Of a stretch of 64,000 bases of DNA, positions 1 through 64,000 are shown in pieces. Both the position numbers and the translations under genes were made by a program. How positions within the stretch are numbered: position 1 is the first letter of the stretch; each line of letters begins with the position of its first letter. This DNA comes from Neophaeotheca triangularis (taxonomy: Eukaryota), in contig BAAIJX010000022.1 of assembly GCA_054600435.1 (NCBI GenBank), positions 124,001-188,000 on the forward strand, in the 5' to 3' direction. Below the pieces are notes generated by a model. It worked only from the letters and a program-made list of their open reading frames with translations. It ran no database searches and had not been told where the DNA came from.

Positions 1-2489
1 AGGCGGTTGGCTTTGCGCCAGGCGTCGAAGCGACCGGAGCGAAAAGAAGCCGGGATGCGCTGCCCGCTCTCGCCGACAATATACTTGCTGCCCTTGCTGC
101 CGTCCTCGTCGTTTTCGCGCCGCACGTACTTCTTGCTCTTCTTGTCCCAGCGCATGCCTTTGGCCTTGGTGCCGCCGCTGCTTCCGTCGCCCAGGGCTTT
201 GGACTCGTCGTTGGCGAGGTCCATGGTTGCACCCGCGGCTTGCGTTACGAAGTTTGAGCTGGCTGGGTTGTAGCCGCCCGATTGCACGCCGTAGCCTTTG
301 TCTTCGGTGAGGTTGATGGAGGTGGGAGTGTAGGACATGAAGTTTTCCGTGTCTTGCCAGGTGTGGGCGCCTTTGCGGCGTTTGTTGGAGTTTTGCTCCG
401 TGGGCGCCGTGAAGGTGAGCTCCAACTCGTTGTCTGAGGCGTCTTCCATACCTGCTGCGTCCGGGCGAGTGAGGACGAGATCGTCATCGGAATCTTCTTC
501 GACCGTCGCAGGGGTTTTATCTGCGGGTGCGGTGCCGTTGGTAGACGACTTGAACTCGGACTGTTCTTCATCTGAATCTTCCTTCATACGATGCTTTGGC
601 ATGACTTTGGCCCTCCTATTCCGCATAATCTCCGCGGCTTCGCTCTGCGCACCTTTCCTACCAAGCTCGAAGATTGTCTCCTGGGGCCTGAACCCACTGA
701 CCTTGGCGAGAAGGTCCTGACGAGCCTGATCCTCGCCAACCTTATTGTCATCGTGAAACAACATGTTAGCACCCTTCTTGCTGTCGTCTTGATTGAGTTG
801 TTTGACCCTCTTGACACTCTCTGCAGAAGCCGGGTTACGGGTGCGCAGGTATTGTTTCTCTCCCTTTGCGGCAACGTCGCGTTGCATTTGCAGGTCTTCG
901 TTATCATGCAACAGAACACCGACTTCCTCGATGCAGCGTTCCAGCCCGTCGCGAACGAAAGAACCAACAACGATGGTGTTTTTGAACATGTCCCGTTCAA
1001 ACTCTGCCCGGCCTACCGTGAGCTTACGGCTCAGGAATAGCTGTAGGTCTAGGAGATAGGGCATGTCCTTTTCGCCAATCAGACTATAACTCCATCCGGA
1101 TTTACCTGCTCTAGCGGTTCGACCGACGCGATGAACGAAGATCTTGGGTTGTGAAGGGAAGTCGTAGTTGATGACATTAGCCAAAATCGGAATGTCCAAC
1201 CCTCTGGCAGCGACGTCCGTAACAATCAGGATATTTGTGAGACCGGCGCGAAACTCTTGAACTTGAATCTTACGGGCTGTTTGATCGAGGGCTCCGTAGA
1301 CGTACGACGTGGAATAACCAAAGAGCTTGAGCAGTTCGTTGAGATACTCGACATGGTGTTTTGTCGCGGCGAAAATGACTGTCGAGTGCTTAGAGGGCAT
1401 ATCCTTTGCATCCGGGCCATCAGCGCCTCGCTTGCGCTTCTTTTCGGGTTTCTTTGCGTTTTCTTGAGCCTTGATACTCGCTTCGGTAGGCCCAGTAGGC
1501 ATCTTGATCACTTCCTCGAGCAAGTGGATCAATGCACCCTCCTTCTCGGCAGCTTTGACGGTAAAGAAAGCACTTTGCAAGTCAGGCGAGACCTTGCTCT
1601 CAGCATCTAGACGAACGAGTTTGGGGTCTTGCAATCCAGCTCTGGCAAACTCGACGAGACTCTTCGGCAGAGTTGCAGAGAAGAGTAGGGTTTGTCTCGA
1701 CGATGGCAAGGAGTGCATAATCTCGGCCAACTGAGCTGCGAAACCCATCTCGAACAGTCTGTCCGCTTCGTCAAAGACCACATACTGCACGCTGCTGAGC
1801 TCCAGCGACATTTCGACTTTCAAATGCTCGAACCGTCCAGGAGTAGCGATGATGATGTCCGGATTGCTTGCCATGCTGCTGAATTGGTCTTCTAAGCTGT
1901 CTCCACCTACCAAGAGTGTTGTCCTCAAGTCGGTACCTCTGCCCAGCTCCTTGATGACCTTGAGCGTCTGAAGCGCCAACTCTCTAGACGGAGAAAGAAC
2001 GATAGCCCTCGCGCCGACCTTTGCGCTGTGCGACTTGAGTTTCTCGATCATTGGAATGACAAAAGCCGCAGTCTTGCCAGATCCCGTCCTTGCCATTCCC
2101 ACAACGTCCTGGCCGTCCATAATCACCGGTATGGTCTTGCGCTGAATCGGTGTGGGCACGGAGAAGCCTTTCTTCGTGATAGCCTTGAGGAGATGCGTGT
2201 TCAAGCCCATCGTTTGGAAAGCGCCAGCCTTTTTTGCAGTCTTTCCTCCAAGCACTGTACTTTTTTTGTTGGCAGCTGCTTGCGTCGCAGCGATAAAAGC
2301 CTCGTCCTCCTCCGAGCTCTCTTCATCCTGGGCAGAGCTCGTTACCGGGTTTCTTTTGTGCTTCTTCGCGACCTTTGCTTCCACCTCGCCAGCGGGTTCG
2401 TCCTCACTATCGAACCCTCCATCCTGGAAGAGGTTCTTACTGATATCCACCTCCGTCTCCGACAGCGCCGGCGACACTTCTCTATGCAT
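1..2489 (-). CDS. DBP10: ATP-dependent DEAD-box RNA helicase Dbp10 (3' end runs off the window)
   Basis: Manual minus-strand translation from ATG 2489 gives [21 protein letters not shown]...[31 protein letters not shown]...[14 protein letters not shown]. The frame appears open to the window edge, which explains its absence from the ORF track. Confidence 0.93.
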
Positions 2490-2848
2490 TTTGAACATCC
2501 CGACCGCAAATTGCGTTGGAGGTGGAGGTTGAGGTGGCGGTTCAAGAAGACGCATGAACTTTTCTCGTCAAGGCCTCGCTAAGATTCGCTATCGGGCGAG
2601 GATCGCAAAATCTTGGCGCCACTATTACCCTTATCTTATCGCACTAGCGTGTAAGGAGTCAATTCAGAAGCAGTCGCGTCCTACGCGCGACGGCCGCCAA
2701 ACGCCTTTTCCGAGAAGATTGACTGAGGCATTTGAACCGACGCCTCTGATACGACTTCCTACGCACGTCTTGTACACTACCTTGCGTATCACTGAACTCG
2801 ACTTTGTTCGCTCACCACCGGTAGCTTTAGTAATATCAACCCGTCGAG

Positions 2849-3752
2849 ATGGATTACGGCAACCAATACTCGACTACCTCCTATGGGGCACAAGGCGGCG
2901 CAAACAGCGGGGGTTTCATGCCAGGCAGCCAAACTGAGAGCCCTTCCACGAAGAGAGTAAGCCTCACTCCACAGCAGCGTGACATTGCTCACTCTTCCCG
3001 CTAATAAACCCATCCAGAACTACGGCAAAGACACCCTCCGCCCCTGCACCATCCGCCAACTCCACTCCGCCCACCACCCCCACCCGGACGCCGAATACTT
3101 CCTCATCGACGGCAGCGAAACAACCCAAATAACCTTCGTGGCTCAAGTCCGCGCCATCTCCACTCAAACAACCAACATCACCTACAAGCTCGACGATGGC
3201 ACGGGCATCATTGAGGCCAAAGTCTGGATCGACAGCGACACGCTCAACGACGAGAGCGACCCGAGCAACAGCAAGCCCAAGCCCGTAGAAAACGGGTACG
3301 CGCGTGTGCACGGCAGGCTCAAGGCTTTCAACAACAAGAGGCACGCGCTTGCGAATGTCATCAGACCTGTGGAGGACTTGAACGAGGTGCAATGTCATTT
3401 GCTTGAGGCGACGGCCGTGCATTTGCACTTCACGAGAGGGCCTTTGGAGAGCTTGCAGGCGAACGGTGCGGACGGGAAAGCGCAGATGGGGCAGCAGAAT
3501 GGTGGCGGTATGGATATGGGTGGTGGGATGGCGGATCGCCCATTGCCGCCTACGATGAGTGTGGCGGCTAGGAGGGTCTTTCAGTGCATCAAGACCACGC
3601 CGCAGAGTAATGAGGGGTTGCATATGCAGAATATTTCTATGAATACGGGTATGGAGTTGAGCGAGGTTCTGAAGGGAGGGGAGGAGCTGTCCGGGGCTGG
3701 GTTGATCTATACGACTGTTGACGACCACACGTGGGCTCTGATGGACTGTTAG
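2849..3752 (+). CDS. RFA2: Replication protein A 32-kDa subunit (RPA2/Rfa2/Ssb2)
   Basis: Exon 1 MDYGNQYSTTSYGAQGG...; intron 2957-3017 (GTAAGC..CTAAT..CAG). OB-fold signature TLRPCTIRQ, YKLDDGTG, and a winged-helix C-terminus GLIYTTVDDHTW. Confidence 0.93.
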
Positions 3753-3963
3753 GGGAGAACATAACTCAAAAGGAGGGCTGTAGGGCGCTTTGGTGTTGAG
3801 GATTGATGTTTATGATACGCCGCGAAAGCGAGCCGTGAGGCGAGGGAACAAAATTGCTCTCAGCATGTCGAAGAGCTGCTTTGCTGTAGAATCGTATGTA
3901 GCTAGCATGAGCGTGCAGCCACAAGATTCCATCTCATAAACACTCATTAACGCCCGAGCTTCG

Positions 3964-4731
3964 TCACCTCGTCGTAACGTTCGTCGACAAGAAAAGCACG
4001 CAAGCCGCAATAATCGCACTCGCAACCACAGTAAAGACCTACAAAGCACATCAGTCAACATGCTAACCATCGTGAGAAAAAGAAAAAGTCAATCAGACTC
4101 ACAACCTGCGTCTTCCACCCACTCTGCACCAACGCCTCGCGCCTCGAGTACCTCTCCACGGTCTTGATATAATTCGCCAGCCCGGAGGCCAAACAAGCCA
4201 TCGCCAGCAACCAGAAAATAATCCCAAAGGGCAGAGCAACTCGCAACTCGAGGGGCGTGGGCTCGTGTTTCAGGTGGAAGGATATTAAGATGGCGACGGC
4301 GACGACGGCTAAGTAGGTTGAGAGGCGGAGCCAAGAGAGGAAGGCTATTGGGGGAAAGGGGTTAGTGGTGGGGGTTTGTGGGTTTGGGGAGGAGAGGGGA
4401 GGGGAGCTTCACTTCGCTCGGCTGCGCAGTGGTCGCGTGCGTCGGAGTCGTTGTTGTCGAAGAGGAGAGGGCCGAGGAGGGGGGCTTCGGTGAAGACGTG
4501 GCGGGTGTAGGAGTTTCGTCTAAGGGGGTTTTGCGGTTAGTGGGTGGAATGGATGCAGGGAGGGTGGGGGTTTCGTCTCGGGGGGAAAGGGGGGGGGTTT
4601 TACTGGTGCACCATTACTGGCCGGGAGGAAATGGGGTTGTAGATCGGGTTGTAGGGCTCGGATAGGAAGGCTCTGTCCTCGGTCGGGGTGCGGCTTATTG
4701 GTGGCCGCGAGGAGCTGGTTCTGAAAGGCAT
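3964..4731 (-). CDS. DUF202 (YidH/Vtc1-like) small membrane protein, spliced
   Basis: Exons give MPFRTSSSRPP... / LLFDNNDSDARDHCAAER / FLSWLRLSTYLAVVAVAILISFHL...SGLANYIKTVERYSRREALVQSGWKTQV / ...VLFLSTNVTTR*. The ARDHxAxER-FLSWLR motif is typical of DUF202. Confidence 0.8.
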
Positions 4732-5283
4732 GGCGGAGGAGTTGGTTCTTTGCTTTAAAGTTCTTTGATATGAGTGATGGTTGATGGCAGTGAGCGGGAC
4801 TTTGCCCCTGCTGTTGTGGGCTACATGTGGATTGTCCTTTCGCTCCAAATGATCAAAGTCGGAGTTTAATAACTAAAGTAATCGTTCGATTCAACTAAAG
4901 ACAGCGGTTCGCCAGGGAACAAAAGCAAGGATTGGAGACGGTAATGTTACTCGACTGTGCTATTCTGTTGTCTTCATGTAGATGTCAGATGGCAGTCTTG
5001 TCCTTGAAGACGAGGTGCAGTAGGATGTAGGGACGAATGCTGTCCGTACTACGGTCGGGTACTCGAGACGAGCAAAGCGCACGGGCCAAGGGCTTGAAGT
5101 CGACCTCAGTCTTCAACTTCAACTTTCGGGAAAGCCAAGAAGTCTGCGACTCCATACATTCACTAAACCCTCATTCGAACCCCGGACAAACCAACGGCTA
5201 CACCGCACTGAAGCATCGCTCGACCAATTGAGACAAAGCCCATTGCGCCTACGCGCGAGAACCCAAACACCCAAAAGGCCTCC

Positions 5284-5880
5284 ATGGCCGCCTCCATGGC
5301 CGCAGCGCCCTTCCGCGTAGGCCAAAAGGAAGTGCACCTGTACGCCTTCGCCCCTGCCACCCACAGCACCTCACAACTAACCATTCACTTCCCCTTTCTC
5401 AGCCCAAACTTCACCGTAACTCTCCTCCGCAGCCGACACCTCCCAGCCTCGCAAGCGCAATTCCTCGTACCCCTCTGGTTCAGCAAACTCGATCTCCGCG
5501 ACTACCTCTATCACGCCTACAACGTGCGCACCCTCGCAATCCGCAGTTATATTAAACTCTCGCCGGTTGAGCAAGGTGACCCGCAGTCGCCGCGGCCGCA
5601 ATACAAGCGTTGGCGCAGACCCATGAGTTCGAAGCGGATGACGGTGGAGTTGGAGGAGCCTTTTGCTTGGCCAGAGGTGCCGGAAAGTCTGGACGAGTGG
5701 AGTCAGGGGGAGTTTAAGCAGGCGGAGAAGGAGCAAGAGGATTATGGGGAGAGGTTGGGCCCGACGAGGGATACGTATGTGGACAAGGGGAGGAGGGAAA
5801 GGATGAGGGAGCAGGCTAAGGCGCTGCTAGAAGGAAGGGAGGTTTGGATGCCAGGGAACAGGCCGCCGGTGGGGAGGTAA
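5284..5880 (+). CDS. MRP20: Mitochondrial 54S ribosomal protein uL23m (Mrp20)
   Basis: FRVGQKEVHL|PNFTVTLLR...FLVPLWFSKLDLRDYLYHAYNV...KRMTVELEEPFAWP; in-frame 63-nt intron 5340-5402. Confidence 0.88.
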   Translation: MAASMAAAPFRVGQKEVHLYAFAPATHSTSQLTIHFPFLSPNFTVTLLRSRHLPASQAQFLVPLWFSKLDLRDYLYHAYNVRTLAIRSYIKLSPVEQGDPQSPRPQYKRWRRPMSSKRMTVELEEPFAWPEVPESLDEWSQGEFKQAEKEQEDYGERLGPTRDTYVDKGRRERMREQAKALLEGREVWMPGNRPPVGR

Positions 5881-6047
5881 GGGGATGTGTGGCTGAGGGT
5901 TGAGTGTAGCATCATTTTGTACTATACAGGGCTATGGGCGGCGCTACGGAATGCACCTTTCTAGTGCATCTGTGCAAGGCCGTTGCAGCAGGTGCAGCTG
6001 AAATGCACGGAGCCAATTTCGCCTCAAGACGCAGTGCCAGAGCACCT

Positions 6048-7498
6048 TCATGCATCGTTCTTGGCTTCCCGGGTAGCCAGAGACTCGCGTTGTCTCTTGA
6101 GCACGTTTTCCTCGTACTTCCTGTACCTCCTCTCGAAGTAATCGCCGCAAGCACAATCTTCATCGCAGTAGAGGCGTTGGTGAACGTCGTCATAGTCGCC
6201 AAAGCCGGAGACATCGGATTCGTAGCCGAAGGAAGAGTAGTCGTCCTCGTCGTGCCGTTCGCCGCACGAGGAGCAGGGTTCTGTGAGTGTGTAGCTTTCA
6301 CCACTGTAGTCTTCTCGAGCGTAGAAGTCGATACCTGCATCAGACGGTCAGTATGCATTGTGAGTAGTGAGCGATTGCCTTGACATACGTTTTTGATGGC
6401 GCCTCTTCTTGCCCGGAACCGCGCTGTCGCGCTTGGCAGTATGGTAGCGGATCTTGAGTTCTCGCTTGACTTTGATGCGCTTCTGCTCCTTCCTTGCGTC
6501 GTTCTTGCGCGTTTTCTCTTTCATGTGCTCCTCCACGTCTCCGTGCACGAGATTGGCGATCCTTTCGACGTCCGAACGAAGGAAGTTGTACTTGACACCG
6601 TATCCATTGAAGATTCCGAGCCCACCCCACACAGTGTTGTAAGGGATGACAGGCAAGTTTGAGTGCTTGGCGCGTGGACCAGGACTGCGCGACTTCAAAA
6701 GCATGTAGGCGTTGAGATCGTAGTAAGTCTTTGCGTCCGATAGTCCCTTCGTTCGGTTAGTGTTGGCATTGTCTGAGGGACAGCGCTGGTCAAACATACA
6801 ATTAGACCACCAGGGAACTCCTCGGACTCGCAGGGCGAGCGGCAGATACCAACCGTGTTTGCCACAGTCGCGCGGTTTCCGACAAGTCTATTGCAACGGA
6901 GACAGTAGCACGCTATCCAGAGAACAAAAATCCTGCGGTAGACCGGAGCTTGCGGGGTGGCCATTTGCTCGACGCGAGCGGAACGACGAAGAACAGTTTT
7001 AGGTTTCCTGATTATCAGGGGATCTTGCACTTGGGCAAAACGTGTGTACACCCCGGGATTACCTCGAAGCTGTCTCTCGCAGAAGCTCTCGACATGGTCT
7101 TTGAGGTGATGCGACATAGCCGCCAGCGAAAGGAGGACATGGGGGTGCTCCTTGAACTCGGTGCCGTGATCGTTGTGACGAGCTTTAATCTTCTCGCCCA
7201 AGTCTGGATGATGATCGCGAACCGAGTAAGAAAGAATCCTGTCGAGGATCTCAGAGGGGATTTTGCTGATGAAGTCTTTGCCATCTTCGACAGGCACGTT
7301 GAAGGCATCAGAGTCGTCCTTGAATTGCGGTAGCTGGTGCTCATCCATCCCGCCTTCGTCTAGGAGGCTGTCGTCTTCGGCCTGCCCCTCGACGTCCTCG
7401 CGGGCCTGAAGGCGAGCGGACTTGCGCTGCTTCTTGACATCGCGCTTGATGTCAGTAGCGGTCTTCCGGTTCGACGACTTCCCCTTTGGTTTGGCCAT
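6048..7498 (-). CDS. F-box-like domain protein with Cys-rich segments, 3 exons
   Basis: MAKPKGK start at 7498; F-box-like ISKIPSEILDRILSY; CxxC motifs; two GT-AG introns (about 6740-6800 and 6335-6390); last exon ends ...REAKNDA* at 6048. Confidence 0.6.
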
Positions 7499-9226
7499 TG
7501 TCGCGATGTTGCTGTTGGTAGAAAACAGCAGGGGTAGAAGAGTTGGAGTTGCTGGAGGTTGAGGTGGAGGTTGGAAGGCGGAGTGCGAAGGTGAAGGAAC
7601 CAAACGCGACAAACACGCGCTGTGACGTGCCAAGGCAACAACACCCATTCAAGGCAGTAATCTGAAGCAATGGAAGATACCCTACCTTATGAGAAAGGAG
7701 CAACGTAGTGGGACCCCGCGCCCTATGCATGGCAGGCACGACTACATGGAAAATCAAACTCCGACCTCACCATCTCCCACAGCCAGAACTGAACAAGGTT
7801 TCTCCCAACGAAACCAATGAGTGCAGTAAGGAGATTATGTATACTTACCGGCAACAACATATTGACACGCTGTTGGTAGCCATGCGCACTCAAAGTGACC
7901 TTCTTTAGACCCCACGAGCCCGTCGTCGTTCCAGTATAGCACACTTCTAGACTTAGTGCGTCCTCCCTTGACAACGTCCATCTGCTACCCCTCTGGATGG
8001 ATGAACGTTTCCCCTTTTCAGGTACTACACCAGCTACCGGCCACCTCTTGCTCTGCCTACAACGTGCTAGCTACATTTGCATCTGCCTCCACATATACGC
8101 CTTGCACGCCCAGCGCACCGTTCATCGAGTCTCGTTCGCACTCCATGCTCTTGGCTCTGATGGAGTCCACGAGCACCCCTGGCAATGACTACCCAGTCCG
8201 TATGGGATCTAGAGGCCAGAATGTGCGAGCGTGAGATCACGACGGGATGTGGCGCCGAGATAGACTCAGACTCAAGCTAGGGGAACACGTCTCGCAGCGC
8301 TCAGGACTATCTTCCAGCGTCCGGCCGTGTCCAGAAGCGCAACTGCGCTCGGGCGAGCAATCAACGTCGCCAACGTCTTGTGCATAGCCGCTGTCGTTCC
8401 AACCTTGAATGCCATGGCCGGGGAGAGGCAATAGATACGATGTCATGTCCATTCTTTTGCATCCCCCATCTCAGGTGCTTTTACTGGCCGCCATGTTCCG
8501 GGAGACTATGCTCATCGGATTCGAATCTCTTCGGGATAGGGCAAGCTGCCCAACACGCACCAGACTATACCAATGCATACACACAGTGTGGCTCGTCTGA
8601 ATACGATCAGACCTCGTCGACGTTGCTGCGAAGTAGCCACGAGACTTGAAAGTACAATTCATTTGGCACCACTTTACTCCTAAGGTTTGCGCGCTTGCTT
8701 GCGGGCTTTCGGCATCTCCTCTTCAATACCTGACCGTCCTGACGCATTCGTATGGCCGAGCAAGGCTTCGATAGGCCTCTTGAAATTTGGTTCCTACGCG
8801 GAGGACAGCTTGAACGTTTCCTCTTCCCGATCGCTTACTGACTGTTAAGCAATCCCGTAATCCCACTGGTATCCTAAACGACAACCGGCTGATTCTTCGT
8901 TCTTCACACTGGGTACACACGCGAGTATAAAGGCTAAAGTATCGATGAGAGACATTGCGATGACATGAAGTCAAGCAGGTAAGACGCCTCCCGCTTCACT
9001 TGAGCACTGACCCCTTTTTCGCCCCCACGTTGGGCATTCCCCCTCTTGCTTTCGAGACGAGAGGTGGGGCGGTTGCGGTGATGTAACCAGCGATTTTTGC
9101 AAAGCGCAACCTAAACTCAGGACTCGCGTGCCGTGCCCCTTACAACTACATCAACTCAAATACCATTCACCACCAGCAAACAATCAGCAACTCAAATCCA
9201 ATCTACTTCATCCCAATACAGCAAAA

Positions 9227-9764
9227 ATGAGCGGAACTTCCAACGTCGGACAGCCCAGCGTCTACGAGGCCGGTGACCAGGTACGGCGCGTTCCAAGCAA
9301 CCAGATTACCCTGCAATGGCTGACACTTGTCGCAGAAAAACTCCAAGGCCGGCGCGAATGACAGGGAGGCATACCACGAGGGCAAGACCAACAGCCATCT
9401 TCCCAACGACCCCAGTATGTTGCATCTGATAGAGGTTTTCGAACCATATCGCGCGCTCCGATCTAACATAGTCACAGAGGATGAGCGTTCCATTGCCAAC
9501 AAGCTAGCGCGTGAGGAGAAGCGCCAGAATGAGTCTGAGCCCGAGAGCAAGGAGGTCACTCAGTCCAAGAAGGACTCCACCATGCCCGTATGTATACAGA
9601 AACGCTCGTAGTGGCCGAGGCTGAGAACGTGTCGCTAACTACTCCTCTTCCAGGCTGCCGCCCACGGCAACGAGCCCTCCAAGGGCGCCAAGATCGACCA
9701 GGAGCTGCGCGAGGAGGACCAGGAGGCCGAGAAGAAGAAGGGTCAGTTCGGCCACAAGTCATAG
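9227..9764 (+). CDS. Small conserved hydrophilic fungal protein (stress/hydrophilin-like), 4 exons
   Basis: MSGTSNVGQPSVYEAGDQ / ...DERSIANKLAREEKR... / AAAHGNEPSKGAKIDQELREED...*; three canonical introns; CCCCT (STRE-like) motifs upstream. Confidence 0.75.
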
Positions 9765-10291
9765 ATGCTGGACGTTTCGTCTCCCACAGGCATTTCAGAA
9801 GGTGCATTATGAGGCATGACATTACGGGGCGGGGAGCATACAATCTGGGCAGAGCAGTGAGCGCAAGCTCTTTGGTAGGGAGCGTATGACGACTCATCTT
9901 ATACCTCTGTCAACAGAATGCATTGACTCCAGTTGAATACGTCCCAAAGTCGATTTCGCTTCACTTGCAATGTTGAGTTTCTACCTGCGCCACGCTTAGT
10001 TGGTGGCTTGGCGTTGTGGCTGCTGCGGACTGTGGCTGCCGTTGCCAACGTCCTGTCCTGTTCTTGTATCAACTTCAATAATATGTCCTGGATTACCTCA
10101 GGCAACTTTGTCTCATGTCAACGTGAACCTTGGTGACACTCTGGCAAACCGTCGACGTAGCCGACTTTAGCGCGTACGAGCAACCCAAACATGAGCTGTT
10201 GCGCCACTTCACTACTATCTCCTTCCGATTCATTATTGCTCGCAACCTGAAGTCTCCCTGCCTGGGCTATAAGGTATGACTTGAGGCGAGT

Positions 10292-13200
10292 ATGGGCCAG
10301 AGTTATTCACAGGCGGCCTTGCCAGCTGGTCCGACGGCGATAGAAACGCCAGAGCTTGCAGATGTGACTTTCGAAAAACCCCACGCAGGCGTTCGCTTCC
10401 TACGGACAGTCAGGGCCCGGCACCAGAACGGCATCGTGCTGGTCAAAGTATGCATGAAGTCGGGTCCCAACGTCTCATTCAAGGACTATGTCCAGCGTCT
10501 CAAGGATGAGCGCGACAGACTCGCAGATGTGTCCAACGCCCTCTCTTACCAACGCATCCTCGAGACCAACTCCATTGGCATTCTGGTGCGACAATATCTC
10601 TACACGACACTCTACGACCGGACAAGTCTTAGACCGCATCTCGTCGGTATCGAGAAGAAGTGGATTGCCTTCCAACTGCTGTGCGCGGTCCGAGACTGCC
10701 ACGCTCGTGGTGTCTTCCATGGCGACATCAAGGCTCGAAACATCGTGGTCACATCCTGGGGATGGGTCTTTCTAACCGACTTCTCCTCTGCTTACAAGCC
10801 GGTCTATCTCCCAGAAGATAATCCCGCAGACTTTACCTTCTTCTACGACACTTCTGGTTCTTCGAGCACGCGAACATGCAATGTCGCCCCGGAGCGCTTT
10901 CTTGCCGCCGGGCAGAAGCCTCTCAAAGAAGAAGACGAAGTATCCTGGAGCATGGATATCTTCAGTCTTGGATGCGTTATTGCCGAACTATATACAGAAG
11001 TTGCGCCGTTTGATCTGACACAGATGTTCAAGTTCCGGCGTGGCGAGTATGACCCGACTCTGGCGTTGCTGAACAAAGTGGACGACGTCCACATACGGGC
11101 ACTCATCGGCAGTATGCTTAAGCTGGATCCAGAAGGCAGATGGCATGCTCAGGATTATCTTGACGAGTACAAAGACAAGGCCTTCCCCTTGTACTTTTAT
11201 CAGCACTTGCACGCTCTCATGCAGGACATCACCGATCCAACCGCTGGCCGCAAACCCGTGATACTCAGCGAGAGTAATAACGGAGAGGCTGATGATCGTA
11301 TCGATCGTATATACCAAGACTTTGAAATGCTTTCTGTGTCCCTGGGATACATCGATCCAGTCGCTTTAAACCCCAAGACAGTCAAGGAACCAAGTCATAG
11401 CACTGGCCTTTTCCCTCTTGAGGTCGACATACCCAACCATCGCCACTCGGCAACTTCTTCCTTGACCGAGGATGGCGACAACGGCACATTTATCCTGGCA
11501 AACATGGTCACTTCTTCTTTGAGAAGCACAGCTCGAGCGGCAACACGCATCAGAGCTTGCGAGCTCCTACTTGCCTTCGCGGAACGGCTTCCCGACGAGG
11601 CAAAACTTGACCGAATTCTGCCATATGTGATGCCACTGCTCGATGATCCTAACGAAATGGTACTGGTGGCCGCATTGAGAACGATGACACAAGTGCTGGC
11701 TTTGGTGACTGTTACCTCTCCATCCAACTCCTACCTCTTCACTCTTTACATCTTCCCAAAGTTGCAGACGTTCGTCGCTTCGCCTGGTTTCAAAAAGAAC
11801 CCAGTCGTTAGGGCCACCTATGCTGCTTGCCTCGCTAGCCTCGCGCAGAGCGCCTCACGCTTCCTTGATATGGTACAGGCTTTACGTGCGGCCGGATCCC
11901 TCCCCAGTGAGGCTTCACCAGACGACGAAGGCACAATGCTCATGTATCAGGAATCCTACGACGCTGCGCGCGCAGAGTTATTTGATCAATTTGAAGGTCA
12001 AACCAAGGTCTTCTTGACAGACAACAACACCTCGGTGAGGCGAGCTTTCTTAAGCTCTGTGACCAGCCTCTGCGTCTTCTTCGGCGAGACAAAATCCAGT
12101 GACATTATCCTCGCACATCTAAATACCTACCTCAACGACCCTGACTGGTTGCTCAAATGCGCTTTCTTCGAGACAATCGTCGGAGTGGCTATCTACATTG
12201 GGGGCGCCAGCTTAGAAGAATTTATACTCCCCCTCATGCTGCAAGCTCTCGCCGACCCGCAAGACTTTGTCATCGAGCAAGCGCTGCGATCGCTTTCAAG
12301 CATGGCTCAACTTGGTCTACTTCATCGTCAGAAAATCTGGGAACTCATCGACATTGTGGCGAGGTTCGAAATGCACCCAAACGTCTGGATCCGAGGGGCA
12401 GCTGCTCATTTCGTGGCTGCTTCCACGACTTTCATGTCTGTCGCCGATGTCCGAATTCTCATCGCGCCTCTGCTCCAGCCGTACCTCAAAGTCCCAGTGA
12501 GCGACCTGACGGAATTTGAGCTATTGGACGCGCTCAAGAAGCCTCTTCCTCGTAACGTGTTAGACATGGCTCTGGTTTGGGCGAACAGGTCGGACAAGGG
12601 TGTTTTCTGGAAGCCTGCGAAGGAAGCAAGGCAGCTCTCCTACCGTGCAACAGGCCAGACCATACCATTCTCATCCGTGGCCGATCTGAGCTCTGGATCA
12701 ATGGCGAGGACGCCAAAGAATGATGAAGACGAGCAATGGCTGGGTCGACTGCGCACGGCTGGCATGAGGACGGAGGACGAGCTCAAGCTTCTTGCATTTC
12801 GAGAGTACATATGGCGAGCTGCGCAGCGGAGCAAGAGGGATCAGCCGGCAGTGGAGGAGTCCGAGTACGATGGGGTGATTCATTTGTCAAAGCTGGGCGC
12901 CAAACTGCAGACCGTCATCTTTGACAATGAACCCGACCAGTACGAGCGTTATGTTTCGGCGAGAGACCAGGATCACGAGAGGTCGATTGCCGAGGCTTTG
13001 CATGAGGCACAGGGAACGCATAAACGACGAGAAGGCGGATCATCCGAACTCAATGGAGATGCGGCGGTAGGAACCCAAGACGCGCGGTCAGCGCAGAATG
13101 CGGGCGATCTCAAATCCCCCTCGCTCGAAGCACCCAGCACACAGAAGCGTGGCTCCGGCACAAGCCTGTCGATATCGCCCAACGCTGGAATTAGTCTACT

Positions 13201-14956
13201 CAAGGACAGGGTACGAACTGTTCGCGAGAAGAACAGTGATAAAGGCTTGACATTAGGCGCAGAGCTCAAGGGGAAAGCCTCAGCCGAGGTTGCTACCGAC
13301 GACGCTACCGCAGCAGGCAGAGTCAGCACGCCTCTGGCAGGAAATAGTAGGAAACCTTCCCCTGCAGCTGGTGACGAGACAAAGCGTAAACAGCTCGATC
13401 GCACGGCGAGCGCAAGAGCCATACACAACTACCAGGGTAACGATCCGACCGTGCTAAAACTACTCGATACAGTGTACGTTGATAGCTTTGCCCTCGACTC
13501 CGCTGAATTCGGGCCAATAATCCAACCAATCAAACGTGGACCCATCCCTAGCGGCGGTAGTGTAGCCTCCAAGGGTGCATGGCGTCCTCAAGGGCAGCTT
13601 GTTGCCATCTTAGCAGAGCACGCGGACAAGGTTGTCAAGATTGTGGTTCCTGTAGACCATTCCTTCTTCCTCACAGCATCCGAAGATGGGTCAGTGAGAG
13701 TTTGGGACTCTGCCCGTCTGGAGCGCAACATCACCCATCGATCACGACAAAGTTACAGGCATGGGCCAAACGTCAAAATCACGAGTCTTTCTCTGGTTGA
13801 AAGCACTCATACATTCATCAGCACAGGCTCAGATGGCAGCGTACATGTCGTCAAAGTAGACATGAGCGACAATGGCACTTCTACACGCTATGGGAAACTA
13901 CGAACACTGCGCGAGTGGCAGATTCCTACCAGCAGCTCTGCCGGTGAATACGCAGTCTGGAGTGAACACTTTCGCGGCGATCCAGCCAGCACTCTCCTCC
14001 TCGCCACAAGCCACAGCCGTATCCTCGCCGTCGACCTCCGCTACATGACGATACTCTTCGAGCTGCAAAACCCCGTCCAACACGGCATCCCAACTTGCTT
14101 CTGCACGAGCCGCAAGCACGACTGGCTCCTCATCGGTACCTCCCACGGCATTCTCGACCTCTGGGATTTGCGATTCAAATTGAAACTGCGCTCCTGGACC
14201 TTCCCTGCCGCGGCACCTATCACCCGCCTCCAACTTCACCCCAGCAAACGTCATTCACGGCACAACAAAGTCTGCATCTCCGGCGGCACAGCACGCGGCG
14301 AAGTGACAATGTGGGACATAGAAAAGCTAATCTGCCACGAAATCTACCGCCCCTCGCGCTCGACCAATACCACCGCCGAGCCCCTCCACCTCCGCAACTA
14401 CGAACTCCACAACCTCGACGACGACCGCGGCGAAAGCCTCCTCAACCGCATAACAGCGTCCACCAGCACCATCGACGCAGACGCCACCAGCACCACCCCG
14501 GCCGTAACCACCGCCATGCACTTCGGCGTCTACTACACCCCCTCTGACACCGAATCCCAACATCCCTACTGCCTCTCGGGCGGTCCAGACCACAAACTCC
14601 GCTTCTGGGACTGCGAGAGCCTAGCAAACTGCTGCCTCATCTCCCCCGGCGGCGAAGCCACCCCAGCCAAACCCCCGTCAACAGCTACATACACTTTCAA
14701 CGCCATCGGCACTGACACGAAGGTTTTCACCGAGCGCTTCAACAACAGCGACGAGATTGGCGAGGGCAGCGGGAAGGCTGCTGCTGGGGTGGGGGGTGCG
14801 GGCAAGGGGGTCACAAGGGCCGAGACTATTAGGGGTAGTGCTAGGGGTCTGTTAAGTGGGCATTTGGATGCGATTTCTGATGTTGGGGTGCTGGAGAGGC
14901 CGTTCGGCATGGTTTTGAGTGCGGATCGGAGTGGGAGGGTTTTTGTCTTTCAGTGA
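10292..14956 (+). CDS. VPS15: Vps15 / PI3K regulatory subunit 4 (kinase, HEAT and WD40 domains)
   Basis: 1554-aa ORF with myristoylation-type MGQ start, HGDIK and DF..YKPVYLPEDNPADF kinase motifs, HEAT region KLDRILPY, C-terminal WD40 repeats. Confidence 0.96.
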   Translation: MGQSYSQAALPAGPTAIETPELADVTFEKPHAGVRFLRTVRARHQNGIVLVKVCMKSGPNVSFKDYVQRLKDERDRLADVSNALSYQRILETNSIGILVRQYLYTTLYDRTSLRPHLVGIEKKWIAFQLLCAVRDCHARGVFHGDIKARNIVVTSWGWVFLTDFSSAYKPVYLPEDNPADFTFFYDTSGSSSTRTCNVAPERFLAAGQKPLKEEDEVSWSMDIFSLGCVIAELYTEVAPFDLTQMFKFRRGEYDPTLALLNKVDDVHIRALIGSMLKLDPEGRWHAQDYLDEYKDKAFPLYFYQHLHALMQDITDPTAGRKPVILSESNNGEADDRIDRIYQDFEMLSVSLGYIDPVALNPKTVKEPSHSTGLFPLEVDIPNHRHSATSSLTEDGDNGTFILANMVTSSLRSTARAATRIRACELLLAFAERLPDEAKLDRILPYVMPLLDDPNEMVLVAALRTMTQVLALVTVTSPSNSYLFTLYIFPKLQTFVASPGFKKNPVVRATYAACLASLAQSASRFLDMVQALRAAGSLPSEASPDDEGTMLMYQESYDAARAELFDQFEGQTKVFLTDNNTSVRRAFLSSVTSLCVFFGETKSSDIILAHLNTYLNDPDWLLKCAFFETIVGVAIYIGGASLEEFILPLMLQALADPQDFVIEQALRSLSSMAQLGLLHRQKIWELIDIVARFEMHPNVWIRGAAAHFVAASTTFMSVADVRILIAPLLQPYLKVPVSDLTEFELLDALKKPLPRNVLDMALVWANRSDKGVFWKPAKEARQLSYRATGQTIPFSSVADLSSGSMARTPKNDEDEQWLGRLRTAGMRTEDELKLLAFREYIWRAAQRSKRDQPAVEESEYDGVIHLSKLGAKLQTVIFDNEPDQYERYVSARDQDHERSIAEALHEAQGTHKRREGGSSELNGDAAVGTQDARSAQNAGDLKSPSLEAPSTQKRGSGTSLSISPNAGISLLKDRVRTVREKNSDKGLTLGAELKGKASAEVATDDATAAGRVSTPLAGNSRKPSPAAGDETKRKQLDRTASARAIHNYQGNDPTVLKLLDTVYVDSFALDSAEFGPIIQPIKRGPIPSGGSVASKGAWRPQGQLVAILAEHADKVVKIVVPVDHSFFLTASEDGSVRVWDSARLERNITHRSRQSYRHGPNVKITSLSLVESTHTFISTGSDGSVHVVKVDMSDNGTSTRYGKLRTLREWQIPTSSSAGEYAVWSEHFRGDPASTLLLATSHSRILAVDLRYMTILFELQNPVQHGIPTCFCTSRKHDWLLIGTSHGILDLWDLRFKLKLRSWTFPAAAPITRLQLHPSKRHSRHNKVCISGGTARGEVTMWDIEKLICHEIYRPSRSTNTTAEPLHLRNYELHNLDDDRGESLLNRITASTSTIDADATSTTPAVTTAMHFGVYYTPSDTESQHPYCLSGGPDHKLRFWDCESLANCCLISPGGEATPAKPPSTATYTFNAIGTDTKVFTERFNNSDEIGEGSGKAAAGVGGAGKGVTRAETIRGSARGLLSGHLDAISDVGVLERPFGMVLSADRSGRVFVFQ

Positions 14957-15495
14957 GTTAGTGAGTGAGTGAGGGTGGATTGAAGCGGGTTGAATGGGAA
15001 GAGTGAAGGGGATAGTCAAGGTGAGTAGCTTGGTGACGAGACCCCTGGATGGTGATGGGGTTGGCGGCTCGAGAAGAATGGTTTGTACCGCCACCGTTTT
15101 GCCTGGGACTTAGCTCGTTTACACATGACTCTGTAGCGTGGCTGTCCATTCTCAATGCAACAGTATCTCGAGATCCCCATTTTGCTTCTTCTCCGGTTCG
15201 TCAAATTCGCTTAAGAAGGAATGGCGAAAGTTTGCATTGCGGAAGTTTTTTAACAAGATTGGGCGAAAGTAGGGGCAAACGAAGAAGAGGGCAGATGGAA
15301 GAGAAAAAGCAAGACTTACCGCGTTCCTGGCACGCTCTTCGGGATAGGGAGATGGTTCGAACTGCTCATTGTCTCTTCTGGCTCAAAGTTATTATTGAGA
15401 AGGCATGGCGAAATGGGAAGGAAAAGCAAGAGAGACTCACACACCCACAAAGTCCTCGCCGTACAATCTCTTCCGAACTCGACCAGAAAGAACCC

Positions 15496-15945
15496 AAAAA
15501 AAATCCCCCCCAATGTGCCTGACGAGACCAGGGCAAAAGAGAAACTCCCACTTCGCCGGGGACGTCCAGCGCCCCGGGCTTCGGGAGAAGAGAAACCATT
15601 TAACCAGCCCATTTAATTTTTTATCTTTTATGGGCGGCACCTTTCCTTGTGTATTTTTGAAGGAAAGGCTGGTTTTCTGCTTTTTGTAATTTAATTTGTT
15701 AATTCCTTTTTTTTTTAATTGCGCTGGGGTCCGAACCCGGCGCTATTGTTTTATTTTTATTTTATTCGTTTGCGCCGGGTTCGAACCCGCGCACTTCGGT
15801 GGAAGAATCGGTGGGAGGTTTCTCTGGTGGTTTAGTTAGGTTGATTTTTCGGATTGGGATATAGGGAGAAGGGGGGGAGAACGTACCGTTGAGGAATGTC
15901 GTCGAATTCCTTGGAGCGTTTGCGTTTGAGTTGAATATATGGTAT
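15496..15945 (-). ncRNA. Candidate spliced, structured Pol III-type ncRNA gene, copy A (unassigned family)
   Basis: TATA-like 16-mer 15945-15930; A-box-like TTCCTCAACGGTA 15896-15884; intron 15886-15824 (GTACGT..CCTAAC..CAG); B box GGTTCGAACCC about 15788-15777; several GC-rich hairpins; no T4 run on the sense strand until 15538, T8 at 15503-15496. Architecture matches the 41084-41392 locus. Confidence 0.6.
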
Positions 15946-16901
15946 TAAGTCAAAGGGGACCTCGATCCGTAGGTGACGGTGAGGTGAGGTAAGGACGAGG
16001 GTGAGGTGAAGTGAGGTACCTTTGCGCTCTCCCTATGCAGTCGTGACGGCTTTTCTCTTTCACTGTGCAAGGCGCGTTCCCATTGCATGCGAAAAACTCT
16101 CTCGAGACGTCAAGGATAGCCAACCTTCTTGCCCAGCTCTGAAACTGCGTCCACAGGGCTTTTGATGTACCCGTTGTTTTTATTGTAGCCAGCGACATCA
16201 CAGTCTTCACTGCTCAAGGAGACGAATTTGCTTTCGACGACTTCCTGACCACCGGCTGTCAGAGAACCGCTATGTCCAAGCGTAGTAAACATGCCCCTTG
16301 TTTTTAGTCACTCTCCTTCACGGATGCATCGCAAGCGATGGCGATGCTCAGCGAGAGACTGATCCCAAAATGCTATGGCGCCTCCACTAGATGACAAGAG
16401 AATCTGTACCCAGCCAGAACGAACCAGCCTATTGCAAGACCAACATCCCATCTCTCGCAGCAGTTAGAAGCATCCCAGAAACCATTCAAGCTCTTCACCC
16501 AACATTCGCTCTCCACCCAACATTCAAAAGCCATCCAGATCCTTCTCATCCCTCTCCCGCGGCACCTCTTTGTCCATATTCCATCAATCTTCCACATGTT
16601 TCCAGGAAACCCGTCTCAGTACAAAAGCCCAGGCCAGGAGGCGTACGCTCACTCTCACAAACTCTCACAGCATTGTCTTAACCCGACCGTCCCAAGCGCC
16701 GAGCTAAACCTCCAATATTAGCTCCCAGCATCCCCCCCGCCGAGCAGAGAACTCGAAACCCATAACTCCGTTCCCCCCAGGAGCACGCAACCTTCCCTCA
16801 CCTCTGTCCCCCAAAGCTCAGCTTCAAACCCAAACACCAAGACCAAGCCAACACCCAAAACCCCCACATCCACAACAACAACAACAACAGTGACAACCAA
16901 A

Positions 16902-17988
16902 ATGCCCTACCGCCAAATCTGTAAGCCTCATACCCCACCCGCCCCAATCCACCCAACTCCAAAACTAACCCCCCCATTCCCCACCAGACATCCCAGTCCC
17001 CCCAACCCTCCCAACAACCTACGCCCTCGCCTACCTCCAAATAGCCGCCCAGCTGCCCCCAACCCACGCTCTCCGCCAAGACCTCTCAAGCATCGCCCAC
17101 GCCGTGTTGGAAATCCCCGCAGCCGTCGCCACAGCCCTCACGACCACGACAGCACCGCCGGCAACAACGGCTGCAACTCTCACCCCCCACATCAACGCCC
17201 GCCTTCTCCTGTTGCACAACCGGGAGAACTACTACTTCCCGGCGCGTTTGGGGCTGGGCTTTGTTTCCGCGGAACTGAGCCGTGCCGATGCCATGGTGAG
17301 GGCTGCGAGTGCGAGGGGGGAGGAGGATGGGAGGGTTTTGGCGGTTAGGCGCGATTTGTGTCGTTTGAGGGTTGATCGGGTGGCTGTGGGGTTGGCGGAG
17401 ATTAGGGGGGTGGTTGGGAGGTTGGTGCGGGGTGGGGGCGATGGGGGGAATGAAGGTGGTGGTGGCGGTAGTGGAGATGCTGCGGGTGCTGCGGATGAGG
17501 GTGGTGGCGGCCACGGAGGGGGCGATAGTGAGGGCGACGGCAACGGCGACGGCACCAGTGGTGATGGCGACGACGATGCCGAAGTGTATCCAGTTGTCGA
17601 AGACGACGAGGTGCCTCGCAGTCACGACCACAGCGGCGAAATCGAAGGAGCCGACGAAAGGACTAACGACCAGGAACCCGTTGGAAACGGCTCAACGGCA
17701 CGCCTGCGCGAGAGCATTTGCAACTCGGTTGTCGGGACCAAGAGATCCTTCTCCAACATCGAAGGAGAAGACGGAGACGCCTCCACGGCAGCGGGAGTCG
17801 AGGAGACGACGGCCAAGAAGGCGAGGACAGGGCTCGAAAGGTATGAGATGAGCGGTGCCCTGGGAGAAGGTGGGAAGGATGACGGGTACTATGGGGATGA
17901 AAGTTTCGAATACGAGTCAGAGGATGAGTTTGTCGTGGATAGGAATGTGCAAGTGGAGGAACTGGCGTCCTCGGTGCTTCCTGGCTAG
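16902..17988 (+). CDS. Hypothetical protein with Gly/Asp/Glu-rich low-complexity C-terminus
   Basis: ATG 16902 (MPYRQI), intron 16921-16987 (GTAAGC..CTAAC..CAG) joins the 17104-17988 ORF frame. An additional upstream exon near 16596 is possible. Confidence 0.5.
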
Positions 17989-18282
17989 CTGGATGGGCTC
18001 ACGCTTGTCAGGAGATTGCAGTGAGCGGGAAGGCGAGGGAACGAGAAAGACGCCATCGGGGGCTGGGATTGCTGGAGACGGAGCCTGTGGGAAATATGGC
18101 AGCAATAAGAGCAACTTTCTCCCGCTTCCGAAGTTCTAAACCGTTGGCATTGGTCTAATCCACGCACCATTAGCGGCCCGAGACATTGGGTGAGGTGAGA
18201 GCCTTACCTCAGATCCGGCAAATTCACAGCGCTGAGAAAGAAGCAAATAAGGTCGTAAAATCTTGATTGGGTAGCAAAAAAA

Positions 18283-19386
18283 CTACATACCACCCCACTC
18301 GATGCAAAAAGTCCTCGTCCCTTTACTATCATCCACCTTGTCATTTTCCTTCTCCTCTCCCCCAAGCAAGTAACCTTTCTTCACACCCGTACCCAACCTT
18401 CCACCTCCCACCAGTTCGAGCAAATCGAACTCTTCTTCCCATTCCAGCCCTTTGCAGAGGAAATGACTATGGAACCGTAATGGATCGCCCGGGTAGGCCA
18501 TGTACTGACTTCCGAAACGTAGACCAGGTGCAAGAAAGTAGCCGTTTTCGTGCATGTGTTTGTAAAGTGGGTATGAGGACGCTGAGACAGGTGGAAGAGG
18601 CAGACTTTCCGTTTGCTGCGAAAGAGTAAGAGGAGGGTAAGTTGTTGTAGGAGTGTTCGGCCAGGGCTCTAGCTCCGGTTCCACAATGGAAGAGGCAGCG
18701 GTGGTGGAAGTTTCGTCCGATTCCCGGCGTGACCGAGGTGGTCCAGAAGTGCTAGGCGGTCCGAAGAGCGACTCATCTTCACTCGGCTGCCTCGCCAGAT
18801 GTGGCATCGGGGGTGTCGGCATGGCTGAGCCGTTTCCAGAAGCCGCGGCAGTAGGTTCCGCCCGTCGCTTGCTAGGCTTCCTCTTACCCTTGCCAGCACT
18901 CGACGAAGGCTGCAGCATGTCTTCGGGAAGATCATTCCAATCGCCACCTGCGTTGGTAGCTTGCATCTTCTTCGCAAGCCCAGCCTTCCGCCTCTCTTCG
19001 CTCTCCTTCTGAAAGCCCTTTGCGGCAGCCATTCCTTGTCGTCGCAAGCAAGCCTCGTATGCTCTCTTCTCCTCACCGCTCAACCCATTCTGCAAGAAAT
19101 CCTGTTTGTGCGCTTTGGTATCATCAACGATATATGCGATGCCCTTGTCCACCAACAGACGAGCCTCTTCGGGCATGAGCTCAAGCGGGATGCCTTGGAA
19201 CACATTCTGCTGCGGTGCTTGCGGAAGGCCTCCGATGAGAACGCCAATGATGTTGTGGTTTTTTCGGAGGTAAGTGATGGCATTGACGTCGTAGAGAAGA
19301 TAACGATGGGCTAGGGTGAAGATGGCAATTGGCAAGGTGGGCTCTGAGGTGCCATCTGGCCCTGAGGCGTTGGTATTGGCAGCCAT
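18283..19386 (-). CDS. SEN34: tRNA-splicing endonuclease subunit Sen34
   Basis: GVLIGGLPQAPQQNVFQGIPLELMPEEA and GYFLAPGLRFGSQYMAYPGDPLRFHSHF...GRLGTGVKK motifs. Likely start MAANTN at 19386, downstream of a 5'UTR intron 19616-19408. Confidence 0.93.
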   Translation of the reverse strand: MAANTNASGPDGTSEPTLPIAIFTLAHRYLLYDVNAITYLRKNHNIIGVLIGGLPQAPQQNVFQGIPLELMPEEARLLVDKGIAYIVDDTKAHKQDFLQNGLSGEEKRAYEACLRRQGMAAAKGFQKESEERRKAGLAKKMQATNAGGDWNDLPEDMLQPSSSAGKGKRKPSKRRAEPTAAASGNGSAMPTPPMPHLARQPSEDESLFGPPSTSGPPRSRRESDETSTTAASSIVEPELEPWPNTPTTTYPPLTLSQQTESLPLPPVSASSYPLYKHMHENGYFLAPGLRFGSQYMAYPGDPLRFHSHFLCKGLEWEEEFDLLELVGGGRLGTGVKKGYLLGGEEKENDKVDDSKGTRTFCIEWGGM

Positions 19387-19483
19387 ATTAGGCGTGGAGA
19401 CGGAGAACTTTGGTATTGAGTCAGCATCAAGAGCTAGATCAACAGCTGTTCGTCGAGTGCGATGGAGTGTTGTCCAGGTTAAA

Positions 19484-19566
19484 TCATACAAAAAAGACAC
19501 AAATTATTTACTCGTCACGAGCCTGAGGCTTCAGGGGATTGACAGATAATAATGTTTTTTAATCAT
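19484..19566 (-). ncRNA. Intronic box C/D snoRNA (SNORD110/snoR14-like; predicted SSU U in GGAUUGACAG)
   Basis: Inside the SEN34 5'UTR intron: box C ATGATTA, 12-nt guide ATCTGTCAATCC, D' CTGA, C' GTGACGA, D ATGA. The guide is complementary to the conserved SSU sequence GGAUUGACAGAU. Confidence 0.75.
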
Positions 19567-20247
19567 GTGGAAATCGCTAGGAAGAAGAAGGCAGGGGGGG
19601 GGGGGTTTAAACTTACAAGTTTAGTATGTCTTTCGAGCAGTGAAGCTCGTCTCTATCAGTTGTTCACGGCATGTTGTGGTAAGGTGATATTAATGAGGAG
19701 GAAGGAATGCGATAGATGAGGTGTCTCAAGCCAAGACACGTGTTTGTGCGATGCCCCGTGCACTACTACCTAACCTACCTTAACCTAAGCATCTAAAATG
19801 AGGTAGCTTACTAATAGTACTACTACTACCTAGTACTAGTAACCTGGAATAGTTGCTGAGGTGGCCGGGACGGGACATGCTCGGAACGAGTCGTGGTAGG
19901 AGCTTGCTCAGCGTAAAAATTCGAGCTCCTTGGATGCCTTCCATGCCTTCCTCCCTCAACAACCTAGAATATCTTCATCTCGACAGTCTACCTAGGTACG
20001 CTTCACATGGTACATACCACCAGCCCGCCAGTATTGTCGCTACGAGGCTTCTGGATGTGGTTCGACTGCAGCACAGCTTGGGCGCCATGCAAAGGCTCGA
20101 AATGCAAAACATCTCTCTCTCTCTCCACTCACTACTAGACTGCTGAGCAAGGCACATGATTACATGGCAGCCAGGCAGTAGTGAGGCACACAAGGCCCAA
20201 CTAGCCCTTATACTGTACGTTGACCCCCCTTCTCTTGCATCTCTATC

Positions 20248-20318
20248 CTGATGATACCTATCACTACTGTTCCGGAGACTATCAATGATCCACGAACAAA
20301 ACATGCATCACCATCTGA
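20248..20318 (+). ncRNA. snR55: Box C/D snoRNA, snR55/U33-like (SSU Um1269, yeast numbering)
   Basis: CTGATGA...CATGCATCACCAT-CTGA. The guide pairs with SSU UGGUGGUGCAUG (one G-U pair), and the +5 rule lands on U1269. Confidence 0.8.
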
Positions 20319-20488
20319 TCCTTCGCCCTACGACTCACCTTCACACCTCACGGCATGGCCTGTCGCGAACTACAGCTGACAGACCTCAAGAACAGAACAT
20401 CCGGCCATGATAGTGGTTTAGGGTCGAAATCAGCAATATGTTAGTACTGGTGAGCATCCCGAGACCCCCGCCTCCCCCCATCCCCAAC

Positions 20489-20566
20489 ATGATGAGTGTA
20501 TCAATTTTCAGTTCTGCTACTGAAGTACAATGTCGAAACTTCATACCAACTTACCAATTTGTCTGA
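20489..20566 (+). ncRNA. snR61: Box C/D snoRNA, snR61/U38-like (LSU Am1133, yeast numbering)
   Basis: ATGATGA...CAGTTCTGCTA-CTGA (D') ...ATGTCGA (C') ...CTGA (D). The guide is complementary to LSU AGCAGAACUG. Confidence 0.85.
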
Positions 20567-20725
20567 TACACAAACGACGTCAATTCTGCATCACACGATG
20601 GAACCAGGCGGGAGAGCGTAAGCTAACCTGCCAACTCAGACAGATCCAAACGCCAGCTTCAAATAGCTTCCTACACACCAGGGTAAGAAATTCCCCATTC
20701 TAAGCACCCTACCCCCAACATTATC

Positions 20726-20986
20726 ATGATGACACCTAGTCTATCCATTCAACGAACCCCCTCAAAGGTAGCCCATCCCGCCGAGCTAGGCTTCCTTATA
20801 CCGTACCGTCAGCGCTGCCCGAGTCGAGCTTGCTCGGTAAGGAAGGGCGCGCAGATGGGAGGATCGGTTGTGGAGTTGCAGTAATTCGCGTCAATCTGGC
20901 TTCAGAGCGCTCGAACCATGCCTTCCGTTATGGGCGGCGTGGCAAGGGCGCCGGTGGGCGGGCATGAGTTAAAACGGCTTGCCTGA
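20726..20986 (+). ncRNA. Long (261-nt) box C/D snoRNA resembling vertebrate SNORD17
   Basis: Box C ATGATGA, then AGTCTATCCATTCA, D'-like ACGA, an insert of about 210 nt that is GC-rich and base-paired, C' ATGAGTT, and D CTGA. The guide ATCCATTC(A) is complementary to LSU UGAAUGGAU. Confidence 0.7.
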
Positions 20987-22115
20987 TCAAATCAAAAGCT
21001 ACCCTCGCACACATGTCTCAAGAGATGGATCAGTGGGACCTTGCTGACGATTTGGGAAGTTATAGGTAGGTCGACGGCTGCAGTACCTCGGTGCAACAGT
21101 AGTCGCGACAAATTCAGCGTTGCAAACAGTTCTTTCTCCTACGGTGGGTCGGGAGGCATTGACTATCAAGCCTAAGGCGTGGTTTAGGAATGTGTCAGAA
21201 GCACATGGGGATGAGGAAGGATTTCGATAATTGTGAGATGACACGACGGATGTGGCGCCTGCAAGCAATACGTACGATACATGGATGCACATTTAGATGA
21301 AGCGAAATGATTTTGTATCTCTGTATTTCCCGAGGTCCTCTACCAATGTAACAAATGCCATGATGCATACATATTCGGGTGTTTGCTGATCTAATGAAGC
21401 AACTTTGAATCATCTCAAGGTACTACTGTATTGCAAGGCAGTCGGATGTTGGTGCTGCGGCACCTCACATTACTAGTAGTGTAGTGCATGCTCATCCCTT
21501 GGCCGAGCGAGCTGTCAAAGTAGGTAGTAGTAAGGTACATTAGTAGTGACCGACCCATCTGTCGCAAAGCTGAAACAAGTGTTGACGACTCCCAATCCCA
21601 GCTTGCGTTATCGCCGGAAATTCTAGCCTCTCGGACCCTCCTCCAGTAACTTACAGTGTCCCCTTGAACCACACTTGCACACCTCGTACATGCTCACGCG
21701 TAACCACTATTACCCGTCTATTACCTTGAACGTAATCCACTTCTGGCTACCTACCTAGCCACACGCATCCTGCGCTTTTCCCACCCGTCATCTCAATTAC
21801 TCTGGCCATCTCTCGTCCAAGTATCCCGATATCTCCTAGGGCTCCCCGCGCTGGCCGTCAGCCTCTCAACCACCTGGAAAGTTGCAAACGAGTTGCAAAC
21901 CGACAAGTATCCGATTATATTCCCTCCTGCGACCACACTACGCTTGTTCATGAGGCCATAAGAGCCCACAAGTAGACACACAAAGTCACCAGCACTCCGT
22001 CCAACGCTAGTATAAGGGAATCGCATACATAGATAAGGGGTGTACATTTGGCTTCAACGCCCGCCGGGCACCACACATGCTCCCCACATATGTCTCGTCA
22101 GCACAGCAGGAGAAG

Positions 22116-23909
22116 ATGAACCGGCACGGCTACAGCCATGGTGCCAACGGGCATAGACAAGCGAGCTGGGGTTCCGCCAGCGAGTTGGGCATACGGACGG
22201 ACAAATATGAAAAGTAAGCAACACACCCATGCAGTCGAGAGGCCATGCAGGCATTGCGATATGACACAAGTGTGCTGACAGTGTGCTTTCATCCGCACAG
22301 ATACCAACCTCGATCACGGAACGCTCTACTACGGCGAAAGAGCCTCTACCTCAAAATCGGCGGCGCCATAACAATTATACTCTTCATACTAGGCTACATT
22401 TTCCCATCCCTAAGCCCCACGAGCATCCTCTCCGTCCTCTCCCTCGGCCTCTTTAGCGGCGCCTCGAGCGAAGAGTTCAACATAGAAACTGTCCGCTACT
22501 ACGACCTCTCTAATGTAGGCGGTACTAGCCGGGGCTGGGAACGCGATGAGCGCATTCTCCTCTGTGCACCACTGCGCGACGCTGCGCCGCACTTACCCAT
22601 GTTCTTCTCCCACTTGCGAAACCTGACCTATCCCCACAACCTCATCGACCTCGCCTTCCTTGTCGGCGACAGCAAAGACGACACCCTCCCGCTACTCTCC
22701 GACCTCCTTGCCGGGCTACAAGAGAACGAAGACCCGCGTGCAACTTTTGGCGAAATTTCCGTTCTGGAAAAGGACTTTGGTCAAAAAGTGAACCAGGATG
22801 TCGAATCTCGGCACGGTTTCGCAGCCCAAGCTTCGCGAAGGAAAAGTATGGCACAAGCACGCAACTGGCTGCTCTCGGCGGCATTGCGACCAACGCACTC
22901 TTGGGTCTACTGGCGCGACGTCGACGTTGAAACGGCACCCTTCACCATCCTCGAAGACCTGATGCGGCACAACAAAGACGTCATCGTGCCCAATGTCTGG
23001 CGCCCGCTGCCGGACTGGCTAGGCGGCGAGCAGCCTTACGACCTGAACAGTTGGCAGGAATCGGAGACGGCGCTGGCTTTGGCGGACACGCTGGACGAGG
23101 ACGCCGTCATCGTCGAAGGCTACGCCGAGTATGCGACGTGGAGGCCGCATCTGGCGTATTTGCGTGACCCGTACGGCGACCCGGATATGGAAATGGAAAT
23201 TGATGGTGTGGGAGGTGTGAGCATTCTGGCCAAGGCGAAGGTTTTCAGATCTGGAGTGCATTTCCCGGCCTTTAGTTTTGAGAAACATGCTGAGACTGAA
23301 GGGTTTGGCAAGGTAAGAATCCACGCATAAAGAAGCGGAGAGAGGTAGATTTGTGGGGTTATGCTGACCCTTTTCCCGCAGATGGCCAAGCGCATGAAAT
23401 TCTCCGTCGTCGGGCTACCGCACTACACGATTTGGCACTTGTACGAGCCGTCCGTGGACGATATCCGGCACATGGAAGAGATGGAACAGGAGCGGAAGCA
23501 GCGCGAGGCTGAGGAAAACTTGCGACAGGAGCGGTTGGAGAAGATTCAGAATCAGTTTGATGACGGCGCGACGCAGTGGGAGAAGGACAAGGAGGCTGTC
23601 AAGGCCGGTCAGGATGCTGCTGAAAAGGCTGCCAAAGAGAAGGAGGCGATGGAGAAGGCTGAGATGAATGCTGGTAGCGAAGCGTGAGTCCTTCCGTGCA
23701 AGTTCGATGCTTGCGATTTGACGTTTTGGCTGTGTCGGTGAGGTTTTTGCTGACTCTTCTTGCTTTGCAGTAAGAACGGAGGCCCGCTCCAGAACTTGAA
23801 CAACGAGGGCAAGGCGGAAGTCGTCGCCGAAAAAGTTCAACCCATGAAGCGAAACGGGAAAGCAGAAGCGGAGCAAAGGTCGGCAGCTCGCAGTGAAAAT
23901 AAGCCCTGA
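22116..23909 (+). CDS. ANP1: Mannan polymerase II subunit Anp1 (Anp1/Van1/Mnn9 family, GT62)
   Basis: Type II TM segment, LTYPHNLIDLAFLVGDS, ARNWLL, WRDVDVE, VWRPLPDWLGGEQPYDLNSWQES; three introns (about 22214-22300, 23313-23381, 23685-23770). Confidence 0.9.
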
Positions 23910-24526
23910 AGTGAGAAAACGATACTTGGACTGGTCGCTTGGGTTCTCGCGGGCGTTGAAGACATTTTGGCGCTATTTTGCATGGCGAGCACACGCATTT
24001 TCGAATGGGCTTTCCGCCTTCTTTTGCTTCCTCTACTCTTCTGTTGCGCCTGGTTTGGAGCTACTTGGGGCGTGGTGGTGAGGCCTCGTTCATACATATA
24101 GAGCGTGCTGAGCCCGCGGGTTCGACGACGAGTCTGTAGGAATATTGCATATGGTGCCATGTCTTACTATGCTCTTGCGATTAAAATGCCGTTAATGCTG
24201 GTTTATGCTTCGTTATCTGCTTTTGGTGTATGCGCGCCTTCAGGGGTTTAATGTAGGAACAAGTCTTGGCATATGTCGGTGTTAGCGCGCGAAGGCCGAC
24301 GACTCTCAGATGAGATGTGGACTTAATGTATGTTTCAATGTTACTCTACTTGCTGATTGCAAATGCTACTTACTTTTCCTGCCATAACAAATCGCCAGTC
24401 CCGTCAGCGTGTAATATAGGAAGGGATCCATCCGATCGAATCCACTCCCAATGATCTGGATGCTACCTTGACAGCTGTCACATCCAAGGGACAGATCGAC
24501 CTCCAACCCCAACCCAACCCACCATC

Positions 24527-27500
24527 ATGACCACTCTTGACGGCGCAACGGAATCCTCCTCCACCCTCGCAGCCGCAGTCGTCGACATGTCAGGCCCCTC
24601 AAATCGCAACCCAGCTTTCAGCGTCGCCATCGACCCCATAGCTCTCGTCGTAACCGAATGCATCACCGTCACAAGCGCAATGCGCAAGCACCAGCGCTGG
24701 GCCCACTCCTCCGTCTCCGCCATCCTCGGCGGCGGCACCCACACCCCCAAAACCCCTCCAAGCAACATACGGCGCGAGAAAGAAAACCCCAAGGACAGCA
24801 ACAGCAGCAGCAGCAGTCGAGGCATCGAACTCGACATTGACGAAGGCATCCTAGGCTCGCGCTGGGGTCTACGCGGCAAAAAGGGCGAGAGCAGCAAGGA
24901 CAACCCGCTCATGGCGGCTTTCGCCCGGCTCCGCAGCGATCTGAAACAGTGCCCGCGAATCCAGGAGTTCGCGACACCGGCGCTGCTGCAGCCCTTCCTG
25001 CAAGTCATTCGCAGCTCGAGCACCACGGCTCCCATCACCAGTCTGGCGCTCATCGCCATTACCAAGATGCTAGCGTACGGAATCATAAACCCCGCCAGCC
25101 CCGGCTTCGGTCACGGCATGCAGTTGCTGGCGTCTACGGTCACGCACTGTAGGTTCGAGGGCGACAATAGCCCGTCGGATGAAGTGGTGTTTTTACGCAT
25201 ATTGAAATTGATGGAGGACATGATCACGGGGACGCCGGGGGAGGTGCTGGGCGATGCTAGCGTCTGCGAGATGATGGAGTGCGCGCTCAGTATTTGCTGC
25301 CATTTGCGGATGAGTGAGGTTTTGAGACGGAGCGCGGAGATTAGCATGGTGACCATGTGTCAGACTATCTTTTTTCGCTTGAAGTTGTTGGAGGGGGAGT
25401 TTGGCGCTGAGCCTGGGAGGCTGGGGGATGAGGTTAGTAGGGGCGACATGGAGGCTGCGAATATTAATTTTGCCGGGAACGGTGTGCAGCAGCCGAGTAC
25501 GCGCAGGGCGAGCTCGAGTTTGGAGGTCCCTGGGGCTGGGGGCGAGGGTAGGGACGCGGGGAGTAGCATGGATGCGAGTGCGAGTACGGTGGATTTGCGC
25601 AAGACGCTGGAGGAGGGCGAGAAGGTGGAGGAGGTCAAGCCGTATGGGCTGCCGAGTATACGGGAGTTGTTTCGGGTTTTGGCGGATCTTTTGGATCCCC
25701 ATGACAAGCAGCGGACGGATACGCTCAGAGTGATGGCGCTGCGGATAGTGAACGTGGCGCTGGAGGTTGCTGGGCCGAGTATTGCCAATCACCCGAGTCT
25801 GGCGTCTTTGGCCAAGGATACGCTGTGCCGGAACCTCTTCCAGCTGGTGCGGTCGGAGAACATTGCCATTCTGCACGAGAGTTTGCGCGTTGCTGGGACC
25901 CTGTTGGCTACCTGCCGCAGCGTCTTGAAGCTGCAGCAGGAGCTCTTCCTTTCTTATGTCGTCGCTTGTTTGCACCCGAGAGTCCCTATTCCAGAGGATC
26001 CGACCATTAGTCCGGAGCTCTATCAGGGCGTACCGCAGGCCCCTGCGCTTGTGAGACCGATACCCAGCGGAACGCAGAGCGGGCGCTCGACACCTGTGCC
26101 CGTAAAGGATAGGCAGAAGCTGGGAATGGAAGGAGGAAGCCGGAAACCCGATGCACGAGAAGCAATGGTCGAGAGTGTCGGCGCGCTGGTTCGGATACCG
26201 AGTTTCATGCCGGAGTTGTTTGCCAATTACGACTGCGAAATCGACCGGAGTGACTTGTGCATCGACATGGTGGGTTTGCTGGCGAGGAATGCCTTCCCAG
26301 ACTCGGCTACATGGAGTACTACGAATGTTCCGCCGCTTTGTCTGGATTCGCTACTCGGGTATGTGCAGTGTATAGCGGATAGATTGCATGACGAGCCCAA
26401 GACTGCTGGACTGCCTAGTCCGGAACAGTTGCAGCAGCAAAGGGCGCGGAAGAAGGATATCATAAGGGGCGCTACGAAGTTCAATGAGAGTCCCAAGGGC
26501 GGGATTGTGTTTCTTGCGTCTCAGGGCATCATCCCTGATCCTAATGATGCTCAGTCGGTCGCATCTTTCCTGAAGGGGACGACACGAGTCGATAAAAAGG
26601 TGCTGGGCGAGTTCATCAGCAAAAAGAACAACGAGGGTCTCCTCGAAGCCTTTCTCGATCAGTTCGATTTCAAGCACCAGCGGTTAGACGAAGCCCTCCG
26701 GCAACTTCTCAACTCCTTCCGCCTCCCGGGTGAGTCCGCACTGATCGAGCGCATCGTCTCAACCTTCTCCGAGAAATACTTCGACAACGCCGCTCCCGCC
26801 GAGATTGTCGACAAAGACGCCGTCTTTGTCCTCACCTACGCCATCATCATGCTGAACACTGACCTATACAACCCCAACGTCAAGAACCAAAAACGCATGA
26901 CGGTCGAAGACTTTGCCAAAAACCTGCGCGGCGTCAACGGCGGCGGAAACTTCGACCAGCAATACCTACAAGACATCTACGACGCCATCAAGAACGCCGA
27001 AATCGTGCTGCCGGAGGAACACGACAACAAGCACGCCTTTGAGCACGCGTGGAAAGAGCTGCTCGTCAAGACGGCCACGACCGAAGACCAGAGCATCTGC
27101 AACACCAACATCTACGACGGCGACATGTTCGCCGCGACCTGGCGGCCCGTCGTCGCCACTCTCAACTACGTCTTCGTCTCCGCGACCGACGATGCTGTCT
27201 TCTCCCGCGTCATTTCCGGTTACCAGCAGTGCGCGGCCATCGCGGCCAAGTACGGCAACACGGAATGTCTGGACCACGTCGTCTGGTCGCTCGCGCAGAT
27301 TTGTACGCTGGCGAAGGAGGACAGTATGGATACCAAGCTGAATACTGAGGTCCAGGCGCAGGGCAGGAGTATCATGGTTAGCAAGTTTGCTGTCGAGTTT
27401 GGGAGGGATCAGAAAGCCGAGCTCGCGACTTTGGTGTTGTTTCGGATTATCAATGGCGTTGAGGGGACTATCAGGAAGGGCTGGATGCAGGTGAGTTGTT

Positions 27501-29499
27501 TCTTCTGGGTACATGGGTACAGGAGATTTATGTTGCTAACACGCGGGGAAACCAGATCGTCCGTATCATCGTCAATCTCTTCGTCAACTCGCTCATCCCG
27601 ACGTCTTTCACGTCCATCTCGCGCGATTTGGATCTGCCGCCCATTCCCCTGCAATCACCCGCGCAAGTCATCGAGCGTAACGACAAAGCAGCCGATAGCG
27701 GTCTTTTCAGCGCTTTCACCAGCTACGTCTCCAGCGTCATGAACGACGACCCGCCCGAGCCGAATGATCAAGAGATCGAAGCGACTTTGGTCACCGTCGA
27801 TTGCATCAATGCCTGCCGCTTCGAGGAGATCTTGGGTAATGTGTCCGAGCTGAGTTTGGAAGGGCTCAAGACTCTCACCGAAGCGCTGCTCCAGCACGTT
27901 CCGGGTGGTGAAAGCGACGAGGATTCCAGCCCCAGGGTCATTGCCGTCAAGCCTTCCGAGGGCGCGCTGCCGGCGCCCACGCCGCTGAGAGCCAGCCAGA
28001 CTAACGGCTCGACGCAGAAGGTGCCTCAGGGGCCGCAGAGCCCCACTTATGATCCCGCTTTGGTATATGTCCTCGAGCTGGCTACCATCTTGGCGTTGAG
28101 GGATGATGAGACTATCACAGTACTTGGTGAAGATGCGGCAAGGGCGTTGCAGAGGGTTATACGCGATGCCGACGCTCTGCACCCCGTTGCTCTGAGCCGC
28201 TCGGTTTTCTATCTGCTGAGCTTGCTGAGGGCCAGCAACGACCACGGCTACATTCGTGCGCCTGTAATTCTGCACTCGATCTCTAGTTTCAAGCCGGAGT
28301 TGCTGAAACAGTGCGCGCACCCCATCTTGAAGGGCATTCAGAGCTGTGTTAGTGGGCCAGCAGAGCTGAAGAAGGAGATGGCGACGAGTCCTGATTTCTG
28401 GGCTGTGCTGAGGACTTTGCAGCCTCAGACCGATGTTGCAGGTTTGGTGTTTGGTATTGTCGAAGCGGTGGCTAGCGGCTCGTCCCCGGCCATCACAGCC
28501 GACAACTACGAAGACAATGTGAAATTGCTCGACGCCTTTGCCTCGGCCGGCAGCATTGGCGCTCAAACCGAGCGCAACGAAGCCCAACATGCCAACGCAA
28601 AGCGCCCATCGCGGCAACAGCAAAGCCGCCAGACAGATCGCAGCGCCACACCCGACCCCAAGCCCGCTCCCATCAAGAAGCCCGAAGCCGTCGCCCGCGG
28701 TACCCAAGCCCTGAGCCTCCTCACTTCCCTCACCCACCTCGTCCCAACCCTCATCAAGTCCTCCCAGCTCGAACCTACCGAAGCCTGGCACGCCTACTGG
28801 ACGCCCCTCTTCACCGCCCTCGTCCACCAAAGCACCAACCCGTGCCGCGAGATCCGCCAACAAGCCCTCGCAAGCCTCCAATCCAGCCTGCTACGCCCGG
28901 AAATCACCTCAAACGAGCACACCGAATGGACGGCCATCTTCAGCGACGTGCTAATCCCGCTAATCAACGCCCTGCTCAAGCCCGAAGTCTACTCGGCCGA
29001 CGCAACAGCCATGTCCGAGACCCGCGTCCAAGCCGCCCAACTCCTCTGCAAAATCTTCCTGCACTACCTCCAACTCCTGAGCGAATGGCAAGGTGTCCTA
29101 GACCTCTGGTCCCGCATCCTGACCATCATGGACCGCCTCATGAACTCGGGCCTGCAGGGCGACGTGCTCGTGGAAGCGGTGCCGGAGAGTTTGAAAAACG
29201 TCCTCTTTGTCATGGCGAGTGGCGATTTGCTCAAACCACCACCGCCGCCACCGACGACGACGACGGAAGAGGGCATCGTGGATGAGAGGTCTGAATTGCA
29301 GAAGTTGCTATGGGGCGAGAGCGTCAACAAGCTGGAGCGCTTCCTGCCTGGTCTGATGAACGAGGTTTTCCCTCAGCAGGCCGCTAGGCCCGCGCCTGTG
29401 GTTTCCGGGCAGAGGGCCCAGCAGCAGCAGGTGCCTGAGCGGCCGGCGAGCGCGGTTAATGGCCATGAGCCAGCACCGGCTGAGGCGCAAGCGGCGTGA
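24527..29499 (+). CDS. GEA2: GBF1/Gea1/2-type Sec7-domain ARF guanine-nucleotide exchange factor
   Basis: DCB/HUS motifs (THCRFE, ELFANYDC), Sec7 motif FRLPGESALIERI and YAIIMLNTDLYNP; intron 27491-27555 joins the two long ORFs. Confidence 0.93.
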
Positions 29500-30503
29500 T
29501 CGTGATGATAGATTCGTGCTTTTGGAGCTCGGTCACGTTTCGCGGTCTTGCGAGAGCTTGTGTCATGGTTGTTCGGCAGGTTGTTCAACTCGCGCTACGG
29601 AGCCTCGGCTGGCCAGCCAGGTGCCTGTCTCGGCCGCTTTTGGTTTTCGTCTGTTGTTACTAGAGACTCGCTGGGTTTGCTTTTTCCCTTTTTCCTTGTT
29701 TTTTTTTAGAGGGTGGCAGATGATTTTGGGGATCGATCATCTGTGCTGGATCTCAGATCTTCCATCAGGATTTTTGGGGGGGCGCTTGATTGGGGCATAT
29801 AGCATAGCGGTGGCGTTTCCGGGGCTAGGCAATTGCTTGTTCAGACGGTCCTGCGGTTTTGGCTTTGAGGGTTGGAGGCGGTGCTTGTCATCATCGCTAA
29901 GTTACTACTGCTTGCTCGCTAAGTTTTTGTTTTCGTTGTTATCTAGATGTTGTTGCATTGTGTTGTCGTATTGTCGTTTTTGTACTATTGCTGTACAGTA
30001 TCTGTGTAAAAAATGCTTTGCGTCTCAGTGGTTTTTAGGAGGGAGGTCGATCGAAACGACGTCGAAACGGTACGGGTAAGGGTTTGGGCAGGTGAATCAC
30101 CATTTGCCTTTTGTCCGGCCGGCATCCTTGCTTGGACAGTGTTGCGGCTCGCCGACGACAGTAAGAAGCCGTGGCTGACTTGGCCTTCGTAATAAGACGT
30201 AGCTATCGTATCGTTCAATCGTACCAAGATAACCAAATCTATATGGGCTGCGGATCCAAGCGAGCTATATAAGAGCCCCCCAAAAAATTTCATCGTAAAG
30301 GCACATTGGCCCCCGTGCCTTTGTAGTTCTACTCCTCCGAAAGCCTCTGTCTCAATGGCTTTTTTTATTAACCCGGAGGCTGCTATTCCTCACTGCCTCC
30401 CAATCACTCCCAGCTATTGCGGTTTTGTGAAACCTAACGCGCACGCTAATTACCACTCTAGCTACCACCCGTACCGATGCCCCCTTGCACCTCCTTTCCA
30501 TCG

Positions 30504-32426
30504 TCACCGATGCAACACATCGTCGATCCCCATCCTCCGTCGCTTTTTCGGCGACCTTACCTTGCCACCCGGTCTGTTATCTTCTTCGGAAGAACCCTGC
30601 TGCTCCGTCTGCTGGCCACTGGAGGGCTTAAACCCGGTGGGACTGCTAGCAGCAATCGGCGGCAAGTTCAAACCCTCCGTGACCATTGTCTGTATTGGGT
30701 CTCGAGCCGCGGACCGAGGAGTGAAAGGCGTTGCTTCTGTTGGTGGCTCCGCAATCGGTAAGCGTGGCGTTGTAGGAGCTGGAGGCCCAGCATGGTAGCC
30801 GGAATAGGGGCCGGCTTGGTGAGCCATTTGCGCGTGCGTTGGAGGGTATGTGCGTGGCCCTGACGTTGATCCCATTACTGGGGGCGCTGGGGCGGTGACG
30901 CCAGGGTGTGTGAAATAGGATGAGGGAGGCGCAGATTGCGAGACAGCTTGTCGAGGTGGACCGAAGCTCTCTGGCGGATTTGGTGTTACAGCAAAAGGCG
31001 ACGCATACATATGCCCACTTGGCAGATGCTGAGGTGGCGGAGGTTGCGCCTGCTGTTCGACAGGGTGAAAGCTCGGTAGGGTGACGGCAACAAAGTAGGT
31101 CCCAGCTTTCGCAAGCCTGATACGAGCAGGAAACGTTTGCACATCTCTAACTGGTTGCGCCTGGGTCCAGATGTAGGTGCGATCCTCAAAACCTTGAGTT
31201 ACCTGGTCGACATCGCGCTCGGGCACGCCTAGCACAGGTTCTTGACCGCCTTGTACGATTGGCGGCAGATATGACGGCTCTCTCGCTTCTCGCTCTGCCC
31301 TCAGTCGGTTTCGTATAGATTGAATACTTTCACCATCCGCAGGGATAGCTACATGGTCGAGCCGTCGGTTTCTTACATCCTGGCCACCTAGCATGATTTG
31401 CTGGAAAGACCGATTTGCTTTGATGAAGACCAAGTCGAGGTCGAGGAAGCCAGTAGGTATTTCTGGAGATATTGGCCTGCCAGGTGGTGGAGCGAGAGGA
31501 TGCTGGAAGCCATATTGGGATTGCATGGGACCAGTCGGGACGTAGTTGGGACTCGGCAAGCCGTAGACAGAAGAGCCTTCGCTAGTTTGAGATCGAATAG
31601 ATCGGAACGAATCTCCGCGACTTCGACGGGGCTGTGCCATGGGACGCCCCGAGGCCGCCTGCTCACCCATCGTTGGCACTGTTACCCTTGAGCCCGATTC
31701 GGGAAGCATTTGCTCAGCTTTGACTTCGCCCTCGTCCCGAAGCCGTGGCCGACCGCGCTTCTTGTGCTGGACATCATAACAGGAGTCCTGGAAGAAGTCA
31801 GCTTTTCTGACGAAGCACCGAAACTCTGGGGCACAACTCACCTGTTTCCCAGAGGAAACACATCGTGCACACGGCCGTTGCACATCACAGCTCAGGTGCG
31901 CTCTTTTGCAGTTGATACACGCAGAGGCAACATGTGCTTTTGACTTGCGACCCCCTCTCCCACCTGAAGAATCGGCAGGAGCGGGTAAAGGCGCCGTTCC
32001 TGTTGCGCCTGACGTTGGGCCGCTGTTTGCTTGGATTACCGGGAGTGATGGCGGTTCCGTAAGAGGCGTTCCGAAGTGAGTATCACTCGTCTGAGGTGCG
32101 GCGGTTTGGTGACCGTAATAGAAAGATAAAGGGTGACTATAATGCCCTGAGGAGTAGAGTTGGTACGCACTTGGCGCGTACACTGTGGTTGAAGCTATGT
32201 TTGCGATGGTTGGCAAAGGCCGCGGTGTTGTGTCGCTGGTAGCTACTTTGTGTTCTGGACGTGGCCGGGGCGGCGATGGGGGGTTTGACATGGGCGGAGA
32301 GGGATAAAATACCTCGTCGTGAGAGGTGTATCTCCGCGATGGTTCGGACTTGCGTTTCGAGGGCACGTAACGCGGCGGCTGTTGCTGCAGTGTCGGGAGT
32401 GAGATATCAAGGCCTACAGGGCTCAT
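30504..32426 (-). CDS. Zn(II)2Cys6 transcription factor with a PAS-like middle region
   Basis: ACINCKRAHLSCDVQRPCARCVSSGKQ|DSCYDVQHKKRGRPR zinc cluster after removing the 54-nt intron 31841-31788. Confidence 0.88.
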   Translation of the reverse strand: MSPVGLDISLPTLQQQPPRYVPSKRKSEPSRRYTSHDEVFYPSPPMSNPPSPPRPRPEHKVATSDTTPRPLPTIANIASTTVYAPSAYQLYSSGHYSHPLSFYYGHQTAAPQTSDTHFGTPLTEPPSLPVIQANSGPTSGATGTAPLPAPADSSGGRGGRKSKAHVASACINCKRAHLSCDVQRPCARCVSSGKQVSCAPEFRCFVRKADFFQDSCYDVQHKKRGRPRLRDEGEVKAEQMLPESGSRVTVPTMGEQAASGRPMAQPRRSRGDSFRSIRSQTSEGSSVYGLPSPNYVPTGPMQSQYGFQHPLAPPPGRPISPEIPTGFLDLDLVFIKANRSFQQIMLGGQDVRNRRLDHVAIPADGESIQSIRNRLRAEREAREPSYLPPIVQGGQEPVLGVPERDVDQVTQGFEDRTYIWTQAQPVRDVQTFPARIRLAKAGTYFVAVTLPSFHPVEQQAQPPPPQHLPSGHMYASPFAVTPNPPESFGPPRQAVSQSAPPSSYFTHPGVTAPAPPVMGSTSGPRTYPPTHAQMAHQAGPYSGYHAGPPAPTTPRLPIAEPPTEATPFTPRSAARDPIQTMVTEGLNLPPIAASSPTGFKPSSGQQTEQQGSSEEDNRPGGKVRSPKKRRRMGIDDVLHR

Positions 32427-34662
32427 TGCTTCGCCAACCCTAGGGTCGAGATGGTATTTTGCTGTGAGAAATAGAATTCAAGGCGAATAATCGCCTGTCC
32501 ACACGGCATTTGCTGATCGGGCGAGAGCGATGGCACTTCCTCCAAGTAACAACAACAACAACAACGGCAATAACGAGGAGGTCGCGAAGCGTCAAGCGCG
32601 ACGTTCCAAAACCAAGCGATTGTGAAAAGAAGCTGACGAGGCCATCCTGGTCCATGGGCGTGCAGCCGCGGCCTGTCTATTGTCAGTACGCTATCCGGAC
32701 ATCCCCACGGCGAAGTGATCTAAACAAGGACGATAGCTCCGGCGGGCCTGCAGATCCTCTTGGGTAAGCGCCACAAGACGTTTTAAGAGTGGGCAAGGAA
32801 AGTTTTGTGTCACATCGTATGACGGCCATGAAGTCGAATGTGGGTTCTGAGATGTTGGGAAGTCGAGGCTGTCGAATCAACCAAGACTCGAGACGTTGTA
32901 GGATTCCTGGGTGGAGGGTGCTTCCTTTGTTGGTCGTAGCGCCACGGCTCGGCAAGGCAGCCTACATATACCCACAAAAGTACGGAACGATGATCAGCAG
33001 TGGGGATTGGGGAATATGATTGATACATACATCAACTCCTTTTTTGATTCTTCTGTCCTCATGCCACTGAGCTACCTGTCAACGTTTCTCTCTGTAGAAG
33101 CCAGCGCTATCAATTGAGTATTATTGATACGCTGACTCTGACATCGAATTGGATCAACACAGGAGATCAGATTTACCGAACGTTGGCCTAGGAGTCGGGC
33201 AAGACTCCAAACCGGCATTCGACAGCGAGCAAGACTAACGCAAAGCCGACATTAATCATTTGCGGACAAACACAGAACTTGAGTTCGGCAAGCGCGGTCC
33301 CTGTCGACGAGGTCAAAACTCCGGACCAGCGCAGTGGTGTTTGTGGCGCAAACGGTTTTGCCAGGTATGTTAGTTACTGCACGTCCTCCATGGCGGCGGA
33401 TCCAGGATGCGTAGGTATCATTGCGTGTGCTAATAAGGTTGCGAGCCGCATTGCGTCCTCGCGCATCGTGGCTTCCCTGACAGAAATCGGCGCCATGGGT
33501 GGGGCCGCGCTGCCTAGAAAGCAGTTTCAGTATCTCAACTCCACAGCATGTCGCCCATATGAGTATGAGATTAGCCGCGGACTGACGCAGGAACCGACCT
33601 CGACACGTTCGCAACGTCGTTTTGCAAGGCTTAACTGTTCAGTCAAGCTCTCAGCTGTTGGAGTAGGCAACTAGAATCTGCTCAGAAGACGGTCAAGTAA
33701 GGTAAGTCGGTAGTGATTGTAGCTTTTCTCAACCACATATCCGTCGATCACTGCCCAGCGCGGCGCATCTTGATGCTGTCTTTGGAAGGACTGGAACGTC
33801 GGACCAACGGCCAAAGTTTTACCGACGAGTAGGAATGCATCAGATACGGTTCGCTGCAACGGTCACGGAGTCCGGAGAACGAGGCAGCGACGCATCTTCC
33901 TGCCAGGCAGTCCGCGGGCGATAGCACAAGCACTTGCTTAGATCAGACAAGTCATCAAAACAGCCAACCTTTAGTTGCGAGGTACTACTAGAGGCTGATG
34001 TCGGTTTCGGCTGGCCCTAAGACAGGCAATTGTTGGTTGCGAGTAGTACTAGTAGTAGTGAGCCTGGCCGTGAAGGTGTCCAACAACTTGTCCCACGTTG
34101 GCTGCTCCGGAGAATCTACCAAGTACGGAGGATAACGATGAATGAACCTTGGTTGCACAGGCCACACCACTACTGTCTTGCAAGTTGCATAGGAGCCGAA
34201 TCGGCGCCTACGACATGTCCGGCGACGCTACGGACAAAAGGCGAGGTGTAACTGTAGTAGTGGTCTTAGATGCAGGAGTGGATGAGGAGCCGAAGCCTGG
34301 AGTCCGAAGCCTTGCTGCTTCCCGCCCACAGAGGGGCAAAAAGTCACGAAATGGGGCACGCAGTGATTGGGGTCGCTGTGGGAGGCTGGAGCGGATTAAC
34401 AGATGCTCCGAACACCTTCGCCTTCGGGATGCTCTCGTTAACGTTAATATTTGATGAGAAAATTCGAAGTAATAATCATTGCCCGCTGTGCTCTTCTCCA
34501 CTGAAAGTCGTAGTCCGGAAGACATGTAGTGGACGGGAGAATTGAAGCTAATGGGAAGAGCCGCGATCCGATGGCCTGTGCACGCACGCAACCCTGGGCT
34601 TGATGCGAATAGAATGCTTGGCGAAACAACCTCACCTACTCACGTCGATGACTAATAAGGTG

Positions 34663-34700
<38 letters not shown>

Positions 34701-34739
34701 TTTAATCAATCAATCAATCAATCAATCATTCAATCAATC
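34663..34739. repeat. (ATCA)n tetranucleotide microsatellite, imperfect
   Basis: About 18 ATCA units with two interruptions, seen directly. Confidence 0.95.
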
Positions 34740-36793
34740 CCATAATCATCAAGCTTTTTCCACGTCTTAGACTTGTAATAACAATAACCATTATTTCGAC
34801 CATTTCAGGAGGGATTCGGGTTGTTGATGTTTAACAAGAATTACTATTACCCCTCACCTGTCACCACCGACGTTGACGGATGGACATTACGACTCCTCCA
34901 GCACGAGCTGCCTTTCGCGGGCCAATTAGGTGTATCCATAGAAGTTATTACTATTCTCCCTGCTCGCACCGCCGTGTTCGACCGCTTCGTAGAGTGCACG
35001 ATGCACGACTATCTATAGCCATCGTGTTGTGGAGCACCCATCTACAGCCAACTCCGTACATAATCCTCCGATTCCACACCGTCCCAATACTCAGAAGTCA
35101 GCTGGTTTCCACGCTCAATGCAGACGTTCGAGTCGGGCTTACCCATGAACCCCTAAATCTCACGACGCAAGTTATTATTTACTCGTTTCTCATCTGGGCC
35201 CATCTGGGCCATGTACAATGCAACCCGCGAGAGTAGTTTCCAACGCCGGCGATGCTGAGATCACCGTTTACCCCAACCCGCCATCCTCCATGCCAATGCT
35301 CACACTCCCAGGTGAAGAGATCGGATATGCTATCCGATCGAGAAGCACCGCATGCTCGGTACGCTGCCACGCAATCTAAAAAAGTGCCCAGGGCCGAACA
35401 TGCCCGACTCCAATATTCTCCGATGAACCATCGTTCGTGTGGACTGCCCGGCGAACGATTGTATAGGCTAGTTCTCCCCAGTCTATCCCTGTTGCTACAC
35501 GATATTGAACCTCTGGCAGCAACTTGAGAAAGCCCCGAAGCCAACTCCGATCTGTACGATAAGCTGGCTGGTTTGGTCATTTACCAACGCAGTCAAGATG
35601 GTGAGTTCTCGAGCGGAACAAAGGACTCGATAACGGGTAAAGCATGGTCGTTTGAGGCGTTCATCGTGTTCGCTCGATTGCGCGCCATTGAACATCTCAA
35701 TTTTCATCTAGGGGTGCCGTCCTTGTCGCACCGAAAGCCTTTTCACGATCACTGATGCCACGAACCGGGGAGACTACCAAGACGTTTCCGTAAAGCACGT
35801 GGGACACCACTACTCAGCTTCCAGATTTCTCAGCTCCTCCCCAGAACACCAATAGACATTCCGCTCCGCTGGGAGGTCAGTTCCAGCCAGTACACGAGCG
35901 CGGCTTCTAAGCTCTCGGCCAGCAATGCAAGAGCAAGAACATCAATTTACGCGACTCACCATTGCCCTCGAGGTCGAGGCCCGCCGCCAGTAGACGAGCG
36001 ACAGCGATCTCTCCCGCTCCGCGAAGAGCGCAGAATCCTTTCCTCCCCCCAAAAAAAACAATTACCTGTACTCCCTGCTACGGCGCGACCGCGTACGAGC
36101 CGGAAATCGTATCTCCATGTTGGGAGAACGCAAGCCCGGCGATTTTCCCACGGTACCCACAATTTCACCTGCAACCGAATCATCAACGGTGAGATCGACA
36201 GGGCATGAAAGCTCAGATCGTCGACGCTCGGCGTCGCCAGAGACCCCGGTTACCATGTATGGGTGCGTTGCGGGGGAGGGAGCTAAAGCTGGTGGGCACG
36301 AAATACTCACTACAACGCATCGAAGATCGTGGTGACGAACGCAAGATCTGGAAGTTGGGAAGGGCGTTTGGTGGGTAAAGCATGGTTGAGGATACTTAAG
36401 TGAGTACCTATCTAGCTGAAGCCTCGTAGTCAGTTGGAGCAGGAACCATTTAGGCTCACAGCTGAGATCACCTTGCCGACGGGTCGGTAAGGTGCGCCTC
36501 ACTGCTCAGAGCTCTTTTTTCTTCTCTGTTTCTTCTTCCTGGCTATAGTCGTTACTTTGGCTCATGGCAGAAGCTGCCCTGCCGGCAAGCTGGCTAGGTA
36601 TGCTTCGATGCCATTTGTTTTCATTCCCCTCTTGTACTCCGCTCTTCTACCCATCGAACTGCGGTCGCATTGGCTAACGGCAGAGACTGCTCGGCCGGTG
36701 AGCCAGCTAGGTGTGCCTCAATGCCACGAGCACAGTGCTTTTTCAAGTCGTCGATGTAGCTCGCGCCGTGCAAGAGGATTTTCTCGACAGAGC

Positions 36794-38230
36794 TCAGTAC
36801 CAGCGCCCTGGGTCCGCTATGGACGTGCCACCGCTCTCCTTCTCGCACATTTCGTCAAAGGCGTTAACCTTGTCGGTATACTCCTGGACCGAAAGATCCT
36901 TCTTCATATTCTCCACCTCTGTCTCAGCCTTCTCCAACACAACCCTGGCCCGCAAATTCTCCACTTCTTTCTCCGCAATCCTCAGTTTGGTCTCACTGCT
37001 GATGATCCTCGAAGCGTGTTCGCGCGTCTTGCCAAAGAAGTCGAGAGATTCGCTTGGAGTACAGCCAGCGCTTGCAGAAGCTCCATCCTCGTCGTCGCAG
37101 GGGCCCCAGCCATTGGAACTGCGGACCTTGTTCGCACGGGAGCCCCAATCCATGCTCCTGAACTTCACATCGCCCCAGCCGGTCTCGTTGTCGTCGTCAC
37201 TGCCAGCGGGGGCTGAAGGCACGCTTCCCTTAACATTCTCGTCCCGGCCGGGTACGCAGCGGGGAGAGACAGGAGTGGAGCAGCGACGAGACTTTTCCAA
37301 GTGGGCCGGAAGGGCATCCTCAGATTTGCTGGAGTCGAAAGGCTTGATGGAATCTTCACCCCGGTCCAAGTTGGCCTTCACGTTCAGCTTTGCCTCGTCG
37401 TTTAGCTTGGCTCCCTTGCTCCACGCCAACTCCATGCTTTTAATTGCCTCTTGCACGGCATCGAGTACTTTCTTCGCCTCTATCTTGATCGACTCGACCG
37501 CTTCTGCGACCACAACGGGCTTCTCGTCGGCCTTGAGTGCGGAGCTGTTGCTCTGAGCACGCGGTGGCGGGGTCCCGAACAGCTCTATGGTCTCGTGGAT
37601 GGAGAGGTTCGACTTTGTCTCTTGAGCCTTCGACGCACCGGTGGCGATTGTGTTTCCAGCCGCATTGCTTGAGTCGGGAAGATCGCTACCGCTGTGGAGA
37701 GAGGTAGAGGCAGGAAAGTCAGATGGAGCCATGCTCCCGAGAGGCGAGTGCTGGTAAGCCTGAGACTTGCCACAAATGGGATCGTCGTAAGGCTCGCCGA
37801 GCAGACCCGTGTGAGCTTGCTTGCTTGCGCCTTTTTTGGCTTTGTTCTCGGAACCGTAGATGGTGCTCTTGATGCGGCGGGCATAGTCCTCGACCACGTC
37901 AGCCCGATGTTGCCTCCTATCGACCAAGTCCTTGACGATGTCGTAGTCGAGCTGGCGCTTCTGAACCGCCAAGATGCCCACTGCCGCTTCAACTTCAGCC
38001 AGGATGTTTGTGACAGCCGAGTCGACCAGATGGCACCACGTTCTCTCGTATTGGCTTTGAATCGTGTCATCGCCTGCACTCTCAACCAATTCGCCAACTT
38101 CGTACAATTGTGATTGAAGCTCGCCGTCGACGGTACGTTCGGCCAGGCTGTTGAACAGACATATCAGGTTGCTACCCATAGTAAAGGGCATCTTGCCTGC
38201 GAACTTCTTGTCAGTGAAGCGCGGTGTCAT
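36794..38230 (-). CDS. Hypothetical protein with coiled-coil segments; exon structure uncertain
   Basis: 478-codon ORF with protein-like composition and no recognised domain. Confidence 0.5.
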   Translation of the reverse strand: MTPRFTDKKFAGKMPFTMGSNLICLFNSLAERTVDGELQSQLYEVGELVESAGDDTIQSQYERTWCHLVDSAVTNILAEVEAAVGILAVQKRQLDYDIVKDLVDRRQHRADVVEDYARRIKSTIYGSENKAKKGASKQAHTGLLGEPYDDPICGKSQAYQHSPLGSMAPSDFPASTSLHSGSDLPDSSNAAGNTIATGASKAQETKSNLSIHETIELFGTPPPRAQSNSSALKADEKPVVVAEAVESIKIEAKKVLDAVQEAIKSMELAWSKGAKLNDEAKLNVKANLDRGEDSIKPFDSSKSEDALPAHLEKSRRCSTPVSPRCVPGRDENVKGSVPSAPAGSDDDNETGWGDVKFRSMDWGSRANKVRSSNGWGPCDDEDGASASAGCTPSESLDFFGKTREHASRIISSETKLRIAEKEVENLRARVVLEKAETEVENMKKDLSVQEYTDKVNAFDEMCEKESGGTSIADPGRWY

Positions 38231-38661
38231 GCTTTTTTAGAGGACTCACCGGATACTTTGGTGGAGTTGGTATTGATCCGGTCTCACAAGCCCAGCTCTC
38301 TTGTTAAGGGACTGTGAAGCGGGGTCGTGACCTAGAGATGGTAGTCGATTGTGAGGTAGTGGTTTGCAGCCCAGAAGTGGTAGTCAGATACCGTGAGGGG
38401 ACAAGGGGTGTTGCGACCTAGAAGTGGTAGCCAAATACCAAGAAGAGGTGGTCTTGCAGGTTTTAAGTAGTAGAAAGTGCAAGAGAAGAGAAGCTCGAGA
38501 CAAGCAAGTATACTCAACTCCAGGCCACGTGAGATCTCGATGCGCGCACAGACCTTTTTCTCGTGACTGTCTACATTTTAAGTCAAGTGAGGTGTTCTCA
38601 TTCACGTACTCACCAAAAGCGGCAAGCTGCATACGGCAGAACCCTCGCTCACTCAACACCT

Positions 38662-39864
38662 CTACTCATGGTGACCTTTCCCCTTGCCACCCTTGCCATG
38701 CCCATTTCCCTTTCCTCCACCCCAGCCGCCCCTCCACGGCTCACCGGGCTCACCCGAAGGGCCCCTCATAGTCTGGTTGGCGGGCGGCGCTTCACCAAAG
38801 TCAGGTGTGCCTTCCGCATCGAACCTGACGGGCAAAGCGTTGGACCAGCGGATGCTGCCGCAGTTACCCTCAGGGTCGGGAGTCGAGTGGTAAGCGCTCC
38901 AGACTTCGGTGCCGTCGGGGGACATGAAGAAGCTGTATGGAATAGTTAATGAGACGCAGTTCTGGGGGTTTGAGAAGGAATGGGAGGGGGAAAACGGACC
39001 TGTTGTGCCCAGTTCCGAAGTTGCCGTTGGCGGAGCTGAAGACAGGGCCGGTCTTGGTCCAGCTGTTGCGGTCTAGCGGGTCGCCGCAGCCGTCGTACTC
39101 CAGCAGGCCGAGCGAGTAGTCGGGGGTCCAGCAGAAGCTGGCGGCAAAGCTCAACCAGGTGCGCCCAGTGGGTGCGTGGTACAGAGCGGCAGCGCCTTCG
39201 TTGACTGGCGTCTCGGAAAGCTCCCATTCTTGGGTGGGCTCGGACAGGAGGTAAGGTTCGCCGATTACGGCTGGCGAGAGCAGCTCGGCAATGATGAGGG
39301 ACTGGTTGGTCTCGCCGGTGCCGCCGCCGAAGCCTGAATAGACCAAGTAGCGCTTGTTGTTGGCGTATAGGACAGTGGCGTCAATTGCCCAATCGTCGCC
39401 GATCTGGCCGAGGTAGCTGTAATCGTCCCAGGGGGAGTCGCCACCTAGTCGTGTCTGTTAGCTTACGATACATGCTTCAACAGGTTGTGGTTTGAGAAGC
39501 GCGACCTACCCTCAATGACGTGAGAGCGCTGTGTGTCAAGATCAAGGCCTTCGGTACCAGCGGTGTAGTAGATGTGCCATCTGTTGTCGACAAAGTGCAT
39601 CTCTGGGGCCCAGACATCGCAGCACCGGCTGGGGTTGGTATCAGACCAGACTTCCTTCGTAGTGCCGTTCTTGAGGCCATTGAGGGTCGTGGCACGGGTC
39701 ATTTGGATCTGATCCCAGGTGGTTGAGATGAAGTAGTAGTAGCCATCGTGGTAGACGATATTAGGGTCTCCGCCATCGTACGTACGGAGAGGGTTCGAGT
39801 AGGGTGCAGCGGTGGTGAAAGGGAGGAGGGAGGCCAAGAGGGGGGCCACGGAAAGGAAACGCAT
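38662..39864 (-). CDS. Secreted glycoside hydrolase family 43 (arabinofuranosidase/arabinanase-like), 3 exons
   Basis: Signal peptide MRFLSVAPLL..., GGDPNIVYHDGYYY, CCDVWAPEMH, WAIDATV, VNEGAAAL, FGTGHN; two introns (about 39445-39508 and 38935-38998). Confidence 0.9.
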
Positions 39865-41083
39865 TGTGGATAGAGATTTGCGGTAGCTACCTTGTTCTTG
39901 TCGCAATCTCAGTTGGTTCTGCAGAGGCGATACCTACATACTTATGTCTTCAGCGTCAGCCCCAGAGGCCGGGCGTCCGAATGTCAGCCAAGTGTTGAGA
40001 ATGCAGCTTGTTTTCCTGGCGACGGAGCATGACCCTCTTGCGAGCGGGCAATGGCAAGGCCGAGCATGTCGTTATTGCGAACGGCGTGGAGTCGACATGA
40101 GGTCGGTCAAAGTCTCAACATGAGCCGCCGTCTCTGCCAATGGCAACGAGCTCCGCCCGGCTGCTTCGGGGTTGTTGTGGAGAGCGCGCGGGGATGGTCC
40201 AACGTCAACGTGCATTGGAAATCTGGGCATTGCGACTTGGTCGGTTGGAAGAACGAAGAGACCGTACATCCCATACTTTTCCAAGTATTGATTCTGCTTG
40301 CGTCTTGCCCTGCATCTCATGATCTCACATACTCTGCGACGAATCGAAACGAGTCTCATTGACGCATCGGTAGTGACCTCGGGGCTGCGCGACACCTTCA
40401 GATAGCCATGTCATGTAACGACACTAGCGATCAAACGATACCGTAAACTCCTTCGAGACCCAGCAGTGATATTCACCCATGAATTCTCCCTTGACGACAA
40501 AGCTGTGAATCCAGAAACAATTCCACAGTGTGGCCCTAACACCCTTTGCCGCCTTCTCTTCCTGTCCGAGGATCTCGCAAACCTGATCAGCGATCTTGCC
40601 CCGTGCCTTGCCGTGCCAGCGGAGCAGAGTCGCATCTTCTGAGGCTTAGACGAAAGTACTGGCGTTTTTGAGGTCTTGACATGGGCTTTCATCTATCTGT
40701 TCGATGAGAGAAGCAAAGACGTTCAAGGCTACCGAATCTCGTTCGCTCCGGCTTGCAATACGAAGTGTCAGGGGTATGTTGATAGTGAGTCTCGAACTAC
40801 TCAACTTCTGCTTGTTGAGCCATAATCGATGTTGGGTCTCGCGTAGCATCCGATGCTGCGTCAAGTCAAGGGAGGAGTGTCGGTATCTGAACGCACTTGC
40901 GATCCTTATGTTGTTGATTATGTTTGCAGATTCTGACCGTGAAACCCTCTCAGGCTAGATGCGCGGTCATGGTACAAACTCAGTGCGCATCTGGTGCGTG
41001 GGGGCACAGGTGAGGTGAGGTGAGGTGAAGTGAAGTTGGGGGTGGAAGATCTCCACATCGTCTGCCTTACGGCCACAGGGGGC

Positions 41084-41392
41084 ATACCATATATTCAACC
41101 TCCCGCCAACCTTCCCAGATCCCGCCAACGAGGCGCAATCGGTACGTTTGCCTAATAACTTCCCAATTCGAACCCACGCTAACCTAGTCTTCAGATATCC
41201 GTAGCCAACTGGTCGCCGGTTCGATCCCCCCTCGTCCCCTTCCTCAGTTACGACGTTAAATTAGCGACTGAGGCGTCGTGCAGTTCACCGACGTATAAGC
41301 ACAACTGCCTTGTAGGCCAAAGATAAACCACTCCTTCACTCGGATGAGTTTGCTTTCCCTCCAGTGCTTAAGTTACTGGAGGCTTTCTTTTT
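41084..41392 (+). ncRNA. Candidate spliced, structured Pol III-type ncRNA gene, copy B (unassigned family)
   Basis: 16-mer ATACCATATATTCAAC 41084-41099; A box AGGCGCAATCGGTA 41131-41144; intron 41142-41194 (GTACGT..GCTAAC..CAG); B box GGTTCGATCCC 41218-41228; three hairpins; first T-run of 4 or more is T5 at 41388-41392. Confidence 0.6.
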
Positions 41393-42140
41393 GCTGGGTT
41401 TTGCCCCTTTGCTGTCTTTGGTACATAAATTTGAGCTTAAGAGACATCCATCTGGCTTCATCACCTGTGTTGCTACAGTCTCGGCCACTGGAGAGCGTGA
41501 AGACAACCTGTTGTCAGGAACAGAGGATGAAAACCACCGCGACCATCCTAATCAGTTAACACCAAGGAGACCCACGCTGCTGCCCGAGCACCTCGGCCAG
41601 TTTCAGACATCGTCGCCGCCCGCAGAAACAACAGCCGACAAGTTGCAGCGATCTCATCAGCGCACCGCTATCACCGCTCCACCCGGTGGCTACGCAGTCG
41701 AGGACGCGGCCAGTGATGCTACCAAAACACTTCCTTTGACGCTCGGCGCCGTGGAGCGACGGGCGATGAACCTGAGATTCCTGCTGAGACGCTTGCGCAA
41801 CACAGAGTTTGTTCACCGGTGACCAGCGACCATTGGACATTTAGAAAGGCCAAGGGTCGCATTTCCCGACTTCACATCCGAACCGGCCTTGCTGCCGCGG
41901 CATGCACCCGCTATGGGAAAACAGGCCACTCCTCCGTCGACGGTACCAGATCTATTGCCCGACGACGGCAAAGCAAAGCTCAACGCGTGGATAGTAGGGC
42001 TTGAAAAGAATCTAGGGCAGGTCCCAATATATAGTTGTCGTTAACGCGATACAACGAAAACCAAAACAATGAAATTGCAAAGGATTAAGGACCAATGACA
42101 CAATACTGGATGCGGCTGAAATCTTCTAGAAACCTACAGT

Positions 42141-43909
42141 CTAACAACCCAAATATCTCTCCTCCACCCACCTCACTTCCAGATCGTCCACAATCCTGCA
42201 AACCACCACCTTAATCTCCGGGTAAACATTCATCAACCGATTCAGCCCCATCTTACCCGCCATGTACGTAACAAAAACAATTCTATTCTCTTTGACGCCA
42301 TGGTCGAGAAGCACCCTCACAGCCATGAGTGCTGCGCCACCGCTCGACATCTGCGGGTCCAACAGGAAGACCTGATGGTCTGAGATATCGGGCGAGAGCT
42401 TGTAGTAGTGTAACTCTGGCTCACCAGTGCGGAAGTTCGTCTGAATGAGCATGCGGCCGGTGCGGCAATCGGGAACGACGCGTTTGAGGCCCGTGGACAG
42501 AATATCGCCGCCACGTAATATGACGACAGCGCTGACTTCGTAAGCCAGCTCGAGACCATTGTAGCTGCGGCCGGGGACCGGTGTCTCGACTGTCCTGGAC
42601 TTGTAGTGTAGATGTTCGGTGGCGGTTTCCACAAGCATTACGGCCAGGCGGTCGAAGTAAAAGACGAAGTCTTCACGATCAAGACCGTGAGACATGATGA
42701 TCGTGTTGATGCCTCGGACTTGGTTGGTGTGTTGGAGGTACACGATGTTAGGGGAAAGTTGCTGCGCTTCTGCGACTTTGCCTAGGCGTCGGAGCTCGAC
42801 TTGGTGCATCATGGACTTTTGATGGAGAGTCTTGTGAATCCTATCCGAGATCATGCCTGCATGTTGTTAGTTTTGAGGTGTACTGCGTATGCTAGAGTGC
42901 GCCTGTCATACTTATAGCAACTTTGTTTTCGATGCCTCTCGGTACGATTAGATCTGGTAGACACTGTCAGTGACGGTCTTTTGCGGGTCCGGCATGTGTA
43001 GCTTGATTGGGAATTGCTCGATCAGACAAAAAGATGATGATGGTAAGGTTTTCCGCAATGTTGTTCGGTTGAACTATGCTTTGTTTGGATCATCACAAGA
43101 GGGGTGACGGAAGTAAAAATTGAGAATGCTCGAAACGTACCTGCAACATGCCTCTGAGGTTCGACATACTTGTGGAAGTTTGGCCTAAGAAGACCAGTAT
43201 CAGCCCCCAGCCGTGAAGTCGCGGTTCTGTGGAACTCACTTGACAAAGCTAAACCACTGCTTGATACAGCCTTCAATGTCTCGACCGCGCTCCCTGACGT
43301 CACGAAGCACTGCCTTGCAGGTCTGATTAGCCAAAAATATCGGATAGAGTGCATATGTGACCAATCTTACAGCGCCTCGATAAGCAAAGATCTCCATCTG
43401 CCTCTGCAAAGATTTTGAGATCTAGCATGTCAAGTACTCTATCATCATGAAGAGCAAAAATGCCCTCTAGGATCAGGACATGAGGAGAGTAAATGGTAGT
43501 CGTCGCTTCCTGTCGAGCATGTTTCTCAAACGAGTAGACGGGGATCTCAGCCTTCTTGCTTCCAACCATAGTCAGCAGGTGCTCGGCGAGAAAGTATAAT
43601 GAGGGTTCTGGCTTACCCAGTCTTGATGTCTCTCAACCTGTCAACGAGAACGTCAAAGTCGATGGCCTCGGGAGCATCAAAATCGTACTCGTTCTGAAAA
43701 GCTTTTGCGCTCTGCTCAGGCGTAAGGGGCTTGTAAAAGCTGTCCATTGACAGAATCACGACCCATGGCAAACTCAGCTCCCGAATGATAGCCAGAGCTA
43801 AAGAAGTCTTGCCGGACCCGGAGCTACCAGCGACACCGATGATGGAGGTGTTGGACCATGGAGGTGAGTAGTGAGCTCTTTCCACGGTGCCAACGGCATG
43901 GTCGGCCAT
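42141..43909 (-). CDS. URK1: Uridine kinase Urk1 (kinase plus UPRTase-like domain), multi-exon
   Basis: HYSPPW, IGVAGSSGSGKT P-loop, MDSFYK, LILEGIFAL, and C-terminal DFVFYFDRL/LLDPQMSSGGAALMA. Confidence 0.93.
43022..43096 (-). ncRNA. Intronic box C/D snoRNA, snR60/U80/U77-like (LSU Am817, yeast numbering)
   Basis: In the 187-nt URK1 intron (43140-42954): GTGATGA...GCATAGTTCA-A-CCGA (D') ...TTGCGGA (C') ...CTGA (D). The guide is complementary to LSU UGAACUAUGC. Confidence 0.78.
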
Positions 43910-44513
43910 GATAGCCACAGCGTCGCGGCCGTTGTATGGTGAACTCGATTACCGTACAGTTGGGCTGAGAGAACTACAGATTTTCGCCCGAGTCCACATG
44001 CTGACGTCTGCAGCAGTAGTTTGAGCGTGAAATGACTGCGGCTGAGGTTGCAAGGAGAAAAGAGAGAAAAGAAGCACGCGAGCTTCGAAGTGAAGTGGAC
44101 CTAGACCGGTATGTCTTCGGCACGGGGATGCCAAGGCTCCCGGCCGCACCTTGAGCTTTGCAACAACTTCACCTCTCAGCTTCCCATCCTTTCTCGTTCC
44201 TACTTCTCTCTTCCCTCTACCTCCCATCTGCATATCGTCTTCAAGGGACTTTTCCTCGTTTCGTTTCTTGATGTGATTGAGCAAAGCTATTGGTACTTGC
44301 GAAGCCCTCCGTCGTACCTCTACAACACTCAGCGGCAGATCTAAACCTTCCTTTAGGATGCTCACACCCGTCCGCAACAGGCCTTTAGAGGAGCTTATGT
44401 ATGCCGAGTCCCATACCCTTGACGATCCAGATCGTGATCTAACCAGTATTTTCTCACAGCACGAGGAAAACGTGAACTCACCCACGCACCTCTACGACAA
44501 GCCTCCCGCGACG

Positions 44514-45630
44514 ATGGCTCAGTCCAGAATCGCAGCCATGTTTGAAGAGCAGGCCGCTGGCAATAAGGCCGACAAGAGGTATGTCTTTTGCATAAGATCC
44601 TGCTAGCACAGTAGCGCCCTTGAATGATGTTTCATACCAAGCGGGAATCTCTCCGAGAATTTCATGCGGAGAACAGCAATAGCTTGTCTATCTGATCACG
44701 CGGCATTCTTGTGCAGCTTCATATCCATCGAATTTTTGGAGCTTATGCTTACAGCCCATGTAGCGAGATGAATGCCATCGTCATGAACTACCTCGTCACC
44801 GAAGGCTATCCTACCGCGGCTGCGAAGTTTGCCCAAGAGACCAACTTCACCGCTCCCGTCGACACAGAGAGCATCGAGGAACGTGTTCGCGTTCGCGACC
44901 TCATCCACACCGGAAAGATCGATGAAGCCATTGAGCTCATCAATGAGATTGACCCAGCGGTAAGCATTAACCTTTTACATCCCTGCAATCCCACTGGAAA
45001 AGATTATACACCAGTTTCATGCACCACTCGTAATTTCCTTGACGAGAAACAACTCACTGCTTCAGTCCTCAGTATGATCCAAAAATACAATACACAACAT
45101 TATGAAAACTTCATTTCCATGAACATGATGCTAATGTTGCGTATTATCAGATCCTCGACTCGCACACTGCGCTCCATTTCGACCTCCTTCAGGCCCAGCT
45201 TGTCGAGATCATTCGCGACATCCTCGCCAAGAGCAGCAACCCCCCGGTCGCCGCATTTCAGCCAGTCGTTGATTTCGCTACCACCCAGCTCGCGCCCCGC
45301 GCTCCCACCGACCCCTACTACCAGAAGTCCCTCGAGAAGACCATGGCTCTCATTCTCTACCCCGAGGACAAGATGCTGCCGGAACTCAAGGAACTTCTTG
45401 ATGTCAAGTTGCGTGCCGACATTGCCAAGAACGTTAACCGCGTTCTCTTGGAGAGTCGCGGTGAGGAGTCCGAAGCCAGGATCGACCAGCTTATCGAAGC
45501 TAGGGTCTGGTCCGAGAACCAGGCCAGGGAGGCTGGAGCGCCAGTTCCTCAAACCTTGCCCATCGGCCTCGAAGGCGGGAAAGAACAGAATGGCGACACT
45601 AATGGCGAGGGTGATGCGATGGTCCAGTAA
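44514..45630 (+). CDS. GID8: LisH/CTLH/CRA-domain protein (GID8/TWA1-like subunit of the GID complex)
   Basis: EMNAIVMNYLVTEGYPTAAAKFAQE (LisH), IHTGKIDEAIELINEIDP (CTLH), LEKTMALILY (CRA); long introns 44579-44763 and 44960-45150. Confidence 0.85.
44624..44695 (+). ncRNA. Intronic box C/D snoRNA, SNORD79/U79-like (LSU A in GAGAUUCCC)
   Basis: ATGATGT...GGGAATCTC-T-CCGA (D') ...ATGCGGA (C') ...CTGA (D). The guide is complementary to LSU GAGAUUCCC. Confidence 0.75.
45000..45077 (+). ncRNA. Intronic box C/D snoRNA, snR40/U32-like (SSU Gm1271) with degenerate boxes
   Basis: AAGATTA (C-like) ...CATGCACCAC-T-CGTA (D'-like) ...TTGACGA (C') ...ATGA (D). The 10-nt guide is a perfect complement of SSU GUGGUGCAUG. 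Confidence 0.6.
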
Positions 45631-47329
45631 GCATCTTGGATATGACATGGCATTAGGCTTGTCACATGACTTGGCTCCCATGGGCAGTATGCCTGCAACC
45701 GCAGCCCATTGACTGAGTGCACCCTAGGTCGCCTGACACAGACAACAGTGGTCGCTCAGCTCTCCTAAAGTATCTTCGTACGAGAGCGATGAGCGATCTC
45801 CATCTACCTTTGGCGAACTGGGATTAGCGTAGGAGTTGGCGGCGTCTTATGATACCACCATGATACCACCACAACGCACGCAACACTGCTGTGCCAATGA
45901 TAACTTGGATTCATTTTCATGATCCCTTTCGATCCTTCTGACGCTTCCCTTTTCATCGTCACATTCCCTCGTGCCAACTTATGGACCCCTGTGCTCCCCG
46001 CTGCCTTAATGCATATGCTGGAGTAGATCGCCTCAACCCATCCTTCACCCGCCCTGAACTACCCGTTTCCATTTCAGCAACTACCATCGACTGCCCACTT
46101 TCACCTTGGAACGAGTCAGCTCTTGGCTGCCGATAGCATGCATCGCAACGGGTATCAGCAAAGATGGAGGAGCATTTCGCTGGCCTCGACTCCGAATTAC
46201 TCTTGGCTGGTCTTGTAAGTGGCTACGACTTGCCGCCACAAATTTGATCGCCTCTTGGACTCCCTGCCACTCGCGGAGCGTGTCCTAGAGAGAAGTGGAC
46301 AGGGCGATGCAAATCTTCGAGCAGCATACAGGAGAGCAGAGCGTGCTACTTCGTGGCGTCTGGAAAGCCAGAACATTTGTCTTTCCCGTATCCTTGCCAT
46401 CATAGATTGAGAGCTTTCGCCGCCGGAATACATTCTGGTTACTAACCTCTCCACACGGGCACTATATAGCATCATGGACTCCTCGGCATCACCTAAAATC
46501 ATTACTCGTGTACACGACGCAAGTCCGAGATCATGAAGCTAAATTTGTAGGTCAACATTGTTATTGTCTCATCTCTTCCGCTCGCCAGGCCATTGCAGAG
46601 CACGTTCTCGGATATCTCTCCCATAGCCAGTGTACGGTGGATGCCTAGGAAGCACTAATATCACCGGTCCCTATGCTCGAGGCATGTAGAGTCAAAAGCA
46701 AGATAAAGGACCCGGCAAATGGTAAGTGTTCCCAATTTACTGGTTCACATGCTTCTTGAGTCTAGTGCAAGATGTCAGTAAAGGGCTCGCGGTTTTGAGG
46801 GATAGAGCGAGGTCACTGGCGATGCTGATGTTGGGTAGGCGAGCCTCGACACTGCTGCTGAGGGAACTTGTCGTGGCTACTGGCGAATACCTGGTCACGC
46901 TGAGAACCATAGTCTTCTGGAACAGACATTGCTCTCCAAAGCTTCACTCGCACTTTCACCGTTCAATCATTTGTTACTTTGACTTACGCTTGCTCGCTCA
47001 TATAGGTCCTAAAGTCTCTCCGCAGACTGCTTGCCATCTCTACTTGTCGGTGGCATCTCGGCTCTTAAAACCGTACTACTAGGCCTTTTGACAACTTCGA
47101 GGGCACTACCAATACTCGGCCTTCCAGACTTCTTCTACCAATACCCTCTTCTACCGTGCAGCCAGACATAACTCACTCCTTCGAGCATAGCGGGACTTGC
47201 AGTCTACTTTGACTTCAGAACGAAACTGCACTCTTAGGTTCAGCCCCTGCGACTCATCCCCTTGCTCCTTCACCAGAACCTCGAGTCAACGAAATCGAGC
47301 AACTTGTCTGTGGATGAGACGTGAGCACA

Positions 47330-48787
47330 ATGGCAATCACTTCTCGCCACGCAGTCGAGCCTACGACTGAGATGATACCGAATAAGCGGCGTTTCATCAA
47401 TTCGCAGACACAGAACATTGAAACGAGCGGCAAGGGCGGAAAGACGGGCACAATACCAATCACGGCCTTCATCTCGCCATTCCGGGTTATGCGAGGAAGC
47501 GATCTTGCCCTATGGTTCGACAAGCGAGAGGGGGAGAGACTTCTCTACCTTCTTCAGGACGGTGAATACGTCGCCCACCTCGGCTTTGAAGCAGAGCTCG
47601 CTGTTTTTCTCGAAGCTGAGGACGTCGAATCTTTTTGGTACAACGAAGAAAGCCTTTGGGCAGTCTTTACTGGTCACCGTGGGACCATTTGCGTCGAGCT
47701 TGTGGATGACACCGCTATACGCTGGCTTCGTGAAGTTGGGCTAATGATGATGGGAGGTGACAAACGGTCGCCAAGGTGTTTTGGCAGGGAAGAATGGTTC
47801 GCGGATCGCTGCAGCGAGGCTCAGCGGCAATTCAACTGGAATCTTACGCAGGCGAGAGGGCCTGCAGTATCAGCTTCGGCACCCATCGACAAAAAGCCCT
47901 CAACGAAGCGCGCGAGAGATGAGGGTGGGAATGTCGCAGGAAGTCGTGGGCAGTTCAGAGACACTGGAAAATCGAACAACTTCAAGAAACGCAGATTCTC
48001 CCAAACGCCATGCTGCATCAGCGCCGGCGATATTCCATCAGATCGATTTCCTGAAAAACCGCATCCAGGCGACTGCACCCAGTGCCTGGAAATATGCTTC
48101 GAGTGCTGGCAACAGGCGCTAGCTGTGCAAGCCGAGTCTCAGCCCTGGGATCAGGTCAAGTGCTGTTCTTGCCAGTACTATATGCAAGAACCAGAGATCA
48201 GGGCGCTCGCCACCCGCGAAGTGTACGAAGCCTGGCTGCTCAAATCCACGCACGCCTTTCTATCTGTCGGCGGGAATGGCGAATCCGATGAGGTCCATAT
48301 CGTTTGTCCCATGGCAAAGTGCAAAGGCGCGGGTTTCCTAGCCGCAGGTTCCACTTGGTTCGACTGCGACCAGTGCAAGGCTACGTACTGCACGTCCTGC
48401 GACGTGGTGATGCATCGTGGCGAGAGCTGTGAAGACTACCTCAGAAGGAAGGCCAAGGAAGATCAGACGACCCAGAAACGTCAAGCAGCTGAGGAGGCGG
48501 CGTCGATGGCGAGGATTGAGCGCAAAACAAAGTCTTGCCCGAACCCAAAGTGCTCGGTACTGAAACTCGAGAAAAGAGGCGGTTGCGACCACTTCACCTG
48601 CGACGTCTGCAATTTTGAGTTCTGCTGGAAATGCCTGGCTCCTTACAAAGGGGCCAAGGGCATCAATAAGGTGGGGAATGATGCACATGCGCGAACTTGC
48701 CAGTATCATTCCGATACTCTTCCGGAGTATGATGGCGGCGATTCGGACGAGGATTCATTCGGATCAGAGGAATCGGATGAGGAGTAA
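47330..48787 (+). CDS. RBR (RING-IBR-RING, Ariadne-like) E3 ubiquitin ligase
   Basis: IBR CPMAKC...CDQCKATYCTSCDVVMHRGESC; RING2 KSCPNPKC...GGCDHFTCDVCNFEFCWKC with the catalytic Cys; RING1 is degenerate. Start codon uncertain. Confidence 0.82.
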   Translation: MAITSRHAVEPTTEMIPNKRRFINSQTQNIETSGKGGKTGTIPITAFISPFRVMRGSDLALWFDKREGERLLYLLQDGEYVAHLGFEAELAVFLEAEDVESFWYNEESLWAVFTGHRGTICVELVDDTAIRWLREVGLMMMGGDKRSPRCFGREEWFADRCSEAQRQFNWNLTQARGPAVSASAPIDKKPSTKRARDEGGNVAGSRGQFRDTGKSNNFKKRRFSQTPCCISAGDIPSDRFPEKPHPGDCTQCLEICFECWQQALAVQAESQPWDQVKCCSCQYYMQEPEIRALATREVYEAWLLKSTHAFLSVGGNGESDEVHIVCPMAKCKGAGFLAAGSTWFDCDQCKATYCTSCDVVMHRGESCEDYLRRKAKEDQTTQKRQAAEEAASMARIERKTKSCPNPKCSVLKLEKRGGCDHFTCDVCNFEFCWKCLAPYKGAKGINKVGNDAHARTCQYHSDTLPEYDGGDSDEDSFGSEESDEE

Positions 48788-49373
48788 GATCTCGAGTTGG
48801 AAATCTCCCGACCTTGCGCTCAAAAACTTCACTCCAGAATCATCAAGCGAACGCTATGCACACGATTGCGTTTAGCTTCGACTAGGCGGAATAGGCCCTA
48901 CATGGGCGGATGCGGAAAGAAGCGTGCTAAGGAACCTCAGCGAAGGCAAGAGAGCAAAGTTTCGACACTGCAAATCGGCGGTTCCGAGCTGGAGCTGCTC
49001 TATCAGCTGCACAGCGAGGGAGCCTTCGCGCCACCACTGCAAGCACCAGCATCAGCAATACGAAACATACATCAAGAGCTTACCTAGGAAGATGAAATAT
49101 CAGAGAAGATAGGTAGCAAATTTTGGTAACACAACACTTCTCTCTTCCCAAGCCCGCTGCGCCAATGCTGTCAACAGCCCACCGCGCAGTCATTTCCAGA
49201 GTACATCTACTATACACCCTTGCCCGATATAAAGCCTCCCAGCGCCAAACATGACATTTCTGATGTCTTCCCCACCTCTTTGCTGCACGTTCTCGGCAGC
49301 TTGCGATTTTGTCGCGGGGAAAGAGCCGTTGGTTTGCGAGCGCATTCGCCGTGCGAAGACGTAGCGCATGCTC

Positions 49374-50119
49374 TTACACCTGCTCAGCGCCCCATCCAGC
49401 GTCGGCATCCCTAAACACACATGTTAGCTTCAAACCCACTACAAGCAAACCCCGAGTATTCCCTCTCCTGAACCCTGTTCTTCCCATGCCCAGCTCCCCT
49501 TCCAACAGAGATCCTCCCAGAAAAAACTCACCTCATGTTAGCCGGCGGCTCAATGCTGGGAATATACTCGAGCACGCAGTACCCGATCCCAACCAGCGCA
49601 ATAATGCTGCCCGCCGTGTACTTCCACCAGTTGTCGCCCATGACAATTGACCCAATGAACAGGTAAAAGACGCCGCGGCCGACGAAGCTGAACATGAAGG
49701 AAGCGTAGCGCGCGACTTGCGGCGGGATCTGGAACTCCAGCATTCCAGTCGCTAGGCCGAAGAGGATTACGTAGACGCCTACGATGACATTTTGCCTGGA
49801 AGATGGGAGAGAGTGTGTCAGTTGCGGGTGGCTCTTGGGTGAGTGGGATCGGTGGGCGCGCTTACACTCCGATGCTGGGGAAGAATTGGCCTACGCCGCC
49901 CAGGACCATGAAGACGCCTATGGCCAGGTTGACAATGCGGCTGCGCAGGGCTTGTTAGCTGCTGTTATGATCGCTTTGATAGCTACTGGCGCGCGAGCGC
50001 GCGGGCGAAGCAGTCCGCTATTCTGGCAGCCTAGCTTTCTGTCGCGTCCTGCTTGCTCGCATGCGCCGCACGCATTGGCCTGGGAGTGGGGCAGCGTACA
50101 AGATGTCGGAGAAGTCCAT
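49374..50119 (-). CDS. TVP15: COPI-associated Golgi membrane protein Tvp15, 4 exons
   Basis: RIVNLAIGVFMVLGG / LEFQIPPQVARYASFMFSFVGRGVFYLFIG / EYIPSIEPPANMR / DADAGWGAEQV*. Confidence 0.88.
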
Positions 50120-50489
50120 GGTTGCTGGTTTTGCCTTTTCGGGGAATTGGGCGGGAGTAGGGCGGGTTTGGTGTTGGTGGTGGTGGTGGGATGCTTGTGG
50201 TCAGGTAGGTAGGATGTGAGGTTTGAAGCTCACTCATCCCATGCCCACCGGAGTCGCCAAAGGGAAAGCTGGAGAGAAGCTTGGACTCGCGCGCGCAGGA
50301 CTCGGTACAGTTGCTTCCGCCGTGGCAAACGTCACTCCGCGGATGAGACGACCAGCCACCGATATCAATACAAGTGCACAGAAATCACGGAAAGTCGAGC
50401 ACCTGTATTCGACAAAAAAGCGTAGCGAACGAAAATCAAGTCAAACTAATTGTAGCCAGAAGCAGTGCTTCTCACACGGACGAGTATCC

Positions 50490-52380
50490 TCACAGCCTCG
50501 CCTTCTCCCCAAGCGCCTCCTTACACAATCTCTCCGCCTCCTTAGCCGCCCCATAACTAGTCTGATACCCATATCCCCCATGCCCATAGTTATGCACGAC
50601 CTTGACACTGCCCACCATCTCCGCCTCCAATCTAGGGCCTGCCTCCCGCATAGGCCTCAATCCCACCCCTTGTCGCACAATGCTCAGCGCCTCGATACCC
50701 TTCCCCTTGGGCACGAGCGAAGGACAAAGCTCTATAGCCCGCTTCATGATGCGAATCGATAGATTTGGATCCACTTGGCTCTCCCAACTGCCCGCTTGGA
50801 AACACCCACCTAACACGCAGCCACCGCCAGCAGCGCGGTGCATGACATATGTCGCCTCATCGCTGCCATCATCTGTCCCGGAGACCGAAGCAATGATACC
50901 GGGATCGTTACGGACGATGACGATCTGGCCTCGAGCAGGGTAGAGGGTGGTGTCGTTCACGCCACCGAGAGTCATGCTCGAGAGCCCAGTGCAGTTTACC
51001 ACGAGGTCTGAGGGTTTGCCCGAGGCGTGGAGGCTCGCGGCTTGGGAAATGTGCGAGACGATGCCGCGGTTGATGCGGCAGCCGTGGCGGAGGCATTCCG
51101 AGGCTAGGTATGGGAGGTAGAGGGCGGTATTAATGCAGACGGAGGTGAAGGCTGTGCCGCCGTCTATCCCGGCGGGCAAAGTTTTTGGGTCTAGGATGCG
51201 GAACTGGAGGAAGTATCAGTGGGGTGAAAGACTCGCGGGGCTAGAAAGGATGCGTACGTTTGGAACGACATCTTTGAACCAGGCGTCTTCTTTTAGCAGT
51301 TCAGCGAACCACTCACCGGTTGCGGTGCCCACGTCCTTTTCCCTTCGGTACATCTGGCAGTCTGTTTCGCTAGCATCAGCACAACTGCGTGGTATTTCAC
51401 ATCTGCACAGCTCGCGTTTCGATTCGATCCTTCGTCATATCTCCAGTTTCGGGAGAGCTCCTTGGTAGAATCAGTGACCGCAGGCCTGTCGAATATCGAT
51501 CTCCTCTTCCCTCTCCTGCGAGTCCATCGACCTTTGCCCACTTCCGTAGCGCAGCCTGCCCGGTCAATCCGCACCAATTTCGACCCAGATCTAGACTCTA
51601 GCCTAAACAGACGAATAGAAGACGACTTACCCTGAAAATGCACCCCAGCCTCCGGATGTTTCTCCGCCAACCTCGCCAACTCAGGCCAAGTAGCGCGCTC
51701 AAACTTCTCCGACTGCGTGCCGAATTTTGCGAAACTGATCGCAAGAGTCAGCTAGTGAAGCAAGAACGTCTTCTCGGGATCGAAAATCCAAATTCAAGTC
51801 CAAGTCAACAGCTAGAAACCGACGGTCCTTGCAACATCGTCTCTGCTGCCGGTCTGCTACACTCCGCAAGCCCATCTCTCCAATGCCACCAACGCCCCTA
51901 CCCGCGACCACTAAAACTCCCTTTCCCGTTCAACGAACGCATTTCCCCTTCTTCGAGCTCAATCCGCCCGCCTCCCCATCGTAGAGGGGTTTTCCCTTTA
52001 CCTCGCCTCCAGCCCGCCCTAGAACAATACCAGAACCAAAACACGACGTGGAAAAAAAGGGAGAAGAAAGGTCAAACTCACGGCATATAATCCGCCCCCG
52101 CCCACGGACTAGCGTACTCGATATCATAATCACCGGGCATGTGCTTGGCGACAATCGTGACGTCCAGGCCGTTGTCTCTTGACAGCAGTAAGGCGGTTGT
52201 TAGGCCTGTGATGCCTGCGCTATTGGAAGGGGAAGGGGGTGTTAGTCGGACGGTTTAGTCGGGGCGGTTTAGGCGAGGTGGTCGAGGTGGTGGGTTTGGG
52301 AGAGGTGGGTCTGGGAGAGGTTTCGATGTCGATGGGCGTGAGGTTTGGACGTACCCTAGGACTACGACTTTGGGGGCCAT
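50490..52380 (-). CDS. DAO1: D-amino-acid oxidase (FAD-dependent), peroxisomal PTS1 ARL
   Basis: MAPKVVVL|GAGITGLT, YASPWAGA, VVNCTGL, PARGQ, VGLRP, VVHNYGHGGYGYQTSYG, ending KARL*. Confidence 0.92.
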
Positions 52381-52943
52381 TGTTCGTTGGTATTGGTGTT
52401 TATGTTGGTTGGGTTGGAGGGGGTTTCACAATGATTGAAAGGGTGTCCAGGTCGAAAACAGTGCTCTTTAGATCAGGAACTGTGTTCGAAAGCAATATCG
52501 ACTTTCAATGCCTTTTTTAAGTATCAATCAACGGCCAAAAACTTCCACGATGACTCGAATCTAATCCGAGGGTCGTGATGTAGATGTTTGTTTTGAGTTG
52601 CCGTATCTAAGCGCGTTGTACGTACATGTAGGTGAAGGTCCACGAGCCAAGTCTGGAGATTTACACCACCAAGCCCATCCGTATCGCCGGCATCGGGACG
52701 ACGAATGGCGGTCGCTTTATGACATGTATGTAACAAACCTGCCACAAATTTGAGAGGGGAATAAAGGTAGAGCTTACAGAAAGCTAGGTCTATGGGTTTA
52801 TCGTCAGATTAATAATCATAGCAGTCAAGCAGTGCAGGTGAAGACCGCAAAGGAGGCGGGGGGTTCGCACACAAAACTTTCGTATCGGCATCAGATATAT
52901 ATAATTTGCCGTTTCGACAGCTCACCGTTCCGAGCCTTATCAA

Positions 52944-54147
52944 TCATCCATCTACCAAAGCAACCCTCTCGCTCTTCGGTTTGGGCAGATCCTCCGCCCG
53001 CTTGACCATGACCTCCCCATTCTCCAGGCCAAAGTAAACAGCCACAGGCCTCTGCCCTCCTTGGGCACCCCTAGCTTGCGCCTCATACCCATTCTCGCCA
53101 CAGAATGTTCCAACCTCCAGCACGCCATTGATCTCCTTGATGCGTTTTGCCAATCTCACGATGCCCCAGTTACCATCGCGGCCGTCGCCCGGCGAGGTAT
53201 CGAGGGTATTGAGAAGGGGTTTGGGGAAAGGGGCATCGATGATATAGAAGGACTGGTCGGTTTGGATGGGGCCAGTTTTGGCGAGGGAGTGTTCGCGCAG
53301 TTGGGGATTCACGGAGCCGAGGAGTTTGAGGTCGCGGAGGACGCTGGCGTGGGAGATGGGGGCGACTTCGATGGGGATTGACGGCCAGACGGTTAAGAGG
53401 CGGGATTGGTTCTTGCGGTAATCTAGACAAGAAGAAGGTAAATTTAGTGGGGGGAGGTCTGTGAGAGATGTTGAAAGGGGGGGGGGGGGTTGTCGCTATT
53501 GCTGTCTTACCTGCTATACAGACGAACTTTTTGCTCCTACACGCGACCAACTTCTCCTGGAACAGGCACGCACCACCGCCCTTGATGCAGTTGAGTTCTT
53601 CGTCCACCTCATCCGCACCGTCGAAGCAGACTTCCATCATGGCATCCCCCGGCAGCGAGTCGAAAGCAATGGGGATCAGACCGGCAGCCTCGATGACTTT
53701 GCGGCTGTTCCAGCCCGTCGGCACAAACCAATTCATGTGGCCCTGTGGCGGCGGGTTGGCTTCGAGGTGTGCTTTGATCGCCTCGACACCGTAAACGATG
53801 GTGCTGCCGCTACCGATGCCCACAAAGCGCATGTCCGAGGTGAAGTGTTCCTCGACGGCGCGGAAGGCGGCTTTGCGTTTGGCGGCCTCGACACCCGACG
53901 GCGGCTGCTTGCTTTCGTCTGGAGACATGTTTGTAGTAAAATGTGAGCGGGTAGATGGAGAGAAGGAAGTCTGTTGTTTGTAGGTCCGAGGCGTAGTAGC
54001 TGTTCGGCTTGACAGGCTGGGGAAGAAGGGCTGAGTCCTGGGGACAGAGACGAAGACTTTGGGGGTGGATATCGAGATGGAGCGTGCTGGCGGGAGAAGT
54101 CGTCTTATATTCCTCGACAACAACGACTGTTTCCTGGTCGGCCACAT
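52944..54147 (-). CDS. RKI1: Ribose-5-phosphate isomerase A (Rki1); the core starts at ATG 53928
   Basis: VGIGSGST, FDGADEVD..LNCIKGGGACLFQEK, KTGPIQTDQ; intron 53510-53423. Confidence 0.93.
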
Positions 54148-54513
54148 ACGTATAAGTTAGGCTAATAAGTACTAACTAAAGTAGTATCTTGTCTGTTGGT
54201 CGGCAATTCAACCAGTCCAAGTTGTCCAAGCCAACCTGGGAATCCAATGGTTTTGCGACGTCGGACGCTGCCCCACTACCATCACCGCCACATGGAGGGG
54301 TAGTCGCAGCTGTGGCTGTGGCGCAAGGAATGAGCTCCCGTCTCCCAAACCATGACGCGCTTCTTCAGGCACCGATGTTGACCGGGAGCTGTATGTACCG
54401 TAATTATTACATGTTTCACTCGAGCCTCAATACTCCATCCTACGACTCGTCTGTCGACATTCGAGACTTCTGACTGAACAGTCCAAACACATCAAAGCGT
54501 TTGGTAAAGTGCA

Positions 54514-56331
54514 ATGACAGGAACAGAGAAGATGGCAAATGCTAACGCCATCACTAGCGCTCTCACAAACATGGTCCTCCAACAACCAACCCACGAGACG
54601 CCTCCTCCGCTCAAAGACCTCCCAACCGCCAAACAGAAAAAGTACGACCGTCAACTCCGTCTTTGGGGCGCTACGGGTCAAGAAGCCCTCGAACAAACCC
54701 ACGTCCTGCTCATCAACAACGGCACGGGCGTCACAGGCGTCGAAACCCTCAAAAACCTCGTCCTCCCAGGAATTGGCAACTTCACCATAGCAGATTCCAG
54801 CCAGGTCACTGAGGCTGATTTGGGAGTCAATTTCTTCCTTGACGACGACAGTCTGGGAAAATTCCGGGCGGATGAGACAGTGAGGTTGCTGGTAGAGTTG
54901 AACCCGGATGTAAAGGGGCATGCGAAAAAGGAACCATTGGAGGAGTTTGTTGGTAAAGACTTTACACCCTACACCCTGATCTTGGTTACTGCACCCATCG
55001 ATCCTGCTTTGCTCTCTACCATCCAATCCAAGGCACAAGAATTGGGAGTGCCGGTCTTTTACGTTCACTGCATTGGGTACTACTCGCACTTTTCGCTTCA
55101 GCTTCCGCCGGCATTCCCCATTGTCGACACTCACCCAGACCCCACCGCTACGACGGACTTGCGACTTACGAAGCCATGGGCAGCTCTGTCCGAGTTCGCG
55201 AAAGAAAAGACCACAACTATGAGCATGATGAAGCCAGAGGACAAAGCACATATTCCCTATGTTTGCCTGCTGCTACACTACCTCGAAGAGTGGAAGATCA
55301 CGCACGACGGAAACATTCCCGATTCCTACAAAGAGAAAATAGCCTTCCGCGACTTGGTACGAGGTGGGAGCCCGGACGAAGAGAATTTTGACGAAGCCTG
55401 TGCCGCCGTGCTGAAAGCTCTCAACCCACCAACCCCTTCCTCCACTGTCCGCGACATTCTCAACGCGCCAGAAGCACAGTCCATTACCTCAAGAACCCCA
55501 TCTTTCTGGCTCATAGCTCACGCCATCCACTCCTTCTATCAAACGCACGGCCAACTTCCCCTCCCCGGCTCGGTGCCGGACATGAAGGCCACCTCATCTG
55601 ACTACATAACCCTACAAAACATCTACAAAACCAAAGCCCGCACCGACGCCGCCGAGGTCCTCAACATCGTCCGACAACTCGAAGAAACCACTTCCCGCCC
55701 CGCTGAGCTCCAAGTCCACGAAACGGAGATCGAAAACTTCTGCAAGCAAGCCGCCCACATAGCTCTCGTGCGAGGCAGGCCATTCCAGATCGTCTCGCCC
55801 TCCAACTCCACCGACAGCGGCAGCGTGAGCAAGACCCGCAACACGCCCATAACCTTCGGCGACCGAGCAAAAAGCCTCGCCAACGACCTCACGAATCCCG
55901 AAAGCCTCCTACCCCTCTACCTCGCCTTCATCGCATGGGACGAATTCATCGCCACGCACTCCTCTTCCCCGACATCCAACCCTACCGCACCCTCCTCTCT
56001 CACTCCTCCAGGCTCGACCCGTACCCCGCAAGCTTTCGAGCAAGACGCTTCCAAACTCGGCTCCGTCGCGCATTCTCTAATGGACTCCCTCATCAAGGAA
56101 GCGGCATCTTTTGTCGAAGAGCCCGACTACGGCAACCTCAAACTCAGATTGCAGAAGTATTGCACCGAGTTGACGCGAGCTGGGGGCGGCGAATTGCATA
56201 ATTTGGCCGCTTTGACGGGCGGTATGGTCAGTCAGGAGGCAATTAAGGTTATCACGCGGCAGTATGTTCCTGTGGATAATGTCGTTGTTTTCGATGGGGT
56301 GGGGAGTCGGGCTGGTGGTTTGAGGGTTTGA
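54514..56331 (+). CDS. ULA1: NEDD8-activating enzyme E1 regulatory subunit (Ula1/NAE1/APPBP1)
   Basis: KKYDRQLRLWGATGQEALE, ETLKNLVLPGIG, LPLPGSVPDMKA, ELHNLAALTGGMVSQEAIKVITRQYVP. Confidence 0.95.
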   Translation: MTGTEKMANANAITSALTNMVLQQPTHETPPPLKDLPTAKQKKYDRQLRLWGATGQEALEQTHVLLINNGTGVTGVETLKNLVLPGIGNFTIADSSQVTEADLGVNFFLDDDSLGKFRADETVRLLVELNPDVKGHAKKEPLEEFVGKDFTPYTLILVTAPIDPALLSTIQSKAQELGVPVFYVHCIGYYSHFSLQLPPAFPIVDTHPDPTATTDLRLTKPWAALSEFAKEKTTTMSMMKPEDKAHIPYVCLLLHYLEEWKITHDGNIPDSYKEKIAFRDLVRGGSPDEENFDEACAAVLKALNPPTPSSTVRDILNAPEAQSITSRTPSFWLIAHAIHSFYQTHGQLPLPGSVPDMKATSSDYITLQNIYKTKARTDAAEVLNIVRQLEETTSRPAELQVHETEIENFCKQAAHIALVRGRPFQIVSPSNSTDSGSVSKTRNTPITFGDRAKSLANDLTNPESLLPLYLAFIAWDEFIATHSSSPTSNPTAPSSLTPPGSTRTPQAFEQDASKLGSVAHSLMDSLIKEAASFVEEPDYGNLKLRLQKYCTELTRAGGGELHNLAALTGGMVSQEAIKVITRQYVPVDNVVVFDGVGSRAGGLRV

Positions 56332-58064
56332 GGTGGCAGTAGAAGCGGTGAAAGATTGAGTCGTGTTGGGCTGGTAGATTCGTTTGAGCAGCGAGGCGAT
56401 GAATGGATGAGGGCGCTTTGGCAGGGTTCAGCGGCATTGCTTTGGCGTTTTGTTCGCTCGAGAGGCTACGGCTTCTGGGAGCTTAAGGGATGGCCTTTCC
56501 CATACTGTGCTTTGACGGGGCCACTGGCTGTACTGCACATCTTGTAACTTTGGACAGTTACCTTGTAGCTGAAGCAATGAGAAGTGCAAATCTGAACACA
56601 TTAGCTAAGGTGGACTGTGAAGCTGTTGGAGTGAGCAAAGCTTCCTATCATTTTGAGTGTCGAAGGCATTGATTGTTGTATTTGCAGCCATGCAGTCTTC
56701 GCCGAAGTATAGCATCGACATCTTATAGGCAACCAAATTCTAAAGTAAATAGTATAGGTAGTGAAGTTGGATCCTGGCACTTCACTTTGACCTACTCTGC
56801 TTCACTTTTCATTAGCCCCCTTCACTCGAGGTCCTATTATAGCCTCTTACTATTGTCGCATCTCGTCCGAGTGAAGCGACGACGACAGCATAAAGTAACC
56901 TTAGTTTGCCTCTTCCTTTGATAATTGCTTCTCCTTCTCTTTCACTATTCTTTTCCTAACCAGAATCGGCGTTCCTTTTCCCTCGACCTATCAACGCAAG
57001 CGAAAACACCCTTACCACATCAACACGACGCGCCTGAAACTTCCCAACGACAGACGTACCTACCTTACGCTGTCAACTCGCTCACTCTCGCCCAAGGCAA
57101 GGTCGTCGGGAGAAGTCGGCATACAATACCATCACCAGCACGACGGCAAGAGAGAGCAGCGTCTGCATCATCGAAGTCGACAAAGACAGAGACGCATAGC
57201 AGAAGAGAGGACGTCGAGTCGAAAAGATCAACATCAACACGAAAACATCATCGAAACCTAACTTGCGAGTGGAAAGTAAGTTTTGCATATTTCTTCCTCT
57301 CACATGATGTCGGTCGGGTCTTGGGGAAGAAAATTTCGAGGAAGCGCCCGCCGTCTTTAGTCGAGGTGCACGCGACTTGACTTGTCGGCAAGCACATGTC
57401 AGGATCATCGGGCCAGGAGTCGGGCAGGACATGCGACGAACCGGGGAAAAGCCAGAAAGCGAAAGCAAGCCCACTAGTAGAGAAGAGACAAGTCACAAGC
57501 AAGCAGGAGAGGTCGACCGCCAGCCAGACAGGACAGAGCCAGGGCACAGCTTTCGGCCTGTTGCTTTACACCCTTTATTATTGTCATTCTTGCTTCTCCT
57601 CCATCATCTGCACCCACGCACTCTCCCACTTGTCTAGCTTAGCTTTTGCTCTTGGTCTTTCGGGGGGGGAAGAAGACAGACATCCTAGTTAACAATCATC
57701 CCCCTTCAACTACCTCCCTCCCTACCTACCTACCTACCACCCTTTCTCCTCTTTCTGTCATTACCGCAAACATCACAAGGAAGAGCGTCATGTTTGCTTG
57801 ATGTTCAAGGGCTAGAGACAAGAGCCCTCATGAATCTCCAAACTAACCATCCTTGTTCGTTCAGAAGGGTGTCATACAAACAACTGCAACAGCCACCTGG
57901 GACAGGACGTGGAAGAATAAGAAGAAGAAGAGCATCAAGAAGCTGTTGTCGCTACCACCAATATCACCACCACTCCCACCACCACTCCCACTCCCACTCC
58001 CACGCCCACGCCCACGCCCACATCTCGCTACCACACCACAAGCTTTCCACCAACACTTGCCGTC

Positions 58065-59597
58065 ATGGCAGCTGGTCTTGTCGACATTTACGGTGACGAG
58101 TTCCCCAGGTTGAGAGAGGCGGGCTTGTATGCCGCGAGAATCAACGCCGACGGTATCTTCACCCTCACTCCTAGCCATGCATCTTGCTCTGCACGGCTTG
58201 ACTGACCATCCTGTTCAGGTAACTGCCTCTTCAACGCTCTCTCCGACCAACTCTACGACACCCAAGCCCACCATGCCCAAATCCGCAATCGTGTCATCTC
58301 CTACATGCGTGACCATGCCGACTACTACAAACAATACATCACCGTATACCCTGGAGGAGGCGTCCGTCGAAACCCGAAACGCACCAACACCTCTTTCTCC
58401 GCCTCGCAAGAGAATGGACCAACGGATGAAGAGATAGACACGGCTTTTGAGCAGCATCTCAACCGCATGGCGCAGGGAGGCACGTGGGGTGACAACATCG
58501 AAATCTCCGCCTTTGGACAAGCCTACGACGTCGATGTGATCATCTACACACGCACTAGCGAGCAGTTGATTCCCGCCAGTCAGCAGGACATGGGCACCAA
58601 ACCCGTCGTCCATATCGCCCACCATGAATGGGAGCACTTCAGCAGCATCCGAAACCTCGACGGCCCACACGCTGGTCAGGGGATGCCCGACATCAAAGTC
58701 AGGTCTCTGACTCCCGAGGAGGAGCGAAAGCAACAAGAACGCGTCGCAAAGTCCCCGCTCGTGCAGCCTTGGATGATCGACCATGTCTTCACAGCGCTCG
58801 GAGGTATGCCCAGCAAGAAAGCCATAACTCACGAACTCCACAAGCAAAGCGGCAACATGGACCGGACCGTCTCTGCACTTCTCGACGAGCAGCACAACAA
58901 CCAGAACAACTCATCCACCGACAGCAGCACCCACAGCTCGACCACCGATGCGGATATGAACAGCTACAGCTCCCACACTACTCCTCCCAGTCGCAACAAC
59001 TCGTCTGCCTCATCCCCTCGCAGTCTCCCCACCCAACCCTCCGACGCAAGCGACGACTCCCGCAAAGCCACCTCAACCTCCTTCACAGCATCCTACGCCC
59101 GCTCCGCCATTCCAACAACCGAACCCGCCTCATCCTCAGCCTCTCGCTCCGCTTCTCCAGCCAAACCCAACGGCCCCAAGCGTTTCCGCTTGCTGGGACC
59201 CCGTCCACCGGCCACGCATACAACCTCGACTACCACAAGCCCGCAGCCCCAATCGAAGCCGAGAGGAAAACGCAACACCCCGCGCGCCTCTCCTGCCCCA
59301 ACGACAGCTTCCACGCGCAGCAATAACCAAAATCCCGCCGCCGCTACCGTCTCGGCTTCCACCGAACCCCACAACCCCGCAACCCACCACACGCCAACCC
59401 ACACCCAGTCCGGCTCCGGCTATGGTCATGGCGGCAGCCAAAGCCGTAGCGCTTCCCCCAGCGCCCGGCTCCTTGCCCCCCGCCACCGAGGGCGCGTCGA
59501 GAAACCGCCTGCGGGCCGCAATTCGCCTGCTGCCGCCGGGGGTAATGGAACACCTGTCGTGACTTCCGGGGTAGGGGGGCTGGAGTTGCAGGGTTGA
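58065..59597 (+). CDS. OTU-family deubiquitinase (OTUD3/Otu2-like) with CUE-like and Ser/Thr-rich tail
   Basis: MAAGLVDIYGDEFPRLREAGLYAARINAD|GNCLFNALSDQL (catalytic DGNC across intron 58153-58218), GTWGDNIEI, HHEWEHFSSIRN. Confidence 0.87.
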
Positions 59598-60576
59598 ATG
59601 AGACAATGTAGATGTGAGAGATACGGCGAGCATAAATATGAACTCGATCTTGCTTACGAAGGTTTCGAAGCAAAGGTTACGACACGAAATACACACGTAC
59701 ATAGCGAGATTGCATAGCGGGCTGCGAGGCTGATGGGCTGGGGTTGTCTTTTCAACTGGACTGGGTTCTTTACGAGCGGGCTGCGTTTGGGCGTTTCTTA
59801 TTTTGACGATGAATGGGCGCAGGGATACATTTCACGCACATTATGGATGGTGGAACGGGACAATGCGGTTTCGTCTCTCCCTTTCTTTTTTTTTCACATC
59901 TTGCATAGGGATGGCTCGGGGCATAGCGATGGCGTTTTACTCGTACTTGGCAAAGTAGAGGGGAGTGTTATGGTTGTGGGAGCATTGCATAGTTAGATCA
60001 AGATGGGATGGAGTGAGTTGAGATGACTTGAGCTGAGCTGAGCTGAGCAGATACACTAGGCAGCTAGTTGGCGGTCAGGTGTATCAAGTCTTGAGATGAT
60101 GTTGCGTTTCAAATGTTTTGTGTGACGGCTGTTTACTCGCTGTGGGGGGTTGGTTGATTGATTGATGTACAAGTCGACTGAATGGGGGATGATTGATAGA
60201 ATCGGCTCGTTTGGGGTGTGGTGCATGGGTGTTCTTGCGGTATACCTACCTACTAGCTAGGTATTGTCTTGGTTGGTGTTCGGCGAATCGCATCGTGCAG
60301 GAAGCATGCATCTCGTCAGATCTGCAGTACAGCCATCCACTAGCGCTGCCTGACTCTGACCCAATTAACAGCATTCTTACATCGGCCTTCCGTCCGCGAC
60401 CGCCGACGTACAGCCTCACAGCGAATGCGATCGTCAACTTCAAGAATCAGCGCAGTCAGCACGAAAAGTCTCCCCCAGGCTCGTCCGCCCACTCAGTCTC
60501 ACCGAACAAACCGGACCACCCGGTCTCGACTCACACTACTCCTAATACCCCATCACACAGCCATCGACCCTCAAAC

Positions 60577-61647
60577 ATGGCCCTGCCCTCACTCCTGCGC
60601 ATGCCGCGCCCCAAGGTAGACACCCACCTCCTCCCATCCGACCATCATCCCCCCCACTAAACCCCCCTGCAGACCTTCCTCCAAGTCATAAGCCTACGCA
60701 CAGCAACCGAATTCCTCATCTTCACGCTCCTAATCAACAAACTCACGGGCCTCTACGGCATCCTGGCCCTCTTCACCGGCTACGAACTAAACCCGCTCCA
60801 ACTCAGCCACTACATCTACAGCCTGCTAGTGCTAGCACTAGCCGCCTACCTCTCCCCCTCGATCCGCGCTCCCACCCAGCCCTTCCACGTCCTCGCCCTC
60901 GCCTGGCTCTACGTCCTCGACGCCGTCGTCAACGTGCTCTACACGGCCTTGTTCGGCATGGGCTGGTTCGTGCTCCTGGCGCAGCATTTGGACGACTCCG
61001 TGCCCGGCGTTGCAGAGCAGGGGGCTCCTGGCAAGGGCACGATAGAGGATACGGCCGGCTTCACTGACCCCGAGCATGAGGTTGAGGCCGTCGAGGTCCA
61101 GGTCAAGCCCGCTCCCGGGGCGTTGAATGTCGGGCAGCAGGCTACGGCTTTTGCGAGCGGGGTTGGGAATGCCGGGGGAGTGGGGAGTGCGGTTTTCGAC
61201 GGTGGCAGCTTGGCGAGTCTGGGGGTTTTGGGGGCGTTGTGGGCGGTGAGGTTTTGGTGTTGTTTTGTCGTTTTGGCGTACGCGAGGGGCGTGGTGAGGG
61301 GTTATGTGATGCGGTTGTCGGTGCAGGGGGAGGGGTCGTATGAGGAGGGTGGCGAGGCGGGGTTGGCGATGAATCCTTTTGCTGAGGGCAGGGAGGAGGG
61401 CCAGGGGTGGAGGGGCAGGTTGGGGAGGGTTATGCTTGCTTGGCCTACTAAGGGGTATTGGTTGGGCAGGGATGAGGATCAGGAAGAGTGGCTTAGGACT
61501 ACGAGTGGCAAGTTTATGGGCAGCAAGGGGCTGAGTATTAGGGTCCCTGAGGCGGGGGTTGGGGAGAGAGAGAGGAGGGCTAGGAGTGGGACTGGCCCGC
61601 CTGTGCCCGCTGTTGGGCCCGATGGAGCCAAGAAGGAGGCGCCTTAA
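60577..61647 (+). CDS. KEI1: Inositol phosphorylceramide synthase regulatory subunit Kei1 (DUF1753)
   Basis: MALPSLLRMPRPK|TFLQVISLRTATEFLIFTLLINKLTGLYGILALFTG (intron 60616-60672); C-terminal RERRARSGTGPP. Confidence 0.85.
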
Positions 61648-62022
61648 GGTAGTATGGCTTGTGGAGGGGAGGCACCTGGATAATAGTGAAACTTTGCTGT
61701 TGGAGCGGCGCAATTGGACTGCACTGGTGGGTTTATTATACAAAGGCGGTGGGTATGGGGCCATCGCTGTGTAGGTATAGGATTAAAGGGGCGTATATAC
61801 ATTAGCGGAAAGTCAAATGCTTTTGCACCAATCTTACACAGGTATATCAACGTCCAGCGAGCCCGCACCCTTTACCCTTGTGAGCTTTCAAATGTCCCGT
61901 TAATGCCAGAAACGCCTGCGCTACACCACTGCAAATGCAAAATCCCCTGTGATAGCGCCGATATTCAAGCTCGTGCCACGGAGATTGCTCCTCTGAAGTC
62001 TCGAAGTACTCGTACACTTCCC

Positions 62023-62832
<810 letters not shown>

Positions 62833-63239
62833 TTTGAGGGTTGGCGCAATGGGATCGCTGGTGCTGTTGATGTGGAGGAATACCCTGCCGTGAGTTGAAC
62901 GGTCTCGAGATATGGGGGTCGAGTCGAGAGGATTGCGCGGAAGAGTTGTCGGCTCGGTTGTTGTGGTGAAAAGGTTAACAGTCAAATGGATATGGAGGAT
63001 TTGGGTATTGATTGTTTGGGTGCATCGTCACTGTTCAGGAGAACGACCGGTTGGACCGGGACTCCACGAGGCCCAGTCGACCGGGGAGTGGACCCTGGCT
63101 TCAGAGCGATTGATTAGATAAGCCTGTTATTTTCTCCAACTTCCCAGACTTCTCCAACCTCACGGTGTCACTTTGATATCGTTGCAACAATCCCACATAC
63201 ATCCAGCTTTCTGCAACATCGTCAGACTGAATACCAAGC

Positions 63240-64000
63240 ATGGCGGAATCAGCAATACTGGCACCGGCCACCTACAAACAACCCTCCCGAAAGGGTAAAA
63301 AGGCTTGGCGCAAAAACGTCGACATCTCGCAAGTCCAGTCTGGCCTCCAAGATGTACGAGACGAGACCATTCAAGGCGGTGTCGTTGCGGAGAAGACGGC
63401 AGATCAGCTCTTTGCCACGGACGTCGCAGGAGACGAAAATGTAGCCAAGCAACAGCGAGGGAAAAAGCTGCTCAAAGCCGACGAAATTCTCGCCCAGCGC
63501 TCCGCCGTACCTGCCCTCGACCGCAGAAAGCGCAAAGCTGAAGAGACTGTTGTACCGAGCAGCCACAAAAAGTCCAAGAACGGCCACTACGTCACGCACA
63601 AGGAACTTCAAGAGCTCAAGAAAGCGGCCAACCGCGTCGGCGACGTTGTGGTCGAAGAACCGCCTCCGGCCTTTGACCCATGGGCCGATAACACCAAGCC
63701 GAAAGACCCGCGGTTCAGCTTCTTGCCTGAGAAAAAGGACAAGGTCGCTCCCGAGACGCTCAAACACGCTCCCGTAGCCCAGACGGCCACGGGCAAGCAC
63801 CTCCCCAACGTCCGTAAGCCCGAGGCCGGCAAGTCGTACAACCCGCTTGTGGGCGACTGGACGGCGCTGCTGGAACGCGAAGGCGCGGCAGCGGTGGAAG
63901 CAGAAAAGACACGCCTGAGAGAGGAGGCTGAAGCTCGGGACGCCGAAGCGCGAGCAGAAGCCGAGGCGGCCAAGGTCGAAGCCGCGGAGAAGGACGCTTA
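63240..64000 (+). CDS. NOP53: Ribosome biogenesis protein Nop53 (3' end runs off the window)
   Basis: MAESAILAPATYKQPSRKGKKAWRKNVDI...LKADEILAQRSAVPA...AGKSYNP; frame open to the window end. Confidence 0.9.
   Translation, partial: MAESAILAPATYKQPSRKGKKAWRKNVDISQVQSGLQDVRDETIQGGVVAEKTADQLFATDVAGDENVAKQQRGKKLLKADEILAQRSAVPALDRRKRKAEETVVPSSHKKSKNGHYVTHKELQELKKAANRVGDVVVEEPPPAFDPWADNTKPKDPRFSFLPEKKDKVAPETLKHAPVAQTATGKHLPNVRKPEAGKSYNPLVGDWTALLEREGAAAVEAEKTRLREEAEARDAEARAEAEAAKVEAAEKDA

Follow-up and report, generated by a model that had tools for sequence, protein, structure and literature searches.

Several described systems come close to the two loci analysed here. The fission-yeast-type U6 gene, short and non-coding, combines a TATA upstream with an internal tRNA-type B block, a short intron of spliceosomal type and an oligo-T end. 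In the available excerpt of PMC5855946, the S. pombe gene is described with a TATA, an A block and an mRNA-type intron that contains the B block, and spliceosomal introns are reported in fungal U6 and ascomycete rDNA. In fission-yeast tDNAs, a TATA centred at -30 recruits TFIIIB (PMC2040200, excerpt). In Neurospora, where the Pol III inhibitor ML-60218 has been used, some Pol III transcripts are lineage-specific and have TATA-like elements and clusters of T (PMC3547838, excerpt): the Pol III-dependent milRNA genes milR-1 to milR-4 are short intergenic units with hairpins, putative A/B boxes in some and a T cluster directly downstream. TFIIIC also occupies sites without Pol III (ETC or COC sites), where the B-box consensus is found outside tRNA genes, between Pol II genes (PMC3395662, excerpt). 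Finally, the non-coding snoRNA hosts of filamentous fungi are spliced, ORF-poor Pol II units.

The window analysed is a 64,000 nt stretch of Neophaeotheca triangularis DNA, and all locus coordinates are window positions. Two unannotated loci were studied: locus A on the minus strand (about 15496-16017) and locus B on the plus strand (about 41008-41392). Both resemble the fission-yeast-type U6 gene in their TATA, internal B block, oligo-T end and putative short intron, within a short and probably non-coding unit. Unlike U6, they are without U6 sequence or structure (Rfam empty to E<=10), their B box is 3' of the intron rather than inside it, an A block is undemonstrable, their RNAs would be 2-3 times the length of U6, and the two copies share no body. 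Like the Neurospora milRNA genes, they are lineage-specific, intergenic short units of a filamentous fungus with TATA-like elements, hairpins and 3' T runs; however, the milRNA genes are without reported intron (the term is absent from the available text of PMC3547838), and of the two loci A alone offers a hairpin of sufficient length to pass for a small-RNA precursor. A B-box-type consensus is all that defines ETC sites, whereas the B box of A and B is one of seven ordered blocks, among them a TATA, splice signals and a tail with T runs. The snoRNA host found in the window shares GTACGT, CTAAC and CAG with both loci, but the introns of A and B (63 and 53 nt) are too short for a snoRNA, and no C/D or H/ACA family was matched.

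Shared blocks and spacing

Loci A and B carry, in common order, a 16-mer, CGGTACGTT, an intron-like stretch, an exact tRNA-type B box and a U-rich tail, and within the 64-kb window the shared blocks were confined to these two loci. The gaps between blocks (A/B) were 41/40, 20/12, 8/6, 36/23 and 232/155 nt: the gap from the 16-mer to CGGTACGTT differed by 1 nt and the remaining gaps by 2 to 77 nt. Similarity of the inter-block spacers was at shuffle level (z -0.9 to +1.8) and the spacers were unalignable; the same ordered elements with little overall identity, as first described, were recovered. A profile of the segment from the 16-mer to the B box, searched against the window, returned A (E 2e-39) and B (E 1e-29), with the next best matches at E 2.4 and 2.7. 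These results support A and B as a real, non-chance pair, and support a conservation limited to short ordered blocks, as expected for the expression signals of a non-coding gene family. A spacing that is kept while other spacers vary fits a geometry imposed by proteins.

Tracts of the pentamer (GGTGA)n lie upstream, on the plus strand in both cases: at 15975-16016 (repeat family D1) in A and at 41009-41036, upstream of the 16-mer, in B. The exact 15-mer GGTGAGGTGAAGTGA is found in both (plus strand, 16000-16014 and 41019-41033). The reported presence of the tract was upheld, but the A tract is inverted relative to all other A elements.

The 16-mer ATACCATATATTCAAC, which contains the TATA-like TATATT, is identical in A (15930-15945, minus strand) and B (41084-41099, plus strand), as reported. 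These were the only window matches at <=2 mismatches, and two matches were obtained in 0/100 shuffles. When regions of 2.1 and 2.3 kb were drawn at random from the window and paired (277 pairs), no pair had an exact word longer than 15 nt in common. The 16-mer is followed by a spacer or short first exon of 43 nt in A (15887-15929, minus strand), ending with CG, the first two bases of CGGTACGTT, and of 42 nt in B (41100-41141, plus strand), where TCCCGCCAAC occurs twice (repeat family D4). The spacer sequences were marginally alike (z 1.84) and their length was kept within 1 nt. The distances of 43 and 42 nt given earlier from the 16-mer to G/GTACGT, the 5' splice site, were correct, with CGGTACGTT in common. 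GGTACGTT occurs four times in the window, twice at these loci.

Splice signals

Putative spliceosomal introns were delimited from sequence signals only: 63 nt in A (15824-15886, minus strand) and 53 nt in B (41142-41194, plus strand), each with a 5' GTACGT and a CAG acceptor. Between these lie TCCCAATCCGAA (15848-15859) and CTAAC (15835-15839) in A, and TCCCAATTCGAA (41161-41172) and CTAAC (41179-41183) in B. The shared motif TCCCAATYCGAA was found in the window solely at 15848-15859 (minus strand) and 41161-41172 (plus strand), and the distance from CTAAC to the intron end is 11 nt (CAG included) in both loci. Lengths and signals match the earlier account. The same window contains a non-coding, multi-intron snoRNA host gene (the snR61 host), and the GTACGT/CTAAC/CAG geometry of both putative introns is that of a bona fide intron of this host. 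The evidence supports the splice signals at A and B as canonical. An intron is the usual mark of a Pol II transcript; to our knowledge, spliceosomal splicing of Pol III transcripts is documented essentially for U6 only, which is itself located in the spliceosome.

Internal promoter elements

Using the B-box consensus GGTTCGANNCC (PMC12193147, excerpt), exact matches were found in the window solely at 15777-15787 in A (minus strand; GGTTCGAACCC, a palindrome that scores on both strands) and at 41218-41228 in B (plus strand; GGTTCGATCCC). By simple arithmetic, chance alone would give about 0.5 exact matches over both strands (128 kb). From the acceptor, the distance to the start of the B box is 36 nt (A) and 23 nt (B), in agreement with the range first given.

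An A box had also been proposed as part of the promoter. At the proposed site, neither locus has a match to TGGCNNAGTGG at <=2 mismatches, and such matches are common in the window, at background frequency (233 observed vs 207 expected). Counted from the sequence, the A-box-like site is about 87 bp (B) or about 111 bp (A) from the B box, at or above the 30-90 bp that is normal in tRNA genes (PMC5855946, excerpt).

3' ends and RNA folding

Locus A has a long hairpin (15727-15788, minus strand) in which the B-box palindrome pairs with another copy of itself, GGTTCGGACCC (15727-15737), around an A-rich loop of 28 nt; its 17-nt arms are 94% complementary and it recurs in computed folds. The A tail GTGGGAGTTTCTCTTTTGC (15533-15551, minus strand) contains the first T4 (15535-15538), and positions 15536-15551 are predicted to form a terminal stem with 15811-15825, at the start of exon 2. 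This duplex (-21.1 kcal/mol) was equalled in 1/500 shuffles. The region that it encloses holds five A(A/T)TAAA hexamers, through which a Pol II transcript might not read. A T8 run (15496-15503, minus strand) is the strongest candidate Pol III terminator. In B, a 9-bp hairpin (41358-41382) and the tail CTTTCTTTTTGC together occupy 41358-41402 (plus strand), with the first T5 at 41388-41392 and then a T4 at 41399-41402.

The tail sequence is GAGTTTCTCTTTTGC in A, 232 nt past the B box, and GAGGCTTTCTTTTTGC in B, 155 nt past it. The GAG(GC)TTTC..TTTTGC tail with oligo-T that had been described as shared is present in both loci, but not as an ungapped match, two indels being needed to align it. 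At both loci, the first T>=4 run past the 16-mer is in the conserved tail, 3' of a helix; that no T4 run comes earlier is without significance, as the same occurs in shuffles with P 0.75 (A) and 0.44 (B).

Exon 2 of A folded with z -8.08 (0/100 shuffles as stable), whereas exon 2 of B was not above shuffle level (z -0.93, 39/200 shuffles as stable), and the predicted helices are at different places. The three position-matched hairpins of the preliminary description were not recovered.

Coding potential

The spans had been reported free of ATG-led ORFs, which was incorrect: ATG 15612 opens 98 codons in A (15316-15612, minus strand) and ATG 41344 opens 71 codons in B (41344-41559, plus strand), each the first such ORF of its locus and extending beyond the span. 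In the putative spliced transcripts, the first ATG is 270 (A) and 207 nt (B) past the start of the 16-mer and each opens its long ORF; the ATG-free leaders are explained by dinucleotide content (P 0.44 and 0.21). Codon scores were 0.03 (A) and -0.04 (B), which places them at or under the 5th-percentile value for coding chunks (0.004; coding mean 0.23), and all six frames are open at both stretches (runs of 60-104 and 39-160 codons). Neither ORF matched a Pfam family, and BLASTP of the A peptide against the B peptide found no similarity at E<=100. No homologues of the tested ORFs turned up in 5.8 billion clusters or 1.84 billion representatives, and 0/9 tested ORFs were in a protein collection in which the neighbouring Vps15-like protein is present. 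Both ORFs are probably non-coding.

Known families and further copies

The scan against Rfam that had been proposed earlier matched no family at either locus, at gathering score and at E<=10, C/D and H/ACA included. ARAGORN found no tRNA genes in the window at default, and only implausible cloverleaves at 80% and 60% thresholds, and no known RNA family fits; the earlier account had likewise seen no hallmarks of U6, tRNA, 5S, SRP or RNase P/MRP. Neither the profile search of the window nor the collections scanned yielded a further copy. The proposed multi-copy, SINE-like family gained no support: the 64-kb window has two copies, a cloverleaf is missing and the copies do not show uniform decay. 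The RIP indices TpA/ApT and (CpA+TpG)/(ApC+GpT) gave no clear signature at either locus, and no target-site duplication was seen on inspection of the flanks.

Discussion

Whatever the polymerase, A and B probably form a real two-member family of transcription units that are non-coding and bear an intron. Of the preliminary description, the core observation of a pair was retained, together with the B box and the canonical splice signals; the A box, the matched hairpins and shared structure, the multi-copy or SINE-like nature and the absence of ORFs were not.

The explanation that we tentatively prefer makes A and B short, non-coding paralogues that have a Pol III promoter of TATA + B box and an intron of the mRNA type, laid out as in fission-yeast U6. 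The TATATT in the 16-mer, considered with the TFIIIB-recruiting TATA of fission-yeast tDNAs, speaks for Pol III, as do an exact B box without any tRNA gene in the window, a first T>=4 run placed in the conserved tail after a helix, and the pairing of the A tail with exon 2 around the five hexamers. The confinement of the ordered blocks to A and B, the near-constant gap after the 16-mer, the intron geometry in common with the snR61 host, the U6 and Neurospora precedents and the missing coding evidence also count for this explanation. Against it count the undemonstrable A box with its long distance to the B box, the insignificant lack of earlier T4 runs, a B exon 2 no more structured than shuffles, the likeness of the upstream repeat tract to a Pol II upstream element, the near-restriction of Pol III splicing to U6, and a copy number of just two.

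A near-equal reading, also quite possible, is that A and B are Pol II spliced lncRNA or snoRNA-host-like units containing a TFIIIC-type element. The 16-mer would then be a TATA/initiator core promoter and the GGTGA tract, which is found in both orientations, an orientation-independent upstream element, followed by a first exon of roughly 24-45 nt and an ordinary intron. This agrees with the canonical intron signals kept in both loci, with the spliced non-coding Pol II unit (the multi-intron snoRNA host) in the same window and with the undemonstrable A box. The 12-mer and the B-box-like 11-mer would bind protein or RNA; the latter might act as a TFIIIC site of the ETC type, without Pol III recruitment, as at the yeast TFIIIC-only sites with B-box consensus in Pol II intergenic regions (PMC3395662, excerpt). 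However, an exact B box conserved in both exon 2 regions finds no explanation in ordinary Pol II terms, the retained spacing of 42/43 nt from the TATA block to the next block is left unexplained, the five hexamers of locus A that resemble poly(A) signals lie in the stretch from the intron to the exon 2-pairing tail, and a TATA acting at -30 would leave a very short first exon. The Pol II exon rival already named in the preliminary description is weakened in its protein-coding form only. In that form, which we consider unlikely, the loci are the 5' UTR and first intron of two mRNAs for small orphan proteins (ORFs from 15612 and 41344), the 98-codon ORF possibly running on past its stop codon, which a GTAAGT overlaps. 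In both putative spliced transcripts, the first ATG does open a long ORF and, by eye, the tail blocks are gap-free in the reading frame of both ORFs, with S-F at the same place; yet the two peptides share no similarity and have neither family nor homologues, the ORFs are missing from a collection that contains the neighbouring gene's product, composition accounts for the ATG-free leaders, six frames are open and codon scores are low. Coding paralogues should moreover retain the coding part, not just promoter and intron.

Two further readings are less probable still. Unspliced Pol III genes, in which the GTACGT, CTAAC and CAG blocks have another use (e.g. as internal promoter or protein-binding sites), would suit the overlap of CGGTACGTT with the expected A-box place, where B reads AGGCGCAATCGG (by eye, 7/9 specified A-box positions with one extra base allowed), but three correctly spaced splice signals in both loci, with CTAAC 11 nt from the acceptor as in a real window intron, speak against them. 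The least probable is that A and B are what decay has left of tRNA genes or a tRNA-derived SINE and are functionless today, their likeness being the remnant of a once-repeated element. Dispersed copies in opposite orientation, tRNA-type B boxes and, in A, T-arm-like hairpins followed by A-rich stretches are compatible with this, whereas neutral decay should leave even, alignable similarity and not exact 16-, 11- and 9-mers amid shuffle-level spacers; the searches for a cloverleaf, target-site duplications, further copies and RIP were likewise unfavourable.

If A and B are spliced Pol III genes, they would be two old paralogues that retained their expression signals while their bodies diverged past alignment. 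The promoter would be of the hybrid type-2 kind, as in fission yeast, with TFIIIC on the exact B box in exon 2 and TFIIIB on the TATA-containing 16-mer, at the observed 42/43-nt spacing to the next block. Pol III would start about 25-30 bp past the TATA and stop at the first T run after the helix (T4/T8 in A, T5 in B). Primary transcripts of about 275 nt (B) and about 415 nt (A) would lose the 53/63-nt mRNA-type intron, and the spliced products would be structured RNAs of about 220 and 350 nt. Since the bodies of A and B are without shared structure, the 5' module may be a common expression cassette for different cargo RNAs.

Two loci with the same ordered blocks

Locus A (minus strand, about 15496-16017) and locus B (plus strand, about 41008-41392) carry a 16-mer, a short putative exon 1, a putative intron, a putative exon 2 with a B box and a tail, in the same order, and are probably two paralogous, unannotated, non-coding, intron-bearing units. 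The 16-mer ATACCATATATTCAAC, described beforehand as identical in the two loci, was recovered at 15930-15945 (minus strand) and 41084-41099 (plus strand), and nowhere else in the window at up to 2 mismatches. Two copies of it were present in 0 of 100 shuffles, and no word longer than 15 nt was shared in any of 277 random pairs of window regions. It was the sole match recovered between the loci by MAFFT and Smith-Waterman. The distances from the 16-mer to the putative 5' splice site G/GTACGT (43 nt in A, 42 nt in B) were as previously reported, and CGGTACGTT is common to both loci. The spacers between blocks resemble each other at shuffle level (z -0.9 to +1.8). When the window was searched with a profile of the 16-mer-to-B-box segment, only A (E 2e-39) and B (E 1e-29) were returned, the next best match having an E-value of 2.4. 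From these unique ordered blocks, the shuffle-level spacers and the profile result, the pair is real, far beyond chance. Its pattern suggests selection on short signals rather than a decaying repeat.

Metagenome scans with two patterns (16-mer + N35-50 + GTACGT; 12-mer...CTAAC...GGTTCGA) and a scan of viral contigs each gave 0 matches in collections that are not fungal. The lone match among bacterial and archaeal genomes (an Oscillospiraceae MAG) was rejected, as about one is expected by chance and all the other blocks are absent from it. Since none of the metagenome, viral, bacterial and archaeal collections is fungal, absence there says little. A string search for the block sequences gave unrelated matches only, within the portions of the literature that it covered.

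Genomic setting and upstream repeat tract

The window, with a GC content of 54%, resembles DNA of a filamentous ascomycete. A Vps15-like kinase gene (10292-14956, plus strand; Pfam VPS15 helical, Pkinase and WD40) reaches its stop codon on one side of locus A, and a plus-strand ORF starts near 16969 on the other. Locus B has a GH43 gene (38662-39933, minus strand) on one side and, on the other, a uridine-kinase/UPRTase gene (42141-43948, minus strand) whose 3' end faces it. From the positions and strands of these neighbours, both putative units head toward the 3' end of a convergent gene, with room of at most about 1 kb. A Sen2/Sen34-like gene, whose ORF encodes the catalytic domain of a tRNA-intron endonuclease (PF01974, E 8e-15), was located at 18286-19503 (minus strand), and its position 2.3 kb from locus A is probably a coincidence. 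No clear RIP signature was found at the loci. The sole stretch of the window containing 300-nt windows below 42% GC is 34500-34900, where TpA/ApT is low (about 0.4) and not RIP-like.

The pentamer (GGTGA) tract upstream of the 16-mer was found at both loci, as the preliminary description had it, but not in one orientation relative to the other blocks. An exact 15-mer, GGTGAGGTGAAGTGA, lies at 16000-16014 and 41019-41033, on the plus strand at both loci, so the tract is inverted with respect to all the other blocks in A and its action, whatever its nature, would be orientation-independent. GGTGAGGTGA occurs just once more in the window, at 18189-18198, again on the plus strand.

Putative introns and exon 1

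Fungal introns typically follow the consensus GTRNGT, with a CTRAY branch point about 10-15 nt before YAG and a length of about 50-70 nt. Putative introns with GTACGT, CTAAC and CAG had been proposed for both loci and were located at 15886-15824 (A, 63 nt) and 41142-41194 (B, 53 nt); in site sequences and length, both would qualify as fungal spliceosomal introns. The distance from CTAAC to the putative intron end is 11 nt in both (CAG counted). This splice-signal geometry agrees with that of the intron hosting snR61 (20484-20569), the sole Rfam match in the window, which sits in an intron running from GTTAGT to GCTAAC...CAG. The surrounding region (20200-20900, plus strand) resembles a non-coding host gene for snoRNAs that has three or more introns, each with a C/D-box-like snoRNA; more TGATGA...CTGA units are found at about 20250-20320 and starting near 20747. 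At the beginning of its first intron, GTACGTT precedes a C-rich run, as in locus A.

Within the window, TCCCAATYCGAA is restricted to the two putative introns, and this block is accounted for by none of the readings weighed below. In locus B, the intronic block with TCCCAATTCGAA (41159-41178) is a 20-nt direct repeat, at 70% identity, of the exon-1 segment 41111-41130, 48 nt upstream. TCCCGCCAAC occurs twice in exon 1 of B (41101 and 41120); the matching part of exon 1 of A is AATTCGA.

B box, A box and terminator

The B boxes GGTTCGAACCC (A, 15777-15787) and GGTTCGATCCC (B, 41218-41228) were found 36 and 23 nt past the acceptor, in agreement with the preliminary description. Nothing else in the window is an exact match to GGTTCGANNCC, a published B-box consensus (PMC12193147). 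TATATT is contained in the 16-mer at both loci. No A box (TGGCNNAGTGG, up to 2 mismatches) was found at the CGGTACGTT block of either locus, and the only match of that stringency in the appropriate interval, at 41202-41212, ends just 6 nt before the B box. Such matches are at background level across the window (233 versus 207 expected).

The first runs of at least four T in A are T4 at 15535-15538 and then T8 at 15496-15503, and the first in B is T5 at 41388-41392; shuffles, too, are often free of earlier T runs (P 0.75 for A, 0.44 for B). The tails, claimed to be shared, proved only roughly alike (GAGTTTCTCTTTTGC versus GAGGCTTTCTTTTTGC), and they stand at different distances past the B box (232 versus 155 nt).

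RNA structure and known RNA families

The hairpins had been regarded as position-matched; the predicted helices lie at different places in A and B. Exon 2 of A is extraordinarily structured (folding z -8.08). Base-pairing joins its two B-box palindromes (17-nt arms, 94% complementary) and also links its first bases to the tail at -21.1 kcal/mol, a value reached by 1 of 500 shuffles. A 15-nt inverted repeat (15811-15825, 15536-15551) encloses about 290 bp of A-rich DNA and is read here as an RNA terminal stem, though it could instead mark the two ends of a small inverted-repeat element. The latter, as a MITE, was rejected, as no target-site duplication was visible by eye and B has no counterpart of the repeat. 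Folding of exon 2 of B is ordinary (z -0.93; 39 of 200 shuffles as good), with no terminal stem like that of A.

The reported lack of U6, SRP, RNase P/MRP and 5S hallmarks was borne out, with no Rfam match at the loci at gathering score. The U6 covariance model gave no match there at gathering score or at E up to 10. SRP RNA, RNase P/MRP RNA, 5S rRNA, U3 and other curated families gave only chance-level scores (E 1.7-9.3), far below gathering. Inspection of the loci by eye for snoRNA, SRP, RNase P and telomerase-template motifs yielded nothing convincing. With ARAGORN, default settings yielded no tRNA, and relaxing the thresholds brought up only implausible cloverleaves, consistent with the earlier statement on cloverleaves; a tRNA or pseudo-tRNA identity was rejected.

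Coding potential

The loci had been described as lacking ATG-led ORFs, but one starts inside each, at 15612 in A (98 codons) and at 41344 in B (71 codons). The two peptides are unrelated to each other and neither matches a Pfam family. Homologue searches with the 98-codon ORF, with the open frame downstream of A and with a 167-codon stop-free frame after B (41319-41819, plus strand), which has a coding-like codon score of 0.15 and an ATG only near its end, came up empty; a complete HMMER search of 1.84 billion representatives gave none either. None of the 9 ATG-to-stop ORFs (either strand) was present in a protein collection that contains the Vps15-like protein of this genome. Codon scores of 0.03 (A ORF) and -0.04 (B ORF) compare with a mean of 0.23 for coding sequence, where the 5th percentile is 0.004. 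Around both ORFs, all six frames are open. An ATG-free leader followed by a long first ORF was considered as a sign of an mRNA and discarded: it was significant against mononucleotide shuffles, but this was gone against dinucleotide-preserving shuffles (P 0.44, 0.21) and with the openness of all six frames. The loci are probably not protein-coding, with spliced gene models of another shape still conceivable.

Which polymerase

Transcription by Pol III from a TATA element and a B box, combined with removal of an mRNA-type intron, is the leading candidate for the mechanism, at somewhat less than even odds. An exact B box is kept in both loci, and a TATA lies inside the 16-mer; in fission-yeast tDNAs, a TATA centred at -30 recruits TFIIIB (PMC2040200). 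The spacing from the TATA to the next block has changed by at most 1 nt, against 2 to 77 nt for the other spacers. In both loci the first run of at least four T stands behind a helix in the conserved tail, and in A the stretch spanned by the significant terminal stem contains five A(A/T)TAAA hexamers. The S. pombe U6 gene, in which a TATA and an A block are accompanied by an mRNA-type intron with a B block inside it, provides a natural precedent for joining Pol III and intron signals, and spliceosomal introns are described in fungal U6 genes and ascomycete rDNA (PMC5855946). Lineage-specific Pol III transcripts that have TATA-like elements and T clusters are described in Neurospora (PMC3547838). 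Against this mechanism, there is no demonstrable A box, the lack of earlier T runs is not significant, and the A-box-like site would stand about 87 bp (B) and 111 bp (A) away from the B box, at the limit of the 30-90 bp described as normal or beyond it (PMC5855946).

It is nearly as likely that A and B are spliced Pol II lncRNA units carrying a TFIIIC-type element. GTACGT, CTAAC and CAG are conserved with the geometry of the snR61-host intron, and a repeat tract is present upstream. A B box need not imply Pol III, since ETC sites bind TFIIIC only (PMC3395662). Small-ORF mRNAs starting at 15612 and 41344 are unlikely, and Pol III genes that keep the intron-like segment unspliced are slightly more so. 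Functionless tRNA or SINE relics are about as unlikely; a tRNA gene or tRNA-derived SINE was rejected on the lack of a cloverleaf at ARAGORN default, the presence of only two copies in the window and the shuffle-level spacers.

Implications

It is possible, though less likely than not, that A and B represent a lineage-specific Pol III gene family of a filamentous ascomycete, driven by TATA and B box, with transcripts requiring the spliceosome. They would be the first non-U6 Pol III RNAs with an mRNA-type intron, and the 5' module (16-mer, intron, B box) would be a common cassette for unrelated structured cargo RNAs. The introns of U6 are usually explained by reverse splicing at the catalytic centre. 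If Pol III transcription with splicing is true, that explanation would be inapplicable to A and B, spliced Pol III transcripts would be no peculiarity of U6, and fungi would gain a new class of Pol III RNAs and a compact natural promoter cassette. If Pol II is responsible, the loci would still be a rarity, namely spliced non-coding units in which an exact TFIIIC-type B box has been conserved, with a bearing on the interplay of TFIIIC sites and Pol II transcription. Under either polymerase, A and B would be unannotated functional DNA.

Follow-up and report, generated by a model that had tools for sequence, protein, structure and literature searches.

Within the window, that is, the whole stretch of 64,000 nt of DNA that was analysed, we find two loci, A and B, that are, to judge by their sequence, clearly related fungal loci and have remained unannotated. 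They lie 25 kb apart and are inverted relative to each other: the shared core of locus B covers positions 41084-41240 of the plus strand, with a unit that extends to about 41400 or beyond, and that of locus A covers positions 15945-15770 of the minus strand, with a unit that extends to about 15500 or beyond. We consider, with moderate confidence, that A and B represent two paralogous, unannotated RNA polymerase II (Pol II) units, each with a 5'-proximal spliceosomal intron and with a product that would be non-coding or orphan. With a similar, intermediate degree of assurance we regard the two loci as ancient paralogues whose units have not been annotated. The Pol II reading is suggested by the nature of the conserved islands, which correspond to Pol II promoter and spliceosome signals plus two extra elements. 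From motifs and their statistics we infer that the units would be transcribed, where transcription would start, that splicing would take place and which polymerase would be engaged: a TATA-containing 16-mer would position Pol II, a start a few tens of bases downstream would give rise to a very short non-coding first exon, the spliceosome would remove a consensus short intron (GTACGT...CTAAC...CAG), and the remaining RNA would be non-coding or harbor an orphan micro-ORF at most. The features on which this view is built are given here with their positions in the window and their strand.

41009..41030 (+): (GGTGAG)n microsatellite of locus B, upstream of the TATA motif
41084..41099 (+): 16-mer ATACCATATATTCAAC of locus B with TATA-like core, identical to that of locus A
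41100..41141 (+): TATA-to-donor stretch of locus B, whose 3' portion would contain exon 1 and in which the direct repeat TCCCGCCAAC is present twice; no ATG, aligned part about 50% identical to locus A
41131..41144 (+): A-box-like string AGGCGCAATCGGTA, one of 111 window matches at up to one mismatch
41142..41194 (+): putative 53-nt spliceosomal-type intron of locus B, with donor GTACGT at 41142-47, CTAAC at 41179-83 and CAG at 41192-94
41161-72 (+): conserved island TCCCAATTCGAA in the intron of locus B
41214..41228 (+): CGCCGGTTCGATCCC of locus B, which includes GGTTCGATCCC (41218-28) as a perfect B-box match; 13/15 bases common to locus A
41230..41235 (+): CCTCGT, complement of ACGAGG at 41128-33
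41316-41822 (+): stop-free frame of 168 codons at locus B, with a mild codon bias of 0.126 per codon
41358..41392 (+): 9-bp hairpin of locus B followed by CTTTCTTTTT, the first sense-strand T5 run; not distinctive
15978..16016 (+): (GGTGAG)n microsatellite of locus A, beside the TATA motif
15930..15945 (-): 16-mer ATACCATATATTCAAC of locus A, identical to that of locus B
15896-15884 (-): TTCCTCAACGGTA of locus A, counterpart of the A-box-like string
15824..15886 (-): putative 63-nt spliceosomal-type intron of locus A, with donor GTACGT at 15886-81, CTAAC at 15839-35 and CAG at 15826-24
15859-48 (-): island TCCCAATCCGAA in the intron of locus A
15727..15788 (-): perfect palindromic B-box match GGTTCGAACCC of locus A (15778-88) and a near copy
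15496..15503 (-): T8 run of locus A, the first sense-strand T5+ run

Relatedness of the two loci and their shared elements

Plain alignment finds A and B barely similar, so that their relationship rests on the co-occurrence of ordered islands. Global alignment yielded 179 identities in 334 aligned columns (54%), and outside the islands the similarity is about that of random sequence. The best HSP between the two loci spans 67 columns at 70% identity; its E value is 2e-4 in the local comparison and 0.65 in a window-wide self-comparison, where it is tied for ranks 5 to 8 among 273 HSPs. The islands follow each other in the same order in both loci, namely the 16-mer (16/16 bases), CGGTACGTT (9/9), the intronic TCCCAATYCGAA (11/12), CTAAC, CAGA and CGCSGGTTCGAWCCC (13/15). 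Near-perfect islands within an otherwise saturated background suggest that selection has acted on the islands. The 16-mer has two window matches at up to three mismatches, both of them exact and one in each locus. In both cases, the donor GGTACGT/GTACGT begins 52/53 nt past the TATATT core of the 16-mer, and the chance of encountering an identical 16-mer at equal offset (within 1 nt) before two given sites is, by simple arithmetic, about 3 x 4^-16. At the same time, complete conservation over 16 bases exceeds what a TATA box alone would need, which counts against the Pol II reading. A (GGTGAG)n microsatellite adjoins both loci, its orientation relative to the 16-mer being opposite between A and B; the corresponding pattern GGTGAGGTGAGG has eight window matches at up to one mismatch, three of them at locus B and four at locus A. 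No further copies of the module were found within the window, and a third candidate (24373, minus strand) that had surfaced in a loose scan showed no resemblance on inspection.

That an intron is located at this site, and that the element is a paired one, had been proposed in an earlier reading of the sequence (the original prediction), and both points are borne out: the intron is a clean one of spliceosomal type in terms of sequence, and locus A is a second locus with the same layout. The introns of both loci conform to what characterizes fungal spliceosomal introns, with a GTRNGT donor, CTRAY 5-25 nt before YAG and a length of about 50-70 nt, and in the short introns elsewhere in the window the donors read GTACGT/GTAAGT and the branch points CTAAC/CTGAC. 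The strict pattern GTA[AC]GT..CTAAC..YAG has two matches in the window, exactly at A and B, compared with a mean of 0.47 in a Markov null (30 simulations). Its recurrence in other fungal contigs (14 matches in 239,428 bases) indicates that the pattern marks real introns. Splice signals that have been kept while the intron interior and the length (53 vs 63 nt) vary are the picture that a spliced intron under selection would present. Intron-less junction copies of A or B were not detected within the window.

For comparison with other fungi, we used 45 metagenome contigs (239,428 bases) that carry the neighbouring UPRTase/uridine kinase gene with 52-76% amino-acid identity. These contigs are too distant to report on conservation or synteny; they displayed no nucleotide similarity to locus B and a single 18-nt chance match to the locus A region. 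They contained neither tRNAs nor perfect B boxes nor matches to the 16-mer, and a TATA element at -52 ahead of a strict intron was absent from all 45.

The perfect B-box match 3' of the intron, another element of the original prediction, is found in both loci. Three window matches to GGTTCGANNCC (the palindrome at 15777-15788, which counts on both strands, and 41218-41228) compare with 0.71 expected, and a count of three was reached in 1 of 100 shuffles. The match lies within the putative exon 2, at a distance of 24 nt (B) or 35 nt (A) from the acceptor side, and 128-151 nt past the TATA element; a perfect sense-strand B box at this distance in both loci is not expected of a Pol II unit and thus argues against our preferred reading. 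Both B boxes have a C where the stricter consensus, given as GGTTCGANTCC in a passage of PMC3395662, has a T. The conserved GGTTCGA(A/T)CCC motif is, as far as the comparison of the two loci can tell, a real shared element, which could serve as an RNA hairpin, as the site of a dimeric DNA-binding factor or as a TFIIIC site. In locus A the motif is palindromic and part of a hairpin-forming inverted repeat of 17 nt (15727-15788, minus strand; 94% complementary) that comprises two GGTTCGA-type copies and a 28-nt A-rich loop. The 8-mer palindrome GTTCGAAC occurs at two sites of the window (15355-15362 and 15779-15786), both within locus A.

The A-box-like string and the question of tRNA ancestry

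According to the original prediction, a tRNA D-arm-type A box of locus B doubles as the 5' splice site, with the same overlap in locus A. As first stated, this finding would imply a tRNA-type promoter that is destroyed by its own splicing, which the sequence does not support. All strings on which the prediction had been built are present at the coordinates given for them (locus B: 41131-41144, 41142-41147, 41167-41175, 41128-41133 and 41230-41235; locus A: 15896-15884 and 15886-15881). The A box consensus reads TRGCNNARY(N)GG and corresponds to tRNA positions 8-19, with a first T that is normally invariant. The 14-mer of locus B deviates from this D-arm-type consensus at a single position, precisely this first T. 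Searching the window with TRGCNNARYNGG at up to one mismatch returned 111 matches, or about one per 580 bp, relative to a shuffle mean of 88.8; the string at 41131-41142 is among the 111, and several of the others are situated inside ordinary coding sequence. The corresponding locus A string TTCCTCAACGG is missing from these matches and lacks the R-G core. It follows that an overlap of A box and donor is not common to the two loci: of the claimed overlap in both copies, the GTACGT part stands for A and B, but the string in copy A is not an A-box match. What A and B do have in common at this place is CAA(T)CG|GTACGTT, i.e. the last exon bases together with the adjoining 5' splice site. The A box thus probably does not hold up as a meaningful element: the match is at chance level, the T that should invariably come first is lacking, and conservation does not extend to locus A. 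The overlap of the string with the donor in locus B is probably a coincidence, and the D-loop-like GG would simply be the exon-end G followed by the first G of the intron.

The proposed tRNA ancestry fared no better, as ARAGORN was negative on spliced and genomic forms alike, Rfam was negative as well and the potential stems are out of register. ARAGORN was applied to five in-silico forms (the unspliced sequence of either locus, spliced A, and B with either CAG or an alternative TAG taken as the acceptor) and reported no tRNA in any of them with five option sets, default and relaxed. Calls emerged at the 70% threshold only, for locus B at 41196-41298 with an odd 37-nt intron and for locus A on the opposite strand, and these calls exclude the A-box string. 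Stretches measuring 1301, 1201, 151 and 236 bases remained without a match to the Rfam tRNA model even when E values of up to 10 were admitted, and ARAGORN detected no tRNA gene in the entire window. When locus B was threaded by hand in the registers dictated by the A- and B-box strings, the acceptor stem attained 2 Watson-Crick pairs and one G-T wobble out of 7, the D stem not a single Watson-Crick pair, the anticodon stem 1 of 5 and the T stem 3 of 5 pairs. The acceptor-like pairing of ACGAGG with CCTCGT, which had been taken as a hint of tRNA descent, is real as a complementarity, but it is 2-3 nt out of register and does not exceed chance, 6-bp complements being found in 3.7% of equally placed genomic and 6.4% of shuffled window pairs. 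Similarly, the reverse-strand B-box-like string TTCGAACCC reported in the intron does exist, but it is one of seven window matches to TTCGAACC.

In view of these results, we consider it very improbable that locus B descends from a tRNA gene, or is a pseudogene, in an advanced state of decay, of which the D-arm and T-arm have survived and within which a spliceosomal intron has arisen. In favor of such a descent, the 14-mer resembling an A box, the perfect B box after GGTC (a variable-loop-like string) and the 6-bp terminal complementarity are all in the right order and on one strand. Yet neither ARAGORN, applied to genomic and spliced sequence, nor the Rfam tRNA model found anything, and in register the D, anticodon and acceptor stems are not formed and the T stem reaches only 3/5. 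Moreover, an A-box-like string up to 90 nt before any given B box is expected arithmetically in about 8% of cases and a terminal complementarity of this kind in 4-6%, splicing would leave 55 nt of RNA between the complementary ends, which is below tRNA size, and locus A has no A box.

Genomic setting, coding potential and RNA features

The window is of nuclear ascomycete type with a GC content of about 54% and is filled with housekeeping genes, among them those for a Dbp10-like helicase, Anp1, a Sec7/GBF1-type exchange factor and Kei1. An Atlas look-up with the UPRTase fragment pointed to Ascomycota. Loci A and B occupy roomy intergenic stretches with housekeeping genes alongside. Genes of the neighbourhood are:

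10292-14956 (+): Vps15-like kinase, intronless coding sequence
18283-19503 (-): gene with a tRNA-intron endonuclease catalytic domain (PF01974, E 8e-15)
38870-39933 (-): GH43
42141-43632 (-): UPRTase-domain uridine kinase

The tRNA-intron endonuclease gene sits between loci A and B, and we saw no link to either of them. The Vps15-like protein is the sole member of its 90%-identity cluster in the protein collection. A microsatellite of the (ATCA)n type, about 100 bp in length, is present at 34647-34755. The only Rfam match in the window at gathering thresholds is the snoRNA snR61 (20484-20569), which is part of a series of short exons and introns at 20200-20760 (+) that resembles a snoRNA host gene. 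In the introns flanking snR61, C-/D-box strings are discernible by eye (TGATGA near 20251 and CTGA near 20316; ATGATGA near 20726), and this host gene may contain up to three intronic C/D snoRNAs. Loci A and B share with it putative short non-coding exons, consensus introns (GTACGT/GTGAGC/GTAAGA donors; CTAAC/CTGAC) and the absence of an ORF. In contrast to the host gene, however, A and B have introns of 53 and 63 nt, in which a snoRNA would not fit, and no snoRNA model matches; conversely, the shared 16-mer and the B-box-like motif were not seen at 20200-20760.

A protein-coding function of the two loci was considered and rejected. No ATG precedes position 41344 in locus B or 15612 in locus A, leaving the putative first exons without ATG, and the first-AUG ORFs amount to 71 aa (B) and 98 aa (A). 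None of five local ORFs contains a Pfam family, and codon-bias scores at the loci range from -0.12 to +0.13 per codon versus 0.18-0.23 in neighbouring genes, those of the first-AUG ORFs being negative or close to zero. The first-AUG ORFs are absent from the protein collection, in which Vps15 of the same 374,929-base contig, serving as control, is present. The stop-free 168-codon frame of locus B has its first in-frame ATG only 18 codons before the stop; none of 224 candidate homologs was retained at E values up to 0.01, and none was found among 1.84 billion representatives. It would thus be non-coding or else represent an orphan whose start is unusual. When A and B were translated in three frames and compared, no shared peptide was revealed either (best score 39, null 34-50). 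Taken together, the lack of Pfam families, of homologs for the 168-codon frame, of annotation for the ORFs and of a common peptide speaks against a coding role.

Known classes of structured RNA were of equally little help. Rfam lends no support to a snoRNA, snRNA, riboswitch, U3 or SL-RNA, and inspection of locus B by eye revealed neither C/D nor H/ACA boxes. The RNA of locus A (15495-15905) folds strongly (z-score -6.7), largely because of the inverted repeat formed by the B-box copies, while that of locus B folds weakly (z -2.05), and no structure is common to the two. Rfam also returned some miRNA-like matches for locus A, with E values of 0.005-0.02 and scores that fall far short of the gathering level; they were discarded, as they reflect the inverted repeat only.

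As to potential transcript ends, the sense strand first reaches a T5+ run at about +270 in locus B, where it is a T5, and at about +400 in locus A, where it is a T8. Such a run within 270-400 nt in both loci would also suit Pol III and thereby weakens the case for a Pol II unit, the frequency of T5+ runs in the window being 0.77 per kb per strand. Likewise at odds with the Pol II reading is a sense-strand stretch of about 365 nt in locus A that is free of T4+ runs but contains 10 A4+ runs. AATAAA/ATTAAA strings follow directly after the B-box hairpin of this locus.

Competing readings and significance

One rival reading takes A and B to be small RNA genes that depend on Pol III and TFIIIC and contain a spliceosomal intron; TATA and B box would recruit TFIIIB/Pol III, with an A box that is weak or absent. 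A primary transcript of 270-400 nt would then end at the first long T run and be spliced in the manner of fission-yeast U6. We judge this to be unlikely, although several observations are in its favor. Perfect B boxes are confined to these two loci within the window and number zero in 239,428 bases elsewhere; TATA is located upstream; a second, reverse-oriented GGGTTCGAA lies within the locus B intron; and the T5 and T8 runs are found at +270 and +400. To our knowledge, no spliceosomal intron has been described in a Pol III transcript outside snRNA genes. The A-box match of locus B does not rise above chance and locus A has none, Rfam provides no U6, 7SL, RNase P/MRP or tRNA match, and T5+ runs are common in this window. 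The bodies of A and B, unlike those of a structured small-RNA family, have neither sequence nor structure in common, and the AATAAA/ATTAAA strings right after the B-box hairpin of locus A do not fit a Pol III unit well. In tRNA genes, A and B blocks are spaced by 30-90 bp according to a passage of PMC5855946, a range that includes the 75 bp between the A-like string and the B box of locus B. The same source, in the part concerned with U6 promoters, reports that fungal U6 genes differ as to which of the TATA, A and B blocks they employ, and that the B block of a Pol III gene can lie within a spliceosomal intron: fission-yeast U6, transcribed by Pol III, has an upstream TATA, an A block and a B block within an mRNA-type intron (PMC5855946, citing Frendewey 1990 and Tani & Ohshima 1989). 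Loci A and B resemble this gene in combining TATA, a spliceosomal-type intron and a B-box match in one short unit, and the locus B intron has a reverse B-box-like string as well. They differ from it in that there is no U6 or other Rfam match, the perfect B box resides in the putative exon 2 instead of the intron and the A box is not credible.

It appears rather unlikely that the loci are product-less cis-regulatory or chromatin modules, in which the 16-mer and the palindromic GGTTCGAACC would be protein-binding sites acting on neighbours, either as ETC-like sites bound by TFIIIC only or as sites of a dimeric factor, and in which the intron signals would be incidental or stem from an unstable cryptic transcript. 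The intergenic position of both loci beside housekeeping genes would be compatible with such a role, as would the restriction of the GTTCGAAC palindromes to locus A; what it leaves unexplained is the conservation of donor, branch point and acceptor at proper distances around a variable interior. Intergenic TFIIIC sites with a B box only are known in yeasts, as reported in passages of PMC3395662, and loci A and B are similar to these ETC/COC sites in presenting an isolated intergenic B-box consensus without a tRNA gene. What defines an ETC site is its occupancy by TFIIIC, together with a conserved 10-base 3' extension in budding yeast. The likeness comprises the core B box alone, and the B box of A and B, unlike that of ETC sites, is tied to a module of TATA plus intron. 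Quite improbable, in our view, is that A and B are decayed, non-functional copies of a mobile or duplicated element, be it SINE-like, MITE-like or LTR-derived, despite the inverted copies 25 kb apart and the A-rich tracts, T-arm-like hairpins and strong fold (z -6.7) of locus A. Had the copies decayed neutrally to about 54% identity, a 16/16 block and four other near-perfect islands should not have been spared; there is no tRNA-related head, neither further nor intron-less copies were found within the window, and the DNA between the copies holds housekeeping genes instead of transposon cargo. The same housekeeping genes in the intervening 25 kb rule out that A and B are the terminal repeats of a giant transposon. 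Mg-SINE is one of the tRNA-derived SINEs of fungi. The AfuSINE2 families also belong to this group; tRNA-related SINEs of fungi with A and B boxes are described in PMC5063351, and the two loci are reminiscent of them in their B-box and A-box-like strings, the A-rich tracts of locus A and the presence of more than one copy. They deviate from fungal SINEs by lacking a tRNA-related head, by conserved islands at about 54% identity in place of uniform similarity and by the presence of an intron. The view of the original prediction that this is not an ordinary SINE remains valid.

As the preferred reading, that of Pol II units, would have it, the gain of this analysis is a modest one for annotation: within a housekeeping region that is otherwise well annotated, two units with an intron each, probably non-coding, had been missed, with a conservation pattern that points to the 16-nt promoter block and the B-box-like palindrome as functional elements. 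We regard it as improbable that A and B constitute an undescribed class of ascomycete small-RNA genes that would combine TATA, an intragenic B box, Pol III and spliceosomal processing; in a variant of this idea, a Pol II unit would attract TFIIIC through its B box, which would then act as an internal element for regulation or insulation. If the B box does bind TFIIIC, the loci would offer a compact natural case for studying the interplay of Pol II and Pol III factors or, alternatively, for examining how the spliceosome handles a Pol III transcript other than U6. Should the Pol III class prove true, the arrangement of fission-yeast U6 would be extended to a gene family other than snRNA genes.

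Follow-up and report, generated by a model that had tools for sequence, protein, structure and literature searches.

In Neurospora, milR-1 to milR-4 are described as Pol III units that lie between genes and have TATA-like elements, T runs and putative A and B boxes, and pri-milR-1 is about 170 nt long (PMC3547838). The promoter of yeast U6 consists of TATA, an A block and a B block, and mRNA-type spliceosomal introns are known in Pol III-made fungal U6, for example in Schizosaccharomyces pombe (PMC5855946). Fungal U3 genes and snoRNA hosts have 5′ exons and introns as short as those considered here and, as far as the available text of a 2017 survey goes, U3 and U6 alone among small structured RNAs are frequently broken up by introns (PMC5832005). 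In AfuSINE2 elements, which are low-copy, the A and B boxes are degenerate, the 3′ part is unrelated, and there is a T tract but no cloverleaf; a second B box occurs in one of them (PMC5063351). Little of the Pol III transcriptome of filamentous ascomycetes seems to have been charted.

Here we analyze two units, copy A and copy B, that lie about 25 kb apart in a window of a black-yeast Dothideomycete fungus (the window being the whole 64-kb stretch of DNA analysed, to which all positions refer); the Anp1 encoded in the window has 99% identity to a protein labelled Neophaeotheca triangularis, followed by Dothideomycete relatives, which places the host close to that species. Copy B lies between a divergent GH43 gene on the minus strand and the convergent 3′ end of a uridine kinase/UPRTase gene, and the neighbours of copy A are the 3′ end of VPS15 and an unnamed ORF. 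Judged on sequence, A and B are very probably two members of one small non-coding RNA gene family, and with slightly better than even confidence we read them as paralogous stand-alone Pol III small-RNA genes, probably descended from a tRNA gene and spliced, in which the 3′ hairpins of B are specific to that copy. The candidate units are:

41118..41392, plus strand: copy B, putative Pol III transcription unit of 275 nt (about 222 nt spliced), with TATA-like core, A and B boxes and first run of at least four T
15535..15910, minus strand: copy A, putative transcription unit of 376 nt, or about 313 nt when spliced, with its end at T4 (15538-35) or T8 (15503-15496)

A tRNA intron endonuclease subunit gene (18283-19503, minus strand) lies 2.4 kb from copy A, probably by coincidence, and 34663-34750 is taken up by an (ATCA)n microsatellite with interruptions, about 90 nt long. 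An intronic C/D snoRNA cluster (20244-20320 and 20484-20569, plus strand) lies within a spliced non-coding host; its snR61 is at the Rfam gathering score and its snR55 homologue is below that score (43.2 bits, E 1.9e-05), and another ATGATGA at about 20727 may represent a further member of the cluster.

Promoter-like motifs and intron-like segments

The link between A and B consists of upstream motifs in the same order and at near-equal spacing, and not of the 3′ hairpins. These motifs are:

41009..41036, plus strand: (GGTGA)n repeat that lies upstream of B and could provide activator sites, in an orientation to the gene opposite to that of A
15978..16014, plus strand: (GGTGA)n repeat upstream of A
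41084..41099, plus strand: 16-mer ATACCATATATTCAAC with the TATA-like core of B, identical in A
15930..15945, minus strand: 16-mer with the TATA-like core of A, identical in B
41131..41144, plus strand: A-box-like motif AGGCGCAATCGGTA of B, which overlaps the putative intron donor (tRNA D-loop position 18/19)
41202..41212, plus strand: second A-box-like 11-mer, in B only, just 5 nt before the B box
41218..41228, plus strand: B box GGTTCGATCCC of B, a T-arm remnant with 3/5 stem pairs
15777..15787, minus strand: B box of A, a T-arm remnant with 4/5 pairs and one arm of a 22-bp hairpin
41168..41174, plus strand: inverted half B box inside the intron-like segment of B, predicted to pair with the B box when B is unspliced (p 0.97)

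Five of the six (GGTGA)n matches in the window lie upstream of A or B, with 0.23 expected. The 16-mer has no third copy in the window within 3 mismatches, and a relaxed search of all 64 kb for a third copy of the gene likewise returned 2 copies only. Exact words of 14-16 nt in common also occur elsewhere in the window by chance, so that a 16-nt word alone is not rare and the case rests on motif order and spacing. From the 16-mer to the donor the two copies align with a score of 53.5 versus 18.2 ± 3.4 for shuffles (0/1000 as good), and in local comparison the spacers between motifs are unlike (422 and 59 of 1000 shuffles as good); motifs were preserved while spacers drifted. A short 5′ hairpin is found in both copies, as are CAA(T)CGGTA in the A-box-like region, CGGTACGTT at 51 and 52 nt after the TATA T, and a CA dinucleotide 27 nt after the same T, from which starts may be placed near 41117-18 in B and 15912-10 in A.

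Pol III promoters of this kind have consensus A and B boxes, with the A box 12-20 nt after the start. The A-box-like motifs (41131; 15896) are 1-2 bases off the consensus and both overlap the donor, and within the window the perfect B-box consensus occurs in A and B only. A spacing of 5 nt, as for the second A-box-like 11-mer of B, is too short for a pair of A and B boxes. Both copies can pair the B-box sequence with an inverted partner, which in B lies upstream, in the intron. In each copy the first run of at least four T is the end of the unit (T5 in B, T4 and then T8 in A), and no such run occurs inside either unit, though the sense strand of A has ten runs of at least four A.

Between the A-box-like motif and the B box each copy contains an intron-like segment:

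41142..41194, plus strand: intron-like segment of B, 53 nt, strict pattern GTACGT ... GCTAAC, 8 nt, CAG
15824..15886, minus strand: intron-like segment of A, 63 nt, strict pattern GTACGT ... CTAAC, 8 nt, CAG

By sequence, both have a GT donor, a branch site and a YAG acceptor at the usual spacing and length. Counting both strands, the window contains 4 occurrences of the strict pattern, the figure from 100 shuffles being 0.3. The remaining two cases are introns of the small protein gene upstream of VPS15, and were taken as real because joining them yields an open frame; this gene (9227-9760, plus strand) has three introns and encodes a small charged, hydrophilic protein. The putative branch site is perfect in B (GCTAAC) and one base off in A (CCTAAC), where it lacks the purine of RCTRAY, and the A intron drops out of the RCTRAY pattern. 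The gap from branch to acceptor is 8 nt in both copies, within the 4-13 nt of 10 candidate introns. The donor GTACGT differs at +4 from the fungal intron donor GTRWGT (PMC5832005); it can also fold into a small hairpin (p 0.59), and it may be no more than the point in the D loop where an A box ends. Removal of the segment improves the folding z of the whole unit in both copies, from -2.33 unspliced to -3.05 spliced in B and from -6.5 to -10 in A, which is very strongly structured. In the predicted fold of spliced B, exons 1 and 2 close one rod, and before splicing the B box is the predicted partner of the intron.

The 3′ domains of copies B and A

The 3′ domain of B, from 41242 to 41392, contains the following elements:

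41242..41273, plus strand: hairpin 1, predicted stable, p 0.88-1.0 for 7 pairs
41280..41308, plus strand: hairpin 2 of the original prediction, complementary but p 0.0; a competitor at 41274-41293 has p ~0.9
41319..41356, plus strand: fourth, interrupted stem, absent from the original prediction, starting with AAAGATAAA, which is common to A
41358..41382, plus strand: hairpin 3, terminal 9-bp stem, z -3.24, p ~0.95
41388..41392, plus strand: T5, the earliest run of at least four T past the TATA-like core and a candidate terminator for Pol III, with a T4 back-up at 41399

The strands of the three hairpins first proposed are all found in place. Hairpin 1 joins CCTCAGTT (41242-49) to GACTGAGG (41266-73) in 8 bp, of which the last is a U-G pair, around a 16-nt loop; GCAGTT (41280-85) is complementary to AACTGC (41303-08) across the 17-nt loop of hairpin 2; and hairpin 3 joins CCTCCAGTG (41358-66) to TACTGGAGG (41374-82), with T5 following at 41388-92 as proposed. 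In folding models both hairpin 1 and hairpin 3 are stable. The ensemble probability of hairpin 2 is 0.0, and so is that of an alternative fold that had been suggested from the complementarity, itself correct, of ACGACG (41250-55) and CGTCGT (41274-79), because 41274-78 pairs with 41289-93; forcing hairpin 2 costs about 3.5 kcal/mol and forcing ACGACG/CGTCGT about 4.4 kcal/mol. An H-type pseudoknot requires a linker, and one formed by ACGACG and CGTCGT was ruled out by ensemble probability and by geometry, there being no linker on either side.

Shuffled sequences had been named as the control that such stems should survive. Three stems in order were seen in 0/2000 shuffles, but under criteria fitted to B post hoc; single stems were frequent in the same 2000 shuffles (8 bp in 274, 6 bp in 766 and 9 bp in 153), and the folding z of 41242-41392 is only -2.01, with 6/200 shuffles equally good. 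Values of z at or below -2 were found in 11/213 sampled 150-nt plus-strand stretches of the window. A window scan for the three-stem arrangement gave 0/2554, on a grid too short for the full span of B, so that the scan does not serve as a positive control. The hairpins of B resemble each other in their CAGT/ACTG cores (as good in 1/1000 shuffles for B1-B3 and in 13/1000 for B1-B2, among 21 comparisons), which points to duplication inside B.

There is no long duplex in copy B, where the longest uninterrupted helix has 9 bp, or 10 bp if reading continues past T5. The latter helix (41316-25 with 41413-22, plus strand, p 0.81) spans T5, would require read-through and ends directly before ACA (41423-25); it may be accidental, or it may hint that the transcript of B is longer. 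The antisense of copy B folds more stably than the sense strand (-64 vs -51 kcal/mol). Such a longer transcript is part of an unlikely alternative, in which both copies are spliced non-coding RNAs made by Pol II from a TATA box in the manner of snoRNA hosts, the B box serves TFIIIC alone, and transcripts may run past T5, in B perhaps to the ACA at 41423-25. Splicing is normally tied to Pol II, the 10-bp helix of B stops right before ACA, and the H-box-like word AGATAA is found in both copies; 5′ exons and introns of this kind are also those of fungal U3 and snoRNA hosts (PMC5832005) and of the snR55/snR61 host in the window. That host, however, has neither the 16-mer nor a perfect B box, and both copies combine perfect B boxes with A-box-like motifs, imperfect but at the expected distance, and with avoidance of T runs. 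Moreover AGATAA lies inside a helix in B or a loop in A rather than in a hinge, and no Rfam snoRNA matches.

Copy A is organized around two larger elements:

15588..15682, minus strand: three-way junction holding the 9-bp and 6-bp stems of the original prediction, z -4.21
15811..15825, minus strand: 5′ strand of a long-range closing helix, starting at the intron acceptor and pairing with 15551-15538 just before the T run

The stems first described for this copy (one of 9-10 bp, one of 6 bp with a 17-nt loop, and CTCCC..GGGAG) are all present, and the lowest folding z among the 213 sampled stretches overlaps copy A. The 13-bp closing helix links the intron acceptor with the T run, has p 0.93-1.0 if T4 is the end, and is lost when A extends to T8; GTGGGAG favours its long-range partner 15817-15811 (p 0.93) over the local terminal stem. 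A further hairpin of A (15720-15793, minus strand) is a near-perfect 22-bp inverted duplication of the B box with an A-rich 28-nt loop.

A near-perfect hairpin of 22 bp would suit a pri-milRNA, and A and B could be Pol III transcripts from which Dicer or Argonaute cuts a stem to give a guide of 19-25 nt. Fast-changing bodies behind a fixed promoter suit guide RNAs, and Neurospora milR-1 to -4 are of like layout (PMC3547838), but the long stem of A is its duplicated B box, the longest uninterrupted helix of B is 9 bp (10 past T5), the reading suits A better than B, and the available text of the Neurospora milR paper uses the word "intron" 0 times (PMC3547838). We regard it as improbable. Somewhat less probable again is that A and B are decaying or non-functional Pol III units, similar to tRNA pseudogenes or to TFIIIC or insulator sites, whose RNA, where produced at all, would have no role, with the B hairpins arising by local micro-duplication. 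T-arm remnants without a cloverleaf, the z of about -2 in B and the likeness among the hairpins of B are what such decay would leave, while intron signals and a T-free body suit an RNA and not a DNA site, the motifs are intact though the spacers have diverged, and copy A has a z of -6.5.

The original prediction saw in the stems of B and A a match in position but not in sequence, as expected from covariation in a functional RNA. Stem number and order are indeed similar, but the spacing is loose (49 nt between hairpins 2 and 3 in B vs about 19 nt in A), B has an extra stem, and the last strand of A pairs elsewhere. The proposed hairpin pairs score like shuffles, with 681, 596 and 837 of 1000 shuffles as good for B1-A1, B2-A2 and B3-A3, and RNAalifold on the A/B pair, part of the recommended check, collapses to -1.9 kcal/mol; its folding term is positive and it recovers none of the stems. 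Covariation cannot be shown by A and B because they are two unalignable sequences. Compensatory change between their 3′ stems is not supported, and the covariation claim should be dropped.

Likeness over the whole 3′ domains is marginal both in structure (22/300 and 29/300 shuffles as good) and in sequence (46/1000 and 41/1000), and a global alignment from the B box to the T run is equalled by 9/1000 shuffles. In the weak sequence signal that there is, B hairpin 2 aligns to A hairpin 1 (loops of both TT/CA..CAC/AA) and the AAAGATAAA stem of B aligns to A hairpin 2, one hairpin off the register first proposed, suggesting that the equal 17-nt loops are probably coincidence. The 3′ domains of A and B may be remotely related. 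It is quite improbable that the three stems of B are structural homologues of the three in A kept by compensatory change: the similar number and order of stems, a structural likeness slightly above shuffles (22/300) and the 9/1000 alignment after the B box are consistent with homology, but the proposed pairs are unlike, hairpin 2 is disfavoured in the ensemble, the register is off by one hairpin and the terminal strand of A pairs elsewhere.

Searches for known families and for tRNA ancestry

Rfam at gathering score returned only snR61 over the whole window, and at E <= 10 the regions of B and A gave only weak unrelated matches. U6 snRNA (RF00026) gave no match at E <= 10 at either locus in unspliced DNA, and telomerase, SRP, RNase P/MRP and U3 were rejected with no Rfam match. 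An H/ACA snoRNA was rejected as well: the H-like word is paired or in a loop, T5 precedes ACA, and no Rfam family matches. As to a protein-coding reading, three short ORFs over the 3′ parts are absent from the protein collection, the 71-aa ORF of B has no homologue there and the 167-aa frame matches no Pfam family, and this reading was rejected. A metagenome scan with a TATA-plus-donor pattern gave 119 matches in 117 stretches, none with the flanks of the 16-mer; 7/119 have a B-box-like word within 330 nt, and the one inspected in detail is bacterial. These matches look like chance and have no bearing on absence in fungi. Searches of the accessible literature returned no description of such units.

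ARAGORN at default score found 0 tRNA genes in 9/9 spliced and unspliced models, with no cloverleaf, and a present-day tRNA gene was rejected; relaxed-score matches were scattered and were not taken as real. After splicing, the distance from C13 to G53, counted by hand, is 30 nt in B and 42 nt in A, and 41197-41213 resembles an anticodon arm by eye, with 4/5 pairs and GCC in the loop. The donor at a D-loop position together with 3/5 and 4/5 T-stem pairs suggests tRNA ancestry. Copies of a tRNA-derived SINE-like retroelement would have a similar build, as AfuSINE2 does (PMC5063351), but the likeness of A and B extends upstream of the putative start while the bodies are unalike, and both copies have the intron, which retroposition would lose. 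No direct repeat of at least 6 nt flanks B, although old copies can lose target-site duplications. Because upstream DNA and intron are parts common to both copies and B is without a flanking repeat, a SINE origin is very unlikely.

Proposed mechanism and comparison with known systems

We return to the reading of A and B as paralogous, spliced Pol III small-RNA genes, for which the polymerase, the splicing and the function are what we infer from sequence motifs. B and A would be paralogues from an old duplication at the DNA level, with a probable ancestor in a tRNA gene whose cloverleaf has decayed. TFIIIC on the A and B boxes would position TFIIIB on the TATA-like core, a step modelled on yeast U6 and tRNA promoters, and Pol III would start about 27-29 nt downstream of that core and stop at T5. 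The spliceosome would then remove 41142-41194 to give an RNA of about 222 nt, predicted to form one 5′ rod closed by 41128-33/41230-35 and 41138-41195/41221-25. The least certain step concerns the 3′ domain, which would be a copy-specific module in which hairpin 3 and the U tail may shield the 3′ end and in which the CAGT/ACTG hairpins would display repeated loop motifs, most likely as protein-binding sites of a scaffold or decoy RNA. Points against this model are the imperfect A boxes, the branch site of A off by one base, the foldable donor, the stabler antisense fold of B, the helix across T5 and the moderate fold of B.

The gene pair is plausibly an undescribed form of Pol III small-RNA gene. 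More tentatively, A and B could belong to an undescribed and possibly widespread class of filamentous-fungus Pol III RNA, derived from tRNA genes with a spliceosomal intron in the D loop, that kept promoter and intron and lost the cloverleaf, each copy bearing a rapidly evolving 3′ module of its own in which loop motifs recur. If so, they would join U6 and U3 as a third kind of small structured RNA that is commonly spliced, and splicing could function as a switch for a Pol III RNA; in unspliced B the intron is predicted to pair with the B-box sequence. Paralogues with intact promoter and splice signals and diverged bodies offer a simple test of the spliceosome on Pol III RNAs other than U6, and the motif set of A and B can be used to find the family in assembled genomes.

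Among known systems, milR-1 to milR-4 of Neurospora crassa are like A and B in being short and intergenic, with TATA-like elements, putative A and B boxes, a T run and hairpins (PMC3547838); no intron is mentioned for them, whereas A and B have an intron-like segment, and B also differs in being without a long duplex. With tRNA genes and AfuSINE2 of Aspergillus fumigatus the two copies have in common a D-loop-like A box end, a T-loop B box and a partial T stem, together with an unrelated 3′ part and a T tract (PMC5063351), although they form no cloverleaf even when spliced, and upstream promoter and intron are common to the copies. Fungal U3 genes with 5′ introns resemble A and B in TATA, a short exon 1 and an intron in the 5′-most hairpin (PMC5832005), whereas A and B have no Rfam U3 match and do have a B box and a T-run end. 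Compared with fungal U6 of the SNR6 type, A and B lack U6 sequence, have the B box in exon 2 instead of downstream, and have bodies that differ between the copies, but they are like it in TATA plus A and B blocks, a short 5′ hairpin, a T-run end and an intron of mRNA type (PMC5855946).
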